Made by a program: the position numbers and the translations under genes
Shown here: positions 1 through 32,000 of the stretch, in pieces
Numbering within the stretch: the first letter of the stretch is position 1
Layout: each line of letters begins with the position of its first letter
From: Candidatus Peribacter riflensis
GTDB taxonomy: Bacteria; Patescibacteriota; Gracilibacteria; Peribacterales; Peribacteraceae
DNA length: 32,000 nt
NCBI GenBank assembly: GCA_001430755.1
Contig: CP013062.1
Coordinates: 270,001 to 302,000 of the forward strand
Direction: 5' to 3'
The notes under the pieces: generated by a model
Databases searched by the model: none
Told to the model about the DNA's origin: nothing
The model's input: the letters and a program-made list of their open reading frames with translations, nothing else

Positions 1-1
1 C

Positions 2-706
2 GATCGTATGCGTCGCGAGTTCAAAGTGGAGTCGAACGTCGGCACGCCGCAGGTGGCCTACCGCGAGACGATCCAGAAAGAGGTGGAGCACGAAGAGAAG
101 TACATCAAGCAGACAGGCGGCCGCGGACAGTACGGTCACGTCATTTTCAAGATCATTCCGCAGGAGCCGGGCAAGGGGTACGAATTCGTGAACGAGGTCG
201 TGGGAGGCCGTATTCCCCGCGAGTACATCTCGCCCTGCGACAAGGGTTTCCAGGAGGGCATGACGCGCGGTATCCAGGCCGGCTACCCGGTGGTGGATGT
301 GAAAGTGGAGCTCCTCGATGGTTCCTACCACGATGTCGACTCCTCTGAAATGGCCTTCAAGATCGCCGCATCCATCGGTTTCCAGAATGCCGCCAGAAAG
401 GCAGAGCCGATCATCCTGGAGCCGATCATGAAGGTGGAGATCGTCACGCCCGAGGAGTTTCTCGGCGACGTCATGGGCGATATCAACTCCCGCCGCGGCG
501 TGATCCAGAGTACGGGCGATCGTGGCTCAGCCAAGACGATTCAGGTGAACGTGCCGCTCTCCGAGATGTTCGGCTACGCCACGGATCTGCGCTCCCTCAC
601 GCAGGGCCGCGCCAGCTACTCCATGGAACCCAGTCACTATGCCAAGGTGCCGGGCAACGTGGCAGCCGAGGTGATTGCCAAGCGGGTGGGGGTGGTGAAG
701 AGGTAG
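2..706 (+). CDS. fusA: Elongation factor G, C-terminal ~234 aa (5' end outside window)
   Basis: The frame is open to the window edge. The translation [24 protein letters not shown]...GGRGQYGHV...[28 protein letters not shown]...[16 protein letters not shown] is the typical EF-G domain III-V sequence. TAG stop at 704-706. Confidence 0.95.
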
Positions 707-770
707 GGAATAGGGATTAGGGATTAGGACTTAGGACGAAGGGAAAAGGGAAAAGGGAAAAGGAAGAAGG
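704..770 (+). repeat. 7-nt periodic G-rich array beginning at the fusA stop codon
   Basis: The units are TAGGGAA TAGGGAT TAGGGAT TAGGACT TAGGACG (704-738), then GGGAAAA x3 (741-761) and GGAAGAAGG. The 7-nt period places TAG in all three frames. Positions 703-721 are identical to 17716-17734. Confidence 0.85.
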
Positions 771-781
771 ATTGGATGATA

Positions 782-810
782 TTGACTATATAAAATATAT
801 ATTGTATATT
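782..810 (+). promoter_or_regulatory. Sigma70-like promoter TTGACT-N17-TATATT
   Basis: TTGACT lies at 782-787 and TATATT at 805-810, with a 17-nt spacer, inside an AT-rich island ~100 nt upstream of the 909 ORF. Confidence 0.5.
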
Positions 811-908
811 CTTATTTGTCGGTTTTTCACAACTCGTACCTTGGGATGACCCACGATGGGCATTCCGCAAACTTTCCTCTTACCGGGGAAAGAGAAAGGT
901 GAAGAGAC

Positions 909-1232
909 ATGATCGTCTTTCTCACCGCCGTTTCTACTGTCGCTCTCGTGAACTTCTTCCGCGTCCTCGCACGCGATGAGATGTTCAAGGCGGGGATGTT
1001 CCTCGTCACCGCAGTCATCTGCGGTCTGTGGGCGACCGAGCTGCACGTTCCGGGTATGCGGGACTTCATTCCCGGGCCACTGGTGGCTCTGGGAACACTG
1101 TTGTTCTGTATCAGCCTGGAGCGGCATGAGAAGCCTGTCGCACGATGGGTCCTCGGACCCCTCGGGCAGATTCTCGGCGGAGGCTTGGCGATCGCCGGCC
1201 TCATCCTGGCGCAGATCTGCGTCGCGTGGTGA
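909..1232 (+). CDS. Small hydrophobic membrane protein (107 aa, 3-4 predicted TM segments), unknown function
   Basis: ATG is preceded by AGGTGA 6 nt upstream. The translation is dominated by hydrophobic stretches (IVFLTAVSTVALVNFF, FLVTAVICGLWA, LVALGTLLFCI, LGGGLAIAGLILAQI). A promoter lies upstream and a terminator hairpin downstream. Confidence 0.6.
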   Translation: MIVFLTAVSTVALVNFFRVLARDEMFKAGMFLVTAVICGLWATELHVPGMRDFIPGPLVALGTLLFCISLERHEKPVARWVLGPLGQILGGGLAIAGLILAQICVAW

Positions 1233-1250
1233 GGCGCCAAACCGACAAAT

Positions 1251-1287
1251 AAGCGCGGGAGGTATGACCCCCTCTCGCGCTTTCGTC
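1251..1287 (+). terminator. Intrinsic terminator-like hairpin after the small membrane protein gene
   Basis: AAGCGCGGGAGG (1251-1262) pairs with CCTCTCGCGCTT (1271-1282), giving a 12-bp stem with one G-U and an 8-nt loop. It is followed by TCGTCT, a weak U tract. Confidence 0.45.
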
Positions 1288-1354
1288 TGCCTCCACTATT
1301 TTAGTGTATTATCACATTGACACACTCATTCGGACACGGTAGGCTTCTGCTGTT

Positions 1355-1735
1355 ATGGGAAAAAGACGCTTCACCGAAGGCACCTGGAGAACGGATCCAT
1401 TGTTCCGGCGTCTCTGTAAGGCATTTCTCGCCTGCAAGAAAGAGAAGGAGGTAGGGGATTTCCTTCGCGACGTCGCGACCCTTGCCGAATTGAAGGCACT
1501 GAGCGAGCGTCTGGAAGTGGCACGGCTCCTCCTCGCAGGTATCAGTTACCGCGAGGCTGCGAAGTGCGCTCCTTCCAGTACAGCCACCGTCACACGCGTT
1601 GCGGGGTTCCTGAACGGCGGCGAAGGCGGCTACCGTTCCGTCCTCAAGACTCATAGACATCATTCTTCCAAGCGCCCACCTTCGCGCACAGCGCTACGGC
1701 GGGCAAGCGGGGAGAGGATGGTGTCGAAACAGTAA
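1355..1735 (+). CDS. YerC/YecD (TrpR-related) family helix-turn-helix protein
   Basis: The segment EVGDFLRDVATLAELKALSERLEVARLLLAGISYREAAKCAPSSTATVTRVAGFLNGGEGGY matches the conserved core of the Trp-repressor-like YerC/YecD family (L..RL.VA..L..G.SY..I......S.ATI.RV...L..G..GY). Confidence 0.75.
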   Translation: MGKRRFTEGTWRTDPLFRRLCKAFLACKKEKEVGDFLRDVATLAELKALSERLEVARLLLAGISYREAAKCAPSSTATVTRVAGFLNGGEGGYRSVLKTHRHHSSKRPPSRTALRRASGERMVSKQ

Positions 1736-1879
1736 GCGCTTTGTCCGATCGACCTCATCTCCTCCTCGCAGTGCGACGAGGGCGTTCTTTCTCTGTTTCA
1801 ACAGGCGAAGTCCGCTGCATGCGGATCCCACTTTCGGGAGAACGTAGTTTGTCCTTTCACATTGTCGGAGGAACGAAAG

Positions 1880-2953
1880 ATGAGCGTAGACACGCGGTAC
1901 AACGAGGTTGGTCGGAACGCCGGACTGCGGTATGGCATCATAGAGGTCACAACCCGATGCCAGCTGCGGTGCCCGGGTTGCTACATGGTCCGGCGTAATG
2001 CCCTGAACGATGGCGCCATGTCGCTCAAAGAGGCCATACGCATCCTCGACCTGTGCAGGCAGTACAGGTCTGGTGAGGAGCTCGAGACCATGGACATTTT
2101 GGGTGGGGAACCTCTGCTCTGGTCCCACCTGAAGTCCTACGTCAGCGAGCTGCTCCAACGCGGGATTCTGCCGTGGATTTTCACCAATATGGTGGCAATC
2201 ACCCCGGAGATGGCTTGCTGGCTCTTTGAACGCCGTGTGCACATCACAGGCAAGCTCAATATCGCTGATCCCGGCGACCCGGCGCAGATCAGACTTCAGG
2301 TCGAGATGATCGGTCGGGACGAGGGGATGGCGAGACGGATGATCGAGGGGATCAATGTTTTTCTCGAAGCGGGGTACAGGGATCCGCTCTTCCGTCTCCA
2401 GAATCTGGTTCGGAAGAAGAATCTGAATCTCATTCCGGGCTACATCGAGTTCTGCCGGTCACGCGGCATCGGGGTGGATCTTGAGCTCATGGGATCAGGC
2501 GAGCCGATTGGCCCGGAATACTTCGCGGTTGCGCCGACGGCGCAGGAGTTGGCCGATTTCATCCGGGGGCTGCAGGAGCGCGGGAAACAGAACGCCATTC
2601 CTGAATTCTGCGATCCGATCAGCAAGCTTCTGATGCCCCATGTATTCGGCTCCTGCCCCTTCTACGACAAGGGTTTGTACTTCGCAGTTGACGGGCACAT
2701 CCGGTCCTGTAGCAATAGCACCGTGCAGCTGGCCCATGTTTCCGATCCAGATCCCATCCGTGCGGCGTACGAGTCCCCGCTCATCTGCACCCGCAAGGCA
2801 CTGACCAAAAGTACGGTCGGGCAGCCATGCGGGACGTGCGATCGCTGGGATAAGTGTCGCGGAGGCTGCCGGGCCACCGTGGAGGGCATGGGCGACCCCT
2901 TCGGTGGCTACACGCTCTGCCCGCTTCCTCTCCTTCGCGGATCCTCCGAATGA
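1880..2953 (+). CDS. Radical SAM enzyme with C-terminal SPASM domain (peptide/protein-modifying type)
   Basis: CX3CX2C cluster motif at EVTTRCQLRCPGCYM. The full SPASM signature is present: CPFYDKGLYFAVDGHIRSC ... CGTCDRWDKCRGGC ... LCP. ATG at 1880 has GGAGG 8 nt upstream; the ORF track starts at TTG 1862. Confidence 0.9.
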   Translation: MSVDTRYNEVGRNAGLRYGIIEVTTRCQLRCPGCYMVRRNALNDGAMSLKEAIRILDLCRQYRSGEELETMDILGGEPLLWSHLKSYVSELLQRGILPWIFTNMVAITPEMACWLFERRVHITGKLNIADPGDPAQIRLQVEMIGRDEGMARRMIEGINVFLEAGYRDPLFRLQNLVRKKNLNLIPGYIEFCRSRGIGVDLELMGSGEPIGPEYFAVAPTAQELADFIRGLQERGKQNAIPEFCDPISKLLMPHVFGSCPFYDKGLYFAVDGHIRSCSNSTVQLAHVSDPDPIRAAYESPLICTRKALTKSTVGQPCGTCDRWDKCRGGCRATVEGMGDPFGGYTLCPLPLLRGSSE

Positions 2954-2958
2954 TTCAT

Positions 2959-2998
2959 GGGGTCTCAGCGTCTTTGTACGCTGAGACCCCTCTTATTC
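2959..2998 (+). terminator. Strong intrinsic terminator-like hairpin right after the radical SAM stop codon
   Basis: GGGGTCTCAGCG (2959-2970) pairs perfectly with CGCTGAGACCCC (2979-2990), giving a 12-bp stem and an 8-nt loop, followed by TCTTATTC. Confidence 0.65.
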
Positions 2999-3000
2999 AC

Positions 3001-3534
3001 ATGATCAAGATGGATCCAAAGATCCTTGCACAGGCCCGGAAAAAATTCAGAGAACTCTCTGAACGATTTGACGGTTTTATGACAGTCATTCTCGATAACT
3101 GGCGTGGCTATCGGTTCATCTATGATCTTGAGAGAGCATCTTGCTGCAGGTATGGGTGCCCCCGGTGTCCGCTGTACCAGCTCTTAAAGAACGAAAGTAG
3201 CGGCTTGTTTTCGGCCGCTTTGCTTCCTGCAAATTCCGATGACAAGCTCTTGTTCGGTCCTCAGAACTTTCTCAACTGCAAAAGTCTTGCTGAATATCAG
3301 GATGGTTACTCAAACTTTCTCGTGCGAAAGTGTTTCACCAGAAAAGAGATATGTGGGGAATTGGATTTGGTAAGGGAAATGCGCGTGATTTATTCGAGAA
3401 GCGGTTCATTGAGGCGCATTGAGATGAAATTTAAGAAAGGTGTCATCAGCAAAGCCTTGAAGCTGGCAAAGCCGGAACAGAAGAGGCTCATCCGGGGATA
3501 CCTCAAGCAGCATCCGGATTTCTTTACCGTATAA
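3001..3534 (+). CDS. Cys-rich hypothetical protein (177 aa; motif SCCRYGCPRCP), low-GC ORF
   Basis: The ORF has protein-like composition and 7 Cys, four of them within 10 residues. GC is ~45% against ~60-70% in the flanks. The start is uncertain: ATG 3001 lies after the hairpin, or ATG 2950 overlaps the rSAM stop as ATGA. Confidence 0.6.
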   Translation: MIKMDPKILAQARKKFRELSERFDGFMTVILDNWRGYRFIYDLERASCCRYGCPRCPLYQLLKNESSGLFSAALLPANSDDKLLFGPQNFLNCKSLAEYQDGYSNFLVRKCFTRKEICGELDLVREMRVIYSRSGSLRRIEMKFKKGVISKALKLAKPEQKRLIRGYLKQHPDFFTV

Positions 3535-3572
3535 GCTAAGATCGCGGGATTCCCCTGTGTCATACTGGAGTC

Positions 3573-4547
3573 ATGCATGAGGTCTTCATCCATCGGTGTC
3601 TGGAGCTCTCAGAACACGGCCGGGGCTGCGTCGGCACGAACCCGCTCGTCGGGGCCGTGCTCGTCCGTAACGGAAAGATCATTGCAGAGGCGTTTCACGA
3701 AGGCTTTGGCGGGCGGCATGCGGAGCGCGCGCTCCTCGAGGATTTTCGCGGGGCAATCGAACCTGCGGATATCCTCTACGTCAATCTGGAGCCCTGTTGT
3801 CACCAGGGAAAAACTCCTGCCTGTACCGATATCATCCGCAAGAGGGGAATCAAACATGTGGTGTTCGGCATGATCGATCCGGATGCTCAAGTGTCGGGGA
3901 AGGGGATTGCCTGCCTGCTCAAGGCGGGGATCCGTGTCACGGGTCCCGTAGAGCGTGCGCAGTGCGAGTGGCTCAACCGCGGATTCATTTCACTCCGCAC
4001 GAAGGGCCGTTCGTGGGTGACCCTCCACAGTGCCCGGACAAAGAACGGAGCCATTGCCCGGCCGGATGGGAGCCCGCTCAAGATCACTTCCAAGGAGCAG
4101 GACTGCTGGACGCATACGTGGCTTCGAGCCCGTCATGATGCCATTCTCGTCGGTGTGCAGACGATCGTGACGGACGATCCACAGTTGAATACAAGATTTG
4201 TTCAAGATTTACCCTCTCCGCTGCGAGTGATCCTCGATCCACACCTGCGTCTTCCGCTCACAGCCAGGGTAGTGACCGGCGAAAGCGCATCCGGCACGGT
4301 GATGATCACCTCTTCCGGAAGTGATGCAGCCAAACGGCAGGCGCTTCAGGAGAGGGGAGTCACGGTGGCCGAGATTCCTCTCGCAAACGGCTTGTTCGAT
4401 CTTCCAGAGCTCTGGAAGGCGCTTGGTACTCCTTCCGGTTCCTTCCACGGCATTGCGTCGGTTCTGATCGAAGGGGGAGAGAAGACGTGGAAGAACTTCC
4501 GGGAGGCAGGGTGCATCGACGAAGAGGTGACGCTGATCGGATCCTGA
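3573..4547 (+). CDS. ribD: Bifunctional riboflavin biosynthesis protein RibD (pyrimidine deaminase / uracil reductase)
   Basis: Deaminase motifs GGRHAERALL and LEPCCHQGKTPACTD are present. The C-terminal RibD_C-like reductase part reads LRARHDAILVGVQTIVTDDPQLNTR ... VLIEGGEKTW. Confidence 0.9.
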   Translation: MHEVFIHRCLELSEHGRGCVGTNPLVGAVLVRNGKIIAEAFHEGFGGRHAERALLEDFRGAIEPADILYVNLEPCCHQGKTPACTDIIRKRGIKHVVFGMIDPDAQVSGKGIACLLKAGIRVTGPVERAQCEWLNRGFISLRTKGRSWVTLHSARTKNGAIARPDGSPLKITSKEQDCWTHTWLRARHDAILVGVQTIVTDDPQLNTRFVQDLPSPLRVILDPHLRLPLTARVVTGESASGTVMITSSGSDAAKRQALQERGVTVAEIPLANGLFDLPELWKALGTPSGSFHGIASVLIEGGEKTWKNFREAGCIDEEVTLIGS

Positions 4548-4565
4548 AGGATTCCTTACGTATCG

Positions 4566-5261
4566 TCACTGCCACTTCCCGATAGGGTACATGATGCGGT
4601 TTCCCACGCGGTACAGGAAGGAGAAGAACTTCTGCTGGAGCTGAAAACGGGCAGGGAGCGTGCCGGTTTGCGCATAGGTCTTCACGATGCGTCCGAAACG
4701 CTTCCCCTGACGGCGCATGGCCTGCAGGCTCCCGGGCCTTCGATCCACCACCAGGCCGAAGCGGCCGCGACCCAGCATGCAGCGCGGTTCGAAGTGCCTG
4801 CCGAGGATGGTTGCCCCGTAGTACTTGAATGCCTCGGTGACGGAGAGGGTGGTGAGGAACATGAGTGCACGCCAGGCGAGCAGAGGGGCACCGCCGGCGA
4901 AGATGAAGGAGACGGGAAGACCTTTCAGCTGTCCTCTGGACCGTGTCTGCTGGTCGAGGGCGACCGCGCCTATCCGGTCGATGACGTTCTTCAGGTGCGC
5001 CGGCACCGAAAAATTCCAGATGGGTGTGGCGATGACGAGGCCTTTCGCCGAGAGCAGCAGATCCTGGATACGGCAGAAATCGTCCCCGCTCGGACACGAT
5101 GGATCGTAGTGTGCGAGCGTGAAATGCTCGATCGAGAGGTCTTTGAGACGCAGTTTCTCCACGGCAATACCCTCATCAGCAATGCCCATGGAAAAGGCTT
5201 CCGCCAGCACGGCGCTGTTGCTCGGCTCATTCGTGCCGGCGACGAGAACGAGGACAGGCAT
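4566..5261 (-). CDS. NAD(P)H-dependent FMN reductase / flavodoxin-fold oxidoreductase
   Basis: The sequence MPVLVLVAGTNEPSNSAVLAEAF...GLVIATPIWNFSVPAHLKNVIDR is typical of the FMN_red family. The start was chosen at MPVLV (5261); the ORF extends to 5459 but that extension overlaps the nrdJ control region. Confidence 0.75.
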   Translation of the reverse strand: MPVLVLVAGTNEPSNSAVLAEAFSMGIADEGIAVEKLRLKDLSIEHFTLAHYDPSCPSGDDFCRIQDLLLSAKGLVIATPIWNFSVPAHLKNVIDRIGAVALDQQTRSRGQLKGLPVSFIFAGGAPLLAWRALMFLTTLSVTEAFKYYGATILGRHFEPRCMLGRGRFGLVVDRRPGSLQAMRRQGKRFGRIVKTYAQTGTLPARFQLQQKFFSFLYRVGNRIMYPIGKWQ

Positions 5262-5453
5262 GCGTACATCATAGGGGAAGAACGCCGGCGTCGGGAGCCC
5301 AGGGGATTTCCCCTTTACTGCTTTTTGAAAATGATCCGCACTCACCATCATCCCATCTTTTCCCCATGAGGATTTTGTGCGACAGTAGCCCCCTTTTCGC
5401 AGGTGGACTGTTCGGGCGTCCACGAACTTCCCGACATTGACCGGACCGAAGAC

Positions 5454-5501
5454 CATCAATATCTTGTGTCATTGCACGGTCTGACACACAAGATACTGTG
5501 T
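5454..5501 (+). promoter_or_regulatory. Two NrdR-box-like 16-bp palindromes spaced 32 bp (start to start) upstream of nrdJ
   Basis: CATCAATATCTTGTGT (5454-5469) and ACACAAGATACTGTGT (5486-5501) were compared with the published NrdR-box consensus acaCwAtATaTwGtgt, giving about 12/16 and 14/16 matches. They sit 26-73 nt upstream of the nrdJ ATG. Confidence 0.6.
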
Positions 5502-5526
5502 CATCCATTCCTTACGTCACTCTCCC

Positions 5527-8500
5527 ATGCAGCCGCTTTCATCCGTCTCCCGTTCCGTTGAGCAGTCCTCCTCCGGCCGTTCCAAGCGCGGGGGGCTCTC
5601 CATCCGCCGGCTCTTCACGACGCCCGGCAATGATCCCTTAGAGGAGGTGGCGTGTGAGCAGCGAACGAGCCGGATCAAGAATCCGGATGGCTCGATTGTC
5701 TCTGAAATGGAGGGGGTGGAGGTTCCGGTGGAGTGGAGCCAGATGGCCACCGACATCATGGTGAGCAAGTACTTCCGCCGTGCGGGGATTCCCCAGTCCG
5801 ATGCGCGCGGGGAGCTCATCCGTGACGCGGAGGGGAATCTGGTGATGGGACCGGAGCAGTCGGTGAAGCAGGTCATCCGGCGGCTCGCCGGGTGCTGGCG
5901 GCACTGGGGGCAGCAGGAGGGGTACTTCGAGACGGCGCAGGACGCGCAGGCGTTCGAAGACGATCTCTCGTACATGCTCATTCATCAGATGGCTGCGCCG
6001 AACAGCCCGCAGTGGTTCAACACCGGTCTCAATTACGCCTACGGCATCACGGGGCCGGCACAGGGCCACTACTACGCCGATCCCAAGACGGGCGAGGTGC
6101 ACGAGAGCACCGATGCCTACACGCATCCCCAGCCCCACGCGTGCTTCATTCTGTCCGTCAAAGATGACATGGTGAATCCCGGCGGCATCATGGATCTGTG
6201 GGTCCGCGAGGCGCGCCTCTTCAAGTACGGGTCGGGCACGGGCTCGAATTTCTCCAAGCTGCGTGCAGCGGGGGAGCCGCTCTCGGGCGGGGGGATGAGC
6301 TCCGGGCTCATGAGTTTTCTCAAGATCGGTGACCGCGCGGCCGGAGCCGTCAAATCCGGCGGCACGACGCGCCGCGCCGCGAAGATGGTTTGTCTCGATC
6401 TCGATCATCCCGACATTCTGGAGTTCATCGAGTGGAAGTCGAAGGAAGAAAAGAAAGTCGCGGCGCTCGCGGATGCGGGGTACTCCACCGACTTCAACGA
6501 CGAGGCCTACCAGACGGTTTCGGGCCAGAACTCCAATAACTCCGTGCGCGTTCCACATCGTTTCTTTCAGGCGGTGGAGGAGGATGGCGAATGGCCGCTC
6601 TTCTGGCGCACGGAACTCAAGCGCGCCGAGGCCGAGGGGCGCAAACCCCAATCATGCCGCTCTCTGCGCGCCCGCGAGCTCTGGGAGAAGATCGGCTTCG
6701 CCGCCTGGGTCTGTGCCGATCCGGGGGTGCAGTACGACACGACGATCAATGACTGGCACACCTGTCCCGCCGACGGACGCATCGCAGCCAGCAACCCCTG
6801 CAGCGAGTACATGTTCCTCGACAACACGGCCTGCAACCTCGCCTCGATCAATCTGCTCAAGTTCTACAACGAAGAGACGCAGCGGCTCGATGTCGAGGCC
6901 TTTCGCCATGCCGTGCGTCTGTGGACCATCGTCCTCGAGATTTCGGTGCTCATGGCGCAGTTCCCCAGCCGCGAGATCGCCGAGCTCAGCTATCGCTACC
7001 GCACGCTGGGGCTGGGCCATGCCAACCTGGGCGCGCTCCTCATGCGCATGGGCATTCCGTACGATGCTCCTGCCGCGCGCGCGTTCGCCGCGGGCGTCAC
7101 CGCCATCCTCACGGGCGAGGCGTATGCCGTCTCTGCCGAGATGTCTGACAAACTCGGTCCCTTCGAAGGATTCGCCCGCAATCGCGAGCACATGCTCCGT
7201 GTCATCCGCAATCACCGCCGCGCCGCGTACGATGCCCCTGCACGCGAGTACGAGGGGCTGCATGTGCTGCCGGTGGGCATCGACCAGAAGTTGGCGCTCC
7301 CTGAGCTGCTGACCGTAGCCAAAGAGTGCTGGGACCGGGCGCTGGCCCTGGGGGAGGAGCACGGCTACCGCAATGCACAGGTGACCGTCATCGCGCCCAC
7401 GGGCACGATCGGGCTCCTCATGGATTGCGACACGACGGGCATCGAGCCGGATTTTGCCCTCGTGAAGTTCAAGAAGCTCGCTGGAGGCGGCTCCATGAAG
7501 ATCGTCAATCAATCCATGCCGTCCGCGCTCCAGATCCTCGGCTATACCGATGTCCAGATCCGCGACATCATGCGCTGGGTCTTGGGCACGTTGAGCCTGG
7601 AGGGTGCGCCCTACATCAACCGCGAATCCCTCAAGCGCAAAGGGTTCCTCGACGAGGATATTGCAAAGGTCGAGAAGGGACTGCGTCAGGCCTTTGATCT
7701 GCGCTCCGCCTTCTCGAACTGGGCCATCGGGCCTGAGGTGCTCACGCGCGTGGGGTTCCCGCCCAAGCGCGCAGATGAGCCCGGGTTCGACCTTCTCTCC
7801 GCTCTCGGATTCACCGATCAGCAGATCGAAGAGGCCAACAGCGTCGTCTGCGGCCGTATGACGGTGGAAGGGGCGCCGCACCTCAAGCCCGAACATCTGC
7901 CGGTCTTCGACTGTGCCAGCCGCTGCGGCAAGTACGGACAGCGCCTCATTTCCGTCGAGGGGCACATCCGGATGATGGCGGCCATTCAGCCGTTCATCAC
8001 GGGCGCTATTTCGAAGACGATCAACCTGCCCAACGAGGCGACAGTCGAAGATATCAAAAATGCCTACCTGCTCTCGTGGAAGCTTGGGCTCAAGGCCAAC
8101 GCGCTCTACCGCGACGGGTGCAAGCTGAGCCAGCCTCTCGCCGCCGTTTCCCGCAAGGCCAAGCAGGCCGAGGCGGAGCCGGCGGTCCAGCGTGAAGTGC
8201 TGGAACGGATCGTGGTGAAGGAGGTGCCCCGGCGCCGCAAGCTCCCCGATGAGCGCCCGTCTCTCACGCACAAGTTCTCCGTTGCGGGGCACGAGGGCTA
8301 CCTGCACGTGGGGCTCTACGAAGACGGCAAGCCCGGTGAAATCTTCATCAAGATGGCCAAAGAGGGCTCCACGCTCTCGGGCGTCATGGATACGCTGGCC
8401 CTGAGTCTCTCGATGAACCTGCAGTACGGCGTTCCGCTCGAAGTCCTGTGCGATAAACTGGTGCGCACGCGCTTTGAACCGATGGGCATGACCACCAACA

Positions 8501-8928
8501 AAGAGATTCCGATGGTCAAGAGTCTTATGGATTACCTGGGGAGATGGCTCGCACTCAAGTTCCTCTCCAAGGACAGCGCGATGCGCTTTCATAACCACGA
8601 GCTGGTGGAACAGGCGTACCGCGAGGGGAGCAAGAGCAAAGACGCCTTTGCCATGAGCTTGCCGATCGTGGACGAAGGCGCACCCGCCCGTACCGATCCA
8701 CAACACGGATCGGGCGGGCAGGCGGTTGGATTCGCCAGCGTGTCGCACACCGCTCTGGAAGAAGAGGATCTCTCACGGTTCACTCCTCCCGTATCCTCCC
8801 ACATCGAGACCGCCCGCCAGCAGGGATTCACCGGTTCCGTCTGTTCCGGCTGCGGCGGAGTCCGTGTGAAACGTAATGGCAGCTGTGAGGTCTGCCTGGA
8901 TTGTGGAGCCACATCTGGCTGCAGCTAA
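5527..8928 (+). CDS. nrdJ: Class II (adenosylcobalamin-dependent) ribonucleotide reductase, long form with C-terminal Cys-rich tail
   Basis: The 1133-aa product carries [44 protein letters not shown] and [32 protein letters not shown], typical of NrdJ. The C-terminus is CSGCGG...CEVCLDCG. Confidence 0.93.
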   Translation: [1133 protein letters not shown]

Positions 8929-8973
8929 TCCGCCCTGCTGCATACTTCATCCTCATCCCTGTATACTCTCCGC

Positions 8974-9417
8974 ATGCCCGACTCCTGGCTCGACCGTCTT
9001 CCATCACAGGAACGTCAGCGCATCCGCGAACGGCTCCGGAGCCCGGCGGAGTATGAGAAATTGCGCGAGAAGGTGAAGGGCCCCGAAGATCTGGAACGTG
9101 AAATGGAGAGAAGCGCGCTTCTGGCGGAACTCCGGTTCGCCATGGAATCAGAGCCGAAACTCGCCGAAGCACTCCGTGCGCAGGTGCAAGAGGATGTGCA
9201 GCAGCACGGCCTCGATTCCGTGTTGCAGACTCTTCGCCTTTCTGAGGATCTCAAAGGTGCGCTGGAAAAAGGGGATTTCACGCTCTCTGTCCAGCCCGAT
9301 GCTTTGACCCATGTCGACCAGCTCGTTCTTGTTCCCGAAGGAAAAATCGCCGAAGCACTGCCGGTTTCTCAGAAATTCAGCGAGCAGTATCTGGGGCAGT
9401 TCAAGAAGGCAGCCTAG
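8974..9417 (+). CDS. Hypothetical charged, probably helical protein (147 aa)
   Basis: Clean ORF with no family recognised. It is rich in E/R/L (ERQRIRERLRSPAEYEKLREKVKGPEDLEREMER). Confidence 0.55.
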   Translation: MPDSWLDRLPSQERQRIRERLRSPAEYEKLREKVKGPEDLEREMERSALLAELRFAMESEPKLAEALRAQVQEDVQQHGLDSVLQTLRLSEDLKGALEKGDFTLSVQPDALTHVDQLVLVPEGKIAEALPVSQKFSEQYLGQFKKAA

Positions 9418-9576
9418 AGACTACATCGCGACGAACAAAAGGCCGAAAGCGCAGAGCATCCAAAACCAACGCATGAGGCTGCGCAGCCTACGACCTCTGT
9501 GGTAAGTTTTTCAAGAGCAAATCAAAAAGAGCCCTTGCTGAAGCCATCGAAGTTGAACAAAATATTACTTCAGAAA

Positions 9577-9879
9577 TCAGGGGTGGAGTGCGCTGAGTTT
9601 GGCTTGGTCATCATCCGGAGCGCACTTGTTCGTGATCGATTTTCCGCACACCGTGCACCGGTGGACGATCATCCAGCCCTTCGGGCCGCGAAAGTCCACG
9701 CCGACGGGTTCCATGAGCCCGCCACAACTCGATGCGCGATCCCCCGGGCCGCGGTCATCCACGTGCTTGCTCCAGAGACAGCGGGGGCAATGGTTGCGGC
9801 AGCTCCCGTGCTCCAATGGGTCCACCTTCGCCCCGCAGTGCTCACAGGTGAACGGTTCCTGACGGGAGATGAAAGGCAT
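9577..9879 (-). CDS. RNHCP-domain zinc-ribbon-like protein (100 aa)
   Basis: It contains the literal family signature CRNHCPRCLWSKHVD plus CEHCG and CTVCG pairs. Its ATG overlaps the ychF stop codon (TGATG at 9881-9877). Confidence 0.8.
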   Translation of the reverse strand: MPFISRQEPFTCEHCGAKVDPLEHGSCRNHCPRCLWSKHVDDRGPGDRASSCGGLMEPVGVDFRGPKGWMIVHRCTVCGKSITNKCAPDDDQAKLSALHP

Positions 9880-10973
9880 CAGGTGCTAAAGCGAAAATGC
9901 ATCACGTCGCCGTCCTGCACCACGTAATCTTTTCCTTCCGCGCGCATCTTGCCGGCTTCTTTGGCTTTCAGTTCGCCCCCGAGCGTCACGTAATCCTCAT
10001 AGGCGATGGTCTCGGCGCGGATGAACCCCTTCTCGAAATCCGTGTGGATCACGCCGGCGGCCTGCGGGGCGAACGCGCCTTTCGGGATGGTCCATGCTCG
10101 CACCTCTTGCGGCCCCGCCGTGAAGAAGGTCTGGTAGCCGAGGGCCGCGTAGGCGGCAGTGATGAGCTGGTCTAATCCCGACGAGGTGACGGCGAGGTCC
10201 TTCAAGAATTCCTCTGCCTCCCCGGGCGAGAGATCCTGCAGGTCCTCTTCGATCTTGGCTGAAATGATGATGACCTGAGCGGTCTCGGGCAGACCCAAAA
10301 GCTCGCGCACGTGATGCGCACTCATCTGGTGCAGCTCACGCTCGCCCACGTTCACCGCGTAGATCACCGGTTTCATCGTGAGCAGGTGAAAATTCCACGC
10401 GAAGAAGCGTTCCTCCGGCGAGAGGGGAACCGCCGATGCCAGCTGCCCCGCCTTCAGTGCCGCGAGGAGCTTTTCGATGAGCAGCTGTTCGCGCTGCTTC
10501 TCTTTGTCCCCCGTCCGTGCGGCTGCGCGCACTTTTTCGACGCGGCGCTCCAGCACATCCAGGTCTGCGAGAATGAGCTCTGTCTCCACCGTTTCGCGGT
10601 CGCGCTTGCCGTCCACCGATCCCTCCACGTGGATGATGTCGCCGCCCTGAAACAGGCGCACCACCTCGCAGATGGCGTCGGCCTCGCGGATGGCGGCGAG
10701 AAACTGGTTGCCCAGTCCTTCCCCCTTACTCGCACCGCGTACGAGTCCGGCGATGTCGACGAACTCGATGGCAGCGGGAATAATCTTTTCAGGTTTCACG
10801 AGCTCGGTGAGCTTCGTAATCCTTGCGTCGGGTACTTCCACCACTCCTACGTTCGGCTCGATGGTGCAGAAGGGGTAGTTTGCCGCCTGTGCCCCGCGGG
10901 TATGCGTGAGTGCGTTGAAGAGGGTGGATTTGCCCACATTCGGCAGCCCGACAATGCCTATATGCAGAGCCAT
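9879..10973 (-). CDS. ychF: Ribosome-binding ATPase YchF (Obg-like GTPase family)
   Basis: MALHIGIVGLPNVGKSTLFNALT...NYPFCTIEPNVG...DIAGLVRGASKGEGLGNQFL and the C-terminal GKDYVVQDGDVMHFRF are present. The start was chosen at MALHIG (10973) to give a typical ~364-aa length. Confidence 0.93.
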   Translation of the reverse strand: MALHIGIVGLPNVGKSTLFNALTHTRGAQAANYPFCTIEPNVGVVEVPDARITKLTELVKPEKIIPAAIEFVDIAGLVRGASKGEGLGNQFLAAIREADAICEVVRLFQGGDIIHVEGSVDGKRDRETVETELILADLDVLERRVEKVRAAARTGDKEKQREQLLIEKLLAALKAGQLASAVPLSPEERFFAWNFHLLTMKPVIYAVNVGERELHQMSAHHVRELLGLPETAQVIIISAKIEEDLQDLSPGEAEEFLKDLAVTSSGLDQLITAAYAALGYQTFFTAGPQEVRAWTIPKGAFAPQAAGVIHTDFEKGFIRAETIAYEDYVTLGGELKAKEAGKMRAEGKDYVVQDGDVMHFRFST

Positions 10974-11061
10974 AAGAATAGTGAGTGATGAAGTGCCATA
11001 GAACGCTGGATTATTGAGGTTCCTGAGGCTTTTGTCCAAGGATGCGATCCCCGGTTGTGCA

Positions 11062-11089
11062 TTGACAAATTATTCAAAATACATATCAT
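11062..11089 (+). promoter_or_regulatory. Sigma70-like promoter TTGACA-N16-TATCAT
   Basis: TTGACA lies at 11062-11067 and TATCAT at 11084-11089. It ends ~15 nt before the ATG at 11105, which implies a very short leader. Confidence 0.4.
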
Positions 11090-11104
11090 AGTTCACTACA
11101 CTCT

Positions 11105-12310
11105 ATGCCCTTCAGGCGTTTCCTCTCCGGCGTGCTCGTGTGTCTTGCGTTTGCCGTTCCGGTTGCGGGCAGCGCGGCCTCCTTTCCTGATACTGAGGGA
11201 ACGGTCTACGAAACATCGTTCGGGGAACTGAAGGCGCTGGGCGTGATTCGGGGGTACCCCGACGGGCTGGCGCGGCCCGGGATGCCGCTCAATCGTGCCG
11301 AGGCGCTGAAAGCGCTCGCGTACATCGATGCATCCATGAAGGAGCGTGTCGCGTGGTATCAGGGGCACCTGCCGGCCATGCCGCTCTTCTGGGATGTAGA
11401 CCAGTCGCAGTGGTACGCGCCGTACGTGGAGGCTGCGTTTGAGAAATCGCTCATCACGGGGTATCCGGATGGCTCGCTCCGGCCGGGACAGCTCTTGGGG
11501 GTCGAGGAGGCGGTGATGCTCCTTATGCGCACGATGGGTGAAGGGAACGGCGCAATGAATGTCCCTGCGGAACTCTCGCCCTACGTCGAGAATCAGAGCA
11601 ATCAGTGGTACACCGCGGCGATCAACGCCGCCATCCGGCGGAATCTCATCATGCATTATGGAAGATTGCGTCTGGGCACGACGATCACCCGTGGGCAATT
11701 CTTCGATATGGCCTTTCGCCTCTCGGTGGTGCGTACGACCAATGTGGCCGCGTTCTCGGGTGCGGAGCCCCAGGTGGCTGCCGCGGTGATGCCTGCTCCG
11801 GTGACCTACGTGCCTGCTCCGGCCGCTGTACGGACAGCAGTCACTGCGGCCCCCTATTCTTCTGAGAAGTACTTTGCCATCTCTGTGCCGGCGATCAGCC
11901 TGAGCGATCTCACGATCACGCACCCGCAGGATCCGTTCTCGAAAAACGGCATCTTAGAACCCCTCAAGTTGGGGGTAGGGCACCTCTTCGGGTACCCGGG
12001 CACGGGAGGCAAGATCATGGTCTACGGCCATTCGAGCGGCTACCCGTGGGATCTGTCGCAGTTCACCAAGATTTTCCGCCAGATCAATCGCCTGAACCCC
12101 GGCGATCGCGTGTACGTGACCTACGCCGGATCTCTCTACACGTACGAGGTGACACACAAGCAGGCGGTGGATGCGGCCGATACCACCCCCTTCAACGACA
12201 ACGGCAACGGCGAGGAGCTGATTCTGTACACGTGCTGGCCGCCCGATTCCATTTCACAGCGCTACCTCGTCCACGCGTTGCCCGTCGGGGCTGCGGTGGC
12301 GGTCCGGTAA
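11105..12310 (+). CDS. Secreted SLH-domain (x3) - sortase fusion protein
   Basis: N-terminal signal peptide (LVCLAFAVPVAGSAAS). There are three SLH-like repeats (FPDTEG...LGVIRGYPDG...LNRAEALKAL; FWDVDQSQWY...ITGYPDGSLRP; WYTAAINAAI...TITRGQFFDMAFRL). The C-terminal sortase core has His (MVYGHSSG), Cys (LILYTCWPP) and Arg (SQRYLVHA). Confidence 0.85.
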   Translation: MPFRRFLSGVLVCLAFAVPVAGSAASFPDTEGTVYETSFGELKALGVIRGYPDGLARPGMPLNRAEALKALAYIDASMKERVAWYQGHLPAMPLFWDVDQSQWYAPYVEAAFEKSLITGYPDGSLRPGQLLGVEEAVMLLMRTMGEGNGAMNVPAELSPYVENQSNQWYTAAINAAIRRNLIMHYGRLRLGTTITRGQFFDMAFRLSVVRTTNVAAFSGAEPQVAAAVMPAPVTYVPAPAAVRTAVTAAPYSSEKYFAISVPAISLSDLTITHPQDPFSKNGILEPLKLGVGHLFGYPGTGGKIMVYGHSSGYPWDLSQFTKIFRQINRLNPGDRVYVTYAGSLYTYEVTHKQAVDAADTTPFNDNGNGEELILYTCWPPDSISQRYLVHALPVGAAVAVR

Positions 12311-12314
12311 TAGG

Positions 12315-12662
12315 ATGGAACCGGAAAATCCCATTGCGGCGTACAACGATTTTCTGTGCGCAACATTAGAGAAGGAAACGGAGGCTCGTGTTCTGCTGGG
12401 TACACTTCGTCCGGACGAACATGTCTCCGAAGAGGAAGTATTTCAAGTTTCGCAGGTTCTTGCCATTACGGAGTGGACTTCTGAGGGGTTTCCATTGGTT
12501 CTTGGGGAGGCGAAGCAGAGACACGATTTGCGCGGTATTGTGGATGATCTCGCGATAAGTGGTCTTTGTTTGTGTGGTGAATCTCGTTCAACGTTGGTGG
12601 AACGCATTGATGCAATCGTCAAGCAGTTCAATGTCGTGTGTGCTCGCGCGAAGGAAAAATGA
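12315..12662 (+). CDS. Hypothetical protein (115 aa), lower-GC ORF, starts 4 nt after the sortase stop
   Basis: Clean ORF with no signal peptide and no recognised motif. It is probably co-transcribed with the SLH-sortase gene. Confidence 0.5.
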   Translation: MEPENPIAAYNDFLCATLEKETEARVLLGTLRPDEHVSEEEVFQVSQVLAITEWTSEGFPLVLGEAKQRHDLRGIVDDLAISGLCLCGESRSTLVERIDAIVKQFNVVCARAKEK

Positions 12663-12698
12663 ATGGGATACGTTGCATATTCAAATAATCTGTCGCGA

Positions 12699-12730
12699 AG
12701 TGCTGGGTGCCGAAGGTGGGTCCCAGCACT
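12699..12730. repeat. Inverted repeat / hairpin
   Basis: AGTGCTGGG (12699-12707) pairs with CCCAGCACT (12722-12730). The loop can pair further (TGCC GAA GGTG). Confidence 0.5.
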
Positions 12731-12758
12731 GGAGCGACACAATTTAGGGAAAAGAGAG

Positions 12759-12795
12759 TTCATGAGAGAAAAACCGCAGGTTTGTCTCTCATGAA
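12759..12795. repeat. Long near-perfect hairpin (about 17 bp, 3-nt loop)
   Basis: TTCATGAGAGA-A-AAACC GCA GGTTT-G-TCTCTCATGAA. There is a single internal A/G mismatch. Confidence 0.6.
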
Positions 12796-12827
12796 AAAAA
12801 GAGCGGGTACTGCTACCCGCCTTTTTG
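12794..12827. terminator. Bidirectional intrinsic terminator between convergent genes
   Basis: AAAAAAA (12794-12800), then GCGGGTA (12803-12809), CTGC, TACCCGC (12814-12820), then CTTTTT. A U tract is available on both strands. Confidence 0.65.
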
Positions 12828-12845
12828 AGAAAGCTCTGGAAGGGA

Positions 12846-13220
12846 TTACTCCTCTCCGGCTGCTTCCTGCAGGATTGCGTTGGCCGCGTTCACGAGGCAC
12901 TGAGAGCGCCGCACGGGGCTCTGGCCTTCACAGTAGCGGAGCCTCTCGAGGGCCGCGCCGCGCAGGCCGGTGGCCGGCGCCTTCTCGGTGCGCGTTTCGT
13001 CATTGCTCCACTCGAGGCGGCGGGCACCTACGATGCCGTCATCCCGGTTCAGTCCCTGCATATCCAGCTCGCGGTTGTATCGCTGGCTGCGGTAGTTGTA
13101 ATCCGTGCGCGCGATGAGCAAGTCGGCTGTGAGTTCGGCGTAGTGCACGACTCCAGCACCCATCAGGACACCGACGAGGAGGCCGGTGAGCGCTGCGACG
13201 CGGATGTGGCGGTTTGCCAT
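12846..13220 (-). CDS. Small N-terminally membrane-anchored protein with C-terminal C-x10-C loop (paralog A, 124 aa)
   Basis: MANRHIRVAALTGLLVGVLMGAGVVHYAE forms the TM anchor, and YCEGQSPVRRSQC lies near the acidic C-terminus. The start was chosen at 13220, after the pyrimidine tract CTTCCTTCCCTTCCT. Confidence 0.6.
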   Translation of the reverse strand: MANRHIRVAALTGLLVGVLMGAGVVHYAELTADLLIARTDYNYRSQRYNRELDMQGLNRDDGIVGARRLEWSNDETRTEKAPATGLRGAALERLRYCEGQSPVRRSQCLVNAANAILQEAAGEE

Positions 13221-13262
13221 AGGAAGGGAAGGAAGAAAATGGAAGTAAAACAAGGAAGACGG

Positions 13263-13637
13263 TTATCGGTTTGTTTCGTTGGTAAGATCCTCACCGGAAT
13301 TACAGGCCGCGCGCCGGCGGGCATTGCCGGTCTGTGCGCAATCATCGCTGACCGGTTCCACGACCGTGGGGGCGCCGTGCAGGACCGGATCCGTTTCCGC
13401 GCTCTTCACGACGGGGCAGGGGCGCTCCTTGGAGGTGCCCCAGAAGAGGTTCTGCACAATGCTGCGCGGATTGATGCAGGTGCGTACCTGCTTCTTGATC
13501 GTGAGGTTCTTCGCGGCATTCGGGTCAACACCGCCGTAGGCCATGACTTGCGCATACTGCATGGTGCCGATACCGGCGAGTGCACCGACGAGTACACTCA
13601 GGAGGCTCACCACCACGAGGTTTCTGCTGTACACCAT
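13263..13637 (-). CDS. Small N-terminally membrane-anchored protein with C-terminal C-x11-C loop (paralog B, 124 aa)
   Basis: MVYSRNLVVVSLLSVLVGALAGIGTMQYAQ forms the TM anchor. The Cys pairs are TC-x19-CP and DCAQTGNARRRAAC. The anchor shares LVGxLxGxGxxxYAxxxA with paralog A. Confidence 0.6.
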   Translation of the reverse strand: MVYSRNLVVVSLLSVLVGALAGIGTMQYAQVMAYGGVDPNAAKNLTIKKQVRTCINPRSIVQNLFWGTSKERPCPVVKSAETDPVLHGAPTVVEPVSDDCAQTGNARRRAACNSGEDLTNETNR

Positions 13638-13677
13638 AGGGAAGGGGGGAAAGATGTGGATGTTGGGTGACGCGAAT

Positions 13678-13705
13678 ATTATAACACAATTCGAATATTT
13701 CTCAA
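13678..13705 (-). promoter_or_regulatory. Promoter TTGAGA-N16-(TGT)TATAAT on the minus strand
   Basis: Read on the minus strand: TTGAGA (13705-13700), a 16-nt spacer, and the extended -10 TGTTATAAT (13686-13678). It lies in an AT-rich island ~40 nt upstream of the 13637 start. Confidence 0.55.
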
Positions 13706-13779
13706 AATAGCGTAAAAAGACAAATAGATTCAAATAATCGATGATTATGACGAACAATGTGCGGGGAAGAATGCGATCT

Positions 13780-16254
13780 CTACCCGATCCGTCTCAAGAT
13801 TTCCCTACTCACGAATTCCTTCTGACGCCCGTAGGTTAAGCGCGAGAGCTGCTTGAAGGCTTCGGCTGCCTGCGCATCTTTCGTGAAGGTTGTGTCGAGC
13901 CAGGGGCGGGGGACCTCGATCGTGAACGGACGGGAGGGTTTGCCGTCGATGCAGAGCTTCATGGCGCCCTTGAAGGCATCCAGGTTCACCAGATCCTGCT
14001 CCGAGAAGACCGGCGCCATCTCTTTGGCGCAGACTTCGGCATCCTGCGGGCCGACCTTGTAGAAGATCATCGTGCCGATGTTGCCGAAGACGGCGCCCTT
14101 CAGGCTCACGCTGCCCGAGAGCTTGTCCTCCTTCTCCAGCTGGTCGATGTACTGGTGGGCGAGGATCAGTCCCAGGCGGTACTTGCGTGCCTCCGACAGG
14201 ATGGATTCGATCGATTGCGTCACGAAGTTCTGAAATTCGTCGATGTAGAGGAAGAAATCCTTGCGCTTCTGCGCATCCTCACGCTGCCGACGCATGGCTG
14301 CCACCTGCATCTTGTTCACGAAGATCATGCCGAGCAGCTGCGAGTTGATATCGCCGATGAGTCCTTTACTCAGGTTCGCCAGCAGGATCTTGCCCGAGTT
14401 CATCACGTCGGCGATGTCGAAGGCGCTCTTCGTCTGGCCCACGATGTTGCGCATGAGCGTATTCGTATAGAACTGGCCGAATTTCGCGGCAAAGTAGGGG
14501 ATCATCTCCTGCTTCTCGCGCTGGCCGGTCATGGCCATCTGCTTCTCCCAGAAGGAGCGGACGATCGGATTCTTCACGCGGGAAACCTTGTACTTCTGCC
14601 ACTCCTCGTCGGTGAACAGCTTCACGAGATCGGTGATGGCGCCGCCCTCCTCCTCATCCTCCATGAGCGTCAGACAGCCGTTTCTAAAGTAATCCTGAAT
14701 GCGCGGGCCGAAGACCTCGTTGCCGAACATCTTCACCATCATGTTCATGGCATCGAGCGCGATCAGATCCCGCTCCTCGGGGGTCTTGCCCTCGAGCAGG
14801 TTGAGGCCCATCGGGCGCTCCATGTCGGCCGGGTTGAAGTAGATGACGTCGTCGGCGCGTTCGCGGGGGATGTAGGGCAGCAGATCCTCGATGAGCGAGC
14901 CGTGCGGATCGACCACGCACACGCCGTTGCCCGAGTGAAAATCCTGGCGGGCCATGAGTTGGATGATCGAGGATTTTCCCGTACCGGTCTGCCCGATGAT
15001 GTAGAAGTGGCGGAAACGATCTTCATTCTTCATTTGGATCTTCTGCTTCTCGCCGCGGTGGCTGTTGATGCCGAGAAAGATGCCCTCCTCGGGAATATCT
15101 TTGGGCGCGGGGGCGATTTTGAAATTCTGCCACTTGATGGTGTCGACTTTGTTGTACTTCGTGTTCGGCAGGTGGAAGAACGTCGTGAGTTCGCCGGTGC
15201 CCAACAGAAGCTTGGGCGATGCGAGGGACTGCAGGAACGTCCGGCGGGGGGAGCGGCGGATGAACCGCTCGATGATCTGGCGCTGGCGCACGAAGTGCGG
15301 TTTGCGGAAGCGGTTGCCACGGACATCGTTGAACTGTTCGAAAGAGGCGAGGACGGTATCGAGCAGCACGGTGCTCCGGGCCACGGTGTCTGCGGAGGTC
15401 ACGATGCGCATGACCGCGGTGAACCCGGGGCTGCCGGCCTTCTCATCCACTGCCTTGCTGTACTCCTCCACCATCTGCGATACGCGCTCACCGGTGGCCT
15501 GCTCCTGCTGCGGCGAGAGATCGCTGCCCGGCAGCAGCATGCTCACCGTCGCACTCAGCCACGAGAGGGGATTCCAGAATGAGAGGCCCGTCTTCTTCGG
15601 GTTGATGAGCCGGATGGCCTCTTTCTGCAGCTGCTGCTGCCACCCCGATGCGACGGGGCGCAGGACGAACTGGACGGCCGCCCCCTCAGAGACTTTGAGT
15701 TTCGAGAAGGCATTCGTGATGGTGTTGAGCGGGTCGCTCTTCAGTTGCTGATAGGTGCGGAAGATGGAGGTGAAGGGTTTCTTGGCCAGAAGCACCTGCG
15801 CCGAAACGACGGACGTATCGGTGAAGATGTTGTAGTCCTCCACTTCATCAATGATGGTGTCGGGGTAGAACGAAGTGATCTGCTTCTCGAGCAGGGGGGC
15901 AATGGAGCGGGGACAGACGATGTAGAACAGAATCTCGCCGGCGAGAGCGGCGTACTCGACCGAGAAGAAGGGCTGGCCCTTCCACCACCGGCGCGGTGAA
16001 GTGGAGTAGAGGCTGTGGAGCGACTGGTAGAGGTGCTCCATCACCCCGAGCACCTCGCGGAAATCCTGCCCGCTCGAGAATTGCTCCGAGAGCTGCTCCT
16101 TGTCCTCCTTGCTCTCTTTCTTGGGGACGAGCAGCTGGAGGAAGACCAAGTCCTGTTCGCGCCGGAAATCCTCCAGCAGGCGCAGCAGCCAGAGCAGGGT
16201 GGCGCCTGCTGCGGCGATAGCGAGGAGGCCTAAGAGGGCGTAGAGGATATTCAC
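13780..16254 (-). CDS. Membrane-anchored TraD/VirD4 (type IV coupling protein)-like P-loop ATPase, 824 aa
   Basis: N-terminal TM (ILYALLGLLAIAAAGATLLWLL), Walker A IIGQTGTGKSS followed by VVDPHG, Walker B FFLYIDEFQNF, then EARKYRLGLILAHQ. This order is typical of the TrwB/TraD/FtsK-HerA superfamily. GTG start at 16254. Confidence 0.75.
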   Translation of the reverse strand: MNILYALLGLLAIAAAGATLLWLLRLLEDFRREQDLVFLQLLVPKKESKEDKEQLSEQFSSGQDFREVLGVMEHLYQSLHSLYSTSPRRWWKGQPFFSVEYAALAGEILFYIVCPRSIAPLLEKQITSFYPDTIIDEVEDYNIFTDTSVVSAQVLLAKKPFTSIFRTYQQLKSDPLNTITNAFSKLKVSEGAAVQFVLRPVASGWQQQLQKEAIRLINPKKTGLSFWNPLSWLSATVSMLLPGSDLSPQQEQATGERVSQMVEEYSKAVDEKAGSPGFTAVMRIVTSADTVARSTVLLDTVLASFEQFNDVRGNRFRKPHFVRQRQIIERFIRRSPRRTFLQSLASPKLLLGTGELTTFFHLPNTKYNKVDTIKWQNFKIAPAPKDIPEEGIFLGINSHRGEKQKIQMKNEDRFRHFYIIGQTGTGKSSIIQLMARQDFHSGNGVCVVDPHGSLIEDLLPYIPRERADDVIYFNPADMERPMGLNLLEGKTPEERDLIALDAMNMMVKMFGNEVFGPRIQDYFRNGCLTLMEDEEEGGAITDLVKLFTDEEWQKYKVSRVKNPIVRSFWEKQMAMTGQREKQEMIPYFAAKFGQFYTNTLMRNIVGQTKSAFDIADVMNSGKILLANLSKGLIGDINSQLLGMIFVNKMQVAAMRRQREDAQKRKDFFLYIDEFQNFVTQSIESILSEARKYRLGLILAHQYIDQLEKEDKLSGSVSLKGAVFGNIGTMIFYKVGPQDAEVCAKEMAPVFSEQDLVNLDAFKGAMKLCIDGKPSRPFTIEVPRPWLDTTFTKDAQAAEAFKQLSRLTYGRQKEFVSREILRRIG

Positions 16255-16371
16255 GTCGCGCGTATCCTACCATTCTAGCACGTTTTAGCCTTCCTCAGTA
16301 GGGGTTTATGGCTCTGGAGAGACAGAAGAAACCTGAGTCTACACTCAAAAATCGCACTGTACCGGTTCCCA

Positions 16372-16761
16372 TTACTTCCCCCACATCGTCTTTGCCTTCA
16401 TGAGGGTGGTGACTTTTTCAAGCAGCGTCTTGATCGTCATTTCGCTCTTGATGAAGAAGTCATCCGCCCCCAGACCGAGGCCCCTCTCCTTGTTCTTCGT
16501 ATCGCCGAAATTGCTCAGGATGATCACCGGGAACGTGCGCTGCGCACGGGGATAGCGCTCCAGGACCGCGAATCCGTCCAAGACAGGCATATTGAGATCG
16601 AGGATGGCGATATCGGGCTTCTCGCGTTCGACCTCCTGAATGGCCTCCTGGCCGTTCTGGACTGCCCGGATGTTGTAACCGGCAATCGTGAATTTCTTCA
16701 CGTAGACCTCGCGGAGTACCGCATCGTCTTCTGCAATGAGGATACTTGGTGTTTGCATCAA
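16372..16761 (-). CDS. Stand-alone response regulator receiver (CheY-like, no output domain)
   Basis: The motifs ILIAEDD, DIAILDLNMPVLDG, VIILSNFGD and DFFIKS cover all the conserved receiver residues. Confidence 0.88.
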   Translation of the reverse strand: MMQTPSILIAEDDAVLREVYVKKFTIAGYNIRAVQNGQEAIQEVEREKPDIAILDLNMPVLDGFAVLERYPRAQRTFPVIILSNFGDTKNKERGLGLGADDFFIKSEMTIKTLLEKVTTLMKAKTMWGK

Positions 16762-16805
16762 CTTCCATTATAGACCCTTTCTGTAAGCTTGTGAAGCTGC
16801 TGTTC

Positions 16806-16925
16806 TCGGCCTCAGGAGAGGGGATAGGGTTAGGGATAGGATGAGGACTAAACAAAATAAGCCACTCCATTCAATAATCCTAAACCTAACCCTAAACCTA
16901 ACCCTAACCCTAACCCTCAATCCTA
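16806..16925. repeat. Imperfect inverted repeat built from TAGGG / telomere-like CCCTAA units (tsf 3' end to receiver gene 5' region)
   Basis: The left arm is GGAGAGGGGATAGGGTTAGGGATAGGATGAGGAC (16806-16840). The right arm is CCTAAACCTAACCCTAAACCTAACCCTAACCCTAACCCTC (16879-16918). The arms are ~22/26 complementary, and the right arm includes (CCCTAA)x3. Confidence 0.85.
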
Positions 16926-16927
16926 TT

Positions 16928-17704
16928 TCAGCTCACGGCCAGCCGCACATACGCGGCGACTTTGGCTGTTCCCAAGAATTGCTCCACGGTCTTGCTGGGG
17001 TCCTTCACGAACGTCTGCTTCACGAGGGCGTTCTCCTCCCGGAACTTCTTCTCTTTGCCGAGCATGATCTTGTCGAACATCGCCTCGGGCTTACCCTCTT
17101 TCTTCAGCTGTTCACGCCAGATTTCCTTCTCCTTTTCGACCTTCTCGGCCGTCACTTCCTCCGGGCGGGTCACTGTGGGATTCATGGCGGCGGCGTGCAT
17201 GGCGACATCGCGTGCGGAATCCTCCGTCCCACCCTCCAGACTGATCACGACGCCGATCTTGCTGTTCGTGTGCAGGTAGGTGCCCAGCGTTTGGCCAGTT
17301 ACGAGGCGGGCTTCGCCGATCGAAATATTCTCGCCCAGCTTCTGCACGAGTGCGGGAACCGTCTTCTCGCCGAGGGCCTTCAGGGCTGCTTCGCCTTTCT
17401 GCAGGAGTTCATCCACAAGTGCGGAACCGGCTTTGCGGAAATTCTCGTCGCGGGCGACGAAATCCGTCTCGCACTTGAGGAGGACGAGGGCGGCTTTTCC
17501 TGCTCCCTGTGCAAGGAAGATCAGGCCTTCGAACTGGTCGCGCGCCGCTTTCTTGGCTGCCTGCGCGATGCCGCGCTTGCGGAGGATTTCGATGGCTTTC
17601 TCTTCATTCCCCTGTGCCTCATCGAGGGCTTTCTTGCACTCCATCATGGAAACGCCGGTGCGCTGGCGAAGGGAGGAAACGGCGGAGGCGGAAATGGGGG
17701 ACAT
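16928..17704 (-). CDS. tsf: Elongation factor Ts
   Basis: The N-terminal UBA-like motif is VSSLRQRTGVSMMECKKALDEAQGNEEKAIEILRKRG. The gene follows rpsB in the conserved order. Confidence 0.93.
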   Translation of the reverse strand: MSPISASAVSSLRQRTGVSMMECKKALDEAQGNEEKAIEILRKRGIAQAAKKAARDQFEGLIFLAQGAGKAALVLLKCETDFVARDENFRKAGSALVDELLQKGEAALKALGEKTVPALVQKLGENISIGEARLVTGQTLGTYLHTNSKIGVVISLEGGTEDSARDVAMHAAAMNPTVTRPEEVTAEKVEKEKEIWREQLKKEGKPEAMFDKIMLGKEKKFREENALVKQTFVKDPSKTVEQFLGTAKVAAYVRLAVS

Positions 17705-17743
17705 GGGAGCGGGGAGTAGGGAATAGGGATTAGGACTGATGAC
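17705..17743 (-). repeat. rpsB-tsf spacer: C-rich (in mRNA sense) copy of the TAGGGAATAGGGATTAGG element
   Basis: Plus-strand 17716-17734, GTAGGGAATAGGGATTAGG, is identical to 703-721. ACTTAGGAC is also shared. In the transcript the spacer reads CCTAATCCCTATTCCCTACTCCCCGCTCCC-ATG. Confidence 0.8.
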
Positions 17744-18481
17744 TTAGGACTTGATGCCGATGACACTCTCTCTGTTGTCCTCTCTCAGCTCGGGGCTGTG
17801 TTCTTTATTGGAGCCGCCGAGGGAGTCGCGGATGGTGGCGAGGATGATGCCGATCGATTTCACAGCATCGTCATTGGCCGGAATGAGTGTGCGGAAGAGT
17901 GAGGGATCCACATTGCTGTCGCAGATGCCGAACACCGGAATCTTCAGCACGTTCGCCTCGAGCACGGCCACGCGGTCACGCAGGGCGTCGATGACGAAGA
18001 CGGCATCCGGAATCTTGACCATTCCCGAGACGCCGCCGAGTGCGGTATCGAGCTTGGTGAGTTTCTTGCGGAGCTGCACCTGTTCTTTCTTCGTGTACTT
18101 CTCCACTTCTCCGTTGCGGAACGATTCCTTGAGTTCCAGGTAGTACTTGATCCGGCGCTTGAGGGTGGACCAGTTCGTGAGGAGCCCGGGAATCCACTTC
18201 TTCGTCACGGTGGGCTGCTTGAGCGATTCGCCGATCTCTTCAATCAGCGGGATGCTCTGCTGCTTCGTCGAGACGAACAGGATCGTCTTGCCTTCGGCCT
18301 GGAGCTTCTTCAGTTCCTCCACGCAGCGTGCGAGGTGCGCACAGGTCTGCGTGAGATCGAAGATGTGAATGCCCTTGCGTACGGCGTAGAGGTACGACGC
18401 CATCTTCGGATGCCATTTGTTCTTGGGGTGGCCGATGTGGCACGCAGCGGCGAGCAGTTCTTTTTCCGTCGGCAGAGACAT
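17744..18481 (-). CDS. rpsB: 30S ribosomal protein S2
   Basis: The translation is LLAAACHIGHPKNKWHPKMASYLYAVRKGIHIFDL ... VFVIDALRDRVAVLEANVLKIPVFGICDSN. The start was chosen at MSLPT (18481). Confidence 0.93.
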   Translation of the reverse strand: MSLPTEKELLAAACHIGHPKNKWHPKMASYLYAVRKGIHIFDLTQTCAHLARCVEELKKLQAEGKTILFVSTKQQSIPLIEEIGESLKQPTVTKKWIPGLLTNWSTLKRRIKYYLELKESFRNGEVEKYTKKEQVQLRKKLTKLDTALGGVSGMVKIPDAVFVIDALRDRVAVLEANVLKIPVFGICDSNVDPSLFRTLIPANDDAVKSIGIILATIRDSLGGSNKEHSPELREDNRESVIGIKS

Positions 18482-18485
18482 GCGA

Positions 18486-18522
18486 TAGGGGGGAGGGGAT
18501 AGGGTGAGGGGGCAGAGGAGGG
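18486..18522 (+). repeat. Dense G-run tract (G6-A-G4-ATA-G3-TGA-G5-N7-G3) on the plus strand; C-rich leader of rpsB on the minus strand
   Basis: The sequence is TAGGGGGGAGGGGATAGGGTGAGGGGGCAGAGGAGGG. It satisfies the usual G3+N1-7 x4 quadruplex pattern. Confidence 0.7.
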
Positions 18523-18762
18523 AACCTCGGATGAGGTTCAGGAATGCAACCGGTGATACGCTCCTTGTCTCCCTTTCGACATCTACTCGCGTTGTGCGGA
18601 GGATTTCCCTCATGCGCCCCTCGGGGCGCACTCGGGACCAGGACCGCGGCGATCAATCGAAAGTGCGCACCGTTTATACAGAACTCCCTGAAGGCGCGCA
18701 ATGGCGATTGGCTGGAAAATACGGGTTCTGTGGTAGGGTGGGGCTGTTTTTCCCTCCATTCC

Positions 18763-19323
18763 ATGCCGGATGAAGCCCTCATCGTTCGTGCACTCTCATT
18801 CGTCACGCTTGCCGGCGATCTCTTCATCGTCTGCTACTTCGTTCTCTCACTCATCGAGACATTCATCATCCGGCGGCCCACCATGCTCTCGCGCCTGCTG
18901 TCGCAGTGGGGATTGCTGATTCTCTTCTTCGTGGCGGGTACGGCATCGCTCGGCAGTCTCACATTCTCCGAAGTGCTCGGCTGGGAGCCCTGTAAGGATT
19001 GCTGGTTCCAGCGCGTCTTCATGTACTCGCAGGCCCTGCTCCTCGCCTTCGCGTTTCTGCGGAGGGACCGGGGCATCGCCCCGTATGCGATCCTGCTCAG
19101 CCTCGTGGGCATGGTGTTCTCCATCAATCAGTACGTGGGCCAGATCCGTTCCATCCTGTTGCCTGCGCTCGCCGGAACCTGTGAAGATCCCCTGGTGGAT
19201 TGTTCCGTCTCCCAAATTTTCCAGTTCGGCTACATCACCATTCCCATGATGGCCTTCACCGCCTTCGCCATGATCGCGCTTGTTGCATGGGCAATGATCC
19301 GGCAGCGCCCGCGGTCGGCATGA
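18763..19323 (+). CDS. DsbB/BdbC-like disulfide bond formation membrane protein
   Basis: Four hydrophobic segments are present. The first loop motif is EPCKDCWFQRVFMY (family pattern PCxxCWxQRxxMY). The second Cys pair is TCEDPLVDC. The start was chosen at MPDEAL (18763). Confidence 0.75.
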   Translation: MPDEALIVRALSFVTLAGDLFIVCYFVLSLIETFIIRRPTMLSRLLSQWGLLILFFVAGTASLGSLTFSEVLGWEPCKDCWFQRVFMYSQALLLAFAFLRRDRGIAPYAILLSLVGMVFSINQYVGQIRSILLPALAGTCEDPLVDCSVSQIFQFGYITIPMMAFTAFAMIALVAWAMIRQRPRSA

Positions 19324-19348
19324 GGGAGGAACGCGGTTCTGCGGATAC

Positions 19349-19927
19349 TTAGGGGAAGGTCACGCCCGAGAGCACGAGGGCGTGGAAAGCACGTTCCTCT
19401 TCGCCGATGGCCTCTGCAGTGGCGAAGAGCGTGGAGAACGAGACGACAGTTCCCTTGAGGAAGACGAATGTCTCGATGGCGGAGAACCCTGCTGCGTTGA
19501 GCAGGATTTCACGCGTGACTGCATCCTGTCCCGCAACCGTTGTCTCCTCTTCCTGATCGATCCGGACGGATGGGAGGCCTTCGTAGGCAGTGGCTCGTTC
19601 CTGATCCAGGAGCAGGAGGCCCTTTTCGATGCTGGTTGCAGGACGGATGAAGACCTCTACGATCCGGTCGCCGGCTTCATAGCGGGTGTAAGTATCTTCC
19701 TGTTTTGCGGTGAGCGAGAATTCCGGGGGGAGCCGGAATGCGTAGCCGAGGCGCGTGTTGCTGACGGGCTGCCACTGGGCCAGCGCGGGATTCTCCGCCG
19801 CAGGGGGAGCGACCCTGTCTCTCATCGCGAACAGCGTGAGGGCCACTGCGATGCAGAAGCCGATGAGTGCCGCCAGCGCCGCCTGTTTGGGGGAACAGCG
19901 GAAGAGCCGATAGAACCAGGATGTCAT
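19349..19927 (-). CDS. Hypothetical N-terminally anchored extracytoplasmic protein (192 aa)
   Basis: N-terminal TM (AALAALIGFCIAVALTLFA) followed by a soluble domain. No family was recognised. Confidence 0.6.
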   Translation of the reverse strand: MTSWFYRLFRCSPKQAALAALIGFCIAVALTLFAMRDRVAPPAAENPALAQWQPVSNTRLGYAFRLPPEFSLTAKQEDTYTRYEAGDRIVEVFIRPATSIEKGLLLLDQERATAYEGLPSVRIDQEEETTVAGQDAVTREILLNAAGFSAIETFVFLKGTVVSFSTLFATAEAIGEEERAFHALVLSGVTFP

Positions 19928-19948
19928 GGTGTGGGAGGGGAAGGAAGC

Positions 19949-21349
19949 CTAGCGCCGGATGAGACGCGCGGCGAGATCGTGGGTCGACACGCGCTCCTGC
20001 TTCAGGCTGTCTCGGTCGCGGATCGTCACGGTATCTTTCGCGCCCTGCTTCTCATCCTCTCCGAGCGTGCCGAAGTCCACGGTCACGCACTGGGGGGTGC
20101 CGATCTCATCCTGACGGCGGTAGCGCTTGCCGATCGATCCCGTCACATCGAAATCCACGACGAGGCCCGTTTCTTGTACAACTTTTTTGTACAATTCTTG
20201 TGCTTTGGCGATGAGGTGTTCCTTCTTTGAGAGCGGAAGGATCGCCACATCCACCGGCGAGAGTCTCGGATCGAACTTCATGACGATGCGCGTCTCTCCA
20301 TTCTCCAGTTTCTCTTCGGTGTAGGCCTCGAGCAGGAACGTGAGCACGGTGCGGTCACAGCCGAAACTGGGCTCGATAACGTGGGGCAGGAACTTCTTGG
20401 TCGGGTCATCGGGGTCCGTATAGGTGAGGTCCTCGCCGCTGAATTTCTCGTGCTGCTTCAGGTCAAAATCCCCGCGGTTTGCGAGACCGAAGAGCTCGCC
20501 AAATCCCCACGGGAATTGGTACTCGATGTCGATGGTGCGGGAGCTGTAGTGGCTGAGCTCCTCCTGGTCATGCTCGCGCACCCTGAGGCTCTTCTTCTCA
20601 ATGCCCAGCCCCGTGTACCAGTCCCACACAGTTTCCTTCCATTCGTCGAAGACGTGCTTCTCTTCGCCCGGCAGAACGAAGTACTCGATCTCCATCTGCT
20701 CGAATTCGCGCGTGCGGAAAGTGAAGTTGCCCGGCGTGATTTCGTTGCGGAATGCCTTGCCGATCTGCGCGAGCCCGAAGGGAAGCCGCGGCCGCATGGT
20801 GTTCAGGACATTCTTGAAGTTCACGAACATGCCCTGCGCGGTTTCGGGACGCAGGTACACGAGGGCGGCATCATCCTCCACGACCCCCTGATGCGTCTTG
20901 AACATCATGTTGAACTGCTTCGCCTCGGTCCACTCATGACCGCCGCACGAGGGGCAGGCGATTTTCTCGGCCTTGAGCATGGATCCGATCTGGGCCAGTT
21001 TCAGCACTGCCACGGCCTCGATGCCCAGTTTTTCCTCGAGCAGCTTGTCACCGCGAAAGCGCTCCTTGCACTGCTTGCAGTCCACGAGGGGGTCATTGAA
21101 GTTGCTCACGTGCCCGCTCGCCTCCCACACTTTCGGATTCATGAGGATCGAGGCATCCATGCCGAACATATCCGGCCGCTTGTGGACAAAGGCCTTCCAC
21201 CACTCACGCTTCACCCGGTTCTTGAGCTCCACTCCGAGCGGTCCGTAGTCCCACGTGTTTGCCAGACCGCCGTAAATCTCCGATCCCGGGAAGATGAAAC
21301 CCCGGCGTTTGCAGAGGGAGACGAGCTGGTCTAAGGAGGTGGCTGGCAT
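19949..21349 (-). CDS. glyQS: Glycine--tRNA ligase (class II, single-chain dimeric type)
   Basis: The translation contains LVSLCKRRGFIFPGSEIYGGLANTWDYGPLGVELKNRVKREWW ... GLAQIGKAFRNEITPGNFTFRTREFEQMEIEYF. The start was chosen at MPATS (21349). Confidence 0.93.
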   Translation of the reverse strand: MPATSLDQLVSLCKRRGFIFPGSEIYGGLANTWDYGPLGVELKNRVKREWWKAFVHKRPDMFGMDASILMNPKVWEASGHVSNFNDPLVDCKQCKERFRGDKLLEEKLGIEAVAVLKLAQIGSMLKAEKIACPSCGGHEWTEAKQFNMMFKTHQGVVEDDAALVYLRPETAQGMFVNFKNVLNTMRPRLPFGLAQIGKAFRNEITPGNFTFRTREFEQMEIEYFVLPGEEKHVFDEWKETVWDWYTGLGIEKKSLRVREHDQEELSHYSSRTIDIEYQFPWGFGELFGLANRGDFDLKQHEKFSGEDLTYTDPDDPTKKFLPHVIEPSFGCDRTVLTFLLEAYTEEKLENGETRIVMKFDPRLSPVDVAILPLSKKEHLIAKAQELYKKVVQETGLVVDFDVTGSIGKRYRRQDEIGTPQCVTVDFGTLGEDEKQGAKDTVTIRDRDSLKQERVSTHDLAARLIRR

Positions 21350-21420
21350 AGGTCGGAGGGAGCGTAGCGAAAGCGTGCGAAAACCGCCACTCCGCTTCGC
21401 TTGGAGGATGATTCGACATA

Positions 21421-21449
21421 TTCTCAAATAACAAAATATATGTTATAAT
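21421..21449 (+). promoter_or_regulatory. Promoter TTCTCA-N17-(TGT)TATAAT; predicted near-leaderless transcript
   Basis: The extended -10 TGTTATAAT lies at 21441-21449, only 12 nt before the ATG at 21462. No SD is present. Confidence 0.55.
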
Positions 21450-21461
21450 CAAATCAAACAC

Positions 21462-23132
21462 ATGCACATCCTTCTCCGTCGCATGGGCCTCTCCATGGTG
21501 AGCCTGGCGGCAGCTCTCCTGCCGGGTGTTCTCCTGGCACAGGAAACAGCTGCCCAGGCGGGCAAGAGCGTGTTCATGGTCGTGGGCATGCTTCTCATGT
21601 TCCTCGTGCTCTCGGTGCTGCTCACGCGGGTGTGGATCGGCATCGTGAACGTGTCGCTCCTCGATGTGGAGCCGCTCTCCTCGATCGAGCACCGGCACCC
21701 GTACCTGCCGTCGCTGCGCATCATTCTGGCATCTGTCGTCGGCACGGTGCTGCTGCTGATTCTCACGATCAAAACGTTCGGGACCATCGCGCCGTTCGAG
21801 GGCACCGCGGGTCTCAGGCGCGGCGTGCTTTTCGCTGCAGCGGCATTCGCCGTTGCGGGATTCGGCATCATCCGGTGGCGCCACGCCAAGGAGTACCTCT
21901 TCGCCATCATCCTCGGCACGATCCTGAGCTTCGTGCTCATCGGGTTTCAGCGCACCCTCCTCGACACGACGCAGAGTCCCGATGCTTTCTTCATGGCCCT
22001 GGGGGTCGTGGGCCTCGCTCTCGCGTGGCGGTTCCTCTTCGGCCCGTGGATCGCACACATCAAAGCCACGGTGCTCGGCACATTCATTTTCTGGGTCGGG
22101 TTCCACGTGCTGTGGCAGGAGGCCGGCATCGAGCGCACGGCGCACCTGCTGGCCATCGGCATCGCCCTCATTCCGGCGGTGATCTGGTGCGCGCTCTTTC
22201 TCAAGTACCACTGGGAGCGGATGAGCCTGGTTCTGCTCATGTTCTTCTCGGGCATGCTCTCGACTGCTCCGATCCTCTTCTACGACGCGCTCGTGCGCCG
22301 GGGCATCGAGCTCCAGTTCCTCCTCTTCCGCATCGTTCCCGAAAACTTCACACGTTCCTCCAGCGCGCTCGTCACGGGCACCATCATGGAACCCCCCTCC
22401 GTCCAGTCGACCCTGTTCTCCACCCTCATCGCATTTCTGCTGGTGGGCGTGATCGAAGAGGCGAGCAAGTACTGGGTCTTAAAGAAGAGCGGCACGGAAT
22501 TCTTTCGCAGCATCAACGACGTCATGGAGCTGGGCATCATTGTGGCGATCGGGTTTGCCTTTGCCGAGAACGTCATCAACCCCACGTACTTCGTGGGATT
22601 CGTGCGCGAGTATCTGCTGGCGCCGTCCTCGGCGGATTGGGGAGGTTTCATCGGCAATGTCGTGGGGCGCTCCATTCTCACCACAATGGTGCACATCGTG
22701 GCCACGGGCGTGCTGGGCTACTTCCTGGGGGTGGCGATCTTCGCAGAGCCGATGCTGGAAGACGCGCGACGGCAGGGTAAGACATCACTCATCTCCGGTC
22801 TGGCGTGGGTGGTGCTCCACCTGCCCGAGAAGGTCGTCTTCCGCCGCCAGATGTTCTTGACGGGCTTTACGATCGCGGTGGTTCTGCACGGGCTCTTCAA
22901 CTTCATGGTGTCGCTGCCTGATCTGTTGCCGGGCAATCCGCGCACGTTGGGTGAGCTGTTCGGGCTGGCGGACGGATCGTACCTGCATCTGGTGTCCCTC
23001 ATCCTCATCCCGTCGCTCTTCTACGTGTTGGGTGGCTTCTGGATTCTGAGCACTCTGCTCTTCTGCAATGAAAATCGTAAAGAGCACGGGCATCTCATTG
23101 TCACTGATACATTCGTGCGGATGGGATCGTAG
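21462..23132 (+). CDS. Polytopic membrane protein with C-terminal PrsW/CPBP-like intramembrane protease domain
   Basis: A signal-like N-terminus is followed by many TM segments. The C-terminal motifs are EEASKYW, FAFAENV, TTMVHIVATG and VVLHGLFNF, which resemble PrsW-family catalytic motifs. Confidence 0.75.
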   Translation: MHILLRRMGLSMVSLAAALLPGVLLAQETAAQAGKSVFMVVGMLLMFLVLSVLLTRVWIGIVNVSLLDVEPLSSIEHRHPYLPSLRIILASVVGTVLLLILTIKTFGTIAPFEGTAGLRRGVLFAAAAFAVAGFGIIRWRHAKEYLFAIILGTILSFVLIGFQRTLLDTTQSPDAFFMALGVVGLALAWRFLFGPWIAHIKATVLGTFIFWVGFHVLWQEAGIERTAHLLAIGIALIPAVIWCALFLKYHWERMSLVLLMFFSGMLSTAPILFYDALVRRGIELQFLLFRIVPENFTRSSSALVTGTIMEPPSVQSTLFSTLIAFLLVGVIEEASKYWVLKKSGTEFFRSINDVMELGIIVAIGFAFAENVINPTYFVGFVREYLLAPSSADWGGFIGNVVGRSILTTMVHIVATGVLGYFLGVAIFAEPMLEDARRQGKTSLISGLAWVVLHLPEKVVFRRQMFLTGFTIAVVLHGLFNFMVSLPDLLPGNPRTLGELFGLADGSYLHLVSLILIPSLFYVLGGFWILSTLLFCNENRKEHGHLIVTDTFVRMGS

Positions 23133-23240
23133 ACGGGACCATCGCATTGGTTGTGACGGGGAGAGAGGGTAGGTAGAATGCCTCCGCTCTCGAGACCAAG
23201 GTGCAGGTGCGCACTCTCGGGACATTCCCTCTCCTCCCTC

Positions 23241-24887
23241 ATGCGCACCCTGCGTTCTTCAGCTTCCGTTTTTCTCTCGGGCATCGGGCTTGCGCTGCTG
23301 CCGCTGGCGGCAATCGCAGCCGTGAACGTAGCGGATGTGCTGACTGTGCCCGATACCGTCCCGGTCTCGCGTGGGGAATTCATCCGCGCGGCGGTGAAGG
23401 TGCTGGGGATCACGGGCGGCGACAAAGCCGTGCTGCCGTACCGTCGTGTCCCGCGCGATCTGCAGCCGGCGGTGAAGGCGGCCTACGCCGCAGGGGCACT
23501 CGAAACGTTCGGACAAGAACTCTTTGCAGCGCAGCCGATCACGCGGGGGCAGGCGCTTGAGGTCGTGGTCGCTCTGCGGCACATGACGGCCGATCCTGCC
23601 ACAACGTATCGTGATGCGCGGTCGAGCGATCGGCTCGCCCGGGCAGTGCGGGTCGCGGTGGATCGTGGATGGATGGTGCCGCGTTCGAGCGGGATCTTCG
23701 GTGTGCAAGAGATCCTCATGGGCAAGGAGGCCCGGCTCTTCCTGCGCAAGGTGCTGGGGCAGGGGGGGGAGCAGCAGGAGAACGATACGATCCCGACGGT
23801 TGAGATCCGCTTCACGCCCAGCAAGCCACAGACGACGGGTTTGAGCAGCCTGCCCAAGGCCCAGATTCTCGATGCGCTCTGGAAGATCATTGAGGATGAT
23901 TTCCTCTACGAGGATCGTCTGAATCCGGAGGATGTTGCCTACGATGCGGCTGAATCCATTGTGAAGAGCCTCGGAGACCCGTACTCCTCATTCTACCGTC
24001 CGGCGGGGTCCCGTGCGTTCCAGTCGCGCATTCAGGGGGAGGTGTCGGGCATCGGTGCACAGGTCGAGGATCGCGAAGGAGTGCTGACCATCGTGACGCC
24101 GCTCAGCGGTTCACCGGCGGAGAAGGCGGGGCTGAAGCCCAACGATCAGATCATTGCCGTGGATGGCGTAAGCATCATGGACCTTCCGTATGAGGAAATG
24201 GTGGATAAGGTCCGCGGCCCAAAGGGGTCCGTGGCCAAGCTGCGCATCCGCCGTGGCGGAACGGAGATTGATGTGGAGGTGAAGCGCGACATCATCAAAG
24301 TGCCCGAGATCGAGATCAAGTGGCAGGAGGAAGTCGCCGTGGTGAAACTTTTGCAGTTCGGCAAGCTCTCGGAGACCGATTTGCGACCCGAGATGCGCCA
24401 TGTGCAGGAGCAGGATCCGCAGGGGATCATCCTCGATCTCAGGAATAATCCCGGAGGGCTGCTCCATGCCGCGACGATTGTGGCGAGCAACTTTCTGCCC
24501 AAGGGATCGGTGGTGACGAAGATCCGGTCCCGTTCGGGCGAACGCATGGAGAAGACGGAGGATGAGCCGACGATTGACGCCAGAGTGCCGATCGTGGTGC
24601 TCGTGAATGAGGGATCCGCCTCGGCATCCGAGATCGTGGCTGCCGCCCTGCAGGATGCCGACCGGGCGACGATCGTGGGCGAAAAGACCTTCGGCAAGGG
24701 AACGGTGCAGGAGGTGCTCGAATTCAGCGACAAATCGAGCCTGAAACTCACCATTGCCGAGTGGTTCAGCCCGCTGGGGCACAAGATCGACGGTACGGGC
24801 GTGAAGCCCGATGTCGTGGTCGCCACGGCAGAACGCGATGAGCAGATGACGAAAGCCATCGAGCTTCTGAAGCGGACGAGACGGTGA
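23241..24887 (+). CDS. ctp: C-terminal processing (tail-specific) peptidase, family S41, with N-terminal SLH-like repeats and PDZ domain
   Basis: PDZ-like segment GIGAQVEDREGVLTIVTPLSGSPAEKAGLKPNDQIIAVDG. The S41 core is ILDLRNNPGG ... VVLVNEGSASASEIVAAAL ... GEKTFGKGTVQ. The N-terminus has PITRGQALEVVVAL-type SLH-like segments. The start was chosen at 23241. Confidence 0.88.
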   Translation: MRTLRSSASVFLSGIGLALLPLAAIAAVNVADVLTVPDTVPVSRGEFIRAAVKVLGITGGDKAVLPYRRVPRDLQPAVKAAYAAGALETFGQELFAAQPITRGQALEVVVALRHMTADPATTYRDARSSDRLARAVRVAVDRGWMVPRSSGIFGVQEILMGKEARLFLRKVLGQGGEQQENDTIPTVEIRFTPSKPQTTGLSSLPKAQILDALWKIIEDDFLYEDRLNPEDVAYDAAESIVKSLGDPYSSFYRPAGSRAFQSRIQGEVSGIGAQVEDREGVLTIVTPLSGSPAEKAGLKPNDQIIAVDGVSIMDLPYEEMVDKVRGPKGSVAKLRIRRGGTEIDVEVKRDIIKVPEIEIKWQEEVAVVKLLQFGKLSETDLRPEMRHVQEQDPQGIILDLRNNPGGLLHAATIVASNFLPKGSVVTKIRSRSGERMEKTEDEPTIDARVPIVVLVNEGSASASEIVAAALQDADRATIVGEKTFGKGTVQEVLEFSDKSSLKLTIAEWFSPLGHKIDGTGVKPDVVVATAERDEQMTKAIELLKRTRR

Positions 24888-24936
24888 TGCTCCCACGTCA
24901 AAAGGACCGTCCCGCGTACACGGTGCCGCGGCCCCG

Positions 24937-27393
<2,457 letters not shown>

Positions 27394-27396
<3 letters not shown>

Positions 27397-27487
27397 GGCG
27401 TAGGGGGTAGGGCGTAGGATTAGGGCATAAAAAGAAATACGAAATTTTCGTGACCCTACGCCCTACACCCTATTCCTACGCCCTGCG
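27394..27487. terminator. Inverted TAGGGCG / CCCTACG repeat array filling the gap between convergent gyrB and hisS
   Basis: The left arm is TAGGGCG TAGGGGG TAGGGCG TAGGAT TAGGGCA (27394-27427, starting with the gyrB stop codon). An AT-rich loop has its own small stem (ACGAAATTTTCGT). The right arm is CCCTACGCCCTACACCCTATTCCTACGCCCTGCG (27454-27487), ending at the hisS stop. Confidence 0.75.
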
Positions 27488-28840
27488 TTAGTCGTCCGTC
27501 GCTCCCGCAAACTGATCCCTCAAGGTGTACGTATCCAAATTCTTTTCGCCGAGGAGCTTGATCACATGATCCACGATGCCGTCGAAGGGGACCTCCTGCT
27601 GCTGACCTTTCTTCATGTCACGGAGGATGATCGTAGAGCGTTTCACTTCCATCTTGCCGAGCAGGAGCGCGAACGTGGCCTCAAACTTATCTGCCAGGCG
27701 CATCTGGCTCTTGAGGCTCGCTTCGCCCAGCGCGCCGACGGTGTGCACACCCTTCTCGCGGAGTGCCGAGATGAGCAACAGACAATTCTTCTTGGCTTCG
27801 GGCCCCAGCTGTGCGACGAAGACATCCACCTGGTCCTTGTGCGGGGCCTGCACGCCGGCCTCCTTCATGTGCCAGATGGTCCGCTCCATCCCGCCGGCGA
27901 ACCCGACACCCGGCGTCGGCTTGCCGCCGAGGAGCTCGATCAGGCCGTCGAAACGGCCGCCGCCCCCCACCGCGTTCTGTGCGCCGGTGGATTGATCCCA
28001 GAACTCGAAGACGGTCTGCGTGTAGTAATCCAGACCGCGCACGAGGTGGATATTCGGGACGTACGAGATCCCCAGTGCATCCAGGTACTCCAGCAGGGTT
28101 GCGTGGTACTGCTTGCTCTCGTCACTGAGAAACTGTTCGAGGGTGGGCGCGCCCTTCAGCAGAACCTGGGTATCCTCCTCTTTGGAATCCAGCAGCCGGA
28201 GGGGATTGGTGTCGAGCCGGGCGCGATCGAGCTCGGGGAGGTTCCTCTCTTTGCCGATGAAGAAATCTTTCAGCGCCTGCACGTACGCGGCGCGGTTTTC
28301 GGCTGTGCCGATGTTGTTGATCTGGAGCGTGAGCCGCTCGAGGATCTTCAAGTCTGCGAAAATCTTGGTGATGACGTGGATCAGCTGCGCATCGAGGCTG
28401 GGATCTTTGAGGCCGATCACCTCCAGATCGAACTGGTGGAACTGGCGGAAGCGGCCTTTCTGGGGGCGATCGTGCCGGAAACAGGGGCCGATGGCGAAGA
28501 GCTCCACGGGCTGGGGCAACTGCTGCATGCCGTGCTCAATGTATCCGCGGCAGATGCCGGCGGTGAACTCCGGGCGCAGGGCGAACTCACTCGTCTTCTC
28601 CTCGCCCTCATCCCTGCGTTTGCCGCTTACCGTGAAGAGCTCTTTCTCCACGATGTCGGTGTGTTCGCCGATGCCGCGCTCAAAGATGCGCCGGTCCTCG
28701 AAGATGGGAGGGTCGATGCGTCTATAGCCTGCCTGGCGGCAGCGGTGACGCACAGCCTTCTTGATGTAGGTCATGTAACGCTGTTCCTCGGGGAGGATGT
28801 CGTGCGTGCCTTTTGGAGTGCGGAATTGTGGTTCTGCCAT
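27488..28840 (-). CDS. hisS: Histidine--tRNA ligase
   Basis: The translation contains PKGTHDILPEEQRYMTYI, FAIGPCFRHDRPQKGRFRQFHQFDLEVIG and GGGGRFDGLIELLGG...GFAGGMER, the class IIa HisRS motifs. Confidence 0.93.
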   Translation of the reverse strand: MAEPQFRTPKGTHDILPEEQRYMTYIKKAVRHRCRQAGYRRIDPPIFEDRRIFERGIGEHTDIVEKELFTVSGKRRDEGEEKTSEFALRPEFTAGICRGYIEHGMQQLPQPVELFAIGPCFRHDRPQKGRFRQFHQFDLEVIGLKDPSLDAQLIHVITKIFADLKILERLTLQINNIGTAENRAAYVQALKDFFIGKERNLPELDRARLDTNPLRLLDSKEEDTQVLLKGAPTLEQFLSDESKQYHATLLEYLDALGISYVPNIHLVRGLDYYTQTVFEFWDQSTGAQNAVGGGGRFDGLIELLGGKPTPGVGFAGGMERTIWHMKEAGVQAPHKDQVDVFVAQLGPEAKKNCLLLISALREKGVHTVGALGEASLKSQMRLADKFEATFALLLGKMEVKRSTIILRDMKKGQQQEVPFDGIVDHVIKLLGEKNLDTYTLRDQFAGATDD

Positions 28841-28917
28841 AACGTTAGGGAATCTTAGCAGTGCGGTACGGGCTTGAGAAGGCTTTGAAGACGGAGGGGG
28901 GGTAGACAGCCGTTCTG

Positions 28918-28952
28918 CCCGTAGCGGAGGTTCTAAGAACTTCCGCTACGGG
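28918..28952. repeat. 16-bp hairpin with 3-nt loop between the 71-codon ORF and hisS
   Basis: CCCGTAGCGGAGGTTC TAA GAACTTCCGCTACGGG, with one mismatch. No U tract follows on the minus strand. Confidence 0.65.
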
Positions 28953-28971
28953 TGGCCGGACTGTAAGAGCC

Positions 28972-29187
28972 TTATTCCTGCGTGTCCTGCGCCTCTGACT
29001 TGGTTTGCTGAAGGACGACGCCGTCGCAAGCGCGCCGGACTTCGCCGGTCGTATGGTTTACGACGACGCGTGCATGGCGCGCAGCCTCGGCCTGCTCGGC
29101 CAGCTGTTCGGGCGTGCGCCTGCCTTCGACCTGATTGACGAGGACAGTCGTACCGTCCGGGGCGGTATGGGGGAGGAGAACGACCAT
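28972..29187 (-). CDS. Possible small protein (71 aa), unknown function
   Basis: The ORF is on the same strand as hisS, directly downstream of a terminator and leader. No motif was recognised. In DNA of this GC content an ORF of this size can arise by chance. Confidence 0.35.
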   Translation of the reverse strand: MVVLLPHTAPDGTTVLVNQVEGRRTPEQLAEQAEAARHARVVVNHTTGEVRRACDGVVLQQTKSEAQDTQE

Positions 29188-29208
29188 GGGATAAAGGGGG
29201 AAAGAATA

Positions 29209-29238
29209 GAAAGAAAAAACCCTCGCGGGTGGCGAGGG
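29209..29238 (-). terminator. Intrinsic terminator (minus strand) inside a 5' leader
   Basis: Minus strand: CCCTCGC (29238-29232) CACCC GCGAGGG (29226-29220) followed by TTTTTTCTTTC. It lies 22 nt upstream of the ATG at 29187. Confidence 0.6.
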
Positions 29239-29262
29239 CTTATTCGCAAGTTGGGAAGATCT

Positions 29263-29310
29263 CTACGCCAACCTACGCCCTCGCAGCGGGTGCATCATCA
29301 TGTGCATCAT
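29263..29310 (-). CDS. Candidate leader peptide uORF MMHMMMHPLRGRRLA
   Basis: The uORF reads ATG ATG CAC ATG ATG ATG CAC CCG CTG CGA GGG CGT AGG TTG GCG TAG. It is built on a duplicated ATGATGCAC unit and contains a second copy of the terminator 3' arm, GCGAGGG (29284-29278). Confidence 0.4.
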   Translation of the reverse strand: MMHMMMHPLRGRRLA

Positions 29311-29343
29311 GCCGAAGGCGGAAGACCGCAAATTCACGGGGCA

Positions 29344-29371
29344 AGTGTAAGACGAATTTGTCTTGTGTCAA
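29344..29371 (-). promoter_or_regulatory. Possible promoter TTGACA-N16-TACACT (minus strand)
   Basis: TTGACA lies at 29371-29366 and TACACT at 29349-29344. It would start a transcript ~25 nt upstream of the uORF. Confidence 0.4.
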
Positions 29372-29487
29372 CGAGATTCCGGGGTCGGGATGCTTTTCCA
29401 TTCCCTCATGCAAGGCCAAGAGAAACACCCATACTCAGTGTGATTGAGGTGGGGAAATGTTATGCTTGCCATCCTCACCCCACTCGT

Positions 29488-30240
29488 ATGCATCCATTCG
29501 CCACCATGGGCTCCGTGCTGATCGTCGGATCTGTGCTGATGAGTGGTTGTGCGCAGAAACCGGACTTTCCTGAACCTGCAGTCATCATCGATCATCCGCT
29601 TGTTCTGCAGCGCTCTTCTTCGTCTCAGGCATTTTCTTCGAGATCATCGGTTCCCACATCCCCTTCATCGTCGCAACCGGCAAGCCTGCTCATCAAGGTG
29701 CCATTCGCACCACAGTCACCCTTTGCCGTCTGGGATCAGCTCCACGAGGAAGCATGTGAAGAGATGTCGCTCATCATGGTGCATCACTTCCTTGCGGGTA
29801 CACCGCTCAGCATGATCGATGCGGAAGCGGAGATACAGCAAATGGTGGCCTGGGAAAGGGCGCATGGCTACGCCGACGATGTGAGCGTTGCTCAATTGGG
29901 GGCAATCGCAGAGAGCCTCTACGGATATCATTTCCGTGAGCTTTCTGATGTGACGGCCGAGAGTCTCAAAAGCGAACTTGTCGCGGGGAATCCCATTATC
30001 ATTCCGGCCTTTGGTCGCGCGCTCAAAAACCCTTTCTTTAGCGGCGAAGGTCCTTTCTATCACATGCTGGTCGTCGTCGGATACGCAGGAGACGGCTTCA
30101 TTACCAACGACCCCGGCACAAAACGGGGGGAGAAATACTGGTATCAGACGGAGGTACTCATGAACGCTCTGCATGACTGGATCGGCGTCAAAGAACTGAT
30201 CGCCACCGGCCCGAAGAATGCGCTCGTCATCGAACTGTGA
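29488..30240 (+). CDS. Lipoprotein with peptidase C39-like (Peptidase_C39_2-type) domain
   Basis: The signal and lipobox-like segment is MGSVLIVGSVLMSGC, followed by a Ser-rich linker. The domain reads PFAPQSPFAVWDQLHEEACEEMSLIMV ... YHMLVVVGYAGDGFITNDPG, with the Cys...His arrangement seen in C39-like/BtrH-type domains. The start is 29488 or 29506. Confidence 0.7.
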   Translation: MHPFATMGSVLIVGSVLMSGCAQKPDFPEPAVIIDHPLVLQRSSSSQAFSSRSSVPTSPSSSQPASLLIKVPFAPQSPFAVWDQLHEEACEEMSLIMVHHFLAGTPLSMIDAEAEIQQMVAWERAHGYADDVSVAQLGAIAESLYGYHFRELSDVTAESLKSELVAGNPIIIPAFGRALKNPFFSGEGPFYHMLVVVGYAGDGFITNDPGTKRGEKYWYQTEVLMNALHDWIGVKELIATGPKNALVIEL

Positions 30241-30298
30241 TCGTGTTATCAGAACGCAGCGTAGCCCCTTGAGTATTGGCAAACGAAGAGCCTGTCGT

Positions 30299-30670
30299 TT
30301 ACACGAGGTATTTCTCCGCAATATTCCAGATCTGATCATCATCCATGTCACTTTTGATGAGGTATTCATTCACATCAAAATCATTGCATTTGATGATATT
30401 TTTCTTGTCACTCAGATTGGTGCAGACGACGACGGGAAATTTCAACTTCTTCTTTTTCCTGTGCTGCAGGACGGCGAACCCGTCGACATTCGGCATCAGC
30501 AGATCCAAGAGGAGAAGATCGGGAGGATCCTGATCGATACTGTCGATTGCCTCCTGTCCGTCACGTGCAGTGCTCACACGAACGCCGTGCTTGGCGAGCA
30601 GGCTGCGGATCATGCTCAGGAGGAATGCTTCATCCTCGGCAACGAGGACGTGTTTCTGTGGCTTGTCCAT
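30299..30670 (-). CDS. Stand-alone response regulator receiver
   Basis: The motifs are VLVAEDE, DLLLLDLLMPNVDG, VVVCTNLSD and EYLIKSDMDDDQIW. The start was chosen at MDKPQK (30670). Confidence 0.85.
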   Translation of the reverse strand: MDKPQKHVLVAEDEAFLLSMIRSLLAKHGVRVSTARDGQEAIDSIDQDPPDLLLLDLLMPNVDGFAVLQHRKKKKLKFPVVVCTNLSDKKNIIKCNDFDVNEYLIKSDMDDDQIWNIAEKYLV

Positions 30671-30728
30671 AGGTGGGAGGAGAAAAGAAAAAAATGGAAA
30701 GCGAGTCTGCTGTCTGTCGGTCGGTTCT

Positions 30729-31091
30729 CTAGCGCAGGTATCCTTCGATCGCGGGCCAGAGATCATCATCGTCCAGATCGTTCTTCACGAAGTAATTCTG
30801 CGCCTGCATTTCCTTACACTTGTCCCGCGTTTCCTTGTCGCTGAGATTGGAGAGCACGATGACGGGGCACTCCAAGCTCTTTTCCCTGATGAACCTCATG
30901 ACGCCGTGACCATCCAGCACCGGCATGAGGATATCGAGGAGAAGCAAATCCGGCACTTCCTTCTCCAGAGCCTCAACCGCCTCCTTCCCGTTATAGGTGA
31001 TCGTGACACGTATGTTGTATTTGCTCAGAACTTTTGCCATCAAATCGGCGAGAGCAGTGTCGTCTTCGGCGATGAGAACGTGTTTGCTCAT
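30729..31091 (-). CDS. Stand-alone response regulator receiver
   Basis: The motifs are VLIAEDD, DLLLLDILMPVLDG, VIVLSNLSD and NYFVKNDLDDDDLW. It starts 7 nt after the kinase stop codon. Confidence 0.88.
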   Translation of the reverse strand: MSKHVLIAEDDTALADLMAKVLSKYNIRVTITYNGKEAVEALEKEVPDLLLLDILMPVLDGHGVMRFIREKSLECPVIVLSNLSDKETRDKCKEMQAQNYFVKNDLDDDDLWPAIEGYLR

Positions 31092-31097
31092 AAAAAA

Positions 31098-32000
31098 TCA
31101 GGAAGGAAATAAAAGAGTGAACGTGGTGCCCTTGTTCTCCTGTGAGACAAAAGAGATCGTCCCGCCGATCAGACGTACGATGTTATAGACCATATACAAG
31201 CCGATGCCGGTGCCGGCTTCCACCGGGCTGGCAACATTCGATGCACGAAAGAATTTCTCCGGGATTCTCTTTTGCTCCTCCTGCGGAATACCGTAACCCG
31301 TATCCGCCACATCGATACGGATCGACTCTTTTTCTTTGGTAACACTCATGCGCACCTTCCCGCCTCTGGGCGTATACTTGAGGGCATTGCTGAGGAGGTT
31401 ATCCAGAATTTCGATGAGCAGCTGCTTATCCGTTCGTACCATGAGATCCTGCGGACACTGAAGGGCGAGTTCCAGCCCGTTCCTCTGCCGGTGGGCATCA
31501 TGCAGACGGGAGATCTTTTCCAGCTCCCTCTGCAAGACCACCTGTTCAAGTTCCGGTTCCATGCCGTCCTCTTCAAGATGGGAGATCATCAGCATGCGCC
31601 GGATGGTCGAGGCCATGTTCATGGACGTTTCGTGTGCGGTTTTCACCAGCTTCGCCTGATCTTCGGTGAGATTTTCCCGCTTCAGACTTGAGAGGACCCA
31701 TCGGATCGCCGTGAGAGGCGTCCTCAACTGATGGGATGCGATGGACATGAATTCCGATCTGGCTTTTTCGATTTCCTTTTCTTTGGTGATATCTCGAAAC
31801 ACCTTTACGGCGCCGATCAGATCTTTGCCGATGAAGATGGGCGCAACCGTTAGGGCAACCGGAAAAGACGTTCCATCTTTCCGCTTGTAGTACATCGTTG
31901 TGGTTGTGGTTGTGGTGGAACGATCCTTCAGGGTCTTGGTGATCAGGCGTTCCAATGCCGGAATGGTTTTGCCGGTCGAGTCCGACATCGGTATGACCTT
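31098..32000 (-). CDS. Sensor histidine kinase (PAS-like + HisKA + HATPase_c), N-terminus outside window
   Basis: The H-box is SEFMSIASHQLRTPLTAI, the N-box NLLSNALKYTP and the G-boxes DTGYGIP and GTGIGLYMV. The frame stays open upstream of the listed ATG to position 32000. Confidence 0.9.
   Translation of the reverse strand, partial: KVIPMSDSTGKTIPALERLITKTLKDRSTTTTTTTMYYKRKDGTSFPVALTVAPIFIGKDLIGAVKVFRDITKEKEIEKARSEFMSIASHQLRTPLTAIRWVLSSLKRENLTEDQAKLVKTAHETSMNMASTIRRMLMISHLEEDGMEPELEQVVLQRELEKISRLHDAHRQRNGLELALQCPQDLMVRTDKQLLIEILDNLLSNALKYTPRGGKVRMSVTKEKESIRIDVADTGYGIPQEEQKRIPEKFFRASNVASPVEAGTGIGLYMVYNIVRLIGGTISFVSQENKGTTFTLLFPS

Follow-up and report, generated by a model that had tools for sequence, protein, structure and literature searches.

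Most start codons examined in Candidatus Peribacter riflensis are preceded, on the coding strand, by C/T-rich, G-poor tracts, and this observation is real. The explanation toward which we lean combines leaderless mRNAs with initiation that is independent of Shine-Dalgarno (SD) pairing and takes place on pyrimidine leaders free of structure, with bS1 as the probable mediator. Our analysis covers a window, the whole 32,000-nt stretch, extended by 9 kb on each side to a composite of 50,183 nt that holds 44 curated starts and represents 4% of the genome. Coordinates of the features discussed are collected in Table 1.

We scored a tract where at least 15 of the 20 positions from -20 to -1 are pyrimidines. 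All 11 strings quoted in a preliminary description of this DNA occur once each, at the genes named, on the coding strand and adjoining the ATG. Its estimate of about 20 tracts among some 30 starts was slightly generous: 15 of 29 starts in the window reach the threshold, and 18 do so when it is relaxed to 14 of 20. Across the composite the tract is found at 27 of 44 starts, whereas only 4.8% of the 20-mers taken from both strands reach the threshold (binomial p = 7e-25). Moreover, starts average 14.4 pyrimidines versus 9.7 at 1,668 non-start ATGs (p = 6e-15). When only sense strands are considered, a tract with at most one G precedes 22 of 44 true starts versus 4 of 606 internal ATGs. Pyrimidine 20-mers away from starts are mostly antisense to purine-rich coding sequence.

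Could the starts be mis-called, with the true starts carrying SD motifs? Starts were curated independently of upstream sequence, and three were corrected or left ambiguous: FMN reductase, which begins at 5261 rather than 5456 (in the Pfam FMN_red alignment, the model's first position falls on residue 66 of the long ORF); dsbB, at either 18763 or 18883; and the C39 peptidase. These cases speak for mis-calling, but a TTCTTCCCCT block likewise precedes FMN reductase once its start is corrected. Against it, gene calls from ENA, JGI and NCBI are concordant on the starts used, orthologues in relatives begin at the aligned position, and for rpsB, tsf, glyQS, hisS, gyrB, ychF and nrdJ the NCBIfam/Pfam match starts only a few residues away from the N-terminus we adopted. 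A test blind to start calls points the same way. In the window, a tract with at most one G lies at 14 of 1,076 ATGs, and 10 of the 14 begin an ORF that is 100 codons or longer (odds ratio 7.5), versus an odds ratio of 1.1 for SD motifs, which are not associated with long ORFs. We regard the artefact as refuted by these findings and its probability as negligible.

Some starts belong to a second class. A TAnnnT -10 box lies 4-13 nt upstream of the start at 11 of the 44 genes versus 3.2% of non-start ATGs (p = 1e-7), and the promoters of such genes are conserved in relatives. A box so close to the start predicts a leaderless or short-leader mRNA, and from promoter position these 11 genes, rpsU and glyQS among them, are predicted to have one. 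Both genes also figured among the 11 quoted examples; their tracts are present but are better explained as promoter elements. The glyQS tract overlaps the -10 box. We rejected the rpsU tract as a pyrimidine leader: it consists of a promoter's spacer and -10 box. The TTGCnn-17-TAnnnT layout of this promoter is conserved in 6 relatives, not every one of which has a C-rich spacer.

These two genes also favor a reading in which the tracts are DNA or transcription elements, whether promoter spacers and discriminators, Rho-loading sites, H-DNA polypurine-polypyrimidine runs or the product of mutational strand bias. Rho is known to prefer C-rich, G-poor RNA, which the tracts would fit, and pyrimidine-rich 20-mers also cluster elsewhere: of 131 clusters in 100 kb of strand, about one-fifth are at starts. 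However, the tracts adjoin the ATG and are too short for rut sites, and the G depletion extends into the first codons. Of the 14 co-directional spacers between 15 and 110 nt long, 11 contain a tract, and the spacers that tracts fill inside operons, where no promoter is needed, are 21-92 nt long (rpsL-rpsG, rpsB-tsf and glyQS-hyp among them). At divergent pairs, the tract is oriented with the downstream gene on both strands. Because the tracts keep to the coding strand, accompany start codons and also occur in the spacers between cistrons, they behave like a translation-level signal, and we give a DNA or transcription origin very little chance.

Table 1. Tracts, promoter elements and SD-like sites in the window, in order of position
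Feature	Position	Strand	Remarks
SD-like AGGTGA	897..902	+	6 nt 5' of ATG 909; one of only two SD-like sites, chance level
TTGACA-17-TAGGCT promoter, trpR-like gene	1317..1345	+	ends 9 nt 5' of ATG 1355
SD-like GGAGG	1867..1871	+	8 nt 5' of radical-SAM gene ATG 1880; second SD-like site
CATACT, ribD	3561..3566	+	6 nt 5' of ATG 3573; GGAG only 2 nt from ATG
Region upstream of corrected FMN reductase start, ATG 5261	5262..5286	-	block cited in text at 5273-5282
nrdJ leader, pyrimidine-rich, G-poor	5499..5526	+	adjoins ATG 5527; 16/20 pyrimidines, 1 G; -10-like GATACT 5492-5497
Pyrimidine-rich region, 147-aa gene ATG 8974	8941..8973	+	class ambiguous; -10-like CATACT 8941-8946, TATACT 8962-8967
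ychF leader, G-free C/U/A, ATG 10973	10974..10995	-	start: TIGR00092, residues 1-363 to model 1-367
Tract filling 42-nt spacer, 124-aa gene ATG 13220	13221..13259	-	19/20 pyrimidines, 0 G
Tract, paralogous 124-aa gene ATG 13637	13638..13662	-	TATAAT 13678-13683; predicted leader about 34 nt
TAGAAT and TAGGAT, T4SS coupling-protein-like gene	16264..16277	-	9-17 nt 5' of GTG 16254; conserved in relatives
TATAAT, response regulator ATG 16758	16767..16772	-	8 nt 5' of ATG; predicted leaderless; GGAAG between box and ATG
Tract in 39-nt rpsB-tsf spacer, tsf ATG 17704	17705..17735	-	start = TIGR00116 position 1
43-nt tract, rpsB ATG 18481	18482..18524	-	located string, relatives, family model
Tract, DsbB-like gene ATG 18763	18744..18762	+	start ambiguous: family model begins near ATG 18883
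Tract filling 21-nt spacer between glyQS and 192-aa gene ATG 19927	19928..19947	-	18/20 pyrimidines, 0 G
glyQS -10-like TACGCT 21361-21366	21350..21366	-	11 nt 5' of ATG; orthologues: TAnnnT 6-7 nt 5' of ATG
TATAAT, prsW ATG 21462	21444..21449	+	12 nt 5' of ATG; G-free short leader
Tract, ctp ATG 23241	23223..23240	+	string located; gene calls agree
rpsU promoter	25162..25190	-	-35 TTGCAA 25185-25190, C-rich 17-nt spacer, -10 TACCCT 25162-25167; ATG 9 nt 3'
TAGAAT, gyrB ATG 25354	25338..25343	+	10 nt 5' of ATG; identical sequence in relative L005
TAAGAT, hisS ATG 28840	28852..28857	-	11 nt 5' of ATG
Tract, 71-aa ORF ATG 29187	29188..29219	-	absent from the earlier list
Tract, response regulator ATG 30670	30671..30705	-	
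Tract, second response regulator ATG 31091	31092..31126	-	largely within 3' end of histidine kinase gene

Candidatus P. riflensis is an uncultured groundwater bacterium of the Peregrinibacteria, in the CPR. The proteins encoded in the window are also present on scaffolds from the Rifle aquifer, and its GC content and gene order agree with the genome table of P. riflensis. Its SD-free state is already on record, because two published surveys list the species as lacking a canonical anti-SD and as SD-scarce. A published re-annotation gives its 16S tail as GAACACUUCCUUA / GAACACTTCCTTA under the label 'no antiSD' and reports TACACT as its top upstream motif; the second survey classes it as SD-scarce and without CCUCC, with 7% SD genes. 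According to the literature, CUUCC replaces CCUCC in the 16S rRNA tail. The preliminary description had assumed a canonical CCUCC anti-SD, which is wrong here: the check it proposed of the 16S 3' end, made through the re-annotation, returns a non-canonical tail. Its claim that initiation is not SD-led holds. In the 50-kb composite, SD-like 5-mers precede 2 of 44 starts versus 11% of non-start ATGs, which is at or below chance, and words complementary to the canonical or the variant 16S tail are not enriched at the 44 starts. Nor does start correction, the suggested route by which SD motifs might emerge, place them at most genes. Among the SD-like exceptions it listed, those at 909 and 1880 stand; the GGAG of ribD and the GGAAG at 16761 instead sit downstream of a -10 box, in the few nucleotides that separate it from the ATG.

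Composition accounts for most of the signal. At positions -20 to -1 of the 44 starts, G accounts for 11%, C for 39%, T for 33% and A for 17%; G and A are both under their genomic level, and A is mildly depleted, not enriched. A depletion of G with enrichment of C/U spans -30 to +20, reaching into the first codons; the signal is not the CCUCC core that had been proposed, and the most over-represented word is UUCCC. Such a G-poor C/U tract is predicted to leave the start region nearly structure-free. The MFE over -30 to +30 is -7.1 at starts versus -15.0 kcal/mol (p = 7e-15) and -4.9 in the tract class, a difference wholly explained by composition (z about 0 versus shuffles). A general principle already published is that non-SD starts are weakly structured and symmetrically biased in nucleotide content, and that S1 may read them.

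Passive purine avoidance would need no positive recognition, with ribosomes finding any accessible AUG. Purines might be avoided because they could pair unproductively with the 16S tail (CUUCCUUA), which is still rich in pyrimidines, or simply so that G-C pairs do not form. The low G and A, the loss of structure through composition alone and the published finding that absence of structure suffices for SD-independent initiation all fit, as do variant-tail-complementary words at 2 of 44 starts versus 9% of non-start ATGs, a depletion that is not significant at n=44. However, purine avoidance leaves the U-then-C order and the TTCCC excess described below unexplained, as well as the leaders of distant Peregrinibacteria, which face the same problem and are A-rich at starts, whereas those of P. 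riflensis are C/U-rich. A pure requirement for lack of structure does not explain the mild A depletion, or the C-runs that survive in a relative of 40% GC. We consider passive avoidance improbable.

Is there also a discrete element within the tracts? Of the 44 upstream regions, 19 contain TTCCC, versus 3.9% of genomic 35-mers, with 7.8 expected from composition-matched shuffles (z = 4.4), and its first C falls at -10 to -17 in 14 of 20 occurrences; this excess and clustering suggest more than composition. Additionally, over all 44 starts without selection, T is favored at -21 to -14 and C at -12 to -6 (Fisher p = 5e-8). There are thus hints that a loose UUCCC near -13 is a specific signal, seen in P. 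riflensis and not replicated in relatives: the T-to-C gradient is absent from 23 tract-bearing starts of 8 relatives (p = 0.7). The positive, sequence-specific pyrimidine signal proposed at the outset is only weakly indicated, by the clustering in this species. One could go further and suppose that a run of U and then of C (UUCCC/UUCCCC), from about 12-13 nt upstream of the AUG, replaces the SD and is read by a specific partner, perhaps some purine-rich stretch of rRNA outside the 3' tail or a platform protein with affinity for C/U-rich single strands. That A is not enriched, though equally good for avoiding structure, favors this idea, as do leaders of L006, the 40% GC relative, which are AT-rich and still keep, 8-20 nt upstream of the ATG, blocks of the TTTCCTCCC and CTCCCCTTCC types. 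Yet tract length varies between 13 and 43 nt, many tracts contain no TTCCC, orthologues do not share leader sequences, and the motif runs in the same sense as the known 13-nt 16S tail rather than being its complement. A dedicated element of this kind seems to us unlikely, if less so than passive avoidance.

What relatives do share is the character of the leaders. Those of rpsB and tsf differ in sequence but are C/U-rich in 7 of 7 relatives, some of which have genomes of 40-50% GC. In a matched search space, P. riflensis has a tract at 64% of genes versus 8% of internal controls. The same search finds one in 25-50% of genes for most relatives, in 1 of 12 for L005 and in about 5% for unrelated phyla.

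How might ribosomes find these starts? In the explanation we favor, SD-independent initiation on unstructured leaders, genes of P. riflensis would dispense with SD pairing and mark their starts in two other ways. Promoter-proximal genes would often be leaderless or carry a leader of a few nucleotides, their TAnnnT boxes ending 4-13 nt upstream of the start codon. Leadered genes, above all internal operon cistrons, would present a 20-45-nt tract running up to the AUG. This tract is poor in G and rich in C/U, with U prevailing in its distal part and C from about -12 onward, and the G depletion continues through roughly the first six codons. Since G, the pairing partner, is removed, the whole ribosome-docking region would stay single-stranded. 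The 30S subunit may then load on this tract, probably via the multi-domain bS1, and take the first AUG 3' of it. Work in another organism, E. coli, shows that S1 prefers pyrimidine-rich single strands. An rpsA gene of 486 aa is annotated for P. riflensis. We infer that the tract lies within the mRNA and recruits ribosomes, with bS1 as its reader. The pyrimidine leaders of this bacterium are a real, unusual variant of already known SD-independent initiation.

In this part of the P. riflensis genome, a G-poor, C/U-rich tract abutting the ATG marks half of all gene starts, a frequency about 75-fold that at internal AUGs. On the sense strands, the tract stands before 22 of 44 starts and before 4 of 606 internal ATGs. 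When at least 15 pyrimidines are required among the 20 positions at -20..-1, 27 of the 44 starts qualify, compared with 4.8% of all 20-mers (p = 7e-25). These positions contain 11% G, 39% C, 33% T, and 17% A, against 30%, 28%, 21%, and 21% in the genome. Upstream, A is not enriched but falls slightly below its genomic share, and low G extends from about -30 to +20. All 11 leader strings quoted in the preliminary description occur exactly once, on the coding strand, and touch an ATG; because the tracts lie on the coding strand, we rejected the idea that they are wrong-strand or reverse-complemented Shine-Dalgarno (SD) sites. When start calls were ignored, an ATG with a tract before it was much more likely to open a long ORF (odds ratio 7.5), and one with an SD word before it was not (odds ratio 1.1). 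With matched search space, a tract followed by ATG was found near the 5' end of 64% of P. riflensis genes and 8% of internal controls; in unrelated phyla retrieved by the same glycyl-tRNA synthetase (GlyRS) query the figure was about 5%. The signal is therefore real, strong, strand-specific, and associated with starts. No known RNA family was found in the window at gathering thresholds. Pyrimidine 20-mers alone were rejected as a start predictor, since they are also widespread antisense to purine-rich coding sequence.

These figures rest on 29 curated starts in the window, increased to 44 in a 50,183-nt composite by the addition of 9 kb on each side (L085 and L087), and the calls were checked without use of upstream sequence. 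GC content is 59% in the window, with a GC3 of about 0.8 in real genes, and 58.5% in the genome of this member of the Peregrinibacteria/CPR, for which five complete 1.25-Mb genomes exist in an accession series that begins with CP013062. The gene order of the window agrees with this species, in which rpsU is gene _277 and gyrB gene _278. Identical copies of EF-Ts, the 107-aa protein, and the response-regulator protein occur in Rifle aquifer scaffolds and in one NCBI assembly. Three annotation pipelines support the starts used. For rpsB, tsf, glyQS, hisS, gyrB, ychF, and nrdJ, the N-terminus lies no more than a few residues from the beginning of the NCBIfam/Pfam model, and the first residue of orthologues in relatives aligns with the starts used. 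We therefore rejected mis-called starts that conceal SD sites, an explanation with which the start-call-free ORF test, the orthologue alignments, and the family models all disagree. A few calls need comment. The annotated FMN reductase has 296 aa, and both the FMN_red and Flavodoxin_2 models begin at residue 66; judged from these models, residues 1-65 are probably not translated, and we placed its start at 5261. The start of dsbB is ambiguous between two positions. The long ORF of a C39-like peptidase is probably over-extended: one annotation gives the protein no more than 158 aa, and a start further downstream is suggested by the lipobox (LMSGC) within the ORF. The 411-aa version encloses an opposing 71-aa ORF whose tract is very strong and which has a hairpin and a T-run upstream. 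Very strong tracts also precede each of two tandem 124-aa paralogues with hydrophobic N-terminal anchors, a similar pair of which is found in L006, a relative's locus.

Is Shine-Dalgarno pairing available to this organism? The preliminary description assumed a canonical anti-SD, a premise that is wrong for P. riflensis. We took the 16S tail from published tables. In the re-annotation of Amin et al. 2018, P. riflensis GCA_001430885.1 has the label 'no antiSD' and a 13-nt tail, GAACACTTCCTTA, that Peribacteria GWC2_54_8 shares; of the 13 unranked Peregrinibacteria genomes tabulated, 2 lack the anti-SD. A 2024 survey classes the species as SD-scarce, without CCUCC and with 7% SD genes. These two tables also mean that the absence of SD was already on record. 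Our own search for the 16S 3' end found none in 84 fetched loci; of two metagenome scans with helix-45-plus-tail patterns, the first was empty and the second gave 120 chance hits that included no rRNA; in a GlyRS search of genome contigs, the best match had 83% identity and P. riflensis itself was not among the matches. The proposal that SD-led initiation is absent holds: of the 44 starts, only 2, that at 909 and that of the radical-SAM gene, follow a canonical SD 5-mer, a lower share than among non-start ATGs (11%), and SD words are nearly neutral with respect to long ORFs. Two of the few SD-like sites listed earlier are retained, and those at ribD (GGAG) and 16761 (GGAAG) lie between a -10 box and the ATG. 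Nor has SD adapted to the variant tail. Its 5-nt complements occur at 2 of 44 starts and at 9% of non-start ATGs, and because such words are not enriched we reject an adapted SD complementary to CUUCCUUA at the 44 starts. Neither Amin et al. 2018 nor the 2024 survey mentions pyrimidine leaders, and we found no earlier description of them in the literature on Peregrinibacteria/CPR. The SD-free state of P. riflensis is therefore recorded in two surveys; what is new here is that the replacement signal is described and dissected.

A second class of starts appears to dispense with a leader. TAnnnT ends 4-13 nt upstream of 11 of the 44 starts; among non-start ATGs the share is 3.2% (p = 1e-7). Of the 17 genes that have no tract, 8 have this box. 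These genes are best explained as having leaderless or short-leader mRNAs, as predicted from the position of the box. The class agrees with TACACT, reported by Amin et al. 2018 as the most enriched upstream motif of P. riflensis, and with the dual-model logic of GeneMarkS-2 group C, in which a -10 box stands about 6-12 nt before promoter-proximal starts. One quoted pyrimidine leader, that of rpsU, belongs in this class. Its promoter (TTGCaa-17-TAcccT) and the 9-14 nt between promoter and ATG are kept in six relatives, and the C-richness of the spacer is not; the apparent tract is therefore promoter DNA. The promoters of T4CP, glyQS, prsW, and gyrB are likewise conserved, and in relatives glyQS, prsW, ychF, T4CP, gyrB, and hisS behave like rpsU. 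The tract is most regular at genes that cannot be leaderless. Of 14 co-directional spacers of 15-110 nt, 11 contain it, among them rpsL-rpsG, rpsB-tsf, glyQS-hyp19927, and those of the two 124-aa paralogues; of divergent, promoter-proximal genes, about half have it. A non-SD signal common to first and internal operon genes is what defines GeneMarkS-2 group B, although its composition here is unlike the described A-rich motif.

What do these leaders offer the ribosome? The minimum free energy of 60-nt windows at -30..+30 is -7.1 kcal/mol at starts, compared with -15.0 inside genes (p = 7e-15), and reaches -4.9 kcal/mol in the tract class, with the minimum centered at -20..+10. The reduced folding is wholly a matter of composition (z about 0 against shuffles). 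The bias is two-sided, with G at 10-16% over -30..-1 and 13-18% over +5..+19 and C enriched on both sides; T enrichment and A depletion are confined to the upstream side. Weak structure with a symmetric nucleotide bias at non-SD starts is a published principle (Nakagawa 2017; Scharff 2011). The genome table lists rpsA (K02945; 486 aa, E = 3.5e-116), together with IF3 and a CspA homologue. We consider the starts best explained by SD-independent loading on unstructured pyrimidine leaders combined with leaderless mRNAs. In this scheme bS1 would probably be the reader that loads ribosomes on the leader, and many promoter-proximal genes would start on leaderless mRNAs.

An alternative is that Peribacteraceae have a new positive signal in place of SD, a U-run and a C-run in that order (UUCCC), located about 13 nt upstream of the AUG, that the ribosome reads sequence-specifically through a purine-rich rRNA segment or the platform pocket that normally holds the similar CUUCC 3' tail. 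If the pocket were the reader, the leader of an mRNA would imitate the rRNA tail. Of 44 upstream regions, 19 contain TTCCC, compared with a genomic background of 3.9% and 7.8 expected from shuffles (z = 4.4), with its first C mostly at -10..-17. In the composite, T prevails over -21..-14 and is succeeded by C over -12..-6 (p = 5e-8), and C-blocks are retained within the AT-rich leaders of L006, from a 40% GC relative. These features, together with the lack of A enrichment, argue that more than structure avoidance is involved. The U-then-C order was not replicated in 23 tract-bearing starts of relatives (p = 0.7), orthologous leaders show no sequence conservation, and tracts are anywhere from 13 to 43 nt long, all of which disfavors a discrete motif. 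The 'CCUCC-like' core first suggested does not survive either: CCTC and CTCC are not over-represented against shuffles, and TTCC, TCCC, and TTCCC are. We therefore regard a sequence-specific replacement signal as a minority possibility, and the reading through an rRNA segment or pocket as unlikely.

How widespread are pyrimidine leaders? Since distant Peregrinibacteria (L011, L012, and L032) use A-rich or leaderless starts, the pyrimidine solution appears, from the loci compared, to be derived within Peribacteraceae. In two low-GC CPR loci, T-rich tracts precede 5 of 17 gene starts (L031, Magasanikbacteria) and 4 of 15 (L032, distant Peregrinibacteria), compared with 0 in matched controls; these are hints that pyrimidine leaders may exist elsewhere in CPR. 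L006 and L011 have 78% and 62% GlyRS identity to Peribacter and Peribacter-like synteny and are labeled Kiritimatiellales and Nitrospirota, and these contigs are probably mis-binned. In L006, about six tandem CCCTAA/CCCTAG units stand directly before the rpsB ATG (ORF from about 7172, + strand).

Repeats were also seen on the other side of genes. In fusA, tsf, gyrB, and hisS, the stop codon is directly followed on the sense strand by a telomere-like G-triplet array, which gives 4 of 44 genes, compared with such arrays in 1.2% of 80-nt windows. The arrays of gyrB and hisS complement each other and, by their sequence, could fold into a bidirectional hairpin terminator. A complementary partner lies downstream of the tsf array. 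The fusA array has none and could form a G-quadruplex. Opposite it, promoter-like sites would drive an ORF-less, purely pyrimidine RNA antisense to the fusA 3' end, with a predicted structure of 0 kcal/mol over 106 nt, which looks like a start leader without a gene; alternatively, this stretch may be the mere complement of the fusA 3' G-repeats.

Coordinates of repeat arrays, the antisense site, and genes with commented starts
Feature	Position	Strand	Remark
fusA 3' array	704-771	+	(TAGGGAT)x3.6 + (AAGGGAA)x4
fusA antisense site	690-830	-	promoter-like sites 830-801 and 822-794
FMN reductase	4566-5456	-	residue 66 = ATG 5261
124-aa paralogue	12846-13220	-	
124-aa paralogue	13263-13637	-	
Complement of tsf array	16814-16836		TCCCTAACCCTATCCCC, ~40 nt downstream of the array
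tsf 3' array	16875-16917	sense -	(GGGTTA)x7
dsbB, alternative starts	18763 or 18883		
gyrB 3' array	27394-27418	+	(TAGGGCG)x3.6
hisS 3' array	27454-27484	sense -	(CGTAGGG)x4.6
71-aa ORF	28975-29187	-	
C39-like peptidase ORF, 411-aa version	28999-30240	+	

SD-free start selection is known chiefly from Bacteroidia, which have A-rich leaders, from cyanobacteria, and from leaderless-rich lineages. The closest counterpart of P. riflensis is the Bacteroidia (GeneMarkS-2 'group B'), in which A-rich Kozak-like leaders accompany sequestration of the anti-SD by bS21, bS18, and bS6. Both show near absence of SD sites, a non-SD compositional signal close upstream of first and internal genes, weak structure around starts, and a 16S tail that opens with GAAC rather than GAUC; the anti-SD is also mutated in some Flavobacteriia. 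However, the P. riflensis signal is C/U-rich and purine-poor rather than A-rich, the lineage is unrelated (CPR), and rpsU has its promoter close to the ATG instead of a tail-complementary SD. The Bacteroidia signature combines a bS21 with a less basic C-terminus and Tyr54 with matching residues in bS18 and bS6. In contrast to that C-terminus, the one of the P. riflensis bS21 is basic; its matches to bS21 chains in the PDB are weak (E = 0.13-0.45), with alignments that end before residue 54, and bS18 and bS6 are encoded outside the window. Flavobacteriia with ASD2 resemble the Peribacteria in having an anti-SD core mutated across a clade (GWC2_54_8 shares the tail), but their rpsU SD covaries, whereas in P. 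riflensis no covarying complement was found at rpsU or elsewhere among the 44 starts.

The pattern of Nakagawa 2017 and Scharff 2011 shares with P. riflensis the G depletion and C enrichment on both sides and the composition-driven drop in folding energy. Published cases are mostly A/U, whereas here the bias is pyrimidine-specific at 58% GC, with upstream A depletion and a U-then-C order. GeneMarkS-2 'group C' is alike in the Pribnow-type box about 10 nt before many promoter-proximal starts and in a different signal at internal genes; internal and leadered genes use SD there and pyrimidine tracts in P. riflensis. Recruitment through bS1 on pyrimidine- or U-rich leaders, as in E. coli and some cyanobacterial mRNAs, likewise involves a single-stranded pyrimidine-rich segment upstream, and the long rpsA fits. 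In E. coli, the S1 site lies upstream of the SD and assists it. In P. riflensis the tract instead runs as far as the AUG, becomes rich in C close to it, and has no SD to assist, and the role of bS1, which is cited as a reader of U-rich upstream sequences, is putative.

Altogether, a CPR bacterium with a mutated anti-SD would combine leaderless mRNAs with long C/U-rich, purine-poor leaders, a third compositional route to accessible starts, found in a GC-rich genome. The tract is a usable start signal for gene finders in Peribacteria. Moreover, these organisms offer a natural test of whether pyrimidine leaders are positively read, by bS1 or another factor, or whether being unstructured is sufficient.

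Follow-up and report, generated by a model that had tools for sequence, protein, structure and literature searches.

Does the short leader upstream of hisS in the groundwater bacterium Candidatus Peribacter riflensis sense amino acids through a translating ribosome, and which gene would such a sensor serve? To our knowledge, gene regulation in the CPR/Patescibacteria is almost unexplored, because these bacteria are uncultured and carry very few recognisable regulators. Within the window (the whole 32-kb stretch of DNA that was analysed), the original prediction described an attenuator of the trp/his type, in which a promoter, a short upstream ORF with Met and His codons, a heptamer present in two copies and an intrinsic terminator precede a small ORF and hisS. 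All of the elements named there are found in the sequence, and the ORF, the codon run, the mutually exclusive pairings and the terminator are conserved as a unit, whereas the start of the ORF, the number of pairing segments and the target had to be revised. All leader coordinates lie on the minus strand.

Distribution and conservation of the leader

The leader element recurs in 17 distinct homologous sequences, all from Ca. Peribacter (Peregrinibacteria, CPR), so that its range is one genus-level clade. Pairing, energy, frame-stop and gap counts are based on an alignment of 15 homologs, to which L091 and L092 were added where 17 sequences are given. A pattern scan of metagenomes matched nine true loci, which added six new distinct sequences, and one sequence by chance (L089). 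A covariance model (R1) run against 88 sources (732 kb) recovered just the 15 known copies, and among five Logan loci it identified two additional leader variants. The leader is absent from L005 (hisS 90% identical) and from all more distant Peribacteria searched.

The mean identity of the leader core is 83.5%, compared to 53.8% at the four-fold degenerate sites of the adjoining hisS, and the core exceeds these sites in 45 of 45 genome pairs. The 5'→3' order of leader, small ORF and hisS on one strand is the same in all 17 loci, and the flank upstream of the leader promoter has undergone repeated exchange, with 13 contexts among 16 loci. The short ORF and the duplicated heptamer of the original prediction are likewise conserved across the 17 distinct homologs. 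We regard the leader as a real, selected cis-regulatory element and probably as a variant of leader-peptide attenuation.

Promoter and start of the short ORF

The 5' part of the leader contains the following features:

29366..29371, minus strand: −35 hexamer TTGACA, perfect, with a 16-nt spacer in all homologs that have upstream sequence
29344..29349, minus strand: −10 hexamer TACACT (in homologs TAnnnT: TACACT, TAGACT, TATGCT)
29263..29337, minus strand: putative leaderless short ORF, GTG 29337-29335, 24 codons, TAG 29265-29263; peptide (M)NLRSSAFGMMHMMMHPLRGRRLA
29290..29310, minus strand: Met/His run ATG ATG CAC ATG ATG ATG CAC, codons 10-16

The predicted promoter TTGACA-N16-TACACT is present at 29371-29366 and 29349-29344. 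With 10 of 12 consensus matches, it is the top promoter-like site within 27-32 kb of the window. In all 17 homologs, an invariant GTG(A) is found 6-7 nt 3' of the −10 hexamer, which suggests that the short ORF is a leaderless ORF of 24 codons; a survey of 730 kb of Peribacteria DNA likewise gives a peak at 6-7 nt for the spacing between TGnTAnnnT and the first codon of long ORFs. We infer that transcription starts at GTG 29337, and a leaderless start at this position is plausible. Ca. P. riflensis has been listed among 'SD-scarce' organisms without CCUCC (PMC10783764), and leaderless sensory short ORFs have precedent (10.1101/834739). Elsewhere in the window, a receiver-domain gene has its ATG 8 nt 3' of a TATAAT.

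The upstream ORF had been predicted to span 16 codons (29310-29263). Its frame and stop codon are indeed present, and the internal ATG 29310 read to TAG 29265-29263 encodes MMHMMMHPLRGRRLA, but GTG 29337, the putative transcription start, is the most likely beginning of the ORF, which then has 24 codons. The frame from this GTG is open in 17 of 17 homologs; in 15 of 15 aligned sequences it contains no stops, and frames 1 and 2 contain one to five each. The short ORF occurs in length variants of 53, 59, 77, and 101 nt (56 nt in L091), whose differences are all multiples of 3, and the in-frame length differences of 3, 6, 24, and 48 nt are all located upstream of ATG 29310. The stop codon is TAG, TAA or TGA at a single position across the homologs, and the changes in His and Leu codons are synonymous.

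Five of the seven codons of the run encode Met and two encode His. The final ATG ATG CAC is invariant in all homologs and the run variants remain rich in Met and His, with a synonymous CAC→CAT change in L001 and L092 and the replacement of one His in L011. The duplicated unit described for the upstream ORF was recovered: ATGATGCAC is found at 29310-29302 and at 29298-29290, which are its sole copies in the window (0.34 expected). The peptide accepts in-frame inserts of 8 and 16 repeat-derived residues, and there is free variation towards both of its termini, with exchanges between Arg and Glu and from Arg to Pro or Ser. A search of a predicted protein collection of 5.8 billion sequences gave no protein similar to the leader peptide.

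Pairing segments and terminator

The 3' part of the ORF and the region behind it are composed of the following segments:

29313..29319, minus strand: segment A (GCCUUCG; GCCYUCG in homologs), codons 7-9; 5' arm of hairpin P1, putative anti-antiterminator
29277..29284, minus strand: segment B GCGAGGGC, candidate partner of A (P1) or of the terminator 5' arm (antiterminator)
29246..29276, minus strand: hairpin P2, GUAGGUUGG / CCAACUUGC, with the ORF stop codon at its apex
29232..29239, minus strand: terminator 5' arm T5, GCCCUCGC
29220..29226, minus strand: terminator 3' arm T3, GCGAGGG
29209..29219, minus strand: U-rich tract TTTTTTCTTTC
29188..29208, minus strand: C/U-rich spacer UAUUCUUUCCCCCUUUAUCCC, conserved, reaching the next start codon

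The terminator hairpin with its T-rich tail lies where it had been predicted (AAGCCCTCGC/GCGAGGGTTT at 29241-29217, then TTTTTTCTTTC). All homologs have a G+C-rich stem of 7-10 bp and a T-rich tract before the next ATG, which in the window follows after 21 nt and not after 22 nt as previously counted. The spacer at 29188..29208 contains no Shine-Dalgarno sequence and no promoter-like site.

The terminator 5' arm had been assigned two mutually exclusive partners. Both copies are present, but a fourth segment was overlooked: segment A (DNA GCCTTCG), just 5' of the Met/His run, can base-pair with the copy of CGAGGGC in the ORF. The four segments A, B, T5, and T3 form a 1:2 / 2:3 / 3:4 layout. By sequence, segment A resembles T5 and segment B resembles T3. 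The 8-mer GCGAGGGC (29284-29277) and the sequence exactly complementary to it, GCCCTCGC (29239-29232), have no further occurrence on either strand of the 32 kb. In the alignment, 96% of P1, 98.5% of P2, 95% of the terminator, and 96% of the antiterminator (B:T5) are pairable, compared to 35-49% when the partners are slid. For A and CGAGGGC, the pairable 96% of cells include a position split 7:7 between C-G and U-G, and in L091 segment A differs (CUCCUCGCC) yet still pairs with B. None of the 15 aligned homologs has a synonymous change in segment B, which is also unchanged in L091 and L092, and the distance between the run and B is fixed at 5 nt in 15 of 15 sequences. In P2, AG↔GA changes preserve pairing (A-U/G-U) while swapping Arg and Glu (AGG↔GAG). 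The P2 loop (12-16 nt) is variable; the loops of P2 and the terminator lie outside the frame rule and differ by 1-4 nt. The 3' half of the ORF is thus constrained as RNA and not as protein. No double-sided covariation was detected for the terminator or the antiterminator structure in the 15 sequences, where shuffle controls were not exceeded; covariation cannot prove these helices in homologs that are so closely related.

Folding energies and ribosome geometry

Folding of the whole leader RNA gives z = −3.25. The three-hairpin terminator state is the minimum free energy (MFE) fold in 9 of 15 homologs, and the MFE folds of the remaining six contain the terminator as well. The energies of the alternatives are nearly equal, with the antiterminator 0.4-10 kcal/mol higher than the terminator state across the homologs and, for an RNA starting at GTG, P1 of the window 2.2 kcal/mol above the MFE. 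In 11 of 15 homologs, B pairs with T5 before T3 is transcribed. When the RNA covered by a ribosome is masked, the antiterminator becomes the MFE of the window leader with the A site at codons 11-14. At equilibrium, most homologs keep the terminator as the MFE for the majority of ribosome positions, and the antiterminator wins in the window, L002, L007, L008, and L081 only. For most homologs, equilibrium folding thus fails to predict a clear-cut switch, and a kinetic one would be required.

By its geometry, the leader lets stalls at codons 10-14 choose between the exclusive pairings, which a stall at the last His codon would not do. The closeness of a His codon to the heptamer copy had already been remarked upon, with either polarity left open; at the fixed distance of 5 nt, a ribosome stalled at the last His codon would mask B and should favour termination. 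The geometry favours the Met codons and the first of the two His codons as those that would be sensed. The argument from the His codons is weaker than in the original prediction: Met accounts for five of the seven codons, L011 has lost one His and the last His lies too near B.

Proposed mechanism

We consider the leader to be, with somewhat better than even probability, a ribosome-mediated (leader-peptide) transcription attenuator on a leaderless mRNA. Transcription from the TTGACA/TACACT promoter would begin at the G of GTG 29337, which would also be the start codon. The ORF passes through segment A (codons 7-9), the Met/His codons (10-16) and segment B (codons 18-21) and would bring the ribosome to the stop codon at the tip of P2. 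In the case that no ribosome is present, A:B (P1) and T5:T3 would form and the RNA would end at about 125 nt. A ribosome at the stop codon would cover B in its 3' half together with the 5' arm of P2, and T5:T3 would again terminate. A ribosome that stalls in the Met/His run, with its A site at about codons 10-14 because charged tRNA-Met or tRNA-His is scarce, would free B from A. Free B could then form 8 bp with T5, stacked on P2, ahead of the synthesis of T3, and read-through would reach the 71-aa ORF described below and possibly hisS. The organism lacks most amino-acid biosynthesis (PMC4736985), so that sensing the charge of tRNAs would be a sensible strategy. In a wider reading, an amino-acid auxotroph of the CPR that lives as a symbiont and does not initiate through Shine-Dalgarno sequences would use the leader as a leaderless stalling sensor of Met and His, the two scarcest of the amino acids it has to scavenge; stalling would switch the terminator and raise the orphan protein and, through read-through, hisS; this combination is possible but rather doubtful.

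Genes downstream of the leader

Downstream of the terminator lie the following features:

28972..29187, minus strand: 71-aa ORF PeribacterA2_0287, hypothetical protein, directly behind the terminator
28918..28952, minus strand: hairpin of 15 bp without U tract (z = −4.6), between the small ORF and hisS
28852..28880, minus strand: hisS promoter-like site TTCTCA-17 nt-TAAGAT, preceded by TGC, 11 nt before the ATG
27488..28840, minus strand: hisS, histidyl-tRNA synthetase, 450 aa

The 71-codon ORF (29187-28972), the strong hairpin and hisS are found on the same strand as had been described. In the promoter scan of the window, the stretch from the terminator to the 71-aa ORF contained no promoter-like site, and this orphan ORF without a promoter of its own is the gene that the leader would control directly. 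It belongs to no Pfam family, its AF2 model (pLDDT 71) has no fold match, and each of the two small-ORF families has at most five members in family searches. Family and fold searches provide no link of the 71-aa ORF to Met or His, and no Met-related gene was seen. For the 315-aa gene behind the leader in L002, an identity as a DUF62/SAM hydrolase was considered and dropped, as Pfam gives no support for it.

Control of hisS by the leader is possible, and the link is circumstantial. It was part of the original prediction and agrees with the gene order, which is kept in 17 of 17 loci although the upstream flank differs in 13 of 16. On the other hand, the strong hairpin intervenes, hisS has its own conserved promoter-like site, and the locus of L005 has no leader at all. 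Hairpins in the corresponding position of relatives have unrelated sequences. The hisS promoter-like site has 8 of 12 matches, which is under the threshold of the promoter scan, and was read directly from the sequence; its TTCTCA-17-TAnnnT layout is shared by relatives with and without the leader.

Alternative explanations

The conserved ORF could also encode a functional protein. In such a two-gene operon, a 24-aa Met/His-rich protein would be produced, a leaky terminator would set its ratio to the 71-aa protein and the pairings would be non-regulatory. Met/His-rich motifs are typical metal ligands, which would suit, for example, a metal-binding peptide, and the preservation of the ORF and of MMHMMMH as amino acids, through synonymous changes of His and Leu codons and the use of three stop codons, is what a protein would leave behind. 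A protein of this kind would hardly tolerate inserts of 8 and 16 residues and freely varying termini, it would not explain why the 3' half is kept as RNA, and it has no relative among the 5.8 billion sequences. The four-segment arrangement (A~T5, B~T3), with an 8-mer present nowhere else in the 32 kb, would be left unexplained as well, and we regard the operon as unlikely. A free-standing, trans-acting (or dual-function) small RNA of about 125 nt, from which the downstream ORF would be reached by incidental read-through, is improbable. Its consensus promoter, three hairpins, canonical terminator and folding z-score would fit, and attenuator-derived RNAs can act in trans (PMC6614838). The preservation of a frame and a stop codon is unexpected for a non-coding RNA, though, the 71-aa ORF has no other promoter, the 21-nt spacer before it is itself conserved, and there is neither an Rfam family match nor a candidate target.

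Competition between terminator and antiterminator would serve other effectors equally well, namely a riboswitch, a T-box-like contact to a tRNA or a TRAP- or HutP-like protein that binds the AUG repeats, with the ORF being incidental. The repeated AUGAUGCAC could be a protein-binding repeat, and the histidine theme is extended by a tRNA-His gene that adjoins hisS in 27 of 40 relatives. The Rfam scan of the window returned no family at gathering score, and at E ≤ 10 the region 28800-29500 contained chance-level matches only, with no riboswitch or T-box. The best scores, Phe_leader with 19.7 bits (gathering 55) and Leu_leader with 17.2 bits (gathering 50), have E ~1 and cover the terminator hairpin only. 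A T-box was rejected on this result, the RNA length of just ~125 nt and a similarity to tRNA-His that is not significant. A metabolite riboswitch was rejected as well, since P1 takes inserts of 24-48 nt in its loop and the P2 loop is constant neither in length nor in sequence, leaving no compact conserved aptamer core. The leader as a degenerate copy or mimic of tRNA-His was also discarded (the local alignment was matched or beaten by 65 of 500 shuffles). As the conserved frame moreover argues for translation, a switch operating without a ribosome is very improbable. Least probable of all is a leader without regulatory function, whose repeats stem from a local duplication of the terminator hairpin and whose conservation reflects recent common ancestry. 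Duplication would yield the likeness of A to T5 and of B to T3, and both the restriction to one genus-level clade and the missing covariation would be expected. Against this stand the excess of leader identity over neutral hisS sites in all genome pairs, the repeated replacement of the upstream flank and indels that obey the coding frame.

Relation to known attenuators

The leader-peptide attenuator that we prefer shares its short ORF with a codon run, its 1:2/2:3/3:4 segments and the intrinsic terminator immediately before the regulated gene with the classical attenuators of Proteobacteria and Actinobacteria (trpL, hisL, pheL, leuL, thrL, pheST), and in both the position of the stop codon lets the terminating ribosome cover segment 2. 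The Peribacter leader differs in that its ORF would open the RNA, with neither a 5' leader nor a Shine-Dalgarno sequence, its run mixes Met and His, its first regulated gene would be an orphan 71-aa ORF and its host belongs to the CPR; it has no sequence similarity to the Rfam leader families of the classical attenuators (His_leader, Phe_leader, Leu_leader, Trp_leader, Thr_leader). In the leaderless polycysteine short ORFs of mycobacteria (Canestrari et al., 10.1101/834739), a 5'-terminal AUG or GUG opens the first cistron, the codon run of a scarce amino acid serves as sensor and a stalled ribosome remodels the downstream RNA, all of which would apply to the Peribacter leader as well. Compared to these, the Peribacter codons are Met/His and not Cys, and a canonical intrinsic terminator with antiterminator points to transcriptional control; none of the leader folds showed a pairing that would occlude the next start codon, and the C/U-rich spacer is unstructured.

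The original prediction knew of no leader-peptide attenuator for hisS. This is partly right, as a histidine leader peptide has been predicted before hisS paralogs in bacilli (PMC2965389). The predicted His leader of hisS*/hisZ in bacilli and the hisS T-box of Firmicutes (Naville & Gautheret 2010, PMC2965389) share with Peribacter a terminator and a His-codon ORF before a hisS-family gene, and the type of attenuator shifts between lineages there, as would likewise hold for Peribacter. The bacilli leader contains His codons only and directly precedes a hisS paralog, whereas in Peribacter two His stand among five Met, an ORF, a hairpin and a promoter-like site lie between leader and hisS, and there is no T-box signature. 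The literature search returned no described Met-codon attenuator and no paper on attenuation in Patescibacteria (CPR). An attenuator switch of this kind appears not to have been described before in the bacterial group of Peribacter.

Implications

If the proposed reading is true, the leader would be the first attenuator of the Patescibacteria and the first with Met codons, and it suggests Met, and not just His, as a possible sensed amino acid. The 71-aa orphan protein is flagged as a candidate for starvation control. At 125 nt, the element is easily synthesised and may serve as a test piece for transcription-translation coupling and for amino-acid sensing in a reduced symbiont. It would also be evidence that these organisms couple transcription and translation physically as soon as the first nucleotide has been transcribed, and attenuation could work on a leaderless mRNA without Shine-Dalgarno recognition. 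An economical, protein-free mode of control would then operate in the CPR/Patescibacteria.

Anatomy and conservation of the leader

The leader upstream of the 71-aa ORF and hisS is organized on the minus strand around a promoter, a short ORF rich in Met and His codons, and an intrinsic terminator, with the following features.

29371-29366, minus: -35 hexamer TTGACA, confirmed in the sequence
29349-29344, minus: -10 hexamer TACACT, 16-nt spacer from the -35, confirmed
29319-29313, minus: segment A, GCCYUCG (codons 7-9)
29310-29263, minus: ATG-started part of the leader ORF, confirmed
29284-29277, minus: segment B, GCGAGGGC, inside the leader ORF
29241-29217, minus: terminator hairpin, with T-rich tail, confirmed
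29239-29232, minus: T5, terminator 5' arm, GCCCUCGC, exact complement of B
29226-29220, minus: T3, terminator 3' arm, GCGAGGG

Much of the original prediction is borne out by these features: the TTGACA-N16-TACACT promoter (29371-29344), the duplicated unit ATGATGCAC in the leader ORF, the ORF copy (29284-29277) and the stretch of the terminator 5' arm (29239-29232) that is fully complementary to it, and the order of hairpin with T-rich tail, 71-codon ORF, strong hairpin (15 bp), and hisS are all present. The 8-mer GCGAGGGC is found at only two sites in 32 kb, namely the ORF copy and the T5 complement. An Rfam scan of the window returned no family at gathering score; at E <= 10 there were chance-level matches only, with the Phe and Leu leader models aligning to the terminator hairpin alone.

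Homologs were collected from the hisS flanks of 80 Peribacteria genomes (eight close relatives), from an exact-pattern scan of metagenomes (nine more loci with six new distinct sequences, and one chance match), and from contigs with small-ORF homologs (two further variants), giving 17 distinct leader sequences in total. Covariance model R1 found no copy beyond those known in 732 kb. The element is restricted to one genus-level clade (hisS at least 85% identical) and is absent from the more distant Peribacteria examined. At 93% identity to its counterparts in Peribacter MAGs, the hisS product, together with the 71-aa ORF, assigns the window to the Peregrinibacteria (CPR/Patescibacteria). The leader core has a mean identity of 83.5% vs 53.8% at four-fold degenerate sites of the adjacent hisS, and its higher conservation in 45 of 45 genome pairs indicates that the element is under selection.

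A probably longer, leaderless ORF

The 16-codon ATG-started ORF first proposed exists, but the translated frame is probably longer: every homolog has an in-frame GTG further upstream. This GTG belongs to an invariant GTGA located 6-7 nt 3' of the -10 hexamer, the position expected for the transcription start. From the GTG, frame 0 contains no stop in any sequence, whereas frames 1 and 2 contain 1-5 stops each. The distance from GTG to B is 53, 56, 59, 77, or 101 nt, all differences being multiples of three, whereas loop length is free to vary in P2 (12-16 nt) and in the terminator (7-9 nt). Most indels of the leader ORF fall 5' of the ATG, a stretch on which initiation at the ATG would impose no constraint. 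The ORF ends in TAG, TAA, or TGA at the same position, and synonymous changes (CAC to CAT, CTG to TTG) occur. The leader ORF is thus probably longer than the ATG version and leaderless.

Leaderless genes appear to be normal in the Peribacteria: in 730 kb of their DNA, the start codons of long ORFs that follow an extended -10 element (TGnTAnnnT) lie most often 6-7 nt away from it. Candidatus Peribacter riflensis has been listed among 'SD-scarce' organisms that lack the CCUCC anti-SD (PMC10783764). A receiver-domain gene in the window (16795-16372, minus; 128 aa, PF00072, E = 7.5e-24) has the promoter TTCACA-17-TATAAT and an ATG 8 nt after TATAAT, making it leaderless or nearly so.

The nine N-terminal codons of the leader ORF vary freely, and repeat-like DNA (TCGERSRT, PFDFAQGR) has entered this part as inserts of 8 and 16 codons. 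The Met/His run is retained, usually as MMHMMMH, with the variants MMMSMMMH, MMHMMMMH, and MHRMMH. The 3' part (L-R-G-R-R/E-L-A) shows zero synonymous change in B, and its Arg/Glu exchanges (AGG to GAG and back) preserve both P2 pairs. Since codon identity is kept mid-ORF, RNA structure at the 3' end, and merely an open frame at the 5' end, the pattern of constraint seen in these alignments is that expected of a sensory leader peptide and not of a functional small protein.

Between A and the Met/His run, L004 (3424-3447), L006, L081, L087, and L088 have an in-frame 24-nt insert of repeat-like sequence, ACCTGTGGTGAGCGAAGCCGAACC. A further 24 nt (CCCTTCGACTTCGCTCAGGGCAGG) is nested at L083, and at L003 there is a tandem copy that has diverged. 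A related motif lies in a hairpin near hisS at L011, and the insert probably represents a small repeat dispersed in these genomes.

Competing pairings and proposed mechanism

A resembles T5 and B resembles T3, so that three alternative helices are possible: A:B (P1), B:T5 (the antiterminator, stacked on the P2 hairpin), and T5:T3 (the terminator). Both mutually exclusive partners originally proposed for the terminator 5' arm are therefore available, but the layout has the extra segment A, which allows A:B. Pairability per helix is 95-98% in 15 aligned homologs vs 35-49% with the partners slid by 1-3 columns. As these homologs contain no two-sided pair changes and the pairing counts do not exceed shuffle controls, support for the helices consists of conservation and wobble-compatible changes (C-G/U-G 7:7 in P1; A-U/G-U in P2), together with one homolog (L091) where the A region is a different sequence, CUCCUCGCC, with B pairing retained.

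In folding calculations, P1, P2, and terminator together form the minimum-free-energy (MFE) fold in 9/15 homologs, and the terminator is also part of it in the remaining six; the state with the antiterminator lies 0.4-10 kcal/mol higher. In nascent RNA ending at T5, B:T5 is paired in 11/15. When the ribosome footprint is masked in the window with the A site at codons 11-14, the antiterminator is the MFE fold; with the A site at codon 15 or later, B is covered and the terminator returns. Masked equilibrium folds still favour the terminator in most homologs, which in these models means that any switch must be kinetic, as in classical attenuators. Elsewhere in the window, a hairpin at 12802-12821 (GCGGGTACTGCTACCCGC) with T runs on both strands is likely a bidirectional intrinsic terminator, which indicates that this genome makes use of canonical terminators.

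We propose that P1 and the terminator would form when no ribosome is present. The leader ORF stop lies 12 nt past B, at the P2 apex, where a ribosome would cover part of B and the P2 5' arm and likewise let the terminator form. Stalling within the Met/His run would part A from B, and the free B could capture T5 before T3 is made, so that the polymerase would read through. The last His codon is 5 nt from B in all homologs; the suspected proximity, thought to permit either polarity, is thus real, and B would be masked by a ribosome stalled at that codon. Productive stalling would therefore be expected at the Met codons and the first His. Candidatus Peribacter riflensis lacks most amino-acid biosynthesis (PMC4736985).

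The proposed mode of action is that of trp/his/phe-type leader-peptide attenuators, from which the Peribacter leader differs in its leaderless ORF and its mix of Met and His codons. A leaderless sensory ORF is shared with mycobacterial polycysteine elements, which act by occlusion of the ribosome-binding site instead of an intrinsic terminator (10.1101/834739). In bacilli, hisS paralogs are predicted to have a His leader peptide upstream (PMC2965389); for Met-codon attenuators or attenuation in Patescibacteria, nothing was found in the literature searched.

The same region could also encode a micro-protein that is rich in Met and His and functional in itself, with a leaky terminator behind it, act as a trans-acting small RNA, be switched by a ligand, tRNA, or protein, or be a non-functional duplication. 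Each of these four explanations is weakened by at least one of the following: indels preserve the frame while insertions are tolerated, B and P2 are conserved at the RNA level, conservation exceeds that of neutral sites, no aptamer-like core is seen, and the similarity of the leader to tRNA-His is not significant.

Other elements near hisS in relatives

Of 40 Peribacteria loci scanned, 27 have a gene for tRNA-His (GUG) at a distance of 0.1-3.7 kb upstream of hisS, in most cases on its strand (e.g., L005:1096-1172, at the place of the window's leader and small ORF). The scan covered eight loci with the leader in addition to the window, which has no such tRNA gene; L007 is the only one of them with a copy less than 4 kb from hisS.

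At least 12 related loci carry an 80-100-nt segment directly 5' of hisS that is absent from the window (L001:3899-4000, L004, L006, L008, L019, L021, L023, L026, L031, L042, L045, L069, L083, L084, L086). It opens by duplicating hisS codons 1-9 (M[AS]EP[QL]FRTP), continues with IPLRS... to a stop, and includes a hairpin, flanked by AUCCCCC...GGNGGGAU, whose arms show compensatory changes (GCUCC/GGAGC, GCCCC/GGGGC, GCUCUGGC/GCCAGAGC, GCUCCGC/GCGGAGC); a TGGTAnCnT -10-like box precedes the real hisS start. The segment might have arrived as a mobile insertion, or it might represent an upstream ORF and RNA element specific to hisS.

In a more distant member of the Peribacteria (L036:3032-3185), a promoter and a leaderless short ORF, MTRYSLNNAHRRHALQR, are followed by a hairpin and T run directly 5' of a 261-aa gene, 0.8 kb upstream of hisS. 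This unit is possibly another attenuator, built on the same plan yet unrelated.

Downstream genes and hisS

The 71-aa ORF matches PeribacterA2_0287 of Candidatus Peribacter riflensis at 100% identity. Its few relatives form an orphan family without a Pfam entry, and no fold match was obtained with its AF2 model (pLDDT 71). The ORF starts 21 nt 3' of the U tract, and no promoter-like site was found in the conserved, C/U-rich spacer after the terminator; judged from this arrangement, its expression is predicted to depend on read-through. The spacer sequence UAUUCUUUCCCCCUUUAUCCC (29188-29208, minus) before its AUG is pyrimidine-rich, lacks a Shine-Dalgarno sequence, and is more conserved than the small-ORF protein, likewise at the homologous positions; similar C/U-rich stretches lie 5' of other starts in these genomes.

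The link to hisS is circumstantial. hisS is downstream on the same strand in 17/17 loci, including L002, where another gene stands for the small ORF and no hairpin precedes hisS, while the flank 5' of the leader promoter shows 13 unrelated contexts in 16 loci; this contrast fits a leader that is part of a block with hisS. At L002 (1280-2360), the small ORF is cut to 19 codons and followed, behind a similar C/U-rich spacer, by a 315-aa ORF without Pfam family that reaches the hisS promoter.

Against hisS control stand a 15-bp hairpin without U tract between small ORF and hisS (28918-28952, minus), a conserved TTCTCA-17-TAnnnT promoter-like site 11 nt before the hisS ATG in genomes with and without the leader, and L005, whose hisS is 90% identical and which has the tRNA-His gene instead of leader and small ORF. 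The hairpin is very stable. In relatives its place is taken by hairpins of three sequences unrelated to one another, and L005 has kept the hairpin although the small ORF is missing there. Candidate roles are a terminator that lacks a U tract, an element for RNA stability, and a REP-like repeat. Given this hairpin, the promoter-like site, and L005, control of hisS by the leader is possible as an additional, inducible input.
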